Below, piece after piece: positions 1 through 64,000 of a DNA stretch of 64,000 bases. The stretch covers positions 1 through 64,000 of the forward strand of contig CAWCTR010000010.1 of the NCBI GenBank assembly GCA_963798485.1, in the 5' to 3' direction. The notes beneath the pieces are model-generated. The model saw only the letters and a program-made list of their open reading frames with translations. It had not been told where the DNA came from and did not search any database. This DNA comes from an uncultured delta proteobacterium (GTDB lineage: Bacteria > Desulfobacterota > Desulfomonilia > UBA1062). The translations under genes and the position numbers were made by a program. How positions within the stretch are numbered: position 1 is the stretch's first letter; every line of letters begins with the position of its first letter.

Positions 1-14
1 CGTATTACCTAGAT

Positions 15-38
15 GTCATTCCCGCGGAAGCGGGAATC
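15..38. repeat. REP/dRS3-like palindrome GTCATTCCCGCGGAAGCGGGAATC
   Basis: ATTCCC-N8-GGGAAT hairpin at 18-37; matches the widespread GTCATTCCCGCG..GCGGGAATC repeat class. Confidence 0.65.
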
Positions 39-54
39 AAGTCTTTTCCTTTTT

Positions 55-400
55 CTTGTTACTTTCTTTTGCTGTCAAAATTCGGCAGGATAGCCGAATT
101 TGACGCACTTTACGTGCGCCCGACAGGGCGAAGGCCAGGGATGGCCTGAGTCAAAAGAAAGGACCAAAAAAACGCACCCCGTGAAACAGCCCCTTCGGGG
201 TCCATTGCGGTGCTCGGAAAAATCCTGTAGCAGGACAAATTTCTTCAGGACAGAAGAAATTGACGCTCCGAAGGAGCGCCCGAAGGGCGAAGGCCATGGA
301 AGGCCTGAGGCAAACTCGCTTCGCTCAGACAATGCCTGCTTCTTAACGGATTTTTCCTCCGCTCCTCGTCTGTTTCAAGGGGGATTAAAAGCAAGAACAG
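55..400. mobile_element. MITE-like multi-hairpin element carrying two nested copies of a 4-hairpin module
   Basis: Modules at ~74-156 and ~236-314 share architecture and are flanked by GTCAAAA and CAAA direct repeats; removing module 1 restores the hairpin CTTTCTTTTG-CTGT-CAAAAGAAAG. Confidence 0.55.
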
Positions 401-535
401 AGCTCTAGCACCCCTATAAGTTAGTAAAGCATCACCGATTTCCTTTCTATCGATATTATGCTAAGATTTTAATTAAAGATCTGTCAGTAATTCATCTAGA
501 ATCAATCTCAGCAGGATCTAAAGGGAGAATCAATT

Positions 536-1081
536 TTGCCTCCAGCATATGTGAAGACTATTCAAGAAGAAATTTACTACGAATATGCGAAGTTGATATC
601 TAGGAGTGCATTAGGCGAAATAAACTATCGTTTTGTATCTGATCGTTTCAAAACCCTCAGAGATGGTGAGATCACAATTTCAGGTACATATAGAGAATGG
701 CAAAAGGAACAAGAATTACCACAGGAATGTGTGTTTTGTAGTTCATCTGATAATCTGCAGGTTGACCACCTAATTCCACAAAGTCGTGGAGGCAGTGATT
801 CGGCAGACAACGTTGTTTGGTCATGCAATAGCTGCAATTTATCACGTGGGAATAAAGGGGTTTTCCAATGGCTTGGGTTAAAGAAAAAAGACGATCTCCA
901 CCGTTTGGTTGCTGGAAAATATTTGAAGCAATTATTTGAACTCCATAATCAAAAAGGAACTTTAGGAGTACATAAGAATTCAATTGTTCAGCTGTGCCCA
1001 CAATGTAAGAACGGGCCTACTTGTGTGGAATGGGATGTTGTTCAGAAGCTTACCTGCTTTTGTCTTGAGTGTGTGTTCTGA
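536..1081 (+). CDS. HNH endonuclease (Zn-binding, McrA-like)
   Basis: CVFC...VDHLIPQSRGGSD...NVVWSCNSCN HNH motif; extra C-terminal Cys cluster; TTG start with GGGAGA upstream. Confidence 0.85.
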   Translation: MPPAYVKTIQEEIYYEYAKLISRSALGEINYRFVSDRFKTLRDGEITISGTYREWQKEQELPQECVFCSSSDNLQVDHLIPQSRGGSDSADNVVWSCNSCNLSRGNKGVFQWLGLKKKDDLHRLVAGKYLKQLFELHNQKGTLGVHKNSIVQLCPQCKNGPTCVEWDVVQKLTCFCLECVF

Positions 1082-1164
1082 ATTGGATAAGAAAGCAAAA
1101 TCTAAAAAGAGGTATTTAATCATTAATGATGTGAAATTTTTAATCTATTCCCCCGAGGGTAAAT

Positions 1165-4100
1165 ATGACTAGGAATGCGGATCTACTAAAGGTTCTTAAG
1201 AAGGCTCCAAAGGCTCACTTTTACCTATGCGATTTACATGTGCATAGCCCTGCCTCCTCGGATGTTATTATTGGGGGACGATTCGATGACCTCTCCGACG
1301 TAGAGAAGAGTCTCCTTCAAGGTATCGCTTCCAACAATCAGATAGAGCCTATCCATTATGAAGAGAAGGTGCTATCCGCTTTTCCCGTCGAGCGCTATTA
1401 CGAGCTTTTGGTTGAAAGGCGCAACATTATAACCACCCGAGAATCAATATCTGAAGGTGAAGATTGGGCCTTCATAGCGATTACTGACCACAATGTCTGC
1501 GAATACGCTGCATCTTTATCCAAATACGCCTGGGAGCATCGCAGTGACTCAAGACTTGTTATCTTGCCAGGGATCGAGCTAGATGTGTCGTTCCCTATCA
1601 CATCCAGTGAGAAGGCAACGGCCCATCTTATCCTTATTTTTCAGCCGGGAACGCTGTCGTCCGATATCAGAGTTGCGATTCAGCCTCTAACCACTAACAA
1701 TTGGACATTCTACCAAACAGCCGATGTTTTAGAATTGCCGAATTTTGTTTCTGCCGTGCGGAACCATCCCAACTATCCTGCCATTGCGATTGCAGCTCAT
1801 ATCTCTTCTGCTAAAGGGGTCCGTGAGGTAACAAGAAGAGGGCATGAGAATCTGAAATTCACTGCTCTGGATGCCGCCATAGCAAGGACCTTGGGTGAAA
1901 TCGAACACAATCTTAACGCGGACATAGCAACTCTCGAATCTCGACTCCAGCAGCTTGAGAACGAACGAAAGATTGAAGCCGAGGAAATATCCGTGGAAGT
2001 ATTAAAGCTCGTGGGCTCTTGCGGATTCGATGCATTACAGGTTTCCAGCAAACAGGACGAAATTCATTACCGTCGCCTACATAGATTCCGCGAGAACGAT
2101 GGGCGAGCGGTACCTCTCGTAGCATCTGACGCACACCGAGTTGCTGATGTTTTCACCTGCGAAGACAATATCCCCTACCTGAAACTGCCGGTTCAGTCAC
2201 TAACCACCACCCCTGACCGGGTTCTCAAACAACTGCGCTATGCCATACGATACGGGGAGACAAGATTCAGTTATTGCACACCAGGACAGGTGAGAAGATG
2301 GATTGCCGGTTTGGAGATCGTCCCCGATGCGGAAGATGCTTCTCGTTTCTGGCCTTTCAACCCTGACGGAGAGAAAAGAGATTCGTTCGTAATATCTTTG
2401 TCCAGGAATCTAAACTGCCTTGTTGGTGGGCGTGGGTCGGGGAAGAGCGCAGTTATTGAGGCTTTGGCTTTCATCACTGCGCCTGCGGATTTCGAAGGTA
2501 AATATCGGAATAAAGAAGAAGATCTTGATGACTGGTACAAGCGGGCTAGAGCCACCCTGTGGGGGTGCCAAGTTCGTTTGGTTTGGCAAGCCGCGGGTAA
2601 AACCGATGATTTGCCCAAAGGAGCCCTTTTTTGTACTCGTTACTTTAACACTGCTGGTGAGCATGGACGAGTCAATTACACAAATCTTGAAGACAAGGAA
2701 ATATTGGGAAGTGCCATTTCCTTGGAGGCTCCACAGTTGTTTAGGGCGCGGGATATTGAGAACGCGGCCGATCCCGGCCGTTTAAGACAGTTATTCGACG
2801 GATTGGTTGGTGAACAGATTCCGGTAATCTTTGAAAGAATAGATGATCTGGTTAAGCAACTGACCGCCCAGAGGAAGAAAATGGTGACTATAGCATCACA
2901 AATCGCAGAATTGACCCAAGAAGACACGCCGCTCCGCGAATACGTCAGAAGGAAGAAAGCTTACAAGTCTGCAAATCGACCAGAAGTACAGCCATTTTAC
3001 AAGCATTTAGATGAGGCTGCTGCCGCTGAAGGTATAGCCCAAGAGCTTAAGAAGAAATGGAATCAAGTGCAGGATGATGCTGATTTTGAAGGACATATAT
3101 CAAATCTGCTCAGTATACTTGACGATGTGGGAAAAAACATAAGGGATGAGGAGGGCGTCACCAAGCCTTACTGTGAAGGAATTGCAAAGCTTTTCGAGAA
3201 GGATAGAGAGGGCAAATCAGCGAGAGATCATATTGAGTACGGGTTTAAGCATCTGAGAGAAGAATTAGATTCGATTAAGGAAATGATTGTGCTTGCGGTC
3301 ACACAGACCGAAAGTGAACACAAAAATGCTAGAGAAATACTCACGAAGGAGGGTCTGCCTCCTGGAGCAAAGGATCGTGAATCTAAGAAGTTGGAATTTG
3401 AAGCCGCGGAGCGGGAGTTGACAGCATACCGGGAACTTATCAAGCAGTGGATAGACCTTCTGAATAATCGCAACGATCTTTTTGAGGTCCTGGTTGCAGA
3501 ATGTAAAAAGCGCACACAATTACGTATGGAAACGGCTAATCGCATCTGCATGCAATTAGATCGTGACTTAGATCCATCTATTCTTGTTATTCGCATTAAA
3601 GTCCATCGTATGGAAGACCGGTCTTCTTTACGATCTTGGCTCTCTAAATATGTTAGTCCATGTATCTCCAAATCAAAAGAAGCCAGGATTTCTGCTTTGC
3701 TGGACAAACAGGTTATGCCCAAAGAAATAAGGGACAGTCTGCTTGGAGAGGTTACAGACTGCTCTGATGTATTCATTGTTGAGAAAGAAAAGGCTGGTGA
3801 AGGCCGCGTGGAAAAAGAACTCGCTGATATAATCGTTCAGCGATGTTCAGGGAAGGTTAGACTCCAGTCTGAACACAACACGATGACAGAGGCAGTCACA
3901 AAAGAATTCGTTGACAGCTTACCCTCAGAAATCCGAGAAGGGCTGTGGACATTCCCGAAGGATGGTTTGAAATCGGATCACCTGACGCTCGAAGCCGTGT
4001 TGAGTCTAGATGAAGTTGTTTTCGATGATCGACCTGAAATTCTGCTGAATGATCGCCCTCAAGATCCTAGGAGCAAACCAAGGCCTATAGGGGAGCTTTC

Positions 4101-4485
4101 AAACGGCCAAAGATGCAGTGCTATTCTTCCCATCCTTCTGCTCAATGGCTGGAGTCCACTGATCATTGATCAGCCGGAGGACAATTTAGATAACCGCTTG
4201 ATCCGTCAGGTCATAGTGAACATCCTGGCGAGTATTAAGCTGCGTCGTCAAGTGATCGTTGCAACCCATAACCCCAACCTACCCGTGCTTGGAGATGTAG
4301 AACAGGCTATCGTGTTGCGTGCAGTCGAAGAGAAGCAGGCGATTTTGGAATCTGAAGGTGACCTTGATTCAGCTAAGACGGTGACTGATCTCACGGAGAT
4401 CATGGAAGGCGGCCGCGAGGCGTTCCAATATAGGCAAAGCATTTACCAAGTTCACTGGGGTGGACCAGTCTCTCCAGGTACTTAG
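1165..4485 (+). CDS. PHP phosphoesterase fused to coiled-coil ABC/SMC-like ATPase (Ppl/TrlF-like, putative anti-phage)
   Basis: PHP motifs DLHVHS, ITDHN, GIEL, AAH, SDAH; Walker A GGRGSGKS; signature LSNGQR; Walker B LIIDQPEDNLD; H-loop VATHN. Confidence 0.85.
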   Translation: MTRNADLLKVLKKAPKAHFYLCDLHVHSPASSDVIIGGRFDDLSDVEKSLLQGIASNNQIEPIHYEEKVLSAFPVERYYELLVERRNIITTRESISEGEDWAFIAITDHNVCEYAASLSKYAWEHRSDSRLVILPGIELDVSFPITSSEKATAHLILIFQPGTLSSDIRVAIQPLTTNNWTFYQTADVLELPNFVSAVRNHPNYPAIAIAAHISSAKGVREVTRRGHENLKFTALDAAIARTLGEIEHNLNADIATLESRLQQLENERKIEAEEISVEVLKLVGSCGFDALQVSSKQDEIHYRRLHRFRENDGRAVPLVASDAHRVADVFTCEDNIPYLKLPVQSLTTTPDRVLKQLRYAIRYGETRFSYCTPGQVRRWIAGLEIVPDAEDASRFWPFNPDGEKRDSFVISLSRNLNCLVGGRGSGKSAVIEALAFITAPADFEGKYRNKEEDLDDWYKRARATLWGCQVRLVWQAAGKTDDLPKGALFCTRYFNTAGEHGRVNYTNLEDKEILGSAISLEAPQLFRARDIENAADPGRLRQLFDGLVGEQIPVIFERIDDLVKQLTAQRKKMVTIASQIAELTQEDTPLREYVRRKKAYKSANRPEVQPFYKHLDEAAAAEGIAQELKKKWNQVQDDADFEGHISNLLSILDDVGKNIRDEEGVTKPYCEGIAKLFEKDREGKSARDHIEYGFKHLREELDSIKEMIVLAVTQTESEHKNAREILTKEGLPPGAKDRESKKLEFEAAERELTAYRELIKQWIDLLNNRNDLFEVLVAECKKRTQLRMETANRICMQLDRDLDPSILVIRIKVHRMEDRSSLRSWLSKYVSPCISKSKEARISALLDKQVMPKEIRDSLLGEVTDCSDVFIVEKEKAGEGRVEKELADIIVQRCSGKVRLQSEHNTMTEAVTKEFVDSLPSEIREGLWTFPKDGLKSDHLTLEAVLSLDEVVFDDRPEILLNDRPQDPRSKPRPIGELSNGQRCSAILPILLLNGWSPLIIDQPEDNLDNRLIRQVIVNILASIKLRRQVIVATHNPNLPVLGDVEQAIVLRAVEEKQAILESEGDLDSAKTVTDLTEIMEGGREAFQYRQSIYQVHWGGPVSPGT

Positions 4486-4501
4486 AGGTGGTATGTAGAA
4501 T

Positions 4502-4522
4502 AAATGGGGTCAGAGATTATTT
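4502..4522 (+). repeat. Type C repeat (AAATGGGGTCAGAGA...)
   Basis: 16 bp after the PHP-ATPase stop; same core as 21941, 24504, 26785. Confidence 0.7.
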
Positions 4523-4601
4523 TTTGTTGAGATTAAATCGTCTTTGCCTCCAAATACGCCACACAGGGAAGCTATGTTAGGGGATTTTCTAAGGGGATTT
4601 T

Positions 4602-5432
4602 ATGAAAACGTATAATCTTAAGGCATGGGATGAATTTCCAGAATGCTTGCAGAAAATTAATTCAAAGTATGGTGAGTACACCATTAATAGAAAATCTTAC
4701 AAAAATCCAATATTATATCGTGGCCAAGCAGATAGTAAGTGGGCACTTGAAACAACTTTAGAGCGTTTCAGTAAAAGAACTTGGACACTCTATGACTATT
4801 GCCGTGAAATGTTTTTATGTATTCCCCAACTTGAACAACTTACTGGAAAATCGTGGAATCTACCGGAAGAAGAGAGCTTAGAAGCAATTTTACAAAGCAA
4901 TTCTAAGACTGGATTTTATATTCCACCCAAATTCTATGAACTGATGGTCTATTTAAGACATCATAATTTTCCTTCACCATTACTTGATTGGAGTGAATCT
5001 CCATATTTAGCCGCATTCTTTGCCTTCTCAGAAAAAGTAGAAACAAAAAAGGCCGCAGTTTTTGCATATATTAGTACAACAATAGGTATTAAGCGTGGAT
5101 GGGAAGGAGAACCAATGATACGTGTAATGGGTCCTCATACTAGGGGACATGCGCGACATTTTCTCCAACAATCTAGGTATACGATATCAGCAGTCAAAGA
5201 GAAAGATAATAAAAATTATAAGTTTGAATGTCACGAAAAGGTTTTTGAGAAAGGCTTAGATCGCCAAGATATAATTGTTAAGATTACAATTCCTATAAGC
5301 GAGAGGATGAAGGTTCTTACATATCTAGATAGATTTAACATCAATCATTATAGTTTAATGCAATCTGAAGAAGCCCTCATAAGAATGTTAGCTTTCAGGA
5401 ATATCGAGATATTTGAACCATTGGGAAAATGA
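4602..5432 (+). CDS. FRG domain-containing protein
   Basis: YRGQADSKW, RHHNFPSPLLDWSESPYLAAFFA and QQSRYT motifs. Confidence 0.85.
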   Translation: MKTYNLKAWDEFPECLQKINSKYGEYTINRKSYKNPILYRGQADSKWALETTLERFSKRTWTLYDYCREMFLCIPQLEQLTGKSWNLPEEESLEAILQSNSKTGFYIPPKFYELMVYLRHHNFPSPLLDWSESPYLAAFFAFSEKVETKKAAVFAYISTTIGIKRGWEGEPMIRVMGPHTRGHARHFLQQSRYTISAVKEKDNKNYKFECHEKVFEKGLDRQDIIVKITIPISERMKVLTYLDRFNINHYSLMQSEEALIRMLAFRNIEIFEPLGK

Positions 5433-5461
5433 AACTTTAATATTAAAAGGGAGAAAAGGGG

Positions 5462-5503
5462 AGGCGAGAAAAAGGGGACAGATTTATTTTTTGATTATGA
5501 GTA
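5462..5503 (+). repeat. Type A repeat within a 42-bp perfect direct repeat (copy 1)
   Basis: AGGCGAGAAAAAGGGGACAGATTTATTTTTTGATTATGAGTA, identical to 9509-9550. Confidence 0.9.
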
Positions 5504-5853
5504 GGAAAAAATAGGAAGATAAAAGGACAGATATATTTACCGCAAAATTAAAAATAAAACTGTCTTCATTTATCACTATATCTACCCAATTTGCAAAAAA
5601 AAGGCAGGGTCGATGCGCTGTGCTGTTATCGCTTGTTTCCTATCCTGACACCTTCACTATAGCCCCTTTGAAAGACCTGTTTACCCCCCTCTAAAAACTA
5701 ACCCCTAAAAACCTCCGGGTGGTATACACTTTCACTTGCCCATTATTGGTAAGATTTATCATGCCCATGAACAACTCTCCAATACAAGATCAGCCTTCAG
5801 TTTCGAGGTAATAAGGCCTGATGTGGGCAATCGATAATAATATTCTGCTCTTG

Positions 5854-8685
5854 CTATTTTTTCTCAATCGTTAACATGTTTCTGCTATATATTAACCTTT
5901 CTATCTCATTTTTAGAGTTAATTAAATCATTATTCGCTTCTTCATCCTCAGTTTTATAAAGAGCTTCTTCTATATCATCATAAAATGGAGTCATTATATT
6001 ATAGAAAGTTTCTCGACAACGATCGGCTTTCCCAGCACTAGCTTGCTTCATTTCAAATTCATTACAGTACTTATTAACGGTTTGCTTAATCTTACTTGCA
6101 TCAGATTTATTAATAATAGGCTTTTCAAGATTATGATATAATAAAACAAATTCCTGCTGAAACTCCCTTTTTGCATCATAGTAGCCATCAATATTAAAAT
6201 GACCGAAGTCTTGAAAATCACCTTTAGAATATATTGGTCTTGTATCGTAGTTATGTCCTTCTTTTATGACATTTCCTTCCCAAATTAAAAGTGAATTGCC
6301 TATTGATTTGTTATTTACTTGATCTTTAAATAAATTTATCATTATATTTATAATAGAAATCTGATCATTCATTTCATATTTCATTATTTCCTCTAATAGC
6401 TTATCCGTGTAACTTTTAAGGGTGATGAAATTAAAGGCTTCTGTAGCATTTATATATTCTATTTCAAGATTTATTAATTCATCATTGACCTCGGATGATA
6501 AAAATCCTAGCTTACTAAACACGTCCTCATATTTCCTATAAAAATCATGTAAATATTTCAACCTTCCATGTGGAGATATCGCCCCTACAGGTATTACCAA
6601 ATCAACTCTTCCCATTCTTGTTATAGCATCGTCTACACCCTCAATATTATTAGTAGCCATAAGGAGAATGATATTTTCATTATCATGCAATTCCTGGAAT
6701 CTTGGTAGGAGTGAGTTGACAAACAAGCTTCGTCGGTCATAAGGCTGATTCGGGGTTTGGTTTCTATCTTTTACTAAATCGTCTATTTCATCAATGAATA
6801 CTATGGTGTTTTTTAAGTGTAGTAAATGCTCGAATATATCATTTATAGTAACTAATATGGAATCCTCACCTCCAGCAAAAAAATCTCCCGGAGTTAATTC
6901 TAGGTAATCAAGGCCCAGTTTTGTTGCTAAAGCTCTAGCATAGGTTGTTTTACCTGTGCCGGGAGGACCAAATAAAATTGCAGTTCTATATTTACATTCT
7001 TTGACAATATCTCTATCTTCATTAGTAATATCTCTATCTTCATTAGTATGATAGCCTTCTGGGAACATCAATCTGATTTTTGCCTTAACAGTTGTGCTGT
7101 CAAATATATCACTCCACAGAATATTAGGTTTTCTATAGTTGCTGCGAAATCTTTCTTTAGCCCTTCTCGAAAGCTCTAACGATATCAGTTTGCAGAATCT
7201 TTTAATAAAACTTAATGTAAAAGCTGTGGTCCAACTTGTAGGAGTTTTATCACGCTGATGAATTGGATACCAACCAAGAATCTTTCCTTTCTCCAACCTC
7301 TTAGTTCTCGCATAACCATCGTAAATATGTTTCAATTCTTTAACAAAACCAAGCATACATAGATTAAGAGCTTCACAACCAAGTAAGTCACAGACACATT
7401 CATTATCTGTAATTATCATTAATCCATCTTTACTCATAGTTACTTGTTGACCAGTAGCCCAAATGGCATTTTTATCGTTTTTATATTGAGAAAATATAAT
7501 TTCTAAGGCCTTATTTCTAATTAATACATTAGAGAACTTGTTATCTAAGTATACAATAAGAAGTGCATAGATAAGTCTTTTGGGATCATATAATTTAGAA
7601 TCTCCTGATTGTTTTAAAGACATTTGCCTGTATAACTCATACTTAGCAAATAAGTATACTTCATCAAAAATGTAATCAAATAAAAGTTTGTGTATATTTA
7701 TAACTTTACTGATGCCATTAATATCTTTTAACTTATTTATTTCAGTAATATTTTTAACATCTGATATTATTGCTTTAATGTTTATTGCTATATCTTTAAC
7801 CTTATCTGTGTCAGTAGCTCCTATCTTGTTTTTCAAATATATTAATAATTTGTTGTTTATTTCACCAAGTCGATTTTTAAAATTGTTTTCTTCAGTTTTA
7901 TTTGAGAGGTATACATCAAGAATTTTATCAGTCTCCAAAATATTCCATATTTCTTTTCCCCAGTTATCAACAAACTGAAGAAATCTATAAATCTCAAAGG
8001 GATGAATGCTTTCTTTTTTTGTTGAAAACCTATCATAAGATTCTAGTATACAATCCAAACATATTTGATAAAACTTATTTTTAGTTTCTTCATTATAAAT
8101 TTTATCAATAAAATTGTCTTTTATATCCCAGTGCTTCAGATAATTGCTAAATCTAACCAAAGATGTAATTTTTGCTAAAAATCCATATTTAACATCACGA
8201 TCTCCATTAAGTCCGTTAATAATGAATTCAAAATATTTAATTGCTTTTTCATACCCGTACCCTTTACTCATTTGACTTCTTCTGTCGTCTACTTCCCCCC
8301 TACGCTCTGTTGTTGGTAATATTCTATCAATATTTTTAGTTCTTCTATCTTTATTTCCAGTTCTTCTATCATTAGTTTTGTCCCAGACCCAATCTACCCC
8401 TCTTATTTTTTTTCTACACTCAATTACATTTCTTCTATATGCGGCTATAGTCTCGAGACAAACTGCAGTTGAAAATATTCCTATATTATGAATACCTAAA
8501 TCTATTGCTTCACCTTTTTCATTTGGGGATATTGGTAAAAATCTATTATCTTCATCAACGAAATTCCATAATACTTCAAGAGCCTTATCTTCCTTAAAAT
8601 CCTTAATTGATTTTCTTAATCCCTTGTAATCTAATATACTTTCTAATGGCTCATCCCTATACTCTAAGTATTCATGTTTTTTCAT
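5854..8685 (-). CDS. Large AAA+ ATPase with uncharacterised N-terminal region (very AT-rich)
   Basis: Walker A GPPGTGKT, Walker B VFIDEIDD, sensor ATN, Arg finger TRMGR; 943 aa. Confidence 0.8.
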   Translation of the reverse strand: MKKHEYLEYRDEPLESILDYKGLRKSIKDFKEDKALEVLWNFVDEDNRFLPISPNEKGEAIDLGIHNIGIFSTAVCLETIAAYRRNVIECRKKIRGVDWVWDKTNDRRTGNKDRRTKNIDRILPTTERRGEVDDRRSQMSKGYGYEKAIKYFEFIINGLNGDRDVKYGFLAKITSLVRFSNYLKHWDIKDNFIDKIYNEETKNKFYQICLDCILESYDRFSTKKESIHPFEIYRFLQFVDNWGKEIWNILETDKILDVYLSNKTEENNFKNRLGEINNKLLIYLKNKIGATDTDKVKDIAINIKAIISDVKNITEINKLKDINGISKVINIHKLLFDYIFDEVYLFAKYELYRQMSLKQSGDSKLYDPKRLIYALLIVYLDNKFSNVLIRNKALEIIFSQYKNDKNAIWATGQQVTMSKDGLMIITDNECVCDLLGCEALNLCMLGFVKELKHIYDGYARTKRLEKGKILGWYPIHQRDKTPTSWTTAFTLSFIKRFCKLISLELSRRAKERFRSNYRKPNILWSDIFDSTTVKAKIRLMFPEGYHTNEDRDITNEDRDIVKECKYRTAILFGPPGTGKTTYARALATKLGLDYLELTPGDFFAGGEDSILVTINDIFEHLLHLKNTIVFIDEIDDLVKDRNQTPNQPYDRRSLFVNSLLPRFQELHDNENIILLMATNNIEGVDDAITRMGRVDLVIPVGAISPHGRLKYLHDFYRKYEDVFSKLGFLSSEVNDELINLEIEYINATEAFNFITLKSYTDKLLEEIMKYEMNDQISIINIMINLFKDQVNNKSIGNSLLIWEGNVIKEGHNYDTRPIYSKGDFQDFGHFNIDGYYDAKREFQQEFVLLYHNLEKPIINKSDASKIKQTVNKYCNEFEMKQASAGKADRCRETFYNIMTPFYDDIEEALYKTEDEEANNDLINSKNEIERLIYSRNMLTIEKK
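7006..7047. repeat. 21-bp in-frame tandem duplication inside the AAA gene (TNEDRDI x2)
   Basis: AATATCTCTATCTTCATTAGT twice. Confidence 0.9.
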
Positions 8686-8710
8686 AAATCACCTTCTATT
8701 AATCAGAATG

Positions 8711-8766
8711 GCCCAACTTGCAGATCAGCGGCGGATGACAGCTGTTTCTGCATTTGCTGGTTATGC
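8711..8766 (-). other. Integron attC-like recombination site upstream of the AAA gene
   Basis: Minus strand GCATAAC-CAGC-AAATGCAG...CTGATCT-GCAA-GTTGGGC: R''/L''/L'/R' boxes with one extrahelical base; GTT core ~30 bp before the ATG. Confidence 0.6.
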
Positions 8767-8893
8767 GTTATTATGACTGATCCTTATGTCATCAAAAGTC
8801 TAAGTTCGATTATGAAGCAGTGATGGAAGTCACAGATGAAACACAAGTATACAAAAATTAGTATACATAATCAATTAAAATATTCAGCTTGAG

Positions 8894-8914
8894 AAATCCG
8901 GGGACACCATACTA
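8894..8914 (+). repeat. Type B repeat (AAATCCGGGGACACCATACTA), outer left arm
   Basis: Inverted partner at 10323-10346. Confidence 0.85.
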
Positions 8915-8961
8915 GTTTTATATTGTCAGGTTCCCCTAAACCTGTCCTTAATTCCCCTCAA

Positions 8962-9508
8962 TTATCTGGAAAGAAATCCGTACACTTTTCCCTTGGGCAT
9001 CTCCTTGATTCGCCTGAAGAACTCCGTTTCCGTGATCTGCATGGGCCAGTCGGGGTTGATGGATAGCACAACTCCCTGGTCCTCCGCAGGCCTTATCGCG
9101 TGCACCGCCTCGAGCTCCACCAAGTAGCCGATATCACGGATCAAGGCCTTGCGAGGATTTTTAACCATATATAAGTGCCAAATCTTATCGATAATATCAT
9201 CGAGGGAGATCTCCTCTTCGTACAGCATCAGATTAAGGATCTGCACATGACGCGAGGACATCACCCTCTTGAGCGGTGACTGCAGGTGTCCAAAGAGATC
9301 GTTCATGGTGTCCCGATAGAGCGCCTTGGCGACCTGCTGCCGTATTTCGCCGAACAACCTGCGGCATTGACTCTCTATGCCCTTGAGCGCGAACTTTAGG
9401 AACGATGTCAGATCGTGGTCTTTCTCCCCCGTCTCGTTCAGAGCGTTCAGGTAGGCGGTCTTATTTTCGTAGTAGTAATTGGACATGGCTATGAACAGCG
9501 TATCGAGC
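8962..9508 (-). pseudogene. 5'-truncated Fic-family gene (C-terminal part only)
   Basis: LFIAMSNYYYENKTAYLNAL...DLTSFLKFAL resembles the post-motif Fic region; no HPFxDGNGR motif; the apparent N-terminus is translated repeat DNA (QKINLSPFSR). Confidence 0.65.
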
Positions 9509-9550
9509 AGGCGAGAAAAAGGGGACAGATTTATTTTTTGATTATGAGTA
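9509..9550 (+). repeat. Type A repeat, left inverted repeat of the transposase (42-bp copy 2)
   Basis: 9516-9539 is the reverse complement of 10284-10307 with 1 mismatch. Confidence 0.9.
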
Positions 9551-9596
9551 TTGAGTGAGTTGTACAAATGAGGAGAAGGTAGTAATAATTTGAACT

Positions 9597-10292
9597 ATGC
9601 CGAGGAGAGGACGGGTTGTACTAGCCGGGTATCCTCATCATGTAATACAGAGAGGTCACAACAGGTCAGTCGTGTTCATCAGTGATGAGGACTATCTTTA
9701 TTATCTTGCCAACCTCAAGGAATGGAAAGAGAAGCTTGGCTGCAAGGTCTATGCATACTGCCTGATGGGTAACCATGTTCATTTGGTTATAGATCCGTGC
9801 GCACAGGCCAGCGGCCTATCGTTATTGATGAAGCGCTTGGCCGGCCGGCAGACGCGGTATGTGAATGTTCTTGAGAAGAGGTGTGGGACACTATGGGAGG
9901 GGAGGTATAAGTCAAGCCCCATTGGGGATGAAGATCATCTGCTGGCGTGTTGCCGTTATGTAGAGCTCAATCCGGTGCGGGCAGGGGTCGTAAAGAAGCC
10001 GGAGGACTACCGTTGGTCAAGTTACCGGCATAAGGCTGGATTCGGTGCGGGGAATATAATTGACTTTCATCCTGGATACCTATCGATGGGGGAGAAATCA
10101 CAGGAAAGACAGAAGAGCTATCGGAGATGGATTTGTGAGACGGTTCCTGTCTGGGAATGGAAGTTGATCAGAGAGGCAGTGCAGAGAGGGCAATTGACTG
10201 GTCCGAAAAAATTCGCAGACGAGGTGGAATCCCGTCTGAAGATCAGGGTGGAATTGCGTGGCAGAGGACGACCCAGAAAGGACAAAAAATAA
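9597..10292 (+). mobile_element. REP-associated tyrosine (Y1 HUH) transposase, RAYT/TIR-flanked type
   Basis: HHVIQRGHNR, AYCLMGNHVHL (HUH), LWEGRYKS, YVELNPVRAG (catalytic Tyr), YRWSSY; stop codon lies inside the right inverted repeat. Confidence 0.92.
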
Positions 10293-10346
10293 ATCTGTCT
10301 CCTTTTTCTTAATTAATTTGAAAAATAGGTATGGTGTCCCCAGATT
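10284..10346 (-). repeat. Right arms: type A (10284-10307) then type B (10323-10346), both inverted
   Basis: AAAAAATAAATCTGTCTCCTTTTT and AAATAGGTATGGTGTCCCCAGATT. Confidence 0.88.
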
Positions 10347-10584
10347 GGAAAAGGGGAAAGACATCTTTCTACAGTATGTATGCAGTTTTTCCGATTTATC
10401 AGGTATCATGGGGCGCAGTAATATGACTCGACTCCAGTTCTATGCATTACCTGAAAGCGTCTGCACGCAGTTCGCTTTCAAGTTGACGGTGCTCAACACA
10501 GGCTTGAATCTGGCCATGAATGGCCAGATCGTCTGGAATTATACGTAAATGAAAAAGCTGATGCTTAAAAGAAAGGGGAACCCG

Positions 10585-11727
10585 ATGGGGGATAAGACCA
10601 TAAGAAAATGTTCCTCCTGCGGAAAAGTGCTGGAGCCTGATGATGACATCTGCGCGAAGTGTGGAGCCCTCTTTGAGGAAAACGGAGAGAGCAGCGAGGG
10701 GGAGGGCTCTATCGGAGCGCAACTCCTGTCGTTGGCCAATGACTTCCTCTGTGTGAGCAAAATAGGCCCGCAGTGGTTTGAACTGACATCCCGGCCAGGA
10801 GCACAAGTTCCAGGCCAGAAGGTCACGATAAAATACCAGGCCGTGGCGCAGCTGGTGCCGGAAAAATACCAGGTCTTATTCTGGGAAAAGATGATGGAAA
10901 CTCTGGTGGGTATAGACGCTGTCTCTTCTCAAGCAAGCTCCATCCAGAAATCTATTGATGTCAACCAGAAGTTCCACGGGCACCTCGTGTTCGGCGGCCC
11001 TTACGGGTTTCGCTACGACAGACTGCACCGGGTAGTGAAGGCCATTGCGAACGAGCAGGGTTGGCAATTCGAACTGTCCATGTCCAAACCTGTCATGGAC
11101 GTCACCCCCCCCATGGAAACGGTGCTTCCCTCCCATACCTCAAGGAAGAGCAGATGGATTCCCGCGATTCTGGCGGGGGCAGTCATCCTCGTGGTTGTTG
11201 CAGCGCTGGTTGGAATACTGTCAAAGGGGGTGAAGGAAACACCTATTGCTGAAAAACCCAAGACCGTTGCCGTACCGCATGCAGCGCTGGTGGCTCAAAA
11301 AGCAGGCGGCGCAGCACAGAAGCCGTCGGTTCCCGCGACATCAGCGGCAATCGATTATAATGCCGAAGGCATGAGAAAAGCCAAGGCCGGGAACATGGAA
11401 GAAGCAGCCGGGTTATTTGAAAAGGCCGTACAAGCCCGTCCGGATAATTTCAATGCCTGGAATAACCTGGGATTGGCCCTGCGCAAGATCGGTAAGAATA
11501 AGGAAGCCGTCAAGGCCTACCAACGCGCCATTACCATAAATCCCGACTTCGCCCTGGTGTACAAGAATCTCGGCATCGTATTCGAGCAAATGGGCAAGAA
11601 GAAAGAGGCTGCCCACGCCTATCTGAAATACGCTGAACTGAATCAATCCGCTGCAGATGCGCGCACCGCCAGAGAAAAAGCCGCGACGCTGATGGGCGCA
11701 GCACAGGGAAAGGAGACAAGACCATGA
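10585..11727 (+). CDS. Zinc-ribbon + transmembrane + TPR protein
   Basis: CSSC..CAKC; TM WIPAILAGAVILVVVAALVGIL; TPRs AWNNLGLAL and VYKNLGIVF; start may instead be 10549. Confidence 0.75.
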   Translation: MGDKTIRKCSSCGKVLEPDDDICAKCGALFEENGESSEGEGSIGAQLLSLANDFLCVSKIGPQWFELTSRPGAQVPGQKVTIKYQAVAQLVPEKYQVLFWEKMMETLVGIDAVSSQASSIQKSIDVNQKFHGHLVFGGPYGFRYDRLHRVVKAIANEQGWQFELSMSKPVMDVTPPMETVLPSHTSRKSRWIPAILAGAVILVVVAALVGILSKGVKETPIAEKPKTVAVPHAALVAQKAGGAAQKPSVPATSAAIDYNAEGMRKAKAGNMEEAAGLFEKAVQARPDNFNAWNNLGLALRKIGKNKEAVKAYQRAITINPDFALVYKNLGIVFEQMGKKKEAAHAYLKYAELNQSAADARTAREKAATLMGAAQGKETRP

Positions 11728-12188
11728 GACACAATTTTTTCACACGTAACCTGATTTTGCTGCTTTGTTTCCTCTTGGCCTCTGGTTGTGCCGCAACAGA
11801 AACAACCACCAAACCCGCAACGACCGGCCCGGCTCCAACCGCCGCTGGTGGTGCCGGGACAGAAATAACCACCAAGCCTGCCCCGACGCCAAAACCAGTG
11901 ATTCTTTATGTTGTCTCTCATCGGCTTAACCTGCGGAAGTGCCCGTCTGTAAAATGCAAGGTTGCCGCAGTGCTGAAACTGGGCGATGAAGTCATCAAGC
12001 TGGGACAGGAAAAGGACTGGATTAATGTACGAGTAAAGGCCACTAACCGTGAAGGTTGGGTGGCCTCGACCCTGGTCGGGAAAACGGCCAACAAGAAGAA
12101 ACACTCTTCCAGGATCAAGGAACAAAAGCCTCCACGGGGAAAAGATAAGCAGGGATCATCCGAGTTACAAGAAGAGTTCGCCCCTTGA
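11724..12188 (+). CDS. SH3-domain lipoprotein
   Basis: Lipobox LASGC; YV..HRLNLR..P...WINVR..EGWVAS bacterial SH3; ATGA overlap with the upstream gene. Confidence 0.8.
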   Translation: MRHNFFTRNLILLLCFLLASGCAATETTTKPATTGPAPTAAGGAGTEITTKPAPTPKPVILYVVSHRLNLRKCPSVKCKVAAVLKLGDEVIKLGQEKDWINVRVKATNREGWVASTLVGKTANKKKHSSRIKEQKPPRGKDKQGSSELQEEFAP

Positions 12189-12191
12189 CCT

Positions 12192-12248
12192 AAATCCGGG
12201 GACACCATACTAATTAATTCTGGGAAATAGGTATGGTGTCCCCAGATT
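12192..12248. repeat. Empty type B inverted doublet (REPIN-like)
   Basis: AAATCCGGGGACACCATAC-TAATTAATTCTGGGAAATAG-GTATGGTGTCCCCAGATT, 3 bp after the SH3 stop. Confidence 0.9.
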
Positions 12249-12306
12249 AAGATTATTAAACCTTCAATGCAAAAACTCCGATTTTAAGGAAATACAGCCT
12301 CGAAAT

Positions 12307-13200
12307 ATGAAAGCTTTGAAAAAGGATGGGGTTATGAAAGACGAAAGCAGATCAGTGGGCCGGTTGCTGGATGTGCTCGCCGAAGCCAAGGATTTGGTAG
12401 CCGAGTTTGCGGACGAGGCATACAAGAACAAGGCGGCTGAAGAAGCTCTGCGGGAAAGCGAAGAGCGGTACCGGATCCATTTTTCCCTGACCAACGATGT
12501 CATGTTTTCCTTAGACCGGCAGCTCACGATCCTGAACGTTTCTTCGAACATCGAGCGGGTTCTCGGGTACAAGCCCGAGGAACTGATTGGTAAGACTATT
12601 GCAGAGGCGAACCTGCTGCATGCCGACGATATGCAGGATGCGGTGGATAAAGCCCAGCTCGTCCTTGCCGGAAAGGTATCCCTGTCATCAATTTTCCAGT
12701 TCGTGACCAAAAACGGCGATATCGTGATCGGCGAGGTAAGCAGCATCCCGTTCAGCCGCGACGGCCAGGTCGTCGAGGTGATCAATGTGGCCCGGGACAT
12801 AACCAAGCGGATCAACACGGAAAACTCCCTGCGCGAGAGCTCGGAGCGCTACCTGCACATCCTCGATTCCCTGCCCAGCGCAGTATGCATCCTGAAGGCC
12901 GAAGATACCAGGTTTACGTTCGCCAACCAGGCTTTCTGCGCCCTGAGCGGCCACGAGATCCGCGACATCATCGGGAAGACCCCGGTCGAGCTGAAGCTCC
13001 CGGTGGGGCTCGACGATTTCTTTTCCAATGGCAAACCCGATGCGGGTTCTTCCCAGGCCGATCTCAGGAAGCAGCGGCTGAAGAAGAAGGACGGCACCGT
13101 AGCCGATGTGATGGTCTCGTCAGGCCCCATGAAGTACGGGGGGGAAGACTGCCTGATCATGGTCATGATAAATGTCACCAATTATAAGCGAAGCTTGTAG
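12307..13200 (+). CDS. PAS-PAS domain protein with no output domain
   Basis: EEALRESEERYR, LGYKPEELIGK and ARDITKR PAS/PAC hallmarks; second PAS follows. Confidence 0.8.
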   Translation: MKALKKDGVMKDESRSVGRLLDVLAEAKDLVAEFADEAYKNKAAEEALRESEERYRIHFSLTNDVMFSLDRQLTILNVSSNIERVLGYKPEELIGKTIAEANLLHADDMQDAVDKAQLVLAGKVSLSSIFQFVTKNGDIVIGEVSSIPFSRDGQVVEVINVARDITKRINTENSLRESSERYLHILDSLPSAVCILKAEDTRFTFANQAFCALSGHEIRDIIGKTPVELKLPVGLDDFFSNGKPDAGSSQADLRKQRLKKKDGTVADVMVSSGPMKYGGEDCLIMVMINVTNYKRSL

Positions 13201-13216
13201 TGGATAACCCGCATGG

Positions 13217-13349
13217 AAATCTGGGGACACCATACTTAAAAAGGAAAATGGGAATAAAAAAGGGAATAAAAAAGGGGACAGATTTATTTTTTTGGGTCGG
13301 CCCTGGCCTCTGTATTCGAGCTTCTAAATAAATGGCAAGAGACCATTTT
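13217..13349 (+). repeat. Repeat cluster: type B (13217), GGGAATAAAAAA x2 + type A (13274), degenerate type C (13330)
   Basis: Read directly from sequence. Confidence 0.85.
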
Positions 13350-13406
13350 CACAACACTAACAAATCATCTCCGATCCCATTTAATCCTAAGACCTAGGGC
13401 CATGAA

Positions 13407-13592
13407 CTATGTCTTGTCGTCCATTACTGTGTGGATACCCACATAATAGGTGATGGTAGCGCCGATCACGCAGGCATAGAATCCGATCAACTGATCCATG
13501 GTCGGACACTCTCTGTAGACAAACATCAATGTTGAGATGAAAAACGTAGGGACAAGAAATCCTATCAGTGGGACATGATACTTGAGTTTCAT
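13407..13592 (-). CDS. Small two-TM membrane protein (61 aa)
   Basis: MKLKYHVPLIGFLVP...; AAGGGGG RBS; bracketed by type A repeat 13274 and a degenerate inverted copy at 13610-13629. Confidence 0.55.
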   Translation of the reverse strand: MKLKYHVPLIGFLVPTFFISTLMFVYRECPTMDQLIGFYACVIGATITYYVGIHTVMDDKT

Positions 13593-13689
13593 AGATACCC
13601 CCTTCAAATAAATAAATCTATCTCCATTTATTTCTTTTATGATATTCAATTCCCTGAATAATAAAATCAAAAAATGGTGGAGGTTTGTC

Positions 13690-14553
13690 ATGCATGAACG
13701 CAGGCCATTCCGTTCCTTTGTCAGCTATATAGACAAAAGCCGGGAATACTATGCCGCCCAAGGGTATGACCAGCCATATACATGGGCCTACCATAGCAGC
13801 GCCCCCTTCGCATCTCTGAAGAAACCTCTAGCGCAAACCCGAATCGGCTTGATCACAACGGCCTCGTTTATCGATCTCCTCGCGGATGACGAAGCCTTTA
13901 AGAAAGGAAGGGCCCCATATGCTGCACCTTCAGACCCTCCGCCTGAGCGCCTCTACACCGAGCATCTCTTTTGGGACAGGGACGCCACCCATACGGACGA
14001 TGTAGAGAGTTTTTTGCCGCTGAAGCGCCTCGCTGAATTTGCCGGAGAGGGGCGCATCGGTTCAGCTTCGACGCGCTTTTACGGCGTACCCACCGAATAC
14101 AGCCAAGGCCGGACGAGAACCAAGGATGCGCCGCAGGTCTTGGGATGGGTGCAGGAAGACAGTGTGGATGCCGTGCTCCTGTCGGCGCTTTGACCGGTGT
14201 GCCATCAGACCGTGAGTCTGGTTGCCCGTCATCTGGAAGAAAACGGCATACCTACCGTTATCATGGGTTCGGCCCGCGACATCGTTGAGGAATGCGGCGT
14301 GGCCCGTTTTCTGTTTACGGATTTTCCACTGGGAAACCCCTGCGGCAGACCCTGGGATGCCGACATGCAACGCGCGATGGCAGGTGCAGCCCTTGATCTC
14401 CTCGAACATGCCTGGACGCCGCGTACAACGGTCCAGACGCCTTTTCAGTGGCCGGACGAGGAGTGGCGGAGAAAATTCATGCTCGTCGATGAAAGCAACC
14501 GGGAGACCCTAGCCAAAGCGGGTGAGGAGCGGCGTCGCTTTCAAAAGAAATAG
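13690..14553 (+). CDS. GrdB/PrdB-family (glycine/betaine/proline reductase B-like) selenoprotein, Sec at UGA 14191-14193
   Basis: In-frame LLSAL-U-PVCHQTVSLVARHLEENGIPTV (UxxC) joins two ORFs; hairpin ATCAGAC-CGTGA-GTCTGGT at 14204-14222; GGAGG RBS. Confidence 0.88.
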
Positions 14554-14726
14554 GGGACAAAAAACAAATCTGTCCCATTTCCTTTATCCACTCCTTCAGG
14601 ATTTATTGAAGGTTTTTAATCCTTGGAGGGAAAAGGGGACGGTTCTATTTTTTTAAAAATAGACAGTGAGAATCCGGGGACACCATCCTCATTAATTCTG
14701 GGAAATAGGTATGGTGTCCCCAGGTT
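14551..14726. repeat. Repeat cluster: short type A doublet (14553-14580), type D (14631-14651), empty type B doublet (14671-14726)
   Basis: The GrdB-like stop TAG overlaps the GGGG; the B doublet is near-identical to 12192-12248. Confidence 0.85.
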
Positions 14727-14749
14727 ATTAATATTTCTACCTAAAGAGA

Positions 14750-15025
14750 TTACTTTGCCTTTTTCTTTGCAGCCTTTGCCGCTGCGGCCTTCTTCTTTAC
14801 AGCCTTTACCGCCACCTTCGGTTTCGCAGCCTTTGCCGCTGCGGCCTTCGGCTTTGCAGCCTTTGCCACCGCCTTAGGTTTCGTAGCCTTTGCTGCTGCT
14901 GCCTTTGGCTTTGCAGCCTTTACCGCCGCCTTAGGTTTCGCAGCTTTTGCTGCTGCTACCTTCGGCTTTGCAGCCTTTGGGGGTTTCTTTTTTACTTCCT
15001 TCTTAGCAACTGCCGTTTTTGCCAT
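14750..15025 (-). CDS. Histone H1-like Lys/Ala-rich protein
   Basis: (A)AKAAKPK repeats; AGGAG RBS. Confidence 0.75.
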   Translation of the reverse strand: MAKTAVAKKEVKKKPPKAAKPKVAAAKAAKPKAAVKAAKPKAAAAKATKPKAVAKAAKPKAAAAKAAKPKVAVKAVKKKAAAAKAAKKKAK

Positions 15026-15043
15026 AAAATCCTCCTCCCTTAG

Positions 15044-16102
15044 TTACTCTTTATCCTCTGCGTCTTCATTCTCTTCCAGAACAATGTCATCCACATCTAA
15101 AACAAATTCAGCATCAAGTTCATCGACAACCTCGTGCAGGTCTTCATTCTCACCCGGGGCAATATTGAGTGGTTCTGTTTTTGCCACGTAAGCTGAACGT
15201 TGTTTCCCCCTGCGCTTGCGAGCCGCTTTGATCACTCCATCAAGCTGATTAGCTCCACATGACGGGCAAAGAGGTTGCGGTTTACCTAAATCATAAAATT
15301 TGATGCTACAGTTATAGCACTTGTACCGTTTCCCAAGGTCTACAGAAGGAACCATAACCTTCTGAGTTTGAATCTTTTCAGTCACAATGACATCTTTTTT
15401 TTCAGACAGCTGACCCATCTCAGAAGAAATTACCTTTGTCTCGAATGTCTTCTCTTTCGCTGCCGGAGCAGCTTTTTTCTCGCCATGCTTTTCTGCTTTT
15501 CCGGCCGGCTTACTCTTGACGGGTTGTTTCTTCACAACAGCAGGGGGCACTGGGCCCTTGGACGGCTTAGCTTTGACTACCGGGGCTTCTTTTTTCTTGC
15601 TCAGCTGCACTGCTTTCCCTGCCGGCTTGCCCTTGGCAGGTTGTTTCTTCACTGCAGCAGGAAGCACAGGGCCCTTGGACGGCTTAGCTTTGACTACCGG
15701 GGCTTCTTTTTTCTTGCTCAGCTGCACTGCTTTTCCGGCCGGCTTGCCCTTAACGGGTTGTTTCTTCACTGCAGCAGGAAGCACAGGACCCTTGGACGGC
15801 TTCGCTTTGACTTTCGGGGCTTCTTTTTTCTTGCTCAGCTGCGCTGCTTTTCCGGCCGGCTTACCCTTGACGGGTTGTTTCTTCACTGCAGCAGTATGCA
15901 CAGGGTTCTTGGATGGCTTCCCTTTGATTATCGGAGCTTCTTTTTTCTTGTGCTGCAGTTCTGCTTTTCCAAAAACCTTTTTATTTTTAGGTTTCTTCTT
16001 CTCGGCTAATGAAACACCGCTTTTATGAGATTCCTTCTTAACTGCCGGCCCAGTCTTCTTTTTCTCAGGACGATTTTTATTGAGTTTGTTTAGTGATCGC
16101 AT
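15044..16102 (-). CDS. Lys-rich repeat protein with C-terminal FYDLN-type zinc ribbon and acidic tail
   Basis: 117-bp (39-aa) repeats at 15601/15718/15835; LGKRYKCYNCSIKFYDLGKPQPLCPSCG. Confidence 0.75.
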   Translation of the reverse strand: MRSLNKLNKNRPEKKKTGPAVKKESHKSGVSLAEKKKPKNKKVFGKAELQHKKKEAPIIKGKPSKNPVHTAAVKKQPVKGKPAGKAAQLSKKKEAPKVKAKPSKGPVLPAAVKKQPVKGKPAGKAVQLSKKKEAPVVKAKPSKGPVLPAAVKKQPAKGKPAGKAVQLSKKKEAPVVKAKPSKGPVPPAVVKKQPVKSKPAGKAEKHGEKKAAPAAKEKTFETKVISSEMGQLSEKKDVIVTEKIQTQKVMVPSVDLGKRYKCYNCSIKFYDLGKPQPLCPSCGANQLDGVIKAARKRRGKQRSAYVAKTEPLNIAPGENEDLHEVVDELDAEFVLDVDDIVLEENEDAEDKE

Positions 16103-16190
16103 CCTTTCTATCCTTCCTGCAATATTATATCGATTTAACGATCTAATTTCATTAACATAAAGTATACCAGGATAAATTTCCGTTCCCCAT

Positions 16191-16406
16191 CAAGGGAAAG
16201 GGAAGAAGGGGACAGATTTTTTTGGAGGAAAATCCGCAGTAAATCTGTATATCTGGGACCACCTTACTAATTTTGCTTTTTCGGTCTCCCTGCTTTATTG
16301 GGAGACAGTTTTCTTACGAAATCATTTTCCGGACCGACAACAGAAAAAGGGGGCAGTTCTATTTTTTAGGTTTAAAACCATGAAAAACAGGGTCAGAGAC
16401 CGTTTA
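16191..16406 (+). repeat. Cluster of partly degenerate type A (16208), B (16251), D (16344) and C (16385) repeats
   Basis: GGGGACAGATTTT; ATCTGGGACCACCTTACTAA; AAAAAGGGGGCAGTTCTATTT; AGGGTCAGAGACCGTTT. Confidence 0.7.
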
Positions 16407-16512
16407 TTCCAAAATCCATGATCTTGGCATATAATCATCAGATACTATTGTCATACAAAAATTATCTGTATATACCTAACGTAAACATCATTGCATCAGG
16501 AAGGGGTTAATC

Positions 16513-17703
16513 ATGAGAGATGTTGTTGTCATCGGAGCCGGGCTTCATCGCTACGGGATGTTTCCTGAGAAAACCACTGTTGATATGGGCACGGAGGCGA
16601 TTTCCCTGGCGCTCAACGATGCGGGCATGGCCTGGAAAGACATCGAGGCCGCTTACTGCGGCACGGTGCAGCCCGGTGCATCCGGGGGGCATGCCATCTG
16701 CAATAAAATGGGATTTACGGGCCTAGGCATTACTATTGTGGAAAATGCGTCCGCCAGTGGATCATCCGCATTCAGGGAGGCGTACCTGTCCGTCGCCTCC
16801 GGAGAGAACGATATCGTGCTTGCCTTCGGCATCGATAAACTCGGCTCGCAGCTCCAGGCGGTGCCGCCCGTATCCACACAGCCGCAGCCGAAGCCGGAAA
16901 ATGTGGTACCGCCCGAGTCCAAACAGTCTCAGCCGGAGCCGGGAAATGACGAAAGGGTAGATTCGAAGTTCAGAAAGATGCTGCCGGTCCAATACTTTGC
17001 CGGTCTCGCCCAACACTACATGAAAGAATACGGCGTCACGCGGGAACAGCTGGGCCAGGTTTCGGTCAAGAGCCATTTCAACGCCAGCCTGAATCCCTAT
17101 GCGCACTTTCAGAAGCCATGCACACTGGAGCAGGCCAATAATGCCCGCATGGTTGTAGATCCCCTGACGGTGCTGCACTGCTGCCCAATGGATGATGGGG
17201 CTGCAGCGGTCATAGTTTGCGCAAAGGAAACAGCAAAAAAATATACTGACAAACTGTGTCCGACTGTCGCCGCGTCTGTGAACAAAAGTACGCCGGAAGA
17301 TGGCGATTTCTTTATGACCCTGACCAGGTTGGCCTCCCAGGAAGCCTATAAAAAGGCCGGCATCGGTCCGGAAGACCTGGATCTCATCGAACTGCACGAC
17401 GCCTTCACGATCGAAGAGATAATCTATCTGGAAGCCCTTGGCTTATGTGAAATGGGGCAGGGAGGAAAGCTGGTTGAAGATGGCGTGACGGCCATGAGCG
17501 GAAAGCATCCCATCAATACGAGCGGCGGTCTGATTTCCATGGGGCATCCCGTCGGACCCACGGGTGTCGGCCAGGTGGCCGAGATCCTCTGGCAGATGCG
17601 GGGGGAGTGCGGCAAACGGCAGATCGTAAAGCCTGTCAATTATGCCTTGACCCAAATGGTCGGCGCGGGCGGTGTCTGTGTCATTCACCTGTTCAAAAAG
17701 TAA
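16513..17703 (+). CDS. SCP2/Ltp-type thiolase-family protein
   Basis: ENASASG, ELHDAF, NTSGGLISMGHPVGPTG. Confidence 0.88.
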   Translation: MRDVVVIGAGLHRYGMFPEKTTVDMGTEAISLALNDAGMAWKDIEAAYCGTVQPGASGGHAICNKMGFTGLGITIVENASASGSSAFREAYLSVASGENDIVLAFGIDKLGSQLQAVPPVSTQPQPKPENVVPPESKQSQPEPGNDERVDSKFRKMLPVQYFAGLAQHYMKEYGVTREQLGQVSVKSHFNASLNPYAHFQKPCTLEQANNARMVVDPLTVLHCCPMDDGAAAVIVCAKETAKKYTDKLCPTVAASVNKSTPEDGDFFMTLTRLASQEAYKKAGIGPEDLDLIELHDAFTIEEIIYLEALGLCEMGQGGKLVEDGVTAMSGKHPINTSGGLISMGHPVGPTGVGQVAEILWQMRGECGKRQIVKPVNYALTQMVGAGGVCVIHLFKK

Positions 17704-17727
17704 AAAGGTGCAGCAGGAATGGGGTGA

Positions 17728-18777
17728 TCATGCTTTCAGGCTGTTCAGCTTTGACAATACTGCCTCCGCCTCGACGACAATGCGGTTGATCAGTTCCTCG
17801 GTTGTGGGATTGTCCATAATGCCGCCGCAGCACTGGCCGGCAAAGAGGATGCCTCCCTCCACATCGCCTTCGTTGATGGCCTTGAGGTGCTTCATGTTCG
17901 CCACGGCCTGGCGGGCCAGCACCCAGAAGGGGTGTCCCTCTTCCGCCCTGAGCATTTCCAGGGTGATGGCAGCGAACCTCGGCCATGACAGGTTCATAAG
18001 CTTCTTCAGCAGGAGCGCTCCCTTGAAGGCCTCCACCACAGGGAAACCTTGTTTGGTCATGGCCAGGGCCTCCTCAGTCTTCAGCACGCGTCCTTCAAGC
18101 CCGTCGAAAACCGTGTCATAGAGGGTATCCTGCTCGGTCGCCTCGATGCACAGGCGCTTGAAGTTGTCATGAACCATGCTTTCCCTGACCACCATGAAAC
18201 GGCTTCCCATGGAGATGCCGTCCGCGCCCAGGGACAGAGCCGCAGCAAGGCCCCGGCCGTCGTAAAATCCTCCGGCTGCGATCAGCGGTACCTTGACCAT
18301 GCTCGCCACTATGGGGATGAGGACCATTGATGTGGCTGCAGCGCCATGGCCCGCTGCCTCGTGCCCGGTGACGACCAGGGCGTCGCACCCGGCCTGCACG
18401 GCCTTTGCAGCGTGCTTTGCGATGGCGATGGTGCCGATGACCTTGCCTCCGTAGGCGTGAACCGCATCGACAAACCATGGCTTGCCCAGGGAGTAGTTGA
18501 TAATGGGGACTTTCTCGTCGATGGCCGCCTCGAGATTCTCCCTGGCCCCCGGCCCGATGAGGATCTGGTTTATCCCGAAGGGTTTGTCCGTCATGTCCCT
18601 GATCTGGCGGATCAGTTCCCGCGCCTCTTTCGGGGTGCAGCGCGCAATGGCCAGAATGCCCAGACCGCCGGCATTGCATACCGCCGACACCAGTTTCGGT
18701 TCCGTTATCCAATTCATCCCGGCGAGCATAATCGGATGCTTAATCCCAAACATCTCTGTCATTCTTGTCTTAAACAT
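17728..18777 (-). CDS. Nitronate monooxygenase / FabK-like flavoprotein
   Basis: HPIMLAGM, GHEAAGH, IAAGGFYDGRG, MGSRF. Confidence 0.88.
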   Translation of the reverse strand: MFKTRMTEMFGIKHPIMLAGMNWITEPKLVSAVCNAGGLGILAIARCTPKEARELIRQIRDMTDKPFGINQILIGPGARENLEAAIDEKVPIINYSLGKPWFVDAVHAYGGKVIGTIAIAKHAAKAVQAGCDALVVTGHEAAGHGAAATSMVLIPIVASMVKVPLIAAGGFYDGRGLAAALSLGADGISMGSRFMVVRESMVHDNFKRLCIEATEQDTLYDTVFDGLEGRVLKTEEALAMTKQGFPVVEAFKGALLLKKLMNLSWPRFAAITLEMLRAEEGHPFWVLARQAVANMKHLKAINEGDVEGGILFAGQCCGGIMDNPTTEELINRIVVEAEAVLSKLNSLKA

Positions 18778-18909
18778 GATCTCGTCCTTTTAAATGCAGT
18801 GCGGCGAGCAGGCTTGGTAAGGTGAAGCCCCAGCCGTTTCAACCAGTTCATACGGTGAAATAGTACCTCTCCTTGTCTTTGGAGTCAGGGTCAGCGGCCA
18901 TTTTATTAC

Positions 18910-18930
18910 AAATAGAACCGTCCCCTTTTT
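18910..18930 (-). repeat. Type D repeat, inverted (AAATAGAACCGTCCCCTTTTT)
   Basis: Reverse complement of 14631 and 24552. Confidence 0.85.
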
Positions 18931-18966
18931 GTGTTATAAGCCGAAAAGCTGAAGCTTTATTGTTCG

Positions 18967-20169
18967 TTATTTAAGGAGCATCTTCCACAGATAAGGTGTC
19001 AGTTTGTGAACGACCTTCTGTTGCATCCTGTTCTGTTTGAACATGCAATGCAATGAACCGAACTTTATTGTCATAAGACAGGCATTGCATGAAACACAAT
19101 CAGCCTTTGAGCTTCCTCTGCCTTCGAGCCAGCGGTTCGGCAGGTCCGGCTCACTGATGAGAGGCCGGCTGAAGGAGAAGAAACTGACTGGTCCCTTAGC
19201 CATCATACCCTCGAGTTCCTCCACATCACGGTTGCCTCCGACGAGGATGACAGGAATAGGAAGATCGAGCTTCTCTGCATATTTCATAAAGTAGGTTTGT
19301 TTATCCTTGCTGCCTATGCGCGTCCGTGCCTCTGGGATCGGCAAGGGGAAAAATCCGAGCTCTTCTTCTGTTCGTGCAAGACAGTCCCACATGCCACCAC
19401 TGATCTCTATGGCATCAAACCCCAGGTTGGCAATTTCACCCGCCAGTTCAGGAAAATCATGGTTGGTGATGCCTCCTGGTACAAAATCATCGCAGTTCAC
19501 CTTGATCAGGATGGGATAGTCCCCTACGTGCTCCCTGGCGCCTGAAATGATCTCCCGCAGAATATTCAGCCGGTTCTGGAGGGTTCCTCCGTATCGGTCT
19601 TGACGTTTGTTCGTGTATGGAGAGAGAAATGAGCTCAGAAGCCATCCATGGGCAGCATGGAGCTGAACGCCGTCAAATCCCGCTTTCTTGACTCGCACAA
19701 CTCCATCTATGAAACGTTTGACGATGTGTTCAATTTCATCTGTCGAGAGTACCCTGGGGGTTTTCTTCAATATTGGACACTGCACATCAGAAGGGCCTAC
19801 ACACTCAGCTTCCCTGTTCTCATGGAGGACCTGTCTCCCTGTGTGACTGAGCTGTCCGATCACCTTGCATTCGTTTCCGGTATTATGGACAGTTTCCGCA
19901 ACCTTGGCAATCTCCCCGATGAAGCTGTCATCATGGATGCACATCTGTGTCGGCATTGCCTTTCCCTGCTGCATTACTGCCATATGCCCGGTAATGATCA
20001 TGCCGACTCCGCCAAGTGAGAGGTTCTGGTAGAGGTCCTTCATCTTCTGGGTAAACCTGCCGTTTTTGGTCATGCATGATTCGAATGTGGCAGAGCGTAC
20101 CAGGCGATTCTTAAGCGTCAATCCGGCAATGCTGCCCTTGGAAAACAGCTGGTAATTTTCACGTCCCAT
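18967..20169 (-). CDS. NADH:flavin oxidoreductase (Old Yellow Enzyme family)
   Basis: KNRLVRSAT, GFDGVQLHAAHGWLL, NKRQDRYGG, CVSCNAC. Confidence 0.9.
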   Translation of the reverse strand: MGRENYQLFSKGSIAGLTLKNRLVRSATFESCMTKNGRFTQKMKDLYQNLSLGGVGMIITGHMAVMQQGKAMPTQMCIHDDSFIGEIAKVAETVHNTGNECKVIGQLSHTGRQVLHENREAECVGPSDVQCPILKKTPRVLSTDEIEHIVKRFIDGVVRVKKAGFDGVQLHAAHGWLLSSFLSPYTNKRQDRYGGTLQNRLNILREIISGAREHVGDYPILIKVNCDDFVPGGITNHDFPELAGEIANLGFDAIEISGGMWDCLARTEEELGFFPLPIPEARTRIGSKDKQTYFMKYAEKLDLPIPVILVGGNRDVEELEGMMAKGPVSFFSFSRPLISEPDLPNRWLEGRGSSKADCVSCNACLMTIKFGSLHCMFKQNRMQQKVVHKLTPYLWKMLLK

Positions 20170-20262
20170 AGAAACCTCCGCAGCAAGAAAATGCTATTCG
20201 AACCTTGATGCCTAGGCATTACACCATATTTTTGAGAATTTTTATACCCAAAGATGATCATG

Positions 20263-20287
20263 AATCCGGGGACACCATACTAGTTTT
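20263..20287 (+). repeat. Type B repeat
   Basis: AATCCGGGGACACCATACTAGTTTT, same extended flank as 8895. Confidence 0.85.
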
Positions 20288-20706
20288 TACACAGACCCTG
20301 ACCTGAGAGAACCTAGTTGAACGTAGAAGCAAGGCAGCAGGCATCGATTGATATGAAGTCGCAAAAAAGACAATACTTCCGTATCTGAGGAACTATCATA
20401 TCCCCCGTGTGGTTATCCCCCTTTGCATTCACGACGTAAAATGCTACATTAGTGAGGTGGTTTTGTGAAAGGGCAAGCCCGACGATTCGGGTTGATTCAA
20501 TAATGAACTGATAAAGGGCGTCACTGAAAACCGCACAGGTGAAAAAGACTCATATGTGTGGATTATGGATTTAGTAGGATTTCCCGGGAATTCATGAAAG
20601 GTTCTTTGATCCGAAAATGAAGATTCCATACCGCTTTGACCCCGATACCGAAGCAAAATACCTGGAAATGAAATTTCAGGAATCCAGAACGTTTGCCATC
20701 ATGGTT

Positions 20707-20775
20707 GGACAAAAAGGGACAAAAAGGGGACAAAAAGGGGACAGATTTATTTTTTAAGGCCGCCCCTGGCCTCTG
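20707..20775 (+). repeat. Type A repeat preceded by a triple GGACAAAAAG stutter
   Basis: 3' flank CCCTGGCCTCTG is shared with the 13274 copy. Confidence 0.85.
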
Positions 20776-20829
20776 AAATCAATCCTTATTGATTCGCCTT
20801 TCGACTTCATCAATGAATATCAATATTTC

Positions 20830-20858
20830 TTGACAAAGGTTCGACGACGAACTATTAA
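20830..20858 (+). promoter_or_regulatory. Sigma70 promoter with MarR operator palindrome GTTCG-N4-CGAAC (20839-20852)
   Basis: TTGACA-17 nt-TATTAA; a second operator copy at 21316-21329. Confidence 0.7.
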
Positions 20859-20865
20859 TCGTAGT

Positions 20866-21297
20866 ATGTTGGACAAGAGAAATGCAGTAATAGCCTTGAT
20901 AGGAAGCCTGCGCGAAGGCTACAACAAATTCCTTGAAAAAGAGCTCAAGGCAAATGGAATAGAAGGCATTGTGGGGTCGCACGGGTCCATTCTGGGTTGC
21001 CTGTTCCAGAACGAAGGCCGCATGAAGGTTCTCGATCTGGCAAAGAACATCGGACGGTCCAAATCCACGGTAACAGAGCTGGTGAACAAGTTGGAAAACT
21101 TGGGTTATGTGGAAAAGGCCACCTGCTGTATGGATGGACGCTGCACCTATGTCATGCTGACCAAAAAGGGCCTGGCTGTCCAGAAGGATTTCGATAAGAT
21201 ATCAAAAAAGCTCATTACGACTGCATATAAAGGATTTTCCGATGATGAAAAAGAGGCATTGATCAGCAGTCTGGAAAAGATGCGGAAGAACTTCTGA
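20866..21297 (+). CDS. MarR family transcriptional regulator (probably leaderless)
   Basis: wHTH KSTVTELVNKLENLGYV...DGR...LTKKG. Confidence 0.88.
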   Translation: MLDKRNAVIALIGSLREGYNKFLEKELKANGIEGIVGSHGSILGCLFQNEGRMKVLDLAKNIGRSKSTVTELVNKLENLGYVEKATCCMDGRCTYVMLTKKGLAVQKDFDKISKKLITTAYKGFSDDEKEALISSLEKMRKNF

Positions 21298-21315
21298 AAA
21301 AATTTTGCAGATAAG

Positions 21316-21329
21316 GTTCGGCTACGAAC
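21316..21329. promoter_or_regulatory. Second MarR operator GTTCGGCTACGAAC
   Basis: Upstream of the flavodoxin gene. Confidence 0.7.
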
Positions 21330-21355
21330 TAATAAAACCATATAGGAGGCGGAAC

Positions 21356-21928
21356 ATGAAAGTGGTGGGATTTGTGGGAAGTCCGAGGAAATCGGGGAAT
21401 ACTGCTGCAGTGGTGGAGGAGGTCCTTCGGGGCGCACAGGAAGCGGGTGCAGAAACGAGCGTATATAATCTTAACCAGCTCAATATAAGGGGATGCCAGT
21501 CATGCTACAAATGCCAGACACCGGATGGAAAATGCATACAGAAAGACGACATGGGAAAGCTGCTTGACGAGATCTACAGCGCCGATGCCATTGTGATCGG
21601 CACGCCTCTCTACATGATGCAGGTGACCGGCCAAACCAAGGTATTCCTGGACAGGTTCTTTTCCTTCCTCTATCCGGTGGATGCCACTTCGGGCAATTTC
21701 AGGAACAAGTTGGGCGGAAAAAAGGCAGTGACGGTGTACACGCAGGGCCAGCCTGATACCAATCTATTCTCGTCTTATCTCAACCAGATGGACGGCACCC
21801 TGAGCTTCATCGGCTTCAATGTACAGGGCCGGGTCGTGGCAGGCGGCAACAGAAACATGGATGATGCAAAAAAGGACAGTGCAGTTATGGAAAAGGCATA
21901 CGCCGCGGGGACAGCCCTTGTTTGTTAA
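21356..21928 (+). CDS. Iron-sulfur flavoprotein / flavodoxin family protein
   Basis: GSPRKSGNT, CQSCYKC..C, GTPLY; AGGAGG RBS. Confidence 0.88.
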   Translation: MKVVGFVGSPRKSGNTAAVVEEVLRGAQEAGAETSVYNLNQLNIRGCQSCYKCQTPDGKCIQKDDMGKLLDEIYSADAIVIGTPLYMMQVTGQTKVFLDRFFSFLYPVDATSGNFRNKLGGKKAVTVYTQGQPDTNLFSSYLNQMDGTLSFIGFNVQGRVVAGGNRNMDDAKKDSAVMEKAYAAGTALVC

Positions 21929-21962
21929 ATAGGGTCTGTTAAATAGGGTCAGAGACCATTTT
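21923..21962 (+). repeat. Type C repeat with a 14-bp tandem duplication TGTTAAATAGGGTC x2 overlapping the stop codon
   Basis: 21923-21936 is identical to 21937-21950. Confidence 0.85.
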
Positions 21963-22046
21963 CTATTAAATTAATTTCATAAGAAGCACCAGGTATTACT
22001 GGAGTGCCGGGGCTTCTATTGACTCATCTGAAAATTATATGTGTGC

Positions 22047-22775
22047 TTAAAAATATCGTCCCTTTACCAAAGCTTGTCCCATGAGAAAATAGCACATCGC
22101 ATCGATCATTGAAAAGATGCCCACACCGGCCCAGGCCCAGGTGGTGAGGTGAACGTTCAGCACACGAGTCTTTTCGTGGAGGGTATCGGAAAGGTCATCG
22201 GTCCGTTCGCGGGTATACAGGTAGAGAATAAGGACAACAATCATGGGCAGGGCATACCCGATGTTGTAGAGCAGGATATTCCCCAGTGCTGAATGCATGC
22301 CCAGATGAAGCGACGCATACTTTCCCAGTGCGATGATGTACGGGATGGACAAAGGAAAAGACGACACAGAAATAAATGTTCCGAGGGAAAAGGCGAAAAT
22401 ACCTTTCATGGACTTGAATCTCACAACCATAATATTCTGAGCACGGTCGACAGGGGCATGTCTTTTCCGGTAAAAATACCAGGCCCCGATGAGGGACATA
22501 ACGATCCCCGACACCAGTTCGATCTGATAGTATTGGGCATTGGGTATGCTCTCGGTGGAAGGAACATACCTGGCAAGAAAAACACGCAACTGGTCAATCG
22601 CCAAATACCCGCCCACACCGCACAAAAAATAAGCCCCGCTCAACCCGGCAAGATAGGCAATGCTGTTGCGTAACGGGTTGATGGTAGTCAGCAGCAGGAC
22701 AAAGATAATGATCTGCTGAGTTGTGGATAGACTGTCGAATAAGGATAATGTCAGGGTAAAAGGGATTGTACTCAT
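22047..22775 (-). CDS. GAP/Sap-family multi-TM membrane protein
   Basis: LSLFDSLS...LL, PLSIPYIIAL, LLYNIGYALP pattern; several TM segments. Confidence 0.65.
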   Translation of the reverse strand: MSTIPFTLTLSLFDSLSTTQQIIIFVLLLTTINPLRNSIAYLAGLSGAYFLCGVGGYLAIDQLRVFLARYVPSTESIPNAQYYQIELVSGIVMSLIGAWYFYRKRHAPVDRAQNIMVVRFKSMKGIFAFSLGTFISVSSFPLSIPYIIALGKYASLHLGMHSALGNILLYNIGYALPMIVVLILYLYTRERTDDLSDTLHEKTRVLNVHLTTWAWAGVGIFSMIDAMCYFLMGQALVKGRYF

Positions 22776-22791
22776 CAATTCACAGGTCAAT

Positions 22792-23202
22792 CTACTTCCT
22801 AAGAATCATCAGGAATTCCTGCGGAGATATGATTCTTACCGATTTATATTTCTTCAGATCAAGCAAGTCCTTGTCGCCGGTGACAATGTGGGATGCCTTT
22901 GCATTAAACGCAACTGAGATGAACATTTCATCGTCGGGATCACGGCAGACGCCATGTATCTCTTCCTCGATATCGACCACTTCAAAGAATGGAAGTATTT
23001 CCTTTTCAATGATGCTTTTCATCTCCTCATCTTTCAGGCCGAATTTCGGGTAGCTGAGCACTTTTCTGAACTCGGAAAAGGTTTCCTTCGAGATGGCAGG
23101 TGAAATGGCGCCTTTCTTCCAGAGATCAACGAACTCTGCAAGGTACCCCTTGAGAAGGATTGCAGAAACCAGGACGTTGGTGTCCAGGACGACCCGTTTC
23201 AT
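22792..23202 (-). CDS. PIN-domain toxin (VapC-like)
   Basis: VVLDTNVLVSA...CRDPDDE...IVTGDKDLL. Confidence 0.9.
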   Translation of the reverse strand: MKRVVLDTNVLVSAILLKGYLAEFVDLWKKGAISPAISKETFSEFRKVLSYPKFGLKDEEMKSIIEKEILPFFEVVDIEEEIHGVCRDPDDEMFISVAFNAKASHIVTGDKDLLDLKKYKSVRIISPQEFLMILRK

Positions 23203-23441
23203 CACTTCTTCTTTTTCCTTACCCAACTGACTGCATCGCTTACGTCTTCCCCTGTAATACCAAGTTTCTCCATCTTGTCCCGGATGCTTTCCAGGGAAGA
23301 GGTGATGGGGGTTATCCTGACAGGCATCAGTACAATCTGATTATCCTTCACCTTGGCGTCGAACAAGTCAACACCCGGGAACTTATCGGCAATTTCTTTG
23401 GGGAGAGTCAGCTGGTTTTTTGAGGTTTTCTTGGCAAGCAT
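23202..23441 (-). CDS. AbrB/MazE-like antitoxin
   Basis: KTSKNQLTLPKEI; TGATG coupling to the PIN gene. Confidence 0.85.
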   Translation of the reverse strand: MLAKKTSKNQLTLPKEIADKFPGVDLFDAKVKDNQIVLMPVRITPITSSLESIRDKMEKLGITGEDVSDAVSWVRKKKK

Positions 23442-23553
23442 ACTATCTTACCTCCTTACAGTAAGGATACCTTAATTTCCATTTGGCTGCAAGTCGAATA
23501 TCGCCGGAACTTATCGGGGCGGATTTCTTCATGACGCCCCTTCTCAGATGCTA

Positions 23554-23889
23554 TCAGGTGAAGATCTGGTGTAACACGAAGCTTACTACTGAAAAGACAA
23601 TACTGAAAAGGATCGCCCACCAGATATTCATGACGGAAAACCCGGTCACGATGGCGCTTGTCAGGAGCACGAGTAGTCCGTTCAGGACAAGGATGAAGAG
23701 CCCCAGGGTGAGGATGGTGAAAGGAAAGGTCAGTACAATCAATATGGGCCGCAGCACGGCATTGATGAGCCCGAGCACCAGGGCCGTCATCAGTGCTGTC
23801 CCAAAGCTCTGGACCGAAACCCCGGGCAGCAGATAGGCAGTGATCATGATCGACACCGTCATCAGAAGCCACTTGATAAATATTTTCAT
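23554..23889 (-). CDS. YvlD / 4-TM phage holin family membrane protein
   Basis: ALVLGLINAVLRPIL..LTFP..ILTLGLF...N. Confidence 0.85.
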   Translation of the reverse strand: MKIFIKWLLMTVSIMITAYLLPGVSVQSFGTALMTALVLGLINAVLRPILIVLTFPFTILTLGLFILVLNGLLVLLTSAIVTGFSVMNIWWAILFSIVFSVVSFVLHQIFT

Positions 23890-24002
23890 GGAAACCTCCA
23901 TACCCATGCTAACCTATTACCCACCACGGCAGCATTATTCTCACTCTGCCGATCACTGTACCGGCAGTCTGAACGAATGCCGCAAACGATCCCAAACAGG
24001 CG

Positions 24003-24290
24003 TTACGGCTTCAGGTTGTGGACCTCAAAGGGCGTTTCCTGGGGTGGCGTGGTGAAGCCTCCTTTGATGCCCTGTTTCATCCGGGGCATCAGGATGCCGT
24101 CGCGGAACTCCTCCCAACTCGCCCTGGATTCATGGACCGCCACGATCGTCCAGCCGCCGGCCGATGGGCCGGCCGCGTGGAAGATCTGGCCTTTCGGCAG
24201 TTTGTCTCTGCCGGGATGCACTGCTGCAATTGACGCCTCATACTGCTCCTTCGTGCCGCCCGGAAAGTAATGTACGATCCCGTATGCCAT
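24003..24290 (-). CDS. Small conserved hypothetical protein (alpha/beta barrel-like)
   Basis: FPGGTKEQYE..FHAAGP..GWTIVAVHES; GAAAGGAG RBS. Confidence 0.65.
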   Translation of the reverse strand: MAYGIVHYFPGGTKEQYEASIAAVHPGRDKLPKGQIFHAAGPSAGGWTIVAVHESRASWEEFRDGILMPRMKQGIKGGFTTPPQETPFEVHNLKP

Positions 24291-24501
24291 TTTCGTTCTC
24301 CTTTCAGGCTGATGGGGCCGCCTCCTATGACCCAACAGAAAGCATGGGGACATGCTTGTGAAATATGATGGCTCCAAGAATGCCCGCTACCCCATTCATC
24401 CCGGCGTCTGATGCTTTCCGTTTCATCAATCACTCCTTTGCTTTTGATAACTATATAGGAATCCCTTCGGGCGAAGGCAACACCCGGAAGAAATCCATCG
24501 G

Positions 24502-24590
24502 AAAAATGGGGTCAGAGACCATTTATCAAAGGAAAAGGGAAGAAAAAGAAGAAAAAGGGGACGGTTCTATTTTTCTGCGAGTCCCCATTT
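24502..24590. repeat. Repeat cluster: type C (24504), GAAGAAAAA x2 + type D (24552), inverted GTCCCCATTT (24581)
   Basis: Read directly; abuts the ORF6N stop. Confidence 0.85.
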
Positions 24591-25081
24591 TATTGTTCCT
24601 CATCCGTCTTTGAGAGAAACCCTATCTGCCTCTTCTTCTGCGCTGGCGGGGTCATAAGCTGCCGTATTGCATGGATCAGCATTGAAAGATCCTTGTCGTG
24701 AGACATAACCTTGTTCTCAAGTTCGTCAAGCTTGGCTGCAAGCCGTCTATGAGTCGAAAGAAGTTCCCTCAATTGCACAAACGCACGTACAACAAACACG
24801 CTCATCTCTATGGCCCGTGGTGTGTTCAGGATGGTTGCTGCCATGATCGCACCGTGTTCAGTGAATGCATACGGAAGATAACGGCGGCCTCCACGGCCTG
24901 CCTTTGAGGTCGCATTTTGCGACCTCAAAGATTCAAATTCCTCTGATGTGAGCTGGAATAGAAAGTCTTCAGGGAACCTTGAGATATTCCGTTTGACCTG
25001 CTCATTAAAACGTTTGGTTGGCACATCAAAGAGTTCCTCTTTCTTTGTGATAAGCTGGTTGGGTATGATGGTAGTGGGCAT
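24590..25081 (-). pseudogene. ORF6N-domain DNA-binding protein, apparently 5'-truncated
   Basis: ELFDVPTKRFNEQVKRNISRFPEDFLFQL...YAFTEHGAIMAA..KRQIGF; the usual IRGQKVMLD N-terminus is absent. Confidence 0.7.
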
Positions 25082-25186
25082 TGATGTCGGCGGGGAACGG
25101 AAAGGTTTCCATGCAGTCGCTCTGGGGACGGTCTCTTCATTGCAACGCAGAAGTCAACCGATCCATCTACTGTTGTGGACTGGTGT
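25065..25186 (+). pseudogene. Frameshifted N-terminal fragment of a DUF429-like (RNase H fold) gene
   Basis: MMVVGIDVGGERKGFHAVAL, then in another frame DGLFIATQKSTDPSTVVDWC. Confidence 0.45.
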
Positions 25187-25281
25187 CATCTCCAACCTCT
25201 CTTTTCTCATAAATCTTTCGTGAGATTTCAGGGAAAATGTGCCATGAAGAGAAAGAGGATTAACCACAGGGACAGGTTGCA

Positions 25282-26745
25282 ATGACAATGACCGCTGCTC
25301 ATCTGGTGCACGATGTCTGGCATATCGCTGCTATCGGACTTGGGTTGCTTCTTTCTGTATGTGCGACCGGACACGTAGTTCTCTACAAACGCGATTCGCG
25401 CTCCGCCATCGCGTGGGTGGGTTTCGTTTGGCTCGTGCCCCTCATCGGGGCTGTCATGTACTTCTTTTTCGGAGTGAATCGCATTCGCCGTAAGGCCTTT
25501 CTGCTGAGAAGAGACCTGGAGCGGTACCGGGCAGAAGCCACTCAACTGGAATGTATGCCGGAAGAGTTGCAGCGACATCTGCCGGATCACGGAGGATATC
25601 TCGAGATGCTGGCCCGGGTCGTTGGAGGTGTGGTGGAGCGGCCCTTATTGCCGGGGAACCGGATCGATCCGTTGGTGAACGGAGATGAAGCCTATCCGGC
25701 CATGCTTGAGGCGATCCAAAACGCGAGGCAGACAGTATCTTTTGTGACCTATATCTTTGATCGGGACGAAGTCGGGATGGCCTTTGCGCATGCGTTCGGC
25801 GAGGCTGTGCGCCGGGGCGTGGCAGTGAGGGTGCTGATTGACGCAACGGGGACTCATTATTCCTGGCCCTCCATTCTCCACACGCTGCAGCGGGAGGGGG
25901 TGAAGCATGCACGGTTTCTCCCGCCTTTTGCTTTGTTGCATCCGATGTCGGTCAACATGCGCACACACAGGAAGATCCTGGTGGCGGATGGGCGCGTGGG
26001 ATTTACCGGCGGCATGAATATTCGAGTGGGGAACTGCCTTCAAGCCCGACCGAAAAACCCGGTGCAGGACATCCATTTCCGCGTGAAGGGCCCTGTGGTG
26101 ACCCAGCTCCAGGAAGTATTCATTGATGATTGGCTTTTCACGACCGGTGAATCTTTGCGCGGTGAAAAATGGTTTCCACAAACCGAAAGCGCGGGGCAGG
26201 TGTTGGCGCGGGGCGTTACCGACGGTCCGGATGAGAATTTCGAGAAACTTCGTTGGACGCTGTTGGGAGCATTGTCGATTGCCCGCCGTTCTGTTCGTAT
26301 CATGACTCCCTATTTTCTGCCCGACCCTGCAGTGGTTTCCGCTCTGAATCTGGCAGCAATGCGGGGTGTTCAGGTCGATATCATTTTGCCTGCACAGATC
26401 AACCTGCCCTTCGTCCTGTGGGCCTCACGGGCGATGTGGTGGCAAGTGCTCCAGCATGGATGCCGGATATGGCTGACCCCGCCTCCATTCGATCACTCCA
26501 AACTCATGCTGGTGGATGGCTGTTGGGTTCTGTTGGGCTCGGCCAACTGGGATGCCCGGAGCCTGCGCCTCAACTTCGAGTTCAACGTGGAATGTTACGA
26601 CGTCAAGCTTGCCACGTGGCTTGATCAGTGGGTTGAGACGAAACGGAAGAGCGCCCGTCCCGTGACGTTAGAGGAGGTCGATGGCCGCTCACTGCCCGCC
26701 CGCCTGCGCGACGGTATCGCGCGATTGCTCACGCCGTACTTATAG
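25282..26745 (+). CDS. cls: Cardiolipin synthase (PLD family)
   Basis: N-terminal PLDc_N TMs; two HKD motifs HRKILVADG and HSKLMLVDG. Confidence 0.9.
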   Translation: MTMTAAHLVHDVWHIAAIGLGLLLSVCATGHVVLYKRDSRSAIAWVGFVWLVPLIGAVMYFFFGVNRIRRKAFLLRRDLERYRAEATQLECMPEELQRHLPDHGGYLEMLARVVGGVVERPLLPGNRIDPLVNGDEAYPAMLEAIQNARQTVSFVTYIFDRDEVGMAFAHAFGEAVRRGVAVRVLIDATGTHYSWPSILHTLQREGVKHARFLPPFALLHPMSVNMRTHRKILVADGRVGFTGGMNIRVGNCLQARPKNPVQDIHFRVKGPVVTQLQEVFIDDWLFTTGESLRGEKWFPQTESAGQVLARGVTDGPDENFEKLRWTLLGALSIARRSVRIMTPYFLPDPAVVSALNLAAMRGVQVDIILPAQINLPFVLWASRAMWWQVLQHGCRIWLTPPPFDHSKLMLVDGCWVLLGSANWDARSLRLNFEFNVECYDVKLATWLDQWVETKRKSARPVTLEEVDGRSLPARLRDGIARLLTPYL

Positions 26746-26784
26746 TCCGGAACTTATGTGTGGCGCGGGCATATCCATCTGAAT

Positions 26785-26980
26785 AAATGGGGTCAGGCAA
26801 GAAAGGCAAGAAAAGGGGCAAGAAAAGGGGACAGATTTATTTTCCGGTCTATTCTCCCGGGTTTAATTTTTGTGGAGTGCCGGAACCCTTGAGGAGATAC
26901 AGTATTTATCGGGTCAGAGACCATTTACGCCATTTACAGAAATAGGAGTCAGAGGCCATTTATGCACTGACCCCTATTTC
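26785..26980. repeat. Repeat cluster: C (26785), GGCAAGAAA stutter x3 + A (26827), C (26911), C doublet (26940-26979)
   Basis: Read directly from sequence. Confidence 0.85.
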
Positions 26981-27017
26981 CATTATCACCCCTTCTTTTC
27001 CTTACGCGGTCCTTCCT

Positions 27018-27467
27018 TTAGTGTCTATCGCGTCCCTGTTGTCCATGTCCCTGGAAGTGACGGCTGGGGATGCGTTGGTAGTTCCATGAGCGGCCGTGCC
27101 AGCTATGGGCTCTGTAATAGCCTCTCCAGCCTGGGTCCACATGATTGTAGAACCTTGGGACTCTGTTGTAATAGGCCCAGCCCCGATCGTAATAATGGGA
27201 GCGATACCAGCGACCTTCATAGGGACGCCACCACCAGCCGTTCCAGAAAAACAGCTCGACGTTGACATCAGGGGCCACGTAAACTCGGTCTGTATCCGGT
27301 ATATCCACCAGATCCGGAGGTCCCGGAGGTCCCGGAGGTCCTCCTCCGACTCCGATTACTATAGGAGGCAGACCGATGTTTATACCCACCCTTACCCCTG
27401 CCATTGCAGGGATAGGGGTGATAATCACTAATGCCAGCAATATTGTTAACAGATATAGTTTTTTCAT
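27018..27467 (-). CDS. Secreted Pro/Trp-rich protein (YXWGXW-like)
   Basis: Signal peptide, VGINIGLPP, FFWNGWWWR; GGAGGAG RBS; bracketed by type A arms at 26827 and 27572. Confidence 0.7.
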   Translation of the reverse strand: MKKLYLLTILLALVIITPIPAMAGVRVGINIGLPPIVIGVGGGPPGPPGPPDLVDIPDTDRVYVAPDVNVELFFWNGWWWRPYEGRWYRSHYYDRGWAYYNRVPRFYNHVDPGWRGYYRAHSWHGRSWNYQRIPSRHFQGHGQQGRDRH

Positions 27468-27569
27468 GTGTTTCTCCTCCGTGTAATTTTCGATTGTTTT
27501 ATAATTTAGATGACGAGTGAAGCACCTTTGTTGTCTACATTGGTAATAATGGTGTAAGAGGCCATTTTG

Positions 27570-27586
27570 ATCTGTCCCCATTTTTT
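27570..27586 (-). repeat. Type A repeat, inverted (ATCTGTCCCCATTTTT)
   Basis: Reverse complement of the GGGGACAGAT core. Confidence 0.75.
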
Positions 27587-27649
27587 GTGATAGGTTGGTA
27601 TGACTGGCGGGGAAATGGGGTCCATTTATAATGCAGGAGAATTGAGTCT

Positions 27650-28141
27650 ATGGTCACAACAGAAGAGCGCACCGAGCTTTTGGAAATGGTGAGGGAGCTT
27701 GCAAACAGCTCTCCTTACTATCGTCATGTACAGATGCAGGTAGTAGGGTTCACTCAGCAGGGATGTATCATGAACATGATCGTAGAGCACCAGCATACAA
27801 ACCTCTATGGCAACACTCATGGTGGGGCTGTTGCATCGCTGGCAGACTCCACCTGTGGAATATCGCTTGCAGTGGCACTCGAACGTAATGAATATGCCAT
27901 GACCCAGCACCTTGATGTAAGTTATCTTAAGCCCTCTACCAAAGGCATATTGCGTGCTGAAGGGAGATTGCTCTCGCGCGGCAGGAATTCAGCAGTACTT
28001 GAGGCGGATATCTTCAATGAATCAGGTGAAAAGGTTGCACACGCACATACTGTCCACAGTATTCGCAAGAGGCCGGGCGGGTATATTCCAGAGGACTCTA
28101 AAGATATTAATGATAGTAAAGACAAGGGAGAAAATGCCTAA
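27650..28141 (+). CDS. PaaI family thioesterase
   Basis: NLYGNTHGGAVASLAD; stop TAA overlaps a type B repeat. Confidence 0.9.
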   Translation: MVTTEERTELLEMVRELANSSPYYRHVQMQVVGFTQQGCIMNMIVEHQHTNLYGNTHGGAVASLADSTCGISLAVALERNEYAMTQHLDVSYLKPSTKGILRAEGRLLSRGRNSAVLEADIFNESGEKVAHAHTVHSIRKRPGGYIPEDSKDINDSKDKGENA

Positions 28142-28314
28142 ATCCGGGGACACCATACTGGGTTTATATTGTCGAGTTCACCAAAACCGTTCCCGATTCC
28201 CTCTTAATCAACGTGAAAGAAATCCGTACACCTTCCCCTTGGGCATTTCCTTGATCCGCCTGAAGAACTCCGTCTCCGTGATCTGCATGGGCCAGTCGTG
28301 GTTGGTGGAGAGCA
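28140..28314. repeat. Type B repeat plus Fic 3' remnant (28208-28314, minus strand); diverged copy of 8894-9068
   Basis: Encodes LSTNHDWPMQITETEFFRRIKEMPKGKVYGFLSR* versus LSINPDWPMQ...FLSR*. Confidence 0.9.
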
Positions 28315-28375
28315 TTATCAGGAATAACTGCAGACAGTAACTCCGGTGTAATCCGGATGAAGATAGGGAGATAAC

Positions 28376-28789
28376 ATGTCAATGGTAAAAATGTTCCGAT
28401 GTCTCTGCCTGGCGGTTTCCATGGTAGGTATTTCCACGGGTGTGCTTTTTGGGCTCACTATTGCAAATGTCCCGCGCATCGATAAGGAGGAATTACGGAA
28501 GCTGCTGGACAATCCCGATGTGATCGTCCTTGATGTGCGCATCCAGTCTGAGTGGGAACAAAGCGCATTCAAGATAAAAGGGGCTGTACGTCTGGAGAGT
28601 GTCGATGAAGTGGCCGGGGTAACGTATCCGAAGGACAAGACCCTTGTCCTCTACTGTGCCTGACCGCATGAAGCCACGAGTGCCAGGCTGGCACCCATAC
28701 TGATATCAAAGGGCTACAATAAGGTCTACGTACTAAAGGGAGGCTGGAATGAGTGGTATGATTCCGGCTATCCTGTTGAAAAGAAATGA
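28376..28789 (+). CDS. Rhodanese-domain selenoprotein, Sec at UGA 28661-28663
   Basis: LVLYCA-U-PHEATSARLA...GYNKVYVLKGGWNEW...YPVEKK completes the fold; hairpin GTGCCA-GGC-TGGCAC at 28680-28694. Confidence 0.88.
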
Positions 28790-28843
28790 ATAGTTTTTAA
28801 ATTGTTCAAAGGAAATCCGTGGTGCCAAGATTCCCCTTAGTAT

Positions 28844-29539
28844 TCATTTTTTAAGAAGTGCCATGTATTCTTGAGGGGATACGTTTTTTATCCGGACTGT
28901 CGGTCCATAAAGAACCTCTTTACGTGGTCCCGGGGGTCTGCAGGGGGGGTCATTGACCTCACCGCGGTGGACGAGCTTCAACGAGTGGGTCGGGCACTTG
29001 TACACACAGACGCCACATCCGATGCACAAGGTTGTGTCCGGAATAGCGGCTTTCCCTTTCTTGTTCCCGGCTTGCCCCGAATCTTCAAGGCGCAGGGCCT
29101 CCATGGGACATCGTTTTACGCAAAGCCCGCAGGCCTTGCAGGTTTCTGGGTTGGTCCGGATCAGATAATTTGATGCATCCATACTCTTCGTGTGTTTCAG
29201 GACGTGGAAGCTCTCGAACCACATGCAGCAGCACTTACAGCAGTTGCAGATCGTATCCACTCCTTTGACCCAGTTTGAGACCCCATGGACCAACCCTTCG
29301 TCAGCCGCCCGGCGCAGGATGGTATGCGCCTCTTCGCGGGAGATCTCCATTCCGAGGCCGTTGGTTACCATATAATGTACACGAGAGCCGAAATGGAGAC
29401 AGTTCTCGGTGGAGTACGTGTAGTCAGGCGTTGCAGGGTCCAGGTTCTTGCGATGGCGGCAGGGACAGACAGCGACGCAGAAATAGTCCTGAGAGTCCAT
29501 CACATTGGCAACATCTTCATAGGGAAGGACCTTGTGCAT
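28844..29539 (-). pseudogene. 4Fe-4S dicluster protein, probably 5'-truncated and frameshifted near the 3' end
   Basis: CPCR, ICNCCKCCC, CKACGLCVKRCP, CIGCGVCVYKCP; G7 run at 28943-28949 appears to shift the C-terminus. Confidence 0.6.
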
Positions 29540-29607
29540 GCTGTCTGCATGGATGGTTTCTTCGAGTTTATCTCAACGGAATATTATCTTATATGGCCTG
29601 CGCTTTG

Positions 29608-30378
29608 TCATTGGCCCACAGGACACGACAGGTAACACTTGAAACAATAGTATTCAAAACCGATGAACGCCGATTGGTACAGGCTCATATACTTGGGGCT
29701 CATCATCATCTTCTTCTGTTCATCAGGACTGCTGTCGATGAATTTCATCCAGAACCTGATATTGCCCCCCAGGCCGTTCGGCTGGGAGTGTTTCATGCAT
29801 TTGAATTCATCGGTCTTCCCTTCCTCATCCAAGGCCCGGCCCGGACAATTCTCCACGCAGACATTGCACTGTATGCAGAGATCCTCGGTCACTTTCGGGT
29901 CACCAGGCAGCTCCAGCTCGGTCAGGATCGTTGAAAAGATCACCCGGGAACCCAGCCTCGGATGGATCACCAGGTTGTGCCTCCCGAAATTTCCTAATCC
30001 TGCCGCTACGGCTGCATGCCGCTGGGAGAAGTCGGCTACAAGGCCGAACCTGTTCTCAGGCTGCATGTTCAAAGGGTATGACAACGGTGTGGACATTGCC
30101 TTGGTACCACACTCCTTCTCGATGAACCGTGAGGCCTTATAGTTGCATGACCTGGCGAATTCCATTGAGTCGAGCCTGCCGCCCATGGCGATCCGCTGGT
30201 TGTCGCTCTCGCAGTTGGACAACTCCCTGTAGGCCATGACGACCAGACTTTTTGCCTTGGGAAAGATCGAATCGACACTGGGGGACAGGGGGCTGTTATA
30301 ATCGGATACGGCTCCGAACCCCACATCCTCCACGCCAAGGTCCAGCACGAATTTCTTTATTTTTTCCTTCATGTTCAA
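29608..30378 (-). CDS. Epoxyqueuosine reductase-like (QueG/RdhA-fold) Fe-S protein
   Basis: RHAAVAAGLG.FG...IHPRLG, CIQCNVCVENCP, CFKCYLSCP. Confidence 0.8.
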   Translation of the reverse strand: MNMKEKIKKFVLDLGVEDVGFGAVSDYNSPLSPSVDSIFPKAKSLVVMAYRELSNCESDNQRIAMGGRLDSMEFARSCNYKASRFIEKECGTKAMSTPLSYPLNMQPENRFGLVADFSQRHAAVAAGLGNFGRHNLVIHPRLGSRVIFSTILTELELPGDPKVTEDLCIQCNVCVENCPGRALDEEGKTDEFKCMKHSQPNGLGGNIRFWMKFIDSSPDEQKKMMMSPKYMSLYQSAFIGFEYYCFKCYLSCPVGQ

Positions 30379-30409
30379 TCTCCCTTCTTTGTCTTCATTG
30401 GCGCAGATA

Positions 30410-30423
30410 ATACCAATCGGTAT
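30410..30423. promoter_or_regulatory. TetR operator copy ATACCAATCGGTAT
   Basis: One mismatch to the perfect palindrome at 31061. Confidence 0.7.
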
Positions 30424-30441
30424 ATTTCTGCTGAAAAAAAT

Positions 30442-31035
30442 TTACTCCCTGAGCTCATCATTGATCTTGCCTACAAGGTAAGATACATTTCTTTCCAGAT
30501 GAATCCTCGAACCCGTGACCTTCGAGAGCATGATGCCGCCTTCGATGAGGGAAACAAAATATGTTGCAAAGGCATCAGGATTCACGCCCGCCTTGATCTC
30601 GCTTCTTTTTATACCCCTCTTGACGATCGTGCTTATGGAGTTCATCCAGCTCTCGAGCGACCGGATTACGACGTCCCGCAACGGAAGCTCGCTGTTGTCG
30701 GAGTCTATGGCGGCGTTCAGGATCGGGCACCCGCCGCTTTGTGAAACGGTATCAAAAGCTTCTTTGTAGAATTGGGCGAATGCCACCAATTTGTCACAGT
30801 TATTTTTTATGGATTTGAGAGTATTTGCTATTTCGTTTGATATCCTGGAGATATTGTATTCAAGGGCAGCCAGGGCAATTTCGTCCTTGTTTTTAAAATT
30901 ACCGTAAAGGGCGCCTTTTGTGAGCCCGATGGCGTCCGTCAACTGCGACATGGAAGTGCCTGCATACCCATGCATGTTGAAAACAGGTGCAACCTTCTCG
31001 ATGATATATCTTTTAGTATCGTCTGCTTTTCTCAT
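30442..31035 (-). CDS. TetR/AcrR family regulator
   Basis: GYAGTSMSQL...LTKGALYGNFKNKDE; GGCPILN. Confidence 0.9.
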   Translation of the reverse strand: MRKADDTKRYIIEKVAPVFNMHGYAGTSMSQLTDAIGLTKGALYGNFKNKDEIALAALEYNISRISNEIANTLKSIKNNCDKLVAFAQFYKEAFDTVSQSGGCPILNAAIDSDNSELPLRDVVIRSLESWMNSISTIVKRGIKRSEIKAGVNPDAFATYFVSLIEGGIMLSKVTGSRIHLERNVSYLVGKINDELRE

Positions 31036-31060
31036 GACAACCGACCAGTGTCCATTAAAT

Positions 31061-31074
31061 ATACCGATCGGTAT
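31061..31074. promoter_or_regulatory. TetR operator palindrome ATACCGATCGGTAT
   Basis: Perfect 14-bp palindrome upstream of tetR. Confidence 0.75.
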
Positions 31075-31137
31075 CTTTTGTAAAGAAAATAAATAACAGG
31101 GATCACGACATACGCCAACAATCGCACGGTTTTCTTC

Positions 31138-31950
31138 TCAGCTCACGGTCTCTGCACTGTAGCGGGCAATGAGGCCGGTACGCACAGCGTGACGGTAGGT
31201 GCGGGTAAAGAAAAAGCCCGCAAGAAGGATATATAAACCGGCAAGGCTCCCGCCCCAGAGAAGAACGGCTCCGGATACCGATCCGCCTGAGATGATAGAC
31301 CGCATGCCTTCAAACACGTACGCAGGAGGGAGCAGATACGATACATACTGCATCCAATGAGGGAGCGTGGAAAGCGGGTAAAACACCCCCGCAAAGGGCG
31401 AGATGAGTGCAGGAATGGGCCACACGAACCACTCTGCCGAAGGCCCGAGCCGGAGCACCCCGGCACACGCAAAGATGCCCAGCGCAATGCCGAACAGGAA
31501 AAGCACAAGAAGGAACGCGAAGAGCGTGATCCCGTAGATGAAGAAGGAGAGGCCGAAAACTATCAAAGCCAGGGCGAGCATTACTATGAGCCCTATCGTG
31601 CTTGTGGCAATGCTCGACAGCACAAGGCCGGTTATGTATTCGGTGATGGAAAGGGGAGTGGCAAAGAAGTTGAGGAAGTTGCGCGACCACACATCCTCGA
31701 AAAAGGCCATGGTCACGCCCTGCATAACCCGGATAAAGAAGTCCCACAGGAGCACGGCCCCCAGGAGCCTCGGCACGAAATTGAAGCCGTTTGAGGAGAC
31801 GGTATTGAGATATTTCGTGATGAATCCCCACAGTATGATGTCGATAGTCACCCAGGCAAAAAGGGGCATAACGCGCGAGAAGCTCCCGCGTATGAGATAG
31901 AACTGGCGGAGCACGATAGCAAAGATGCGGTTGTAGTTCATGGTGCTCAT
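31138..31950 (-). CDS. ABC-2 type transporter permease
   Basis: About 6 TMs; GVFYPLSTLPHWMQ..S.LLP. Confidence 0.88.
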   Translation of the reverse strand: MSTMNYNRIFAIVLRQFYLIRGSFSRVMPLFAWVTIDIILWGFITKYLNTVSSNGFNFVPRLLGAVLLWDFFIRVMQGVTMAFFEDVWSRNFLNFFATPLSITEYITGLVLSSIATSTIGLIVMLALALIVFGLSFFIYGITLFAFLLVLFLFGIALGIFACAGVLRLGPSAEWFVWPIPALISPFAGVFYPLSTLPHWMQYVSYLLPPAYVFEGMRSIISGGSVSGAVLLWGGSLAGLYILLAGFFFTRTYRHAVRTGLIARYSAETVS

Positions 31951-32699
31951 TGCTCCTCAAGCGTGAGCGGTTCACGCGCCACGGTTATGAAAAGCTCTTC
32001 GAGCGTTTTCTTCCCGTGCTCCCGGGGCAGGGTCTTGGGATTACCTTCAAGCAGGATCTTTCCTTGAGAAAGAAAAAGCACACGGTCGCATACCTCTTCA
32101 ACCTCGTACATATTGTGCGAGGTCCATAAAACACCCCCGGTTCCCTGTGCAGTGAACTCCTTTATTTTCACCCTGATTTCACGTGCCGTTGCAGGGTCGA
32201 GCGAGGCCGTCGGTTCGTCGAGGAGAAGGAGGTGAGGACTGTTGAGCAAGGCCTTGGCGAGGCCTACCCGTGTCTGTTCTCCCGAAGAGAGCACCCCGCA
32301 CTTCACCTCTCGAAATGCCCCAAGATCGAACTGCATGAGGAGTTCTTCAATGCGTACCCGAAGATCCCTTACTCCATAGATAAGACCGAAGATACGCAGA
32401 TTCTGATACACGGACAAGTTACCGGGCAGGGGCGCGTACACGGCCGCGAAGTTCGTGCGTTCGAGCGCATGGGACCGCCTTGTCCCTATGTCCATTCCTT
32501 CGATAAGGATAGTCCCGCAGCTCGGCTCCAAGACACCGAGGATCATGTTGATGGTCGTTGTCTTCCCGGCGCCGTTGGGGCCCAAGAGGCCTACGATCTC
32601 ATTTGTGCCTACATCGAACGAGACGCCGTCTACGGCCGGCGTTTCACCGTAGAGCTTGCACAGTGACGTTACCGAGAGCACTTTCACTGCAGAAGACAT
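31947..32699 (-). CDS. ABC transporter ATP-binding protein
   Basis: GPNGAGKT, LSSGE, LLLLDEP, SH. Confidence 0.92.
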   Translation of the reverse strand: MSSAVKVLSVTSLCKLYGETPAVDGVSFDVGTNEIVGLLGPNGAGKTTTINMILGVLEPSCGTILIEGMDIGTRRSHALERTNFAAVYAPLPGNLSVYQNLRIFGLIYGVRDLRVRIEELLMQFDLGAFREVKCGVLSSGEQTRVGLAKALLNSPHLLLLDEPTASLDPATAREIRVKIKEFTAQGTGGVLWTSHNMYEVEEVCDRVLFLSQGKILLEGNPKTLPREHGKKTLEELFITVAREPLTLEEQ

Positions 32700-32754
32700 T
32701 TCTTAGAAGTTCCCCCCTTTCGCGTTGAAAAGCCCCCGGGCCTTAGATATTTCT

Positions 32755-33328
32755 TTATTCCTCAAAATACTCGTTCTTCATCTCCAAGGTCAGGCCGTCG
32801 CTGTTCATGAGGCGTCTTACAAGCCCCTCGATCTTGGGAAGCTCATAGCCATAGAAATAACGGCACGCATAGATCTTGCCGGTGTAGAAATTCATGTCGC
32901 CACCCAGGAGGCTCCCCTTTTCGAGGGCCTTGTTGGCAATCAAGGCCTGCAGGAGCCACTGCCAGGCGATGGCGATGATGCCGAACAGCTCCGAGTGCGT
33001 TCAGGCCTGCCCGGCCCTTCTTCATAGTCATTTTGCGGCCCGGAAGGTCCATACCCTGGATGCCGGTAGTCCCCTCGTGGATGGGATGGATCCTCACATC
33101 GCGGTAATACTGCTCCAGAGGAAACTCATCGTAATAGCCGTACCCGCCCAGGATCTGGAGCCCCTGGCTGCAGGAAAGGATACCCATCTTCATGGCTGTA
33201 TCTATGACCATGTCGAAGACCTCCCGGCTGTGGTCGGCATAACGGGGATAGCCAAGGAGCGACTCAACATCGAACATCTCGTACAGCAGGAATCTCAGAT
33301 TTCTCTCAGAGATGAATTTTTCAGCCAT
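32755..33328 (-). pseudogene. Acyl-CoA dehydrogenase remnant with large internal deletions
   Basis: N-terminus MAEKFISERNLRFLLYE..KMG fused to ILS..LQILGGYGY..IHEGTTGIQ; C-terminus FYTGK..YELPK in another frame. Confidence 0.8.
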
Positions 33329-33630
33329 GGTAGATCCCCTTTCATGAAGTGAATGTGCCCTGAATAGATACGGTGATGCAGCGTGTAGTATACATAATTT
33401 CAGGTCTCTCATCCATCCCTAGATGAATCATACCCTAAACAGAGTCAATGCCTTTGTTTCGCATTTGTCCGTAATCATGCTCTACTTGGTTACTAAGAAA
33501 ATTAAGGAATATATAATGGTCCAAAATCCGGATATCTTGAGAAGATTCGAAGATGATCTGGCCCGGAAAGAGGGAAGAATTCCCATCTATTCTTCTAAGA
33601 AGAACACAGGAGAAAACGCCATGTCGATAG

Positions 33631-34755
33631 CTAACCCACTATCTCCAGTTCATATTGAGAGCTCCCGAGGCCAAGCCTTTCAGCCTCGGCAATCTGGAGC
33701 CTGCCGTCTTTTTTATGAAGAAGGCTCAAGATATCCCACCCCTCTTTGAGGACAAGGCCTGAGGCCCTGGAATCGGGGAGAGGGCTTACCTTGCTCAAGA
33801 TGTCGAGCGTCGCCGTATCGATGGCAACAGGGTCATCGGAGATCAGAATCCCCTGATCCTGGGCTATGGGCGGGTCTGCAAGGGGCATGCAGTCACATTC
33901 AGGCTGCATCTCAAGGAGGAAATTTATGTAGAGCACCCTTGACGGTTCGAATGTCTTCAGAATCGCGTTCGCCCCTTCTGCAACGGCCTTCATGAAGATC
34001 TCATGCGATACAGGGACTTCGATGGCCTCCACCGGGCATACCCGTGCGCATCTCCCGCAGCGCCAGCACTTGCCTTTGTCAACGGTGTAGACACTGTCCG
34101 GGAAGGTGATGGCCCCGATTGGGCATACATTCATGCAATCGAGACATAAGGTGCATTTCGTCTCATCCCATTGCATGATCTCCCCCATGAGAAAGTGCAT
34201 CTTTCCCCTTCCCTGATGCCAGTCGCCACCCCGCGGGGCTGCAGATATACCGCCCATGGATATGTTCTTGATGGCCCCCCCCAGTACAGCCTGGATGTGT
34301 CCTTTTACATGGGTCAGCACAACCATTGTTTTGGCATCGTGAATGGCGGAAGCTATGGCCATCTCACCTAAAGTCTCGCCTGCATACACCTTGATGGAAT
34401 CGTTCCCGAAGATCCCATCTGCCATGATCACGGGCGCGCCGAGTGTCAGGTGCGTGTATCCGGCCTCTTTGGCAATCTCCAGATATTCATAGCCGGGCAC
34501 CCTTACCGAATCGGTGACAAAGGGTTTTGCAGGCACCTTTTTTACTGCATCGACCACCTTCTTGACAAACTGCGGGCGAATAGTTTTGAAGGCACCGTGA
34601 TTGCCGAGGTGCATTTTCAATGCAACGAGCTCATCTTCAGGTATGTATCTTTTCAGGTCGAAACGCTCCAAGAAATTTTCGAATTTACCCATCAGCCCTG
34701 AGTCATAGGTGAAAGACTTCGACTGTGCAGTTATCTGGTACACCTTCGATTTCAT
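33631..34755 (-). CDS. DUF362 Fe-S protein
   Basis: KMHLG, THVKGH..GGAIKN.SMG, two 4Fe-4S motifs, ECDC, DPVAID. Confidence 0.88.
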   Translation of the reverse strand: MKSKVYQITAQSKSFTYDSGLMGKFENFLERFDLKRYIPEDELVALKMHLGNHGAFKTIRPQFVKKVVDAVKKVPAKPFVTDSVRVPGYEYLEIAKEAGYTHLTLGAPVIMADGIFGNDSIKVYAGETLGEMAIASAIHDAKTMVVLTHVKGHIQAVLGGAIKNISMGGISAAPRGGDWHQGRGKMHFLMGEIMQWDETKCTLCLDCMNVCPIGAITFPDSVYTVDKGKCWRCGRCARVCPVEAIEVPVSHEIFMKAVAEGANAILKTFEPSRVLYINFLLEMQPECDCMPLADPPIAQDQGILISDDPVAIDTATLDILSKVSPLPDSRASGLVLKEGWDILSLLHKKDGRLQIAEAERLGLGSSQYELEIVG

Positions 34756-34843
34756 AAATCCTCCTGTTGATCTACAAAGCCCTCTTGCAGCCGTTGTTAG
34801 TCCGCTGGTCTCGTGTCAATTGTCTGATGCCTTCATTATATCC

Positions 34844-35356
34844 TTATTCATACTTTTCATAACATACTATTTTATCCAGGTCCTTTCTCGATTTCATGGG
34901 AGGCGGCTGGTCAGGATAACCGAGAGGCAGCATAGTCACAACCCGGATCCGGCCGGGAATCTTGAGGATATCTTTGACCTCATGTTCATGAAAAGCCCCG
35001 AGCCAGCAGGTTCCAAGACCAAGTTCACAGGCCTGGAGAGTCATGTATGCACATGCAATCGATACATCCACCGTGTATGCACTCTGGCCGCAGGCCATTA
35101 CACGCTCTGTCTCCGTGGCGCATGCCACGATCACAACAGGTGCCTGGGCCACAAATGTCTGTCCTAGAGCCGCCCTGGACAGTTTTTCCCTGGTGTCTTT
35201 GTCCCGAACAACAACAAACTTCCATTCCTGGCGATTGCTGGCAGACGGGGCAAGCCTGGCGGCATCCAACACCTTTTTAAGCTTCCCGTCTTCCACTTCA
35301 GTATCTTTATAGGCCCTGACGCTTCCTCTGTTACTAATTGCGGTAAAAACATCCAT
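34844..35356 (-). CDS. Nitroreductase family protein
   Basis: [30 protein letters not shown]. Confidence 0.92.
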
Positions 35357-35601
35357 ACAATTGTTCTCCTTTTATACGGATCGGTTTGAAATAACTGATC
35401 GGCCTTTAACTTATTATAAGGCCGGCTTTCATGTTTTCAATTACTTCCCTTTGTATATCTGATGATAAACCTAATAAATAAAGTATAGAATATTACAGGG
35501 ATAAAGTGAATCCAGTATTCTGGTCACTTGTCTCCCTGAAAATTACGGGGCCAAGGCCAAGCCCTCTGACACAAGACCCCGTATCATATCAAATAATCAG
35601 A

Positions 35602-36459
35602 CTATACGGAGTAATTGATCGATGTATAGTCGTCTGTACTTCCGGTGATGGTCTGGAAGAGATTCTGCAGGCTGGATGCCTGGCTCGATGCATAGGCAGA
35701 CAAGGCCTTTGCAACGAGACTGTTTAAGGATGACGAGTTTGTCGAGTCTGTCGAGCTTGTCGAACTCGTAGAGCCGATGTCATCCAGATAGGCCTGTAGT
35801 TCCGATGCACTCAATACCCCGTCACCATTGGTATCATACTTGGAAAGGATACTATTCGCGCTGGTTGTGGAGCTGCCCGCCTCGGATGATCCCGAGGGAG
35901 GAGGCGGTGGTGGAGGTGCCATCCCCGCGTTTTGCGGGGCCGATATGCCGTTGGCATCAAGGAACGAACTGAACTCCGTGGCGCTCAGTGTTCCATCGCC
36001 ATTGGTGTCGTAGGTGGAGATGGCATTGGTGGTGTCAATGGTGTTGCCGGTTGCCTTAGACATGTTCGCCGCCCAGGTGTCCAGCTGTGCCTGTGTCATC
36101 TGGCTGCTGCCGCCGGTGATGGCATTAAAGAGATCCGTGGATGCAGAACTGTCCGATGAATCCTGAGAGGTAGGCGGCGTTATGCCATTGGCATCAAGGA
36201 ACGACTTAAACTCCGCAGTACTCAGTCCGCCGTCGCTGTCGGTGTCATAGGTGGAGATGGCATTGGTGGTGTCAAGGGTTGTACCGGTGACCTGTGAGAT
36301 CTTCTTCCCAAAGGCGTCCAGCTCCGACTGGGAGATCTTGCCGTCGCCATTGGTGTCAACCTTGCTGAACAAATCTGCAAGATCCGGCTTATGTTTTGCC
36401 TGTTGGGTCTGCAGATAGTTCAAGTAACTGGTGCTTGAACTACTTATTCCGCTAACCAT
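35602..36459 (-). CDS. Multi-EF-hand Ser/Thr-rich protein (XopAW-like)
   Basis: DTNGDGKISQSE, DTDSDGGLSTAE, DTNGDGTLSATE, DTNGDGVLSASE; poly-Pro stretch. Confidence 0.8.
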   Translation of the reverse strand: MVSGISSSSTSYLNYLQTQQAKHKPDLADLFSKVDTNGDGKISQSELDAFGKKISQVTGTTLDTTNAISTYDTDSDGGLSTAEFKSFLDANGITPPTSQDSSDSSASTDLFNAITGGSSQMTQAQLDTWAANMSKATGNTIDTTNAISTYDTNGDGTLSATEFSSFLDANGISAPQNAGMAPPPPPPPSGSSEAGSSTTSANSILSKYDTNGDGVLSASELQAYLDDIGSTSSTSSTDSTNSSSLNSLVAKALSAYASSQASSLQNLFQTITGSTDDYTSINYSV

Positions 36460-36518
36460 ACTAGTCCTCCTTGTTTTAAGTTTGTACAGATTCGCGAAGT
36501 CTGTCCTTGACTAGATAG

Positions 36519-36534
36519 GCCAGATCCATGCCAG
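36519..36534 (-). promoter_or_regulatory. Putative sigma54 promoter (TGGCATGGATCTGGC)
   Basis: GG-N10-GC spacing ~60 bp upstream of the EF-hand gene. Confidence 0.5.
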
Positions 36535-36589
36535 AAAAGGGAAGAAAGCAGTCTGCTGCTGGTTTTGTCGGATTATTTAAGTTACGGAC

Positions 36590-36790
36590 CTATAGCCCCT
36601 GGTCTGTATGAGATCTCCGGTCATCAAGCACCTCATGGGCGCGCTTGAGCAGGATGGATTTCCAGTTCTTGATCTGGTTGGGGTGGACATGGTGCTCATC
36701 GGCAATTTCATCCAATGTCTTTTCACCCCTGATATAATCAGCCACCACCCGGGCCTTGAAGTCTCCTGAATATCGTTTGCGATTCTTCAT
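36590..36790 (-). CDS. Stand-alone IS3 OrfA-like HTH protein
   Basis: RKRYSGDFKARVV...TLDEIA..H.VHPNQI.NWK. Confidence 0.7.
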   Translation of the reverse strand: MKNRKRYSGDFKARVVADYIRGEKTLDEIADEHHVHPNQIKNWKSILLKRAHEVLDDRRSHTDQGL

Positions 36791-36930
36791 CGATCCTCTT
36801 TCCTTTTCAAGCAGTAACTTATTATCTACGAATAATATTTATTGTGCCTACCTATGCCGCGACTTGTTCTTAAAGACATTCGGGAAACTTTTTGCCTGTT
36901 TCAGGGGAAATAATTACCTCATTCAATGTA

Positions 36931-37368
36931 TCATGCATCGTCATTCACATAGAAGTAATCGCAATCTTCGAGGTATGGATAACTGCTGGTATCGGTATAG
37001 TAATAACTGACCCCGCCAATTGTCACGATGTCCTCATCACTGCCGGAGTCATTAGCGAGTGCATCTGAGAGATCGGTAAGATCAATGCTGGTATCAAAAG
37101 AGCATTTCACGGACTTCTTTGTATCAGAGTCCATCACAGTGACCGAATTGGTCCCTACACTGAGAAGTACGCCTTTCAGGAGGATATATGTTCCATTATA
37201 ATCCTCGTTGCTGTTTCCCAATGCCGTCCACAGTTCGGGCACCGTCAATAATGTGTATTTTGAGGTCATGTCTTTATAAGTATCATCCGTGCTTGTAGTC
37301 TCATCAGTGTTGCATCCTGACATGCATAGGGCAGCAATAAACACATACGGCCATATTTTTCTTTTCAT
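36931..37368 (-). CDS. Acidic lipoprotein, possible OB-fold
   Basis: Lipobox MSGC; GAGGGG RBS. Confidence 0.6.
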   Translation of the reverse strand: MKRKIWPYVFIAALCMSGCNTDETTSTDDTYKDMTSKYTLLTVPELWTALGNSNEDYNGTYILLKGVLLSVGTNSVTVMDSDTKKSVKCSFDTSIDLTDLSDALANDSGSDEDIVTIGGVSYYYTDTSSYPYLEDCDYFYVNDDA

Positions 37369-37558
37369 AGAAAGCCCCTCTTTTTGACGGATGATCATGC
37401 TGGAAAGAAATATAGCAGGCATTTGTGGAGAAAATGTGGATAAAGGATGTGAAGACTGTGTGGATTATCAAAATCGTTTGAAATGCTGCCAAGGGTGTAT
37501 TACTGGTATGCTTGATGATGATAATACTCCCGGAGAAAAACCGTTCAAGAGTTCAGGC

Positions 37559-39016
37559 ATGAAGGTGAAACTTGCCTATAAGCTCTTTTTTGCATTTTTG
37601 ATCACCAGCCTGATGAGCATCGTCATGATGGTGGGTATCATGCAGTACTTTGTTGTACGGAACTTTGAGGATTTCATCAATAAGATGGAAATGCAAAGGC
37701 TTGGTGAGATAGCCCAAAGGCTTGGTGCGGCTTACCATGAAAATAAAGGATGGGGGTTTATAATAAGGGACCCGGGGGCTTTTAATAATATTCTGCAACA
37801 GGATTTTCCGGGAGAAGGCCATGAGCGAATGCCTCCTGCCCCGATCCGGCCGGACATCGGCCCGGGACCACGGATGCCCGGGAATGATTTCGATCGGGAA
37901 TTACCCCCTCCGGAACCTCATCCCTTCATGGAGCAGAGGATATCTCTCTATGATGCACAAAAGCGGCTCGTGGCAGGTGGCGCCTTTCTCACCAAAGACC
38001 ATATCTTCAAAGAAATTATTGTTGACGGGAAAATTGTAGGCCGGCTCGGACTGGACAGGGGAAGACGGCCGCCGGACCCCCTTCAAGAAAGGTTTCTCTC
38101 CAGGCAGTTAGAGGCCTTTTTTATCACCGGGTGCGCTGTGCTTGTCCTTGTTGCATTGGTCTCGTTGCTGTTCTCACGGCACCTGCTGCTGCCGGTGAGG
38201 CGGCTGAACGAGGGTGCGAATGCCCTGGCTTCCCGGAAGTTCAATACGCGCATCAAGGTGAGCTCCGGAGATGAGTTGGGCCAGTTGGCCGATGCCTTCA
38301 ACCGTATGGCCCAGACCCTAGAACGGTACGAAGAACTGCGCAAACAATGGATCTCCGATATCTCCCATGAACTGAGAACACCCATTGCCATACTACGGGG
38401 CGAGATAGAGGCCATACAGGACGGCGTACATGAAATGACCCGGGAGAATATGGAATCACTGCATTCGGAGATCATGCTTTTAGGCAAGCTTGTGGGCGAC
38501 CTTCATGAGTTGTCCATGGCGGACACGGGTGCATTATCGGCCAAACAGGAACCTGTCGATGTCATCAAGGTACTTCAGGATACTGTAGGCATGTTCTCCT
38601 CAAGATTTACCAAGGAATCACTTATAGTTCATTATGATCGAAAGCCGGGAGAACCTACAATCGTTCTGGGTGACAAAGACCGGTTGGCCCAGGTGTTCTC
38701 CAATATACTCGAGAATACCCTGCGTTATACCGAAAGCCCCGGGGAGCTCAGGATTCACTGGGTCAAGACGGACAACGATGTGTGCATTGTATTTAAGGAT
38801 ACACAACCCGGTGTGCCCCACAGCGCCCTTGAGAGGCTGTTCGACAGGCTCTACCGCATAGATCCGGCAAGGTCCCGTAAGAATGGGGGAAGCGGTCTGG
38901 GCCTTGCTATCTGCAAGAACATCGTGGAGGCGTTCGGAGGAGAGATAAGGGCCGATCATTCCGACATCGGAGGACTTCGTCTGGAAATACTCCTGCCGCT
39001 GGTGCGGAACACATAA
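37559..39016 (+). CDS. BaeS-like sensor histidine kinase
   Basis: TM-HAMP (DELGQLA), ISHELRTP, N-box, GGSGLGLAI. Confidence 0.92.
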   Translation: MKVKLAYKLFFAFLITSLMSIVMMVGIMQYFVVRNFEDFINKMEMQRLGEIAQRLGAAYHENKGWGFIIRDPGAFNNILQQDFPGEGHERMPPAPIRPDIGPGPRMPGNDFDRELPPPEPHPFMEQRISLYDAQKRLVAGGAFLTKDHIFKEIIVDGKIVGRLGLDRGRRPPDPLQERFLSRQLEAFFITGCAVLVLVALVSLLFSRHLLLPVRRLNEGANALASRKFNTRIKVSSGDELGQLADAFNRMAQTLERYEELRKQWISDISHELRTPIAILRGEIEAIQDGVHEMTRENMESLHSEIMLLGKLVGDLHELSMADTGALSAKQEPVDVIKVLQDTVGMFSSRFTKESLIVHYDRKPGEPTIVLGDKDRLAQVFSNILENTLRYTESPGELRIHWVKTDNDVCIVFKDTQPGVPHSALERLFDRLYRIDPARSRKNGGSGLGLAICKNIVEAFGGEIRADHSDIGGLRLEILLPLVRNT

Positions 39017-39033
39017 ACCGCGAGGATACTATC

Positions 39034-39714
39034 ATGATTGAACAGCATGTCCTTATTATCGAGGATGAAGATAAGATAGCATCTCTCCTTCGGGATTACC
39101 TGGAGAGGGCGGGATACAAGACGTCCCGGCTCGATCGAGGTGATGGTGCGATCCTTTTCATGAAGAACAACCCGGTCGATCTTATCCTTTTAGACATCAT
39201 GCTGCCCGGTACGGACGGTATGGAGGTATGTAAGGGAATCAGGAGGTTCTCCTTTGTCCCCATTCTCATGATAACCGCCCGCGTCGAAGAGATTGACAGG
39301 CTCCTCGGGCTTGAGCTTGGCGCGGATGACTACATCTGCAAGCCCTTCAGCCCTCGGGAGGTAGTGGCCAGGGTAAGGGCGGTTCTTAGGCGTGTTCATC
39401 CGGCAATGGAAGATCAGGCAATTAAGGCCGGCAATATCGTGCTCCATGAAGAGACGCGTGATGTCTCAATAAATGGGCATGATCTCAGGCTGACGCCCAT
39501 CGAGTTCGGCTTGCTCAAGATCCTCCTGACTCACCCGGGGCGTGTCTTTTCACGTAGTGAACTGGTAAGCCACGTGCAGGGTTATGACTATGAAGGCTAT
39601 GACCGAACCGTGGACACCCACATCAAGAATCTGCGCAGGAAGATGGCTGCCTTCATGCCGGAACAAGAGGTCATCTGTTCCATCTATGGGGTAGGATACA
39701 AGCTTCTCGTGTGA
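39034..39714 (+). CDS. BaeR/OmpR-family response regulator
   Basis: LDIMLPG, ADDYICKPFSPREV, DRTVDTHIKNLR. Confidence 0.92.
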   Translation: MIEQHVLIIEDEDKIASLLRDYLERAGYKTSRLDRGDGAILFMKNNPVDLILLDIMLPGTDGMEVCKGIRRFSFVPILMITARVEEIDRLLGLELGADDYICKPFSPREVVARVRAVLRRVHPAMEDQAIKAGNIVLHEETRDVSINGHDLRLTPIEFGLLKILLTHPGRVFSRSELVSHVQGYDYEGYDRTVDTHIKNLRRKMAAFMPEQEVICSIYGVGYKLLV

Positions 39715-40127
39715 TGAACCCGTAAAAGGATATCCTCTTCCTGCTTCTTTGTGATTATGCCCGCAACAGCGGCCTGTTTGACAAGCTTTTCGGACTGCTT
39801 GTCCATTGCCGTAATAAGGGCATCAAGCGGGACCCCGTACGCCTCAAGAATCGCAGGGGGCCCACTGCTGATGAGCAGTTGCCTGACGTTCTCCTGGGTC
39901 AGGCCCGTGAGCTCGGAGAGGACATCAATCTGCTGGTACATGAGCAGAAGTCTCATGCCGGGGGGCATAGGAGGTTCATGCGGTCCGCAGTGCGGGGGCG
40001 GCAGCGCTATGGAAGGTCCTGGTTCCTGTGAAGGGCCGCCCGGTAATTCAGCCCCGAAGGCGAGACTTAAGAATAAGACACTTACTGTCAGAATGGTTGC
40101 CATGATCACGGATGTCCTTTTCATCAT
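39684..40127 (-). CDS. Periplasmic Pro-rich protein, probable target of the two-component system
   Basis: Signal peptide; AAGGAG RBS. Confidence 0.6.
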   Translation of the reverse strand: MMKRTSVIMATILTVSVLFLSLAFGAELPGGPSQEPGPSIALPPPHCGPHEPPMPPGMRLLLMYQQIDVLSELTGLTQENVRQLLISSGPPAILEAYGVPLDALITAMDKQSEKLVKQAAVAGIITKKQEEDILLRVHHTRSLYPTP

Positions 40128-40199
40128 GATTCTCCTTCATGAATATTGATTCTTCCTCATATGTGTCATACAAATGTGAAGATCTTGAGGAGAAACCAT

Positions 40200-41639
40200 G
40201 TGATTATTGTGGCAAAAACTATTATGAGGAAGGGTTTATTGCCTGCTACCCTTCTTTCGGGTTTCCTCATTTTCTTCCCGGCGCTTTCTGCACATGCCCT
40301 TGAATACGCCATTGTCCCTGTTCACCCGGCCATGATTGCCCCGTTTGTCCTGCTGCTCCTGGCGATTGCGGTCATGCCCTTTATCAGTGCCGGCTGGTGG
40401 GAAAAGAGGTACGCTTATGTCTGCCTGATTCTCAGTTCAATCCCTCTGATTTACTATTTCATTATTCTGAGGAACGCCCCGAGGATGATAAGTACGGCCT
40501 TCGAATACTTCAGTTTTATCGCCCTGATCGGTTCGCTCTACGTCGTATCCGGAGGAATCCATATCAGGATAAAAGGGAGGTCGACGCCCCATGCAAATGT
40601 CATCCTCCTTGCCATAGGGGCCCTCATCTCGAATCTCCTGGGCACTACCGGCGCCTCCATGGTGCTCATCAGGCCCTATATCCGGGTGAACCGGTATCGT
40701 ATCTCGGGCTACCACATCGTCTTCTTCATATTTATTGTATCGAACATTGGCGGATTGCTTACCCCTATCGGCGATCCGCCGCTCTTTCTCGGCTATCTGA
40801 AGGGTGTCCCGTTCTTCTGGGTGATCTCCCGTGTCTGGCTGATCTGGATTATTGCCGTCTCATTCGTGCTGATTGTTTTTTACCTCATAGACTACTACAA
40901 CTTTAAGAAGCTCCCGGATGACATGGAACACGAGGTTGAAGAAGAGGGCGAACACGCCTATGTCGAAGGCCTGCATAACAGCATTTTCCTCATAATGATT
41001 ATCGGTGCCGTGTTCCTGAAGGAGCCTGTGCGCGAGATGGTCATGATCTTTGCTGCCGCCATGAGCTATTTCGCGACAAAAAAACAGATCCACGAGAAGA
41101 ACCGGTTCACCTTCATACCCATTCAGGAGGTTGCCATCCTCTTTGCCGCCATCTTTGCCACCATGGTACCGGCCCTGGACTGGCTCGAGCTGAATGCGCT
41201 CAGCCTCGGAATCTCAGAGCCGGGCCATTATTACTGGTGCTCGGGAATCCTCTCTTCCATCCTTGACAACGCCCCGACCTACCTCAATTTTTTAAGTGCC
41301 TCCTTTGGCCTGCACGGCCTCAGTGTTGATAACCCCTTCCATATGCAGGCCATGCTCGGTATGCTTTCCGCTCCTCAAATCCACCACCTGCGGTTTTTGC
41401 AGGCAGCCCACCTTAAGCCCCTGACCATGCAATCATGGAAATATATCCAGGCCATATCGGCCGGGGCAGTGTTGTTCGGGGCAATGACCTACATCGGAAA
41501 CGGCCCGAACTTCATGGTCAAATCCATTGCAGAGCATCAGAATGTGAAGATGCCGCACTTTATGGAGTATATCATTTTCTTTTCAATCCCCGTGCTCGTC
41601 CCGCTTTTTGTGGTTATCTGGTTTATTTTTTTCAGATAA
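40200..41639 (+). CDS. Putative Na+/H+ antiporter (IT superfamily, DUF1646-like)
   Basis: GTTGASM, SNIGG.LTPIGDPPLFLG, LDNAPTY, TYIGNGPNFMVK; start uncertain. Confidence 0.82.
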   Translation: MIIVAKTIMRKGLLPATLLSGFLIFFPALSAHALEYAIVPVHPAMIAPFVLLLLAIAVMPFISAGWWEKRYAYVCLILSSIPLIYYFIILRNAPRMISTAFEYFSFIALIGSLYVVSGGIHIRIKGRSTPHANVILLAIGALISNLLGTTGASMVLIRPYIRVNRYRISGYHIVFFIFIVSNIGGLLTPIGDPPLFLGYLKGVPFFWVISRVWLIWIIAVSFVLIVFYLIDYYNFKKLPDDMEHEVEEEGEHAYVEGLHNSIFLIMIIGAVFLKEPVREMVMIFAAAMSYFATKKQIHEKNRFTFIPIQEVAILFAAIFATMVPALDWLELNALSLGISEPGHYYWCSGILSSILDNAPTYLNFLSASFGLHGLSVDNPFHMQAMLGMLSAPQIHHLRFLQAAHLKPLTMQSWKYIQAISAGAVLFGAMTYIGNGPNFMVKSIAEHQNVKMPHFMEYIIFFSIPVLVPLFVVIWFIFFR

Positions 41640-41658
41640 GTCTTGTCGTAACTGTGTT

Positions 41659-41725
41659 AGGAGCCAGAAGTCAGAATTCAGAAGTCAGGAATATTCTGAA
41701 TTCTGACTTCTGAATTCTCAACTCT
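41659..41725. repeat. Inverted array of 7-bp repeats (AARTCAG-like / TTCTGA-like)
   Basis: GAGCCAG-AAGTCAG-AATTCAG-AAGTCAG facing ATTCTGA-ATTCTGA-CTTCTGA-ATTCT. Confidence 0.75.
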
Positions 41726-41780
41726 GTCTCCCTGGCATGGACTTTGTATGTTATTGCTGAGATATCAGGGGAGGGACAGG

Positions 41781-42524
41781 ATGAAAATTGCCTCAGGGGA
41801 TGTATTGGGGAGATTAATCCAAGGGCTTTCTGCGGGCCCCGCACATTCCGCCCAAAAAACTGCTGCCGGCCCGGAAGGTTTTTCACAGCTTCTGGAAGAA
41901 GTAGTGCAAGCGGCCTCAGAAGGCCCGGATACAAAGATCGATAAGGATAAGATCACTGTTATGCTTGAGCTCGTTAAGATGCAGATGAACCAGTCGGCCC
42001 TGAACTCATTTGGAGGTAATGATGGTGAGGATGACGGGGACAGTTTTCATTTCATGTCCGGCTTGACTGATATCCAGGGTACCCAACAGCAAGAGTCAAA
42101 TATCCGACAGCCTGAACCGCCTACCCGATCAATTCAGCCGCCTGCAGATATGGATGGCATAATTGACAAGGCATCTGCAACCTATGGGGTCGATAAGGGC
42201 CTCATTTCTTCGGTTATCCAGGCGGAGAGCGATTTTGATCCGAATGCCACCTCGCCTAAAGGCGCTATGGGGCTCATGCAGCTCATGCCTGACACGGCCA
42301 GGGGTCTGGGGGTGAGTAATGCCTACGACCCACAACAGAATGTCATGGCAGGCACCCGCTACCTGAAAAGTCTGTTGGACAGATATAACGGGGATGTAAA
42401 ACTGGCCCTGGCCGCCTATAACTGGGGCATGGGGAACCTGGAGCGCAGCACCGGGAACCTCCCTGAAGAGACACGGAACTATATCGCCCGGATCATGAAG
42501 AACTACGGTGTGGCAGAAGGATAG
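41781..42524 (+). CDS. Lytic transglycosylase (SLT domain)
   Basis: IQAES, GAMGLMQLMP, ALAAYNWG, ETRNYI. Confidence 0.9.
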   Translation: MKIASGDVLGRLIQGLSAGPAHSAQKTAAGPEGFSQLLEEVVQAASEGPDTKIDKDKITVMLELVKMQMNQSALNSFGGNDGEDDGDSFHFMSGLTDIQGTQQQESNIRQPEPPTRSIQPPADMDGIIDKASATYGVDKGLISSVIQAESDFDPNATSPKGAMGLMQLMPDTARGLGVSNAYDPQQNVMAGTRYLKSLLDRYNGDVKLALAAYNWGMGNLERSTGNLPEETRNYIARIMKNYGVAEG

Positions 42525-42540
42525 AGCTTATCATAACAGG

Positions 42541-43326
42541 TCACTGGCCCACTTTTATCAGCTCGTCCGTGACTGTATTCGTCACTGTGCCGTTGGAATA
42601 AACAATTGTAGAGTTAGAGACTTTCTTCACAAGCCCTGTACCTTTGCCGTACCATGAGGTTGCTGAGGTATCGCTGGTTTTGGTCTGACTATTCAGGGTA
42701 AAGGTGCAGGTAAATGATTCCAGGGTCTTTATGGTCTCGTATATACCGGCAGTAACTGTTACATTCTCAACTCCAAGGACCTTGATAGTATATTCAGTGG
42801 TCATGCTACCGAGCTTTTCGCCAAATATGCCCTGATCCGGGTCGGAATTGAGGAGATCCTCTGTACTGGATTGTGAATATTCCTCGCCAACAATCCAATC
42901 CGAGGGTACATTGCCGGTTAGGGTGGTGTGAACGGGCTCGTTACTGGTGAATATACTGAAATTATCGCTGATAACGGCATTACCGGCAGGGCTTTTATAC
43001 GTAACGGTATTGGGTGTGCCATTTATCGTAAGTGTCTCAATAGAATATGGTCCTGCAATAGCACCGGAATATCCATATTGACTGGGGATCGTGGCAATAG
43101 GAGTCGGTTCATAGCTATATACTAAGGTGGATGTCTGCGAACTCTGTTGTCCCCCTATTGTATCCACCTCTGTCTCCGTGAAGGTGTAGGTCTTGTTCAT
43201 GTCATCGCTGAGATAATCCGGGGAATAGATTGTCTCGGCCCCTCCACCGCTAGTCCCGCCTCCACCACCGCAGGCAAAGAGGATGATCCCGATCAGGATA
43301 GAGAGGAGGAAGGTGCGGTTTTTCAT
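42541..43326 (-). CDS. Thr-rich lipoprotein
   Basis: Lipobox LFAC-GGGG; VTVTAG.Y..WYGKG.GLVK motif. Confidence 0.7.
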   Translation of the reverse strand: MKNRTFLLSILIGIILFACGGGGGTSGGGAETIYSPDYLSDDMNKTYTFTETEVDTIGGQQSSQTSTLVYSYEPTPIATIPSQYGYSGAIAGPYSIETLTINGTPNTVTYKSPAGNAVISDNFSIFTSNEPVHTTLTGNVPSDWIVGEEYSQSSTEDLLNSDPDQGIFGEKLGSMTTEYTIKVLGVENVTVTAGIYETIKTLESFTCTFTLNSQTKTSDTSATSWYGKGTGLVKKVSNSTIVYSNGTVTNTVTDELIKVGQ

Positions 43327-43453
43327 AGTTGTTCCCCTTGAGAATGACATAGTCTCTTCATCGTCATTAAGGAGGTAAAACATGACAGGGACAAAGCGTC
43401 AGGTGTTATTAGTTTAAGTTCTCTAACAAGGATTTGATTCCTCGCAGAATGCC

Positions 43454-44245
43454 TCAGGTGACCTTTGCCCTGGCAATAATCCGGTTGAAGATGCCGGGCA
43501 CAAAACGGTTAAGATATACACCGAGCAGTTCTTTTCCCCCAATGAGTACCTCGTCTTTGCCTTGTTCTACGGCCTGGATTATCTTCTCGGCGCATACCTC
43601 AGGCGTCATTCCGTCGGCCTGGGCGTCATCCATGACCCCGTGACAGGACCCGTCTGCACACAGGGCGTTTATTGAGATATTGGTGCGGATAAATCCCGGG
43701 CATACGATGAGGACCTTGATGCCCTTTGCAGATAACTCGGCGCGCAAGGAGTCAAAGAAACCGTGTAATGCGTGCTTGGATGCGGAATAAGTCGAGCGCA
43801 AGGGCGTACCCAATTTGCCCACCAGGCTGCTGATGACAATGATATGGCCGGAACCTCTTTCGAGCATGGACGGCAGGACTGACTTGGTTAAGGCCACCGT
43901 ACCGAAGAAGTTGGTCTCCATGATCCTACGGTCAGTATCAAGGCTGGTCTGGAGGGCAAATGACCGCTGAGATATGCCGCCGTTGTTGATGAGCATGTCT
44001 ATGCGGCCGAATTTATCAAGAACGGTTCGGACGGAATCGGAATATATCGAGGAATCGGCAAGGTCCAAAGGGAGCACGAGGTGATGTTCAGGGGATGAAC
44101 ACCGGTCTTTCACCTCATTCAACCTTTTTGTGTTGCGTGCAGAAACAATGAGATGCGCACCCTTGCCGGCAAAGGCATAGGCCATGGCCTCGCCTATCCC
44201 TGAAGATGCCCCCGTGATCCAGATGACTTTATCGTTGAAAGACAT
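43454..44245 (-). CDS. SDR oxidoreductase (DHRS7-like)
   Basis: TGASSGIG, NNGG, YSASK. Confidence 0.92.
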   Translation of the reverse strand: MSFNDKVIWITGASSGIGEAMAYAFAGKGAHLIVSARNTKRLNEVKDRCSSPEHHLVLPLDLADSSIYSDSVRTVLDKFGRIDMLINNGGISQRSFALQTSLDTDRRIMETNFFGTVALTKSVLPSMLERGSGHIIVISSLVGKLGTPLRSTYSASKHALHGFFDSLRAELSAKGIKVLIVCPGFIRTNISINALCADGSCHGVMDDAQADGMTPEVCAEKIIQAVEQGKDEVLIGGKELLGVYLNRFVPGIFNRIIARAKVT

Positions 44246-44271
44246 GGACTGGCCTCCTTTTATCGAGATCC

Positions 44272-44562
44272 TTACTTGTCTGATTCTTTTTCTCCCTGAG
44301 TGCCCTTACCCTCGCTGGCGGTATCACCTTTTGTTTCTTTATCCATTTTAAGCAGGCGCCTGGCCTCTTCCTTCATGGCCTGGTCGATGTTTTTCTTCAT
44401 CTCTTCACCCTTTTTAACCGCCTCGCCGCCCATAGCCTTATTAATGGTGTCGGCGATCGTCTTTTTTGCATCGCTGCCGTCGCAGGCTGCAAAGATAAGG
44501 GCACAGATACAGGCAAGGACCACAATCATATAGGGAAAAGTCTTTCCGAACAGGTCTTTCAT
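44272..44562 (-). CDS. Small lipoprotein
   Basis: FAAC lipobox; GGGAGG RBS. Confidence 0.6.
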   Translation of the reverse strand: MKDLFGKTFPYMIVVLACICALIFAACDGSDAKKTIADTINKAMGGEAVKKGEEMKKNIDQAMKEEARRLLKMDKETKGDTASEGKGTQGEKESDK

Positions 44563-44603
44563 GCTTACCTCCCTTGTCGCTTGGTTTTCAAAGATTCAAT
44601 TTT

Positions 44604-44912
44604 TTACCTGGACTGTCCGAATTCATCGAGGACCCTTTTGATCTGCACCGGGTCCACCTCCCGCATAATGACGCCGATATACTGCTTCTGTCTTCGCCTG
44701 GCCCCATGGGTACTCATTTTTTTCATGGATATGACTGCATCTACGAGTTCATGTGGGATGCCGGCATTCTTTAAATAGGCATTAGGCAGGGTCACGAGCT
44801 GTTCTCCAAGCTTCTGCAGCTCCATCATCTCCTTTTTGAGCCTCGTCTTGCTCTTTGGTGCTTCCAGCTCAGGCGGCATCTGTTCATGAATGGGATCGTA
44901 TTCGCGTTTCAC
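44604..44912 (-). CDS. yjgA: YjgA/DUF615 ribosome-associated protein (short form)
   Basis: SKTRLKKEM.ELQKLGEQL...ARRRQKQYIG.IMR; start uncertain. Confidence 0.75.
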   Translation of the reverse strand: MKREYDPIHEQMPPELEAPKSKTRLKKEMMELQKLGEQLVTLPNAYLKNAGIPHELVDAVISMKKMSTHGARRRQKQYIGVIMREVDPVQIKRVLDEFGQSR

Positions 44913-44929
44913 GGTAATTGCTTCCTCTT

Positions 44930-46612
44930 TTATCCGGTCAGGATATCCTTCTGCCTCTTCTTGCATACCGGGTCTTTTTCTACAAATATCTTTTCACCGG
45001 TGAATGGGTCCAACCCTGTGTAGTACATGAGGGTGGAGTAGGTGGATGGGGTGGGAGTGAAGATCTGCACCTGTTCAGGGTTCAGCTTAAGGTTCTTATC
45101 AACAAAAGATCTGAGCCCTTTCATGTCCATTTCGGTGCAGCCCGGATGCGCTACGAGGAAGTAATAGGTGAGAAACTGCTTCTTGCCTTTCTGGCCTGAA
45201 ACCTTCAAGAAACGATTCCTGAAATCAAGCAGCGTGGCCATGCCCGCCTTGCCCATCTTGCTAAGCACACCCTGAACAGTATGTTCGGGCGCCAGTTTCA
45301 TCTGTCCGGACACATGATGTTCTGCAAGCTCTCTCAAATAGGCATCCCCATAGTGTTTGTCTGCGCATACCAGGTCATGACGGATGCCTGAGCTCACAAA
45401 TGCCTTTTTAATGCCCGGGATAGCCCTGAGTCTTTCTAAGAGATGTTGCTGCCGGTTATGATTTATGCCCAGATGGGTGCAAATATCCGGGTACAGGCAT
45501 CTCCGGCGGCTGCATATACCTCTGTGCTTGTTCACTGTGCATGCAAATCCATACATGTTCGCTGTCGGCCCCCCCACATCTTGTATGTAACCCTTGAACT
45601 TGGGGTGTGATGTAAGCCTTTTGGCCTCGGCAATGATGGATACTTCGCTGCGGGAGATCACGCATGTGCCTTCATGCATGGAGATAGCGCAGAAGTTGCA
45701 TTGACCCAAGCAGCCCCTGTGGGTGGTGATGGAAAACCGTATGGTTTCTATTGCCTTCACCTCGCCAAGGGCTTGTTCGTGAGGGTGCACCTCCCGCTCA
45801 AAATCGAGCTCATAGACAGAGTCCAGTTCATTCTCTGTCAAAAGAGGCCACGGCTTATTATGAACCAGGTATCGGTCGCCATGTCTCTGGCAGACGTTGT
45901 TGCCTGTGAGGGGGTCGTTATTCTGGTAGAAGCAGTGGAACATCTCGATGAAGGCGTTCACGTCCTTTACAACATCTTCGTATGAGGGCAGTTCGATTGC
46001 GTCTTGGGGCTTATCTCTACTGATGAAGCAGATGCCCCTCATATCCTTGTAGCCTTCACCCGAACTCAAAGCGCGGGCCAGTTCTACGACCGGGTACTCC
46101 CCCATGCCGTAGACCAGGATGTCGGCCTTTGCATCGAAGAGGATGGAGCGCCTGATACTGTCCGACCAGAAATCATAGTGCGCAATGCGTCGCAGGCTTG
46201 CCTCGATTCCGCCGAGCACGAGGGGTTTCTTTTTTTTTGAGCATTGCCTGATGAGGTTTGCATATACGATAACCGCCCTATCCGGCCTTTTTGTGTTCAA
46301 ACCTCCAGGGGTATAGTCATCGGATTTCCGTCTTTTTTTTAAAGGGGTGTAATTGGCCACCATGGAGTCGATGCTGCCACCGGTAATGCCCCAGAACAAT
46401 GCCGGCTCCCCGAGCCTCATGATGTCAATCGAAGACGTGGTGTCCGGCTGGGATATGATACCCACGCGGTACCCAGCCTTGAGCAGTGCCTTGCCTACCA
46501 CCGCGACCCCGATATGGGGGCTGTCGATGTAGGCGTCTCCGGTGACCAGGATGACATCGAGTCCGTCCCAGCCAAGGGTCTTCATTTCCTGAATGGTTGT
46601 AGGGAGAAACAT
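44930..46612 (-). CDS. ygiQ: YgiQ family radical SAM protein
   Basis: VTGDAYIDSP, GGIEASLRR, CLGQCNFC, GGPTANMY, QVQIFTPTP. Confidence 0.9.
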   Translation of the reverse strand: MFLPTTIQEMKTLGWDGLDVILVTGDAYIDSPHIGVAVVGKALLKAGYRVGIISQPDTTSSIDIMRLGEPALFWGITGGSIDSMVANYTPLKKRRKSDDYTPGGLNTKRPDRAVIVYANLIRQCSKKKKPLVLGGIEASLRRIAHYDFWSDSIRRSILFDAKADILVYGMGEYPVVELARALSSGEGYKDMRGICFISRDKPQDAIELPSYEDVVKDVNAFIEMFHCFYQNNDPLTGNNVCQRHGDRYLVHNKPWPLLTENELDSVYELDFEREVHPHEQALGEVKAIETIRFSITTHRGCLGQCNFCAISMHEGTCVISRSEVSIIAEAKRLTSHPKFKGYIQDVGGPTANMYGFACTVNKHRGICSRRRCLYPDICTHLGINHNRQQHLLERLRAIPGIKKAFVSSGIRHDLVCADKHYGDAYLRELAEHHVSGQMKLAPEHTVQGVLSKMGKAGMATLLDFRNRFLKVSGQKGKKQFLTYYFLVAHPGCTEMDMKGLRSFVDKNLKLNPEQVQIFTPTPSTYSTLMYYTGLDPFTGEKIFVEKDPVCKKRQKDILTG

Positions 46613-46650
46613 ATGATTGCGCTAAAGGATAGCACAGGGGCCTTAATTTC

Positions 46651-47526
46651 TCAAACCAAGTGGAAGAGTGCCCAGTCCGAGGTAAGCTCCATCACGACAT
46701 TTTTATTTCTGTCCATATGCCCCAAATGGCCATTGCCCGGGACGATGCAGATATGTTTTACGCACCTCAGCGCGCCAAAGAGCAGGTGTGCTGTCTCAAC
46801 AGGGTCCACCTTATCATCCTCACCATGGATGACGAGCGTGGGGACTGTTATCAGGTGAACCCGTTTTAGGGTATCCACAATGAGTGAGGGGGTGGCACCC
46901 GGGACAGGGAAGGCAGACCACATTTCCAAGACCCTTGGGTTTTCCTTCCACCTTCGATTGACTTGTGGGTCTGATGCCACCTCTACCTTCGAAAATGGCC
47001 CCACCATAGAGAGCCTCAGATCCTCTTTCGTGATAAGGCGTTTGATCCTTCCGAGGACATCAAGGATATTCATCCCGAGATGTTCTGCCCGGGACAATGT
47101 ATTTCTCACGGTAGCATCCAAGGTAATGATACAGTGTATCCTGCTGTCGAGGAGTGCCGCCTCGAGAACGGCCGTCCCCCCTGAAGAGAGGCCGAAGACG
47201 CCGATGGAGTTTCCATTAATCTCCGGCATCTGTTCGAGGAAGTCTATGGCGCACCTGATATCCTTTACCCAGTCTTTGATATTGACGTGAAAGCGCTTCC
47301 CCCCGCTTGCACCATGACCATGCATGTCTATGGCCAGGGAGGCAATGCCTTTGCCTGCAAGGTATTCGCAGAGATCGAAGTAGTTTTCCTTGAAGTCCAG
47401 TGCCCCATGGCAAATGATGAGCGCCGGTAACGGTATGTCTGCGTCCGGAATAAACATGGTTCCGGAGATTGTATCAGGGCCTGAAAGGAATGATACATCA
47501 GTTCTGCGCATGAGCTTCATCGTCAA
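46651..47526 (-). CDS. Alpha/beta hydrolase
   Basis: GLSSGG nucleophile elbow, HGEDD, GH. Confidence 0.88.
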   Translation of the reverse strand: MTMKLMRRTDVSFLSGPDTISGTMFIPDADIPLPALIICHGALDFKENYFDLCEYLAGKGIASLAIDMHGHGASGGKRFHVNIKDWVKDIRCAIDFLEQMPEINGNSIGVFGLSSGGTAVLEAALLDSRIHCIITLDATVRNTLSRAEHLGMNILDVLGRIKRLITKEDLRLSMVGPFSKVEVASDPQVNRRWKENPRVLEMWSAFPVPGATPSLIVDTLKRVHLITVPTLVIHGEDDKVDPVETAHLLFGALRCVKHICIVPGNGHLGHMDRNKNVVMELTSDWALFHLV

Positions 47527-47587
47527 TCACCGGTATGAGGGCAGGTGAATATATATTAGATCCGCCTGCTTCAAAGACACACTCAGA

Positions 47588-48919
47588 CTAGACCGCTGAC
47601 TGGCTGGAGGTCGCAGCGCTGCTTGTGGAATTGATGTAACTCCTGATACCCTCTGCAATAGTCTGGCAGGTCCACAGACGTTTTTCATCGTTCATTTCAA
47701 GCAAGGTAATCCTGAAGCCTTTTCTATCACAGCAGAATCCGGTAAGAGGCACTACACAGATACCCGTAGAGCCCAGGAGATAATAAACGAAGCGCTTGTC
47801 GACCTCTACCCCCTTGACCTTGTTCTCAATGTATTCCAAGGCCTTAGAGTTAGAGATGGGCAACGTCTGCCGGTTGTTCAGTGCTCCATCATCGAAGAGG
47901 ACCGACATGTAGAAGGCCCCCTGGGGCTTGTTCACCCTTATCCCTTCGACTCGTGAAAAGATATCCCATGCCTCTTGTGCCCTTTTCTCGTACATTAACC
48001 TCCTGGAAGTGAGATGCCCCTCATAGCGAGGGTCACCCATGACCAGAGGGATGGAATATTGAGGCAGGCTCGTGGAGCAGACTTCCAGCATCTTGGCATT
48101 GATGAGACTTTTGATATATCGCTTGAAATGAAGTTTATCCTGATTAAAAACCTCAATCCACCCGCACCGGGCCCCCGGCCAGGGAAATTCCTTGGATATG
48201 CCCCGAAGGGCAATACCCGGAACGTCTGCAATAACCTCACTCAAATGGGCTGTCTCGGCGCCGCCATAGACGAGTTTGTTATAGGTCTCATCGCAGACCA
48301 TAAACACCTTATAGCGTCTGGCTATCTCCACCATCTTGCGAAGAAGTTCTCTGGGGTAAACAGCACCGGTGGGATTGTCCGGGTTAATAATGAGAATGCC
48401 TGCGATGGAGTCGTTGTATTTAATCTTATTCTCCAGATCAACAAGGTCCGGCATCCATCGGTTGTTCGGATCGAGTTCGTAGGTGAGGTGCTCATACCCC
48501 GAGTGGGCCGCCTCGGCGGAGGAATGTGTGGAATAAGCGGGAGACGGGCCGATCACCCTCGCTTCGCGTTTCAGATAGCCGAATATCTTGGCAATGGCGT
48601 CGCCGATACCGTCGAAGAAGATGATGTCATCCTTGGTTACCTGGTAGCCGCCACGTTTATTCACCATTTCTGCGAGAAACTGGCGTGACGATGCAACACC
48701 CTGAGTGGCCACATACCCATAGGTTTTATCCTCAGAGGCCAGCTTGATAATGATATCCTTGATCCACTGGGGGATTTTCTCACCTTTGGCGATGGGGTCG
48801 CCGATGTTCTCCCAAGTGATCTCCACACCAAGCCTCTGGAGGTCTTCGGCTACGGCAACGATCTGCCGGATTTCATAGGTGAGCTGTTCCGCTCCTTCAT
48901 GTACTATATTTCTTCTCAT
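47588..48919 (-). CDS. Class I/II PLP aminotransferase (AlaA-like)
   Basis: NIGDP, NPDNPTG, DETY, SKEFPWPGARCGW. Confidence 0.88.
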   Translation of the reverse strand: MRRNIVHEGAEQLTYEIRQIVAVAEDLQRLGVEITWENIGDPIAKGEKIPQWIKDIIIKLASEDKTYGYVATQGVASSRQFLAEMVNKRGGYQVTKDDIIFFDGIGDAIAKIFGYLKREARVIGPSPAYSTHSSAEAAHSGYEHLTYELDPNNRWMPDLVDLENKIKYNDSIAGILIINPDNPTGAVYPRELLRKMVEIARRYKVFMVCDETYNKLVYGGAETAHLSEVIADVPGIALRGISKEFPWPGARCGWIEVFNQDKLHFKRYIKSLINAKMLEVCSTSLPQYSIPLVMGDPRYEGHLTSRRLMYEKRAQEAWDIFSRVEGIRVNKPQGAFYMSVLFDDGALNNRQTLPISNSKALEYIENKVKGVEVDKRFVYYLLGSTGICVVPLTGFCCDRKGFRITLLEMNDEKRLWTCQTIAEGIRSYINSTSSAATSSQSAV

Positions 48920-49080
48920 GGTCGTTGTCTCCCCTTAGCCTGAATTTTCAGGCCGATAAGCCTATTCAGGGGGTATCTTTCTTTCGATACATAAACAAAA
49001 GACCCGGCAAATGCAATGTGTTTCTTTAAACATAATCCTCCATGTTGGTCTTCCATATGACAGAGTATAAACAAGATTTC

Positions 49081-50529
49081 TCATGAGCGGGTAATAGATG
49101 GCAAGAGAGGCACTAAATCCTTATCAACAGAATTATTATCTTGCGAAGGAGTTGCCTTATCCCAGAGTTCCATCTTGATAAATACATCCACACAGTCTGG
49201 ACAGAGTTGGCTGCCGCTTACCTGCTGGATGATGGCCAGGGCTTGGTCCTTTGGCATACCTGCCCTGTATGGACGGTCGCTTGTAAGCGCATGGTATGTA
49301 TCTCCAACAGCGGTGATTCTTGCCCAAAGAGGTATCGATGAACCCTGGAGTCCCTCCGGATAGCCTTTCCCATCAAAACGTTCATGGTGATAGAGAACTA
49401 TCGGGATGATCGGTGCAAGAGAAGGGACAGGCCTTAGAATCTCCGCACCGATGACAGGGTGTTTTTTGATAATGGCGAACTCTTCATCCGTGAGCTTGCC
49501 GGGCTTGAGCAACACGCTGTCGATAACACCGATCTTGCCAAGGTCGTGCAGTTTGCCCCCAAGCCGGATAAGCTCGATCTCCTTTTCACAGATGCCCATC
49601 TGAAATGCAATCTTGGTGGCGATATCGGATACTGCCTCAGAATGGCCCCTGGTGTAGGAATCTCTGGCCTCCAGTGCGTTGCATAGGCTCGTAATACTTG
49701 CCAGGATAAGCCTCTGCTCGATTTCGAGACGCTCCTTCTCCTTCTGGAGGAGCAGGAGCTGGTCAGAGAGAAGTTTTTCAATCGTTATTACAAGCTGTTC
49801 AACATTAAATGGTTTCACGAGATAAGAATCAGCCCCGAGCTGGAGCATACGCCTCATAATAGGTCGCTGGTTGTTTGCGCTCATAACCACAAAGGGTATG
49901 GTGGCGAGTACAGGGTCGGCGTGAACGGCCTGACAGAAGGCCTCGCCATTCATCTCAGGCATGACGATGTCGCTGAGAATAAGATCGGGTTTTTTGTGCC
50001 GAAGGAGGTCTAAGGCTACTTTACCGTTTTCTGCCTGGATGATGGTAAACCCCACATCTTTGAGGCTCTTGCTGACCAGGGAACGAACCGTAAGAGAATC
50101 ATCCACGACCAGTATCAAACGTCCCCTCTGGAAGGTTGCCTTGAGGAGCACGTTCCCAATTGCATCGAGCAGGGCCTCTTTTGTCTGCGATTTTGGAATA
50201 CAGGCGGTTGCCCCTGCATGATATCCTCTCTGGATGCCGTCTTCGGTATTGAGTGAGTCGAGAATGATAACGGGTATCTGTTGGGTCTTCTGGTTTGTCT
50301 TTATCTTTCTACACAGCTCGATACCGCCGATCTTGGGAAGGTCGTCCTCGGCAATCACAAGGTCGATATCCCCCGATGATATATAGCCAAATGCTTGTTC
50401 GCCATCATCGGCTAGCGTTATGAGCGCACCTGACTTACCGAGTTCTCCTGAAAGGAACCTCCGGACTACTGCACTTGAATCTGCAACGAGGATATGGATA
50501 CCCTTCGGTAGGTCAAGGTTGTTCGTCAT
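49081..50529 (-). CDS. Dual-receiver HD-GYP c-di-GMP phosphodiesterase
   Basis: Two REC domains; HDLGK, HHERFDGKGYP, RPYR. Confidence 0.9.
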   Translation of the reverse strand: MTNNLDLPKGIHILVADSSAVVRRFLSGELGKSGALITLADDGEQAFGYISSGDIDLVIAEDDLPKIGGIELCRKIKTNQKTQQIPVIILDSLNTEDGIQRGYHAGATACIPKSQTKEALLDAIGNVLLKATFQRGRLILVVDDSLTVRSLVSKSLKDVGFTIIQAENGKVALDLLRHKKPDLILSDIVMPEMNGEAFCQAVHADPVLATIPFVVMSANNQRPIMRRMLQLGADSYLVKPFNVEQLVITIEKLLSDQLLLLQKEKERLEIEQRLILASITSLCNALEARDSYTRGHSEAVSDIATKIAFQMGICEKEIELIRLGGKLHDLGKIGVIDSVLLKPGKLTDEEFAIIKKHPVIGAEILRPVPSLAPIIPIVLYHHERFDGKGYPEGLQGSSIPLWARITAVGDTYHALTSDRPYRAGMPKDQALAIIQQVSGSQLCPDCVDVFIKMELWDKATPSQDNNSVDKDLVPLLPSITRS

Positions 50530-50752
50530 ATCCTCATCTCAAAAACCTGATAAGACACTTGTTATCACTATACTTTTCATGTCAAACCTTATAGAGGCAC
50601 AATTTATCCACACCTCTTTTCCCCTATCGGAAAAAAAATGCGGTTTCATGAGATAAAGTCATTTAATGAAAAAGACTTATAAAGAGAAAGACCGCCTCTT
50701 CTTACATCCATAGAGGTCCGGCAGGCAAGTGCCCGTTGTAAGGAGTCAATGT

Positions 50753-51817
50753 TTATACATCCCGGGGTATTGTCTGGCCTATCCTTGTCTTGAGGACGGC
50801 ATGGAGAAGTGTCGCCAGAGGAATGGCAAAGACCAGGCCCCAGAAGCCCCAAAGTCCACCAAAGATAAGGATTGAGATGATGATCGCTACAGGGTGGATC
50901 TTAACGACTTTTGAGAGGAGAAGTGGTGCGATAATATTCCCGTCAAGTGCATGCAGGAAGGCATAAGCTATGATGAGATAGATCATATTTGCCCCGAGGC
51001 CCCACTGGAAAAATCCTATCATGATCGTTGGAATAAACAGGACTGCGGCGCCTATATAGGGGACCAGAACGGCCAACCCAATGAACAGTGACATGATCAC
51101 TGAATATTTCAATCCGAGAAGTGCAAAGGCTGCATAATTAATACTCCATACAAAGAGTATCTCGAGTATTTTACCCCTGAGGTAGTTGAAAAACTGCTTG
51201 TAGACCTCTTCCCACACCTTTATTGCCAATCCGCGTTCCTCTGGGAGATGTATCCGTATCCAATCTAGGATGAGTTCTTTATCCTTGAGGAAGAAGAATA
51301 CGAGGAAGGGTACTAGGATCAAATAGATAATGATTCCGATTATCCCCCGGACAGAATAAACGGATATCTGAATGATGCTCTTTCCAAGATTGTCGAACCC
51401 GGTATCCGGCAGCGCAATGACCTGGTTGATCCTCTCTTCGGAGATGACACCAGGGAATTTTTGTGGAAGGAAGAGCAACTCGCTTTTTATCCTCAATAGT
51501 ATGGATGGCAGATCGTGTGCAAGCTGGCCTATCTGGTGGGAGATCAGGGGGAGCAGGATAACCAGCAGGTCCAGGAACAGGGCCAGAAAGAGCAAAAATA
51601 CAAGATAGACACCTGCTTGGCGACGCACATGATAGCGTTTTAGCCATTCAATTATGTTGTCCAACAGTAGCGCTATGATGATGGACACAAACACCGGCAT
51701 GAGCATCTTGCCGAATATAAAGATAAGGAAGAATCCGACCAGGATAAAAATAATGAGGATCATGAACTGCGGGTCAGAAAAATACTGATTATGCCATCTG
51801 CGTAGGACTTGCTTCAT
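50753..51817 (-). CDS. AI-2E family transporter (PerM-like)
   Basis: VPYIGA, LDGNIIAP, HPVAII..FGGLWG..G..FAIP. Confidence 0.88.
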   Translation of the reverse strand: MKQVLRRWHNQYFSDPQFMILIIFILVGFFLIFIFGKMLMPVFVSIIIALLLDNIIEWLKRYHVRRQAGVYLVFLLFLALFLDLLVILLPLISHQIGQLAHDLPSILLRIKSELLFLPQKFPGVISEERINQVIALPDTGFDNLGKSIIQISVYSVRGIIGIIIYLILVPFLVFFFLKDKELILDWIRIHLPEERGLAIKVWEEVYKQFFNYLRGKILEILFVWSINYAAFALLGLKYSVIMSLFIGLAVLVPYIGAAVLFIPTIMIGFFQWGLGANMIYLIIAYAFLHALDGNIIAPLLLSKVVKIHPVAIIISILIFGGLWGFWGLVFAIPLATLLHAVLKTRIGQTIPRDV

Positions 51818-51894
51818 TTTGCCTCAACGCTAAAAATCTCTAAGGTGATGAAAACATAATGTAGAGTATTCAAAATTGGGAAGGGAGAATAGTA

Positions 51895-51937
51895 TGCAGA
51901 GGGCTCGGGGGCAAAGCAGCCCCTCGAGCCCTCTGCA
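51895..51937. terminator. Strong hairpin downstream of the chalcone isomerase-like gene
   Basis: TGCAGAGGGCTCG...CGAGCCCTCTGCA; no clear U-tract. Confidence 0.5.
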
Positions 51938-51951
51938 GGCAGTTTCAAAAC

Positions 51952-52515
51952 CTACTTGCCGAGCATAGCCTCTTTCAACGATTCCTGGGCAGGTTTGTTG
52001 CAGAGCCAGATGCCGAACAGGGCCTTTTTAAAATCAAGTCCCTGGATCGTAGAAACCATCTGCCCATTCTTATACATCTCTACACCCTTGCCGGGCACAT
52101 AGACAAAATCATAGACAATGCCAGAGGCAATCTCTTTGAAGACAGCGGTAAAGGCATCAATCTTGGCCTTGATCGGGGCGACATTCCCGCCGGTGGAGTT
52201 CTCGAAACCTTCATTGATAGCATTTTTCATCTTGTCGGCGGTTACCAGTCCGGATGTAACCTGCAGCTTGATGGCCATAGGCTCGTCAGCATCGATGATC
52301 TTCTGGGCATCATTATCCTTCTGCTTGAGATACAGGGCTGCCACATACACCTTCATCATAAACTTGGTGCGTTTGGCGCCGCCATTGAAAACAAGATCCT
52401 GTCCTCCGGCCTTGATGGTGTCAGGCATCTTGATACCGGCCACATCTATGGCAAAAGCCGATGTGGATAAAAAGAGCATTGCGAACAGTATGACAAAAGC
52501 TTTCCTTAGAATCAT
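51952..52515 (-). CDS. Chalcone isomerase-like periplasmic protein
   Basis: NGGAKR.KF..KVYVAALY, FKKALFGIWL. Confidence 0.85.
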   Translation of the reverse strand: MILRKAFVILFAMLFLSTSAFAIDVAGIKMPDTIKAGGQDLVFNGGAKRTKFMMKVYVAALYLKQKDNDAQKIIDADEPMAIKLQVTSGLVTADKMKNAINEGFENSTGGNVAPIKAKIDAFTAVFKEIASGIVYDFVYVPGKGVEMYKNGQMVSTIQGLDFKKALFGIWLCNKPAQESLKEAMLGK

Positions 52516-52723
52516 ATTACCCTCCTCGTTATATTGGGATTACCGCTTACGGGATAAGCGTCAACATAGCACATATGCAACGGGCTTGAGTATAGTAAAC
52601 TCAATACCCATACTGCATGTATTCTTAATACCTCGATACTGCAATTATTATCAAGAAGGAAACACATGCACCTTGTTGAACGGCCCTGGTAGTTATTTCC
52701 ATTCGGTTAAACCCGGGCATAGG

Positions 52724-53635
52724 TTAAAAACAAGGCAATTTTAAGGGAGGTCCGATCTGGGAAGAGTCCTTTACTCCAAGCGCCTTGTATATCCCCAGGG
52801 TCGCATAGGCGTTGTTGAGTGTGTAGAAATGAACACCCCTGACCTTATTCTCGATGAGGTCTCGGACTTGATTGGTTGCCCATTCAATACCGATCTTCTC
52901 TATAACTTCTGTGGATTCGGCCTGGTTGACAGCCCTCATAAGCCTTGCAGGAAAACGCGCCCCTGCTGCCAGCTCGGCCATCCGGATCATGCCGTTTTTC
53001 GTGATTATGGGCATGATGCCGGCAATGATCGGGATGTTAATACCTGCGAGGTCACATCGTTCACAAAAATCATAAAAATCCCTGTTATCGAAAAAAAGTT
53101 GCGTTATGATGTAGTCAGCACCGGAATCCACCTTGGCCTTTAGGTAATCGATCTCCTTGAGCCTGTTGGGTGTCTCGGGATGGCCCTCAGGGAAGCCTGC
53201 AACCCCGATGCTTATAAAGGGAAAGTGTTTCTTGATGAATGTGACGAGGTCAGAGGCATGAGCGAAACCATTAGGCGGTGCAGACCAGGTGCAGAAGCCT
53301 ACAGGAGGATCCCCTCTGAGTGCAAGGATGTTTTCTATGCCGTTGTCTGTATAACGGGTTAATATTTTTAAGATATCTTCCTGGGTGGATTCCACACAGG
53401 TAAGGTGGGAAACAACGGTGAGGTCAGTTTCTCTCTTTATGCGCATGACCAGTTGGTGCGTGTTCTCGCGGGTTGATCCGCCGGCGCCGTACGTGACGCT
53501 TACCCATGAAGGTTTAAGAGGCGTAAGGTCGGATATAGTATGAAAAAGGTGCTCCCATGCGGCATCGTTCCTGGGTGGAAAGAATTCAAAACTGAATGTG
53601 GGCCCCGTATTATTAAGGATACTTTTTACGAGCAT
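52724..53635 (-). CDS. metF: 5,10-methylenetetrahydrofolate reductase
   Basis: SFEFFPP, SVTYGAGG, LALRGDPP, ITQLFFD, HFYTLN. Confidence 0.95.
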   Translation of the reverse strand: MLVKSILNNTGPTFSFEFFPPRNDAAWEHLFHTISDLTPLKPSWVSVTYGAGGSTRENTHQLVMRIKRETDLTVVSHLTCVESTQEDILKILTRYTDNGIENILALRGDPPVGFCTWSAPPNGFAHASDLVTFIKKHFPFISIGVAGFPEGHPETPNRLKEIDYLKAKVDSGADYIITQLFFDNRDFYDFCERCDLAGINIPIIAGIMPIITKNGMIRMAELAAGARFPARLMRAVNQAESTEVIEKIGIEWATNQVRDLIENKVRGVHFYTLNNAYATLGIYKALGVKDSSQIGPPLKLPCF

Positions 53636-53683
53636 AATTCACCTTTTGTATTCTCTTCCAAGTCAACAAAACCCCTGGTGGCC

Positions 53684-54691
53684 TTAGTATCCGTGAGGAT
53701 TGTTTGACTGCCATCTCCATGTATCTATACACATTTCTTCAATCCCTCGCTTGGCAGCCCAGCCGAGCTCCCTGTTCGCCTTGGAGGGATCTGCAAAACA
53801 GGCCGCAATGTCTCCATCTCTCCTCCCCACGATTTGAAAGCGTATCTTTCTGCTGCAGGCCTTCTCAAAGGCACTCACTACCTCTAGAACACTATACCCG
53901 CGACCCGTACCGAGATTGTATGTCATAACACCACTGCCTGCCAAGAGTCGGTCAAGGGCATAAAGATGGCCTTGTGCCAGGTCAACAACATGGATGTAGT
54001 CCCTAAGACCCGTACCATCAGGGGTAGGGTAATCATTCCCAAAGACCTTCAACTCTTGTAGTCTTCCCACCGCCACCTGGGAGATATAAGGGACTAGGTT
54101 GTTCGGTATGCCATCCGGATCTTCGCCGATGCGTCCGCTTTTATGCGCACCTATTGGGTTGAAGTATCTTAGCAGGGCTATGTTCCATGATGGGTCGGAC
54201 ACGAACAGATCCTTGAGGATTTCTTCGATCATTAACTTGGTGCGGCCATAGGGATTGGTTGGTCCAACCGGAAAGTCTTCCCGGATGGGAACAGCAGCCG
54301 GGTCGCCATAGACCGTAGCAGAAGAACTGAACACGATATTCTTCACAGAGTGTTCGGCCATTACTTCACACAGGATGAGGGTGCCGGTAATGTTGTTGTG
54401 GTAGTACTTCAAGGGTACCCGGACTGATTCACCCACGGCCTTAAGCCCTGCAAAATGAATCACCGCATCGATGTGATGCCGTGTGAATATGTCTATAAGG
54501 GCGTGTCTGTCAAGGAGATCAACAGGGTTAAATATCAGAGGTTTCCCCGTGATTTCTTGCACCCGTTTGAGGGATTCTTCCTTGGAGTTCATGAGGTTGT
54601 CAACGACAACGACTTCATGGCCTGTCTCCAAGAGTTCGAGGCAGGTATGACTCCCGATATATCCGGCTCCGCCTGTTACAAGTATCTTCAA
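53684..54691 (-). CDS. galE: UDP-glucose 4-epimerase
   Basis: [31 protein letters not shown]. Confidence 0.95.
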
Positions 54692-54718
54692 TGGGTTCTC
54701 CCAAGTGGAAAAGGAATC

Positions 54719-56842
54719 TTAATGGGCCACTGTTTGGGCTTGTTTTGAAGTATTCGACTTGTTCTTAATCACGAGATAATCCACCAGAATATTCCCGCTT
54801 TCAACAAGCTCGGCATCATCCTTTGCGGGTTTGGTCCGCTGAGATTCATCCTTGTCTTCATTCAATTGATCAAGATTTGTTATGGGTTTGAGCCCCTTGG
54901 CCTTTCTGAGCTTATTCTCAAGCGCAATCCTTTGTACTTCATTTGTTTTCTTTTCCTGGAGTCTTGTAGAAAGCCTCAGGGAGATCTTTTTTTTATCCCG
55001 CGCAGCTTTCAGGTACTTCATCATACCGAGGGTATAGGTGTAGTCGGGGTCATGTTGCATGCGTGTGGTATGCATGGAACGAAGCTGAGCCTTATAAGGC
55101 GAGATATCCCCAAAAACGTAGTGAGGTACGGCGCTGATGGCATCCCATGGCATGGCATCCTTGAGCGAGCTTTCGCCGATTGTGTCCTTATCGTAAAGAC
55201 TCGGATAATAGAGATCCGGGACTATACCACGGTGTTGGGTGCTTTCCCCGGAGATCCGATAGAATTTGGCTGTGGTCACTTTGAGCTGCCCGCGAGAGAG
55301 ATTGAGCAGTGTCTGAACCGTTCCTTTGCCAAAGGTGCTGTCTCCTGCGATGATCCCGCGACCATAATCCTGGATTGCGCCTGCAAATATCTCGGATGCG
55401 GATGCGCTCAACCGGCTGATAATAACTGCCAGGGGGCCTGAATAATAAGCTTTGGGGTCACGGTCATAGAGGGTCTCTGTCGCGCCATCAGCTGAGCGTA
55501 TAAGAACAGTAGGACCGCGCTTAATAAACAAACCCGTTAACGTGTTGGCCTCCTGCAGTGATCCTCCGCCGTTATCTCTCAGGTCGATGACAACACCATT
55601 CACATGTAGCGCTTCGAGCTCGCCTAATATACGTTTTACATCCCTTGTTGTGCTTTTGTAGTCCTCGCTGTCGGATTGCATTGCCCTGATATCGAGGTAA
55701 AAGGTGGGTATATGGATAATGCCTACCTTATAGGTTTTGCCGCCTCTGGTTATATCGATTACATCCTTGCTGGCAGCCTGGTCTTCAAGCCGGACCATGC
55801 CCCGCATGAGCTTTACGATCTTGGTCTGATGGTCATCACTTGCATCGGCTGGAATGATTTTGAGGCGAACCAAGGTATTTTTAGGGCCACGGATGAGATC
55901 AACGACATCATCAAGGCGCCAACCGACTACATCTGTAATCTCTCCCTCCGGCCCCTGGCCCACCCCGGTGATTTTATCATTAGGCTTGATCTGTTTGGAT
56001 TTGTCGGCAGGCCCGGCAGTAATAAGCCGCACAACCTTGGTGTGCTCGTTCTCCGTGGTGAGCATGGCGCCGATACCTTCGAGGGAAAGGCTCATATTAA
56101 TATTGAAGTTCTCGGATGATCTCGGGGAGAAATACGAGGTATGAGGGTCATAGCTTGTTGCCAATGAATTCATGAATACTTGGAATACGTCCTCGCTCGT
56201 GTTTTGGCGGAGACGCTTGAGTTGGCTCCAGTAGCGTTTCGATAGGGTGGTGGTGATCTCGGGCATGGACTTGCCTTCAAGCTTCATATTGATAACGTCG
56301 TTCTTGAGAGCCTTGGTCCACAGTTCTTCGAGCTCGGAGCGGGAAGCAGGCCATGCTGCATTATCCCGGTCTGTTTCTAAATAGTCTGTCTTTTCTAAGT
56401 TTATATCTTTGAGGCCGCCTTCTATCCGGCTGATGATGAAGACGAGTCTTTGTGCAATCCTTTCATCATATCTGTTGAAGATTGTGAAGGCAGGGGTTAA
56501 ATCTCCCTTCAGGAGACCGTCATCCAGCCGGTAGCGGAATGGTTCGAATTCTTTGATATCAGATGCAAGGAAATACATATGTGAAGGATCAATATCCGAC
56601 AGATATCGGTCAAAGACCTTGCTGGAGAGCGCATCGTCTATAGCGACCTTCTTGTAGTGGTTCTTTTTGAGATCCCTGAGGATCTCGGTGGTAACACGCT
56701 GGTACTCTTTTAAGGGTGTAATCTCTTTTATATAGTCCGATGGTTTAAGGGAATCGGATGCCAGCGGTTCGCTGCCGACTGCAGATATAGCAATAAGCCA
56801 CGTGATTATAAGTAAATATATGTATTTTGATTTTGTGCTCAT
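54719..56842 (-). CDS. prc: Carboxy-terminal processing protease Prc/Tsp
   Basis: DPHT, PDZ domain, DLRDNGGG, SASASEI, GKGTVQ. Confidence 0.92.
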   Translation of the reverse strand: MSTKSKYIYLLIITWLIAISAVGSEPLASDSLKPSDYIKEITPLKEYQRVTTEILRDLKKNHYKKVAIDDALSSKVFDRYLSDIDPSHMYFLASDIKEFEPFRYRLDDGLLKGDLTPAFTIFNRYDERIAQRLVFIISRIEGGLKDINLEKTDYLETDRDNAAWPASRSELEELWTKALKNDVINMKLEGKSMPEITTTLSKRYWSQLKRLRQNTSEDVFQVFMNSLATSYDPHTSYFSPRSSENFNINMSLSLEGIGAMLTTENEHTKVVRLITAGPADKSKQIKPNDKITGVGQGPEGEITDVVGWRLDDVVDLIRGPKNTLVRLKIIPADASDDHQTKIVKLMRGMVRLEDQAASKDVIDITRGGKTYKVGIIHIPTFYLDIRAMQSDSEDYKSTTRDVKRILGELEALHVNGVVIDLRDNGGGSLQEANTLTGLFIKRGPTVLIRSADGATETLYDRDPKAYYSGPLAVIISRLSASASEIFAGAIQDYGRGIIAGDSTFGKGTVQTLLNLSRGQLKVTTAKFYRISGESTQHRGIVPDLYYPSLYDKDTIGESSLKDAMPWDAISAVPHYVFGDISPYKAQLRSMHTTRMQHDPDYTYTLGMMKYLKAARDKKKISLRLSTRLQEKKTNEVQRIALENKLRKAKGLKPITNLDQLNEDKDESQRTKPAKDDAELVESGNILVDYLVIKNKSNTSKQAQTVAH

Positions 56843-56945
56843 GTGAGTTCAGCCAGTGAGTGCATAGTGTGTGCGCTTATATAGCAACTCTATCGGCAAA
56901 ACACAATGCCAGGTTAGATACAGGCACTGGGAAGATGAGATTTTT

Positions 56946-56972
56946 CATATAAATCATATAAATCATATAAAT
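56946..56972. repeat. Tandem 9-mer CATATAAAT x3
   Basis: Intergenic, between the ParA-partner gene and prc. Confidence 0.8.
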
Positions 56973-57030
56973 AAGGTTGCCTTGATGCCGGAGATGCCCT
57001 GGAGCAGCCAAAAAAGAGAAGCAGCAGCTG

Positions 57031-57495
57031 TTACTCCTTTGCAAATCTTCTGATGAGATTATCTGTTATGTCCTTAAGTATAGGGACCTTCCGGAAGAAG
57101 GATGGGATTTTGAGTTTTACCTCAATTACAGGCATGTTCTCCTCACCAGTCCCGTCATGGGCCCCAATTCCTTTTTCGGGCGTAGAGCTGAAAGAAACCT
57201 TCACCTGGAGCCTCTTTGTGCCGGCCGATACCTGGTTATTCACCGGGGAGATCAAGGATATAGTGGAGGGTTTCTGCTCATCGTTGCCGCTAATTCCCTG
57301 GATGTGCTCTATATGTTCAACGATCTCGAAGGCCTTGATCATTTGTTTGTTCCTGGCTGAGTCCGCAGGGGTCTTATCTGTATTTTCGTTTGATCTGAGG
57401 TCCTGGCTTGATGAGAGAATCTCGTCGGGTTTTTCTTTAACCGTGGCCTGATTTTCATTCAACCTTTTTCTTTTTCTTGGCAGTGACATAGTCAT
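57031..57495 (-). CDS. Hypothetical protein coupled to the ParA gene
   Basis: Overlaps the ParA 3' end; low-complexity N-terminus. Confidence 0.5.
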   Translation of the reverse strand: MTMSLPRKRKRLNENQATVKEKPDEILSSSQDLRSNENTDKTPADSARNKQMIKAFEIVEHIEHIQGISGNDEQKPSTISLISPVNNQVSAGTKRLQVKVSFSSTPEKGIGAHDGTGEENMPVIEVKLKIPSFFRKVPILKDITDNLIRRFAKE

Positions 57496-58204
57496 TCTCC
57501 ATCAAGGTGGTAATGGTTTTTGCGATCTCTTCCATATCATGAACTGCAATGAGGGTTTGTTTGTGATGCCTTTTATTTGTGCTGACTGACAGGGAATATT
57601 CACCCAACGTGATACCTTCACGATTGAAATTCTCATAAACGGTTCTAGCCGGATAGGTTATGTTCAGACATCCCACGTTTGGAGGAAGGATTGCAGTGAA
57701 ATAATCCGCTATTGTCTTCGTATTGGCCTTGGGGTGGGTAAAGGATGGGAGCACAAAAAAATTCCCCTTCCTTTTCGGATCGATCTTGATGACCTCCTTG
57801 ATGATTGGGTAGAGATTATCTGCAAAGGCCGCCTCATCGTTGGTGGAGGTCCTCATGGGTATGACAACCAGGTCAGATACGGCACAGGCAAAACGGGTAT
57901 GAAGCTTGCCTGTGCTCTCCCCGGGTATGTCCATGACAATGAGATCGTTGTGGGCTGAAATGGATTTGATCCCATCTGCAAAGACCTCTTTCTGGGTGCT
58001 GGATATATGATGGAATGACACGCCCGGCGATTTTCTCCCGAGTTCTGTGCGCTCATCCCACCATGCCCGAAGAGTTCCCTGGGGATCCAATTCTACCAGC
58101 GCAATGGAACGAAACATTCCATTAATATATTTTGAGAATGCAATATTCAACGCCAGCGTGCTTTTCCCGGTTCCGCCCTTGGTCTGGACAAAGCTGATGA
58201 TCAT
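57455..58204 (-). CDS. Orphan ParA family ATPase
   Basis: Deviant Walker A KGGTGKST, DPQG, MDIPG. Confidence 0.85.
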   Translation of the reverse strand: MIISFVQTKGGTGKSTLALNIAFSKYINGMFRSIALVELDPQGTLRAWWDERTELGRKSPGVSFHHISSTQKEVFADGIKSISAHNDLIVMDIPGESTGKLHTRFACAVSDLVVIPMRTSTNDEAAFADNLYPIIKEVIKIDPKRKGNFFVLPSFTHPKANTKTIADYFTAILPPNVGCLNITYPARTVYENFNREGITLGEYSLSVSTNKRHHKQTLIAVHDMEEIAKTITTLMENDYVTAKKKKKVE

Positions 58205-58327
58205 GATCTCCCCTGCATGATTATCTTACCGCACTATACCCACCTCAACTTTTACGAGATAGCCCCATGGGTGTCAAGGAACAATACGCATTGAATAAAA
58301 GGATGGTATAGGCCTTTGTCATGTGGT

Positions 58328-58654
58328 TCATCTGCATACGGTTTCAATCCAGTTTAAGTATTTTTCCAGCCCCCCGGTTGCGGGGACCATTAAAATTTCA
58401 GGCACTTCATAAGGGTGGTTTCTTGAGATGAAATCCTCGATACTGTTATAGAGGGAACTCTTTGTTTTGATAAGGAGGAGCCGTTCCTCTTCTTTGCAGA
58501 TCTCCCCCTTCCATTCGTAAAAACTCCTAATGGGCATTATCTGTACACATGCAGCGAGCCTGCTTTCAATAAGGGATCGGGAGAGCATCTCTGCATGACC
58601 ATCGTTTGGACATGAGCAGAAAACAATACAATATCGTTCTTTATCAGGCATCAT
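58328..58654 (-). CDS. cutA: Divalent cation tolerance protein CutA
   Basis: LAACVQ..SFYEWKG..E..LLIKT..HPYEVPEI; AGGAGG RBS. Confidence 0.92.
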   Translation of the reverse strand: MMPDKERYCIVFCSCPNDGHAEMLSRSLIESRLAACVQIMPIRSFYEWKGEICKEEERLLLIKTKSSLYNSIEDFISRNHPYEVPEILMVPATGGLEKYLNWIETVCR

Positions 58655-59027
58655 CGGCTTGTCCTCCTGAAAGTAATTATTCTGGAACAACCCTTGTATG
58701 TCAAGCAGGTGTACACGGGACTCGGGCGCCCCAGGATCGGATGGGATATCGATCATTGAGTTGAAGTGTTGCCATGACACTGGAAATCACGGCCCGCGCC
58801 CTCTTGAGCGTTATTCAATTTCAAGGCGTTCAGTAAAATCAACTAATCAAATTTTCTACGTATTAAAAAGAACTCTTGATTCATTTGTCAGATAATTGAA
58901 TACTAGAATACTACGCACTGTATTACAAACCTATAATAAGAAGTATTAGATTTGTATGATGAGACGACAAGATAAGAAAATCACACCACTATGCGGTGTA
59001 TAATAAACCAACAGGAGGGGGATTAAG

Positions 59028-60893
59028 ATGGCGAGCTTGATTTTGGATGAAAGGGATCAGCAGTTTGTTCTCTATGAGATGCTTGGGGTGGAGGAGGTAT
59101 GTGAACAACCGAAGTACGCGGATTTCTCCAAAGAGACCTTTAACATGATCCTCACCGAGGCTAGGAAGATCGCAGAGGAAGAGATCCTTCCCATACTCTC
59201 GGAGGGTGATAAGGAAGGGTGCAAGCTCATTGACGGTAATGTGCGCGTGCCTAAATGCTTTCACCGGGCATATAAGCTCTTTTGTGAAGGCGGATGGATC
59301 GGGATGTCCTTCTCCCCTGAGGAAGGAGGGCAGGGGATACCGGAGAGCGTGAAATATGCAGCTATTGAGTGGTTCTACCATAATTTCGCCTTTATTGCAT
59401 ATCCCTTTGCCACCGAAGGAGCGGCCCACCTTATCCTGACCTACGGGACCGAGGCACAGAAAAAGAAGTACATGGAGAAGATGATCCAGGGTGTCTGGGG
59501 CGGGACTATGGCGCTGACCGAACCGGGTGCAGGCACCGATGTGGGGAACCTGAGCACCAAGGCGGTCCGACAGAGTGATGGGACGTTCAAGCTCCAAGGC
59601 ACCAAGATATTCATCACCGGTGGAGACCAGGACTTGGTGGAGAACGTTATCCATCCGGTTCTTGCCAGGATCGAGGGTGACCCGGCCGGCACCAAGGGGA
59701 TTTCAATATTCATAGTTCCCAAGTATCTCGTCAACGAGGATGGCACTCTGGGAAGGCGCAATGATTATGAGATAGCCAAGATCGAAGAGAAGATGGGCAT
59801 CCATGGCAGCGCGACATGCTTGATCAATTTCGGTGATAGCAACAATTGTTATGCCGAACTGCTGGGTCAGGAGCGCGAGGGCATGAAGATCATGTTCCAG
59901 ATGATGAACGAGGCCAGGCTTGCTGTTGGCATGCAGGGCCTCTGCAGTGCATCCATCGCCTATCTGCACGCGCTGCAGTATACCAAGCAGAGGCTTCAGG
60001 GATCATCCCTCATGGAAATGAAGAACCCGTTGGCGCCGCGTGTCCCCATTATACAGCACCCGGATGTGAGAAGGATGCTCCTGTGGATGAAGTCCAACGT
60101 GGACAGCCTGAGGGCCATAACTTACTTTACGGCATACTGTTTCGACATGCATAAGATTGCAGCGGATGATGCGGAAAAGGACAAATGGCTCGGGTATGCA
60201 GAGATCCTTACCCCTATCGTAAAGGCCTACAGTTCAGACATCGGGTTCAGGGTTACAGAGACTGCCATGCAGTGCTATGGCGGATATGGCTTCTGCAGCG
60301 AATACCCGGTGGAGCAGTTCATGCGGGACGAAAAGATTGCATCCATCTATGAGGGGGCGAACGGTATCCAGGCCCTGGACCTCATCGGCAGAAAGCTGGG
60401 CATGAAGAAGGGCGCCTATTTCATGAATATACTGGGCCTCATGGGTTCTACCGTGACGAAATATAAAGACGTGAGCGGCTTGAAGGATCTTGCCGACGGT
60501 GTTCAGGCCGGGGTGAATGCCCTTGCCGATATGGGTCTTTACTTGGCGAATTGTGGCAAGGCAGGTAAGTTCTTCGTGCCCATCAGCAGCGCTTACCCCT
60601 TCCTTATGATGATGGGCAAGGTGGTATCCGGCTGGTTCCTCTTCTGGCAAGCGGGTGTTGCCAAGCAAAAGCTTGATGGGCTTGCCAGGCAGAACGGTAT
60701 TGATCCTGCCGATAAGGTGGGTCTGGCCGGGTTGGCAAAAACCAGCAAGGATGCCGCATTCTACATGGGTAAGGTTGCCGGCGCCCAGTATTTCATCAGA
60801 AATGTGCTCCCAGAGGTGGAGGCCGCAGTGAAGGCCATCAAGAACGAAGACATGTCCATCATCGAGATACCGGAAGAGAGTTTTGCCTCGTAA
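59028..60893 (+). CDS. Acyl-CoA dehydrogenase
   Basis: MALTEPGAGTD, GTKIFIT, KMGIHGS, MQCYGGYG, IYEGANGIQ. Confidence 0.93.
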   Translation: MASLILDERDQQFVLYEMLGVEEVCEQPKYADFSKETFNMILTEARKIAEEEILPILSEGDKEGCKLIDGNVRVPKCFHRAYKLFCEGGWIGMSFSPEEGGQGIPESVKYAAIEWFYHNFAFIAYPFATEGAAHLILTYGTEAQKKKYMEKMIQGVWGGTMALTEPGAGTDVGNLSTKAVRQSDGTFKLQGTKIFITGGDQDLVENVIHPVLARIEGDPAGTKGISIFIVPKYLVNEDGTLGRRNDYEIAKIEEKMGIHGSATCLINFGDSNNCYAELLGQEREGMKIMFQMMNEARLAVGMQGLCSASIAYLHALQYTKQRLQGSSLMEMKNPLAPRVPIIQHPDVRRMLLWMKSNVDSLRAITYFTAYCFDMHKIAADDAEKDKWLGYAEILTPIVKAYSSDIGFRVTETAMQCYGGYGFCSEYPVEQFMRDEKIASIYEGANGIQALDLIGRKLGMKKGAYFMNILGLMGSTVTKYKDVSGLKDLADGVQAGVNALADMGLYLANCGKAGKFFVPISSAYPFLMMMGKVVSGWFLFWQAGVAKQKLDGLARQNGIDPADKVGLAGLAKTSKDAAFYMGKVAGAQYFIRNVLPEVEAAVKAIKNEDMSIIEIPEESFAS

Positions 60894-60912
60894 CCATGTG
60901 GAGGGGGTACAT

Positions 60913-63027
60913 ATGGAAAAGCTTTTTTATCCTGAATCAATAGCGATCTTCGGGCTTTCTTCAAAATCCAGCAATATTCCCCGGATGACCCTGGAAAACA
61001 TGCTCCGCTGGGGATACCGGGGTAGGATCTTCGGGATCAATCCCAAAGGCGAGGACATTCATGTCGACGGCATAAAGATATACCGCAGTCTTACGGACCT
61101 TCCGGAAGTGCCGGACATGGCATACTGCCTTATCCCTGCCAGGTTTGTACCCGAAGTGGTCGAGCAATGCGGAAGGTTCGGCATCAAACGGATGGCGATC
61201 TCGAGCGGAGGCTTTTCCGAGTTCAGCGAAGAGGGGAGGAAGCTTTCAGAAGAGACACTCGGGGCGGCCCGGAAATGGGGGATCAGGTTCGTCGGGCCCA
61301 ATGGGGTAACGGTTGCCAACACAGCCAATGGCCTGTGTCTGCCTTTCGTCCCCCTCCACAAGGCGCCTGAGGGCGGCATGTCGGTGATAGCCCAGAGCGG
61401 AGGGGTTGCCCTCATGATGTTCAATTTTCTTGTAGACGAGAATATCGGGATGGCCAAGTTTGCGAGCATCGGGAACAAGCTCGATCTTGACGAAGTAGAC
61501 TTCCTCGAATATTTCATTTCCGACCCGGATACGAAGATCATCTGTCTGTATCTGGAGAGCATCGAAAGGGGGCAGAGGTTCATCGAGGTTGCCATGCAGA
61601 GCCCCAAGCCCATTGTTGTCCTGAAATCAAATACGACGAGCGCCGGAAGAAAGGCCGCCATGAGCCATACCGCTGCGCTCAGCAATGATGATGCAATCAT
61701 CGATACGGCCTTTGAGCGCGCTGGTGTTATCCGAATCCACGACTACCATGATTTCTTTGCTATAGTGAAGGCATTCGAGCTCCCTCCCATGAAGGGAAGG
61801 AGGGTCATGGTGATGAGCCCTGCCGGAGGGTTTTCCGTCATAACTACAGACCTTTGTGAGAAGGCGGGTTTTACCTTTGCAGACCCTGGCCGCGATTTCT
61901 ATGACAGCTTGCAGAAGTTTTCCAATGCAGGCGTCATAAAGTTCTCAAACCCGCTGGATATGGGGGATATCTATGATCCGCAGCTTTCAGCCCATGTGAT
62001 CTATTCCGTAATGCACAGCGATCAGGTTGATGGCGTGCTCTTTGTCGGTCAACGCCCACAGATGCCGGCCGGGGAAAATGTCTTTTACCGTATGTTCCTC
62101 ACCGATATGTCGAAGGAGGCCTGGGGCACGATCCTCTCCTCGGGAAAGCCTCTCGGGATATGCCTTTTTGGACCATCCAGGATGATCCTGCAGACAAAGC
62201 GGACAGTGAACTTCCCGGTTTTCAACAGCGCTGAGGAGATGGTCCGGGTCATGGCCATGCAGATGAATTTTTATGAGCACAGGTCGCGGCCTGCTTTTAA
62301 AACTGAGATGCCGACAGCGGTCCGGTTGCGTAAAGCCGACTCGTGGATTCAGGACAAGTCCGGTGACATAGGAGAAGAGACTATAGAGCTTTTGGAGACA
62401 TTCGGGGTGTCTGTAGCAAAAAGCATGGTGATTCAGGATGCCAATCAGGCTGCAAAGTATGCTCAGAAGATAGGATTTCCTGTTGTGATGAAAGTTGTCT
62501 CTCCGGATGCACTCCACAAGTCCGAAGCAGGGGGTGTTGTGCTTAATGTCAGTGATGTGGGCCAGGTAAGGCAGTCATATAAGGGGCTCCGGGATAATCT
62601 CTATGCTTACAAGAGGGATGCACGGTTCAAAGGAGTAAGGATCGGACCAATGGCGCCTGATGGATGCGATATGTTCATCGGTGCGAAATATGATGCATCG
62701 TTCGGGCCGGTTGTGTTCTTCGGAATGGGTGGTGTGTATATTGAGATCTTAAAAGATGTTGCATCTGCATTGTGCCCGACAACGCCACAGGAGGTGATGG
62801 AAAAACTGGAAAGATTGAAATCCTTCGCTTTGCTCAAGGGATACCGGGGACAAGATCCTTATGACATCGATGCGTTTGTTGATTGTGTGGTGAGGGTATC
62901 CCATCTTATGAGCAGATTCACCCGGATAGAAGAGCTTGATGTCAATCCGGTCAGGGTGTTCTCCGGAGGCAAAGGTCTCCTTGCGCTGGATGCACGAATG
63001 AGAATCAGAAAATCATCATCCGCTTGA
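60913..63027 (+). CDS. Acyl-CoA synthetase (NDP-forming), fused alpha-beta
   Basis: GPN, QSGG, SIGNKLD, SHTAAL, NPLD; ATP-grasp HKSEAGGV, FGPVV, DVNP. Confidence 0.9.
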   Translation: MEKLFYPESIAIFGLSSKSSNIPRMTLENMLRWGYRGRIFGINPKGEDIHVDGIKIYRSLTDLPEVPDMAYCLIPARFVPEVVEQCGRFGIKRMAISSGGFSEFSEEGRKLSEETLGAARKWGIRFVGPNGVTVANTANGLCLPFVPLHKAPEGGMSVIAQSGGVALMMFNFLVDENIGMAKFASIGNKLDLDEVDFLEYFISDPDTKIICLYLESIERGQRFIEVAMQSPKPIVVLKSNTTSAGRKAAMSHTAALSNDDAIIDTAFERAGVIRIHDYHDFFAIVKAFELPPMKGRRVMVMSPAGGFSVITTDLCEKAGFTFADPGRDFYDSLQKFSNAGVIKFSNPLDMGDIYDPQLSAHVIYSVMHSDQVDGVLFVGQRPQMPAGENVFYRMFLTDMSKEAWGTILSSGKPLGICLFGPSRMILQTKRTVNFPVFNSAEEMVRVMAMQMNFYEHRSRPAFKTEMPTAVRLRKADSWIQDKSGDIGEETIELLETFGVSVAKSMVIQDANQAAKYAQKIGFPVVMKVVSPDALHKSEAGGVVLNVSDVGQVRQSYKGLRDNLYAYKRDARFKGVRIGPMAPDGCDMFIGAKYDASFGPVVFFGMGGVYIEILKDVASALCPTTPQEVMEKLERLKSFALLKGYRGQDPYDIDAFVDCVVRVSHLMSRFTRIEELDVNPVRVFSGGKGLLALDARMRIRKSSSA

Positions 63028-64000
63028 TCAACCCCCGTATTTCCGGGCGTACTGTTCCACCATCCTATACTTCTGCACCTTGCCGCTCGCGGTCATGGGC
63101 ACTGATTCCACGAATTCCCAATATCTTGGTATCTTATGACGGGCTATCTTTCCCTGACAGAAGGAGATAAATTCATTGTCCGTGGCCTTCTCTCCCGGTT
63201 TTAACATAATGGCGGCAAGGACCTGCTCACCATATTTTTTATCAGGGATGCCGACTACATAGACATCCATCACCTTTGTGTTTTTACGGAGATACTCCTC
63301 GATCTCTCTGGGATATATGTTTTCACCGCCACGGATGATCATCTCCTTGATCCTGCCGGTGACCTTAAAATAACCATGTTCATCAAGGGTGCCCAGGTCG
63401 CCGGTATGGAGCCATCCATCTTTGTCAATTGCATAGGCAGTTTCATCTTGCATCTTATAATAACCCTTCATTACGCATGAGCTCCTGGTGACGATTTCAC
63501 CTTGAACATTGGGGGGAAGATCCTCTCCTGTCGCCGGGTCTATGATTTTGCCCTCTATGTCAGGCAGCAGCCTCCCAACGGTTGCAACCCTCAAGTCGAT
63601 AGGATCACCCCTCCTTGTCATGGTCATCACCGGAGAGGATTCGGTCTGACCGAAAGCGATCACGACTTCAGGACAATGCATTATCTCTATTACCTGATTC
63701 ATCGTCTCAATCGGGCAGGGTGCCCCGGCCATGATGCCTGTCCTGAGGGACTTCATTGAATACTTGCTGAAATCCGCATGACCAAGGATAGTGATGAACA
63801 TGGTGGGGACCCCGTTAATCGCAGTGCACTTCTCCTGCTCGATGTATCTCAATGCCTTTGCAGGATCAAAATACTCCACAAGCACCATGGTTGAACCGTG
63901 CACCATACAGTTAAGCGAGCTCATGACGCAGCCGAAGCAGTGGAAGAGGGGGACCTGTATAAGCAACCGGTCTTTCTCGGTCATACCCATGACATCGCCG
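63028..64000 (-). CDS. AMP-binding acyl-CoA synthetase (partial; runs off the window)
   Basis: PLFHCFG, FGQTE, GWLHTGD, IIRGGENIYP, TASGKVQK. Confidence 0.92.
   Translation of the reverse strand, partial: GDVMGMTEKDRLLIQVPLFHCFGCVMSSLNCMVHGSTMVLVEYFDPAKALRYIEQEKCTAINGVPTMFITILGHADFSKYSMKSLRTGIMAGAPCPIETMNQVIEIMHCPEVVIAFGQTESSPVMTMTRRGDPIDLRVATVGRLLPDIEGKIIDPATGEDLPPNVQGEIVTRSSCVMKGYYKMQDETAYAIDKDGWLHTGDLGTLDEHGYFKVTGRIKEMIIRGGENIYPREIEEYLRKNTKVMDVYVVGIPDKKYGEQVLAAIMLKPGEKATDNEFISFCQGKIARHKIPRYWEFVESVPMTASGKVQKYRMVEQYARKYGG

Follow-up and report, generated by a model that had tools for sequence, protein, structure and literature searches.

According to Di Nocera et al. 2013 (PMC3733652), TIRtrons carry TIR-associated tyrosine transposases (TIRYTs) and have the motif GGGGWSAS in their terminal inverted repeats (TIRs), and copies of the TIRs occur singly, as dimers and in groups. 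Subclass 2.1 in the classification of Quentin et al. 2018 (PMC6006769) is described as having a C-terminal helix-turn-helix extension. The initial annotation of the DNA discussed here had pointed to a RAYT subgroup with GGGGWSAS inverted repeats (TIRYT), and these are the papers in question; their passages on TIRYTs report no activity, role or biochemical data for any of these enzymes. The family is large: at least 7398 of 8000 scored candidates reach E<=1e-20. For the REPs of Pseudomonas, served by RAYT transposases, the published account is that they mark the stable core, mobile and strain-specific DNA forming 'REP deserts' (PMC3390384). Do the repeats of TIRtrons keep to the same rule? At the locus described here the distribution is opposite to that account: the repeats concentrate in exchanged, strain-specific DNA, a contrast that matters for the use of such repeats as genome-age markers.

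The locus lies in a window of 64,000 nucleotides, the stretch of DNA that was analysed, on contig C10 of an uncultured delta proteobacterium (G000, 4.30 Mb; G002 and so on are the genomes of relatives). The core GGGGWCRS occurs 35 times in the window, compared to 15.7 +/- 4.0 times in 100 shuffles, none of which reaches 35, and 27 of the 35 matches fall between 4.5 and 28.3 kb. Repeat detection in the window returned the A/D, B and C families, together with inverted pairs, where the initial annotation had placed four repeat subtypes (A-D), and a copy is present at each of its sites from 4502 through 28140. Its figure of more than 30 repeats holds only when degenerate copies are included, because fuzzy matching with up to 3 mismatches finds 32 copies in the first 38 kb and profiles alone yield 28 matches (E<=1, 4.5-28.2 kb). 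In the whole genome, 28 of 61 merged nhmmer matches (E<=1) lie in C10:4-29 kb, which is 0.58% of the genome and would be expected to hold 0.35, the profiles having been built from array copies and being biased toward them; the distribution of the repeats is uneven. With up to 1 mismatch allowed, the same segment holds 7/9 of the A copies, 8/12 of B, 4/7 of C and 3/11 of D. Between 28.2 and 64 kb there are zero profile matches, and the next match along the contig is at C10:80670.

One complete element is present, an A-type TIRtron at 9509..10310 on the + strand, composed of a left TIR (9514-9540), a TIRYT gene (9597-10292, 231 aa) and a right TIR (10283-10309) that overlaps the stop codon of the gene. 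The two arms form a 27-nt inverted pair with 96% complementarity, and GGGGACAG, a form of the GGGGWSAS motif, lies at 9521-9528 inside the left TIR; the ORF list of the window contains no second ORF within the element. As judged from its sequence, the ORF is a RAYT-like Y1 HUH enzyme of the TIRYT/TIRtron kind, an assignment that follows from the flanking inverted A repeats with their published motif. The reading frame is intact and matches Pfam Y1_Tnp (E 8e-13), and H60, H62 (NHVHL) and Y121 (RYVELNPVRA) are invariant in 9/9 aligned TIRYTs. In a Foldseek search, the AF2 model (pLDDT 77) has TnpA-REP (4er8_A, E 4e-7) as its best PDB match and also matches IS608/IS200 TnpA at about 1e-4. The domain match, the catalytic residues and the structural match agree with the initial reading of the gene as a RAYT. 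Residues 124-231 are helical in the model; Pfam finds no HTH in the C-terminal piece, and only a sub-threshold AT-hook at 98-107 of this piece (E 0.35). A GRPRK-type C-terminal end is kept in 8/9 aligned TIRYTs, the ninth being truncated. TIRYTs probably correspond to subclass 2.1 as outlined by Quentin et al. (PMC6006769). G000 has one A-type TIRYT gene, and orthologues in G018, G040 and G055 are 67-69% identical and share the same TIR. A solo copy of the left end at 5462..5503 (+), 42 nt long, is 100% identical to 9509-9550; since the identity extends past the TIR into the interior of the element, it points to recent duplication or mobilisation.

How does this locus compare with described systems? 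As in TIRtrons, a RAYT-like Y1 HUH gene is flanked by TIRs and not by REP hairpins, GGGGWSAS is found in the TIR, there is one gene per TIR type, and TIR-end copies, here of four types (A, B, C, D), surround the element as solo units and inverted dimers. Four features depart from TIRtrons as the text of PMC3733652 presents them: TIR types of four lineages are concentrated in one variable region of 24 kb, for two TIR types the genome lacks a cognate gene, solo units show a strong strand bias, and repeats coincide with between-species turnover of gene blocks. With the REP/REPIN-RAYT systems (E. coli TnpA-REP, Pseudomonas REPINs) the locus shares its best structural match, a single-copy transposase flanked by its own repeats, and inverted dimers that form hairpins (B+/B- here, A dimers in G055). 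Unlike those systems, it has no GTAG-tagged palindrome, its single A, C and D units lack a stable hairpin, its copies number tens (61 genome-wide, of which a single 25 kb stretch has 28) and not hundreds across the core, and the enzyme scores 73.9 bits with the NCBIfam RAYT model (NF047646, REP_Tyr_transpos), below the cut-off of 80. The HUH/Tyr chemistry and the fold are those of IS200/IS605 elements (IS608, ISDra2), which move by single-stranded 'peel and paste'; a biased strand orientation, too, would be expected of elements working on the lagging-strand template. Unlike IS200/IS605 elements, the TIRtron has inverted repeats as ends, no subterminal hairpins and no tnpB, and its enzyme carries a helical C-terminal extension of 100 residues ending in the conserved GRPRK motif.

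Judged by the genes that they flank, each of the subtypes A-D is the TIR of a different TIRYT lineage. A repeats flank the orthologues in G018, G040 and G055, and a D' variant flanks a TIRYT gene of G000 itself (C10:80803-81471), about 52 kb beyond the array. D-like repeats flank the TIRYT genes of G007 and G057, B' repeats that of G002 (C5:220304) and C-like repeats that of G047. The array repeats are thus TIR-derived, MITE/REPIN-like elements. No cognate TIRYT of B or C type was found in G000 and the D' gene is distant, so local hopping by the resident enzyme cannot explain the B, C and D copies. REPIN-like behaviour is seen in genomes that encode the matching TIRYT. In G055, 40 of 41 A copies are exact, mostly in inverted dimers; 28 lie on the contig of the TIRYT gene and 12 within about 15 kb of it. 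The TIR of G010 occurs there in 44 copies, dispersed between genes that have syntenic counterparts in G000.

The array begins with a C-type repeat between the genes for a Ppl-like ATPase and an FRG protein (4502..4528, +). A B-type repeat (8893..8919, +) at the 3' end of a Fic C-terminal fragment forms an inverted pair with 10322-10346 (25 nt, 84% complementary) around this fragment and the TIRtron. For the fragment (8962-9567), the match to a Fic-type profile is confined to the C-terminal part (SoFic positions 216-340 of 361); it is the one clear case behind the earlier remark that several genes are fragments; no further clear cases were seen. Its 3' end is duplicated at 28140-28314, within a feature (28138..28314, +) made of a B+ repeat over the 4HBT stop codon and a 175-nt duplicate (85%) of 8894-9068. 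Upstream of the TPR gene, a B- repeat is followed by a degenerate A-like repeat (10322..10368, -), a relic that is common to G007 and G012. The slot between the SH3 and PAS genes holds a B+/B- inverted dimer, a REPIN-like hairpin (12190..12251), and the PAS gene is followed by B+ and then A+ (13215..13303, +), the A core having a 12-nt tandem iteration on its 5' side; in G009 and G012, the upstream region of the thiolase directly follows the B repeat at the counterpart of this site. Inverted A repeats (22 nt, 91%) then bound a unit (13262..14580, +) with a PrdB-like selenoprotein gene and an extra degenerate A- copy (13605-13629). Downstream of the unk91 and FYDLN genes lie a D+ repeat and a B+/B- dimer (14628..14735), and the FYDLN/thiolase slot contains a stack of A+, degenerate B+, D+ and C+ (16202..16407, +).

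Further along, C+ and D- repeats separate the NMO and OYE genes (18883..18930), a B+ repeat lies upstream of OYE (20261..20287, +), an A+ repeat follows 3.5 tandem iterations of 11 nt, GGACAAAAAGG (20707..20766, +), and a C+ repeat follows the FMN reductase gene (21941..21963, +). C+ and D+ repeats are located downstream of the ORF6N gene (24504..24577, +). After the PLD gene come a C-like copy, A+, C+, C+ and a reverse partial C (26781..26974), and beside the start of unk187 a degenerate C+ with a reverse GGGGACAG core (27552..27579). The genes between the repeats are functionally unrelated, as had been claimed from the outset: they encode defence-like ATPases, the FRG protein, a PIN/AbrB pair, the thiolase, flavoenzymes and the PLD protein. 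Two putative selenoproteins are among them, in support of the selenoproteins named at the outset and read through in-frame TGA codons, the PrdB-like protein (13639-14553, codon 185, U185) and a rhodanese (within the motif LYCAU). Both strands carry genes throughout 4.6-28.1 kb, and the GC3 of adjacent genes spans 0.23 to 0.76.

Neisseria 'minimal mobile elements' and chromosomal HGT hotspots lie between conserved genes, often near short repeats, and are exchanged by recombination of imported DNA. The locus resembles them in having conserved flanks and a conserved backbone whose slots hold differing genes; it differs in that slot borders carry Y1 transposase ends and an intact transposase lies inside the region. 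In congeners the backbone consists of TPR-SH3, PAS, FYDLN, thiolase, unk138, 4HBT and EF-hand genes with variable slots between them, and, apart from indels, it is collinear in G007/G008 and in G009/G012. The locus follows a 5S rRNA gene in congeners; in G008 and G009 the TPR gene comes immediately after the 5S rRNA and its terminator. Blocks shared by G000 and G002 are 89-96% identical and their flanks 68-85%, which indicates horizontal exchange. Repeats per locus number 32 in G000, 19 in G002, 9 each in G007 and G008, 1 in G009 and 0 in G012; the repeat-poor genomes are compact here and the repeat-rich ones have extra genes. In G012 the SH3/PAS slot measures 8 nt and is empty; a C+/C- dimer occupies it in G007 and G008, and G009 has a degenerate B-like dimer there. 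Repeats in the FYDLN/thiolase slot number 1 (G008), 2 (G007) and 4 (G000), and no gene was gained along with them. The alignments show the 24 kb stretch to be a hotspot of horizontal exchange, with gene blocks coming and going in the slots of a backbone: the region varies between relatives by insertion, deletion and relocation of blocks, and the repeats are concentrated there.

Could the repeats themselves be the sites at which blocks are moved? This was the model of the initial annotation, a cassette platform in which TIRYTs excise, capture and reinsert blocks at A-D repeats, as a single-stranded analogue of an integron. Several block ends do coincide with repeats and blocks are swapped between species. 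The outer edge of B+, 14663-14671, is where homology of G000 with G006, G007 and G008 begins and where the FYDLN block invariably starts; in G006 this block is found on the opposite side of the thiolase gene. Homology with G002 stops at 18878 and 24497, beside the C+/D- and C+/D+ repeats, the OYE block common to G000 and G010 ends at 20240, near the B+ repeat, and homology of the PLD block in G003 and G002 ends at 26781. In G002, G003 and G013 this block occupies a different position, and in the latter two its 5' edge bears a C- copy. At the site of a 3.2 kb insert in G000, G009/G012 have B joined to C. Of 32 breakpoint clusters, 15 lie within 30 nt of a repeat, and of the array's intergenic positions 38% do; breakpoints are thus no nearer to repeats than intergenic positions in general, and 'at a repeat' is inseparable from 'intergenic'. 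The PIN-AbrB block was inserted in G002 between thiolase and NMO with C+ on both sides, yet its edges in G000 carry no repeat, where a metagenome contig lacks the block.

The cassette model also draws on the way in which all four TIR types crowd, to an extreme degree, into a single variable region, on the orientation of solo units (with four inverted pairs set aside, 18 units are + and 2 are -; binomial p 4e-4, the copies not being independent), and on tandem iterations of 9-12 nt immediately 5' of four A/D cores, such as recurrent nicking and rejoining might leave. The PrdB-like gene, unique among 52 genomes of the family (absent from the other 51 at E<=1e-40), lies between inverted A repeats, and its unit is 96% identical in the metagenome contig L038, where A+ and A- bound it too. 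Against the model, tblastn gave 0 TIRYT matches in the homologous-region stretches fetched from G002, G006, G007, G008, G009, G011 and G012, and G002 has A and C repeats even though its sole TIRYT match (E<=1e-10) is B'-type. Repeats pile up without cargo and, in G010, are spread among syntenic genes. Like integrons and CALINs (attC clusters without integrase), the array punctuates unrelated genes with a recurring family of sites, possibly handled as single strands, and its content varies between relatives. Unlike integrons, it has no integrase domain in the 30 ORFs Pfam-scanned between 1165 and 36459, its sites lack an attC-type fold and occur 1-4 per slot, some without cargo, and genes on both strands take the place of co-oriented cassettes behind a common promoter. 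The array does not resolve into units of one gene with one site, and breakpoint offsets vary. A cassette grammar is not apparent, the integron analogy is only partly supported, and we regard the model as a whole as unlikely.

REPs in enterobacteria can act as terminators, stabilise mRNA or serve DNA topology. A corresponding host function, with repeats kept as terminators, mRNA-stabilising hairpins or topology sites near the rRNA operon and a transposase link that is historical, would suit the many copies found 0-15 nt from stop codons, the T runs that terminate A and D units, and the start of the array right after the 5S terminator in relatives. Of the stop codons that had been named as overlapped or abutted by repeats, those at 10292 (within the right TIR), 12188, 14553 and 28141 are so placed, and 21928 and 24590 are 12-13 nt from the nearest repeat. 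The B+/B- dimer at 12190..12251 folds strongly as ssDNA (-15.8 kcal/mol, z -5.4), but a single A arm folds no better than shuffles (-0.5 kcal/mol, z -0.67) and single C and D units fold weakly (z -2.2 and -1.3). Moreover, no Rfam family matches the region, the repeat type at one slot differs between species or the slot is empty, and G009 and G012 keep the backbone genes without the repeat array. Recent mobility, and not conservation, is indicated by the TIRtron end that recurs perfectly over 42 nt and by the 40 A copies of G055 that are exact. We consider a domesticated function very improbable.

The explanation that we favour, and hold to be fairly probable, is that one intact TIRtron lies among about 30 non-autonomous TIRYT ends within an exchange hotspot whose block turnover is mostly recombination of imported DNA. 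By analogy with TnpA-REP and IS608 TnpA, the TIRYT would recognise the end bearing GGGG(A/T)C on single-stranded DNA and would nick and rejoin it through Tyr121. TIR units may thereby be copied or moved, preferably nearby and beside existing copies, and this preference would fill intergenic slots with stacked repeats. Most turnover of blocks would be due to recombination of imported DNA, with the repeats as markers, possibly short portable homologies or nicking sites, and not as sites that serve a specialised integron-like apparatus. They do mark the plastic region and may contribute to its turnover.

Four observations run counter to this explanation: the concentration in the array of all four TIR types, beyond A alone; the 18 to 2 strand bias of solo units, which passive accumulation would not predict; the repeat number, which follows accessory content across genomes (32, 19, 9, 9, 1, 0); and the foreign PrdB-like gene, which sits cargo-like between inverted A repeats. 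All four suit a model in which the repeats take an active part in gene capture. TIRYT ends could be portable single-strand recombination sites, at which a TIRYT in cis or trans, possibly across types via the GGGG(A/T)C core, rejoins distant repeats; the lagging-strand template would be nicked at solo repeats on the same strand, and the genes between them deleted, circularised and reinserted. We judge this unlikely. If true, the rRNA-adjacent region would be a multi-slot gene-capture array, spread across species by horizontal transfer, the first integron-like system to be driven by an HUH enzyme, and the family, with its thousands of orphan members, would gain a function.

The locus is a compact natural test bed: besides an intact enzyme and the ends that belong to it, there are a solo end that is perfect over 42 nt and ends from three further lineages, and sister genomes offer empty, filled and differently filled slots for comparison. 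Should the ends guide the exchange of gene blocks, they would constitute a new ssDNA-based route of gene capture; should they not, the locus still shows TIRYT repeats concentrating in exchanged DNA. A second repeat cluster of G000, at C4:140-152 kb, likewise lies within DNA that is specific to this genome.

The region comprises a TIRtron together with repeats of four lineages that derive from TIRs and resemble REPINs or MITEs. The window contains 35 matches to GGGGWCRS, compared with 15.7 +/- 4.0 in 100 shuffled versions, none of which reached 35, and 27 of the 35 matches fall within 4.5-28.3 kb. A repeat search of the window recovered subtypes A to D, which share a GGGG(A/T)C core, and their inverted pairs where the initial annotation had placed them; the consensus is AAAAAGGGGAC[A/G]G..TATTTT for the A/D family, AATCYGGGGACACCATACT for B and AAATGGGGTCAGAGACCATTT for C. 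Across the assembly (4.30 Mb in 32 contigs; the window is C10:1-64000), at one mismatch or fewer, 7/9 A, 8/12 B, 4/7 C and 3/11 D copies lie in C10:4-29 kb, hereafter the array. The array makes up 0.58% of the genome and received 28 of 61 merged nhmmer hits (E≤1; 0.35 expected), a count that favours array copies because the profiles were built from them. No profile match (E≤1) was obtained in 28.2-64 kb of the window. An even genome-wide spread, which would have counted against a localized platform, was thus not observed, because copies are sharply clustered in the array. A second, smaller cluster at C4:140-152 kb lies in DNA absent from five relatives searched.

The enzyme of the array is encoded at 9597-10292 (231 aa; Pfam Y1_Tnp, E 8e-13). 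It scores 73.9 bits with the NCBIfam RAYT model, under the cut-off of 80. When aligned with eight relatives, the HUH histidines H60 and H62, Tyr121 and an NPVRA motif are invariant. A sequence search of the PDB yielded the IS200 transposase 2f4f as sole match (E 0.0034), so that a fold search was needed to reach 4er8: the AlphaFold2 model (pLDDT 77) best matches E. coli TnpA-REP bound to a REP hairpin (4er8_A, E 4e-7), which ranks before the IS608, IS200 and ISDra2 transposases. The gene lies between 27-nt arms, 96% complementary, at 9514-9540 and 10283-10309, which contain GGGGACAG. This arrangement matches exactly the definition found in the available part of Di Nocera et al. 2013 (PMC3733652), where a TIRYT/TIRtron is a RAYT-like gene between terminal inverted repeats (TIRs), GGGGWSAS is common to many TIRs, and copies of the TIRs are found singly, as dimers or in groups; related TIR families may appear in that paper's Figure 9 and Additional file 5. 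Most TIRYTs are placed in subclass 2.1 in the accessible text of Quentin et al. 2018 (PMC6006769). These two papers bear out the TIRYT subgroup with GGGGWSAS inverted repeats that the initial annotation had named. The TIRYT family is large, with at least 7398 of 8000 scored candidates at E≤1e-20. In the C-terminal part of the protein, Pfam at E≤10 returned a sub-threshold AT-hook alone; the RGRGRPRK tail (window 10257-10289) is AT-hook-like (Pfam E 0.35, below threshold), and a GRP[R/K]K end is conserved in most aligned TIRYTs. The tail might bind the A/T runs flanking the GGGG(A/T)C core.

Where do the four subtypes come from? We inspected the flanks of TIRYT genes in G000, the genome under study, and in related genomes for A-D ends. 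A-type TIRs surround 67-69% identical TIRYT orthologues in G018, G040 and G055, the last a member of another genus. D' ends flank a second G000 TIRYT (C10:80803-81471) and D-like ends the TIRYT genes of G007 and G057; a B' variant flanks a TIRYT at G002 C5:220304, and a C-like end flanks one in G047. Judged by these flanks, A, B, C and D are each the end of a different TIRYT lineage. In G000 itself, TIRYT genes are limited to the A gene and the D' gene, besides which there are a truncated duplicate of the latter and a degenerate fragment on C7; B- and C-type TIRYT genes are missing from this genome. The second TIRtron (C10:80670-81960) has D' ends, AAGGGGACGTTTCTATTT, and an intact 229-aa TIRYT; the truncated duplicate that follows covers the 3' half of this gene and carries a further right end. 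Upstream of the left end of this TIRtron runs a long purine-rich (AAAGG)n-like iteration, at a place equivalent to the tandem iterations 5' of A/D cores. Another Y1_Tnp gene, with a 220-aa frame, lies on the minus strand at C21:255565-255912 with copies of a palindrome, GTTGGGTT...AACCCAAC, on both sides; this resembles the arrangement of a classic REP/RAYT or IS200-type element and differs from that of the TIRYTs.

In other genomes the repeats behave like REPINs, without a link to gene cassettes. In G055, where the cognate A-type gene is present, A occurs 41 times, with 40 exact copies and mostly in close inverted dimers; 28 copies are on the contig of the TIRYT gene and 12 within ~15 kb of it. 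G010 holds 44 copies of its own TIR variant, the one that also flanks its TIRYT, and these sit between genes syntenic with repeat-free G000 regions. As to the units themselves, folding of single A units does not exceed that of shuffled sequence and is only weak for C and D units; a strong hairpin is predicted for B+/B- dimers (-15.8 kcal/mol, z -5.4). Rfam, at gathering thresholds, found no known RNA family in window 1-46000. We rejected integron membership: a Pfam scan of 30 ORFs found no integrase, and none of the units folds like an attC site.

Passive accumulation of the repeats leaves several features unexplained. Four TIR types co-localize, of which A alone has a resident gene. After removal of four inverted pairs, 18 of 20 solo units lie on the + strand (p 4e-4, the copies not being independent), a bias that recurs in relatives once their regions are oriented alike. 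The GC skew of the contig is weakly positive on the + strand in 8/10 full-size bins, too weak to fix the direction of replication. Two further features are equally unaccounted for: the left end of the TIRtron recurs without mismatch over 42 nt at 5462-5503, flanked by defence-type genes of low GC, and four A/D cores have on their 5' side tandem iterations, 9-12 nt long, of their own 5' sequence.

The same locus was found in congeners. In G008 and G009 a TPR gene directly follows the 5S gene and its terminator, and G000 has an rRNA operon with 16S, two tRNAs, 23S and 5S at C9:2008-7220. By synteny, the G000 region would adjoin this operon, a join drawn from the relatives because the G000 contig breaks before that point. 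Contig C9 begins with a partial 23S-end/5S-start copy (C9:1-348), followed by the full operon; the contig ends at C9:1 and window position 1 are probably due to the collapse of rRNA copies. On the other flank, conserved genes begin at ~35.7 kb. Between the flanks the backbone order TPR-SH3, PAS, FYDLN, thiolase, unk138, 4HBT, EF-hand is kept, and the slots between these genes differ. With up to three mismatches the region holds 32 repeats in G000, 19 in G002, 9 each in G007 and G008, 1 in G009 and none in G012, and the compact regions are the repeat-poor ones. Two coding tandem repeats lie on the minus strand, 57 nt x 3.7 in unk91 (14757-14979) and 117 nt x 3.9 in the FYDLN_acid protein gene (15493-15950); their copy numbers appear to vary among relatives, judging by multiple offset BLAST hits.

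The region has, to judge by sequence identity, been horizontally exchanged. Six G000-G002 blocks are 95.4, 95.6, 95.0, 91.6, 91.4 and 89.5% identical, and two more, the PIN block and a second unk187 copy, 83.5 and 82.3%; flanking genes are 68-85% identical. G008 and G009 show the same trend more weakly, and identity to G007 is uniform (~87-92%). Neighbouring genes span GC3 values of 0.23 to 0.76. The repeats are stacked in slots of this exchanged DNA, by synteny beside an rRNA operon. In Pseudomonas the pattern is the opposite: according to the available part of PMC3390384, mobile elements and strain-specific genes fall in 'REP deserts'. Relative to published TIRtrons, as far as the sources at hand describe them, the co-occurrence of four TIR types, the hotspot location and the strand-biased solo units are new. 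Window positions 8894-9068 and 28140-28314 are duplicates of each other (85% identity), each consisting of a B+ repeat and the 3' terminal part of a Fic-type gene. On C4 of G002 the segment occurs twice, once within a full-length Fic-type ORF and once as a shorter copy; both lie next to an unk187 homologue, as though the two moved as a pair.

Could the repeats be cassette boundaries of an integron-like platform run by the HUH enzyme, as the initial annotation proposed? Several blocks do end at repeats. In G009 and G012 the B repeat after PAS runs straight into the thiolase upstream region, where G000 holds 3.2 kb. In G002, thiolase and NMO are separated by the PIN-AbrB block, which has C+ at each side, and G006 carries a B+/B- dimer and the FYDLN block on the opposite side of thiolase. 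The PLD block is located elsewhere in G002 and G003, and G013 shows it in a third context; at its 5' edge, G003 and G013 have a C- copy and G000 a degenerate C- copy. Yet repeats also enter slots without cargo: SH3|PAS is 8 nt and empty in G012, and is occupied by a B dimer in G000, by C dimers in both G007 and G008, and by a B-like, degenerate dimer in G009; FYDLN|thiolase has one repeat in G008, two in G007 and four in G000. Long poly-C runs and an N run in the SH3|PAS slot of G008 (C13, locus L018) look like an assembly artefact at a repeat-rich spot. Moreover, tblastn found no TIRYT in those stretches of the homologous regions that were retrieved from seven congeners (G002, G006, G007, G008, G009, G011, G012), and the genes lie on both strands.

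Breakpoints give the cassette reading no further help. Clusters of them, in a set that includes contig ends and fading alignments and excludes degenerate repeats, fall within 30 nt of a repeat in 15/32 cases, against 9% of all positions and 38% of intergenic ones, hence no closer than intergenic positions of the region in general; distance to the nearest repeat does not discriminate between the models. Gene ends are this close in 9/42 cases. In public sequencing runs the sampled-word fraction was at most 0.26 in any run, and the one raw-read run, X21, gave no placed reads. Most joints rest on sides of 21-25 nt that lie within repeats, which makes them uninformative. One metagenome contig, of dataset X5, joins 22777 to 23554 (side 49) and so lacks the PIN-AbrB block, whose edges in G000 are free of repeats. 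Loose ends at 9515, 12192, 13268, 14631 and 24527 show that repeats occur in other contexts, nothing more. Among the titles and abstracts searched, none presents TIRYT or RAYT repeats as cassette borders. Block junctions fall at repeats in several cases and are not enriched there over intergenic positions; clustering in a variable, exchanged region stands, and the defining features of an integron-like system are lacking. We consider an HUH-run cassette machine using the A-D repeats improbable.

One cargo-like unit is a PrdB-like selenoprotein gene between inverted A repeats. Two adjacent ORFs at 13639-14553 (+) form one PrdB/GrdB-like gene with an in-frame TGA (U185, SALUPVCH). The gene is absent from the other 51 family genomes at E≤1e-40, and a scan of genome contigs found the unit in no relative. 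Metagenomes yielded two loci, one with the same slot and A+/A- borders, and no second context; on contig L038 the gene is 96% identical and again between inverted A repeats, with different downstream neighbours. A rhodanese-related ORF at 28376-28789 (+) contains an in-frame TGA, read as U96 of the motif LYCAU, and is likely a selenoprotein, scoring 80.9 bits with the NCBIfam 'rhodanese-related (seleno)protein' model, below its cut-off of 115. Within 1165-8685, TIR repeats separate three defence-type genes of very different composition, a Ppl/AbiEii-like ATPase (GC3 0.46), an FRG protein matching PADLOC PDC-S15 (GC3 0.27) and an IetA/TRIP13-like AAA+ protein (GC3 0.23).
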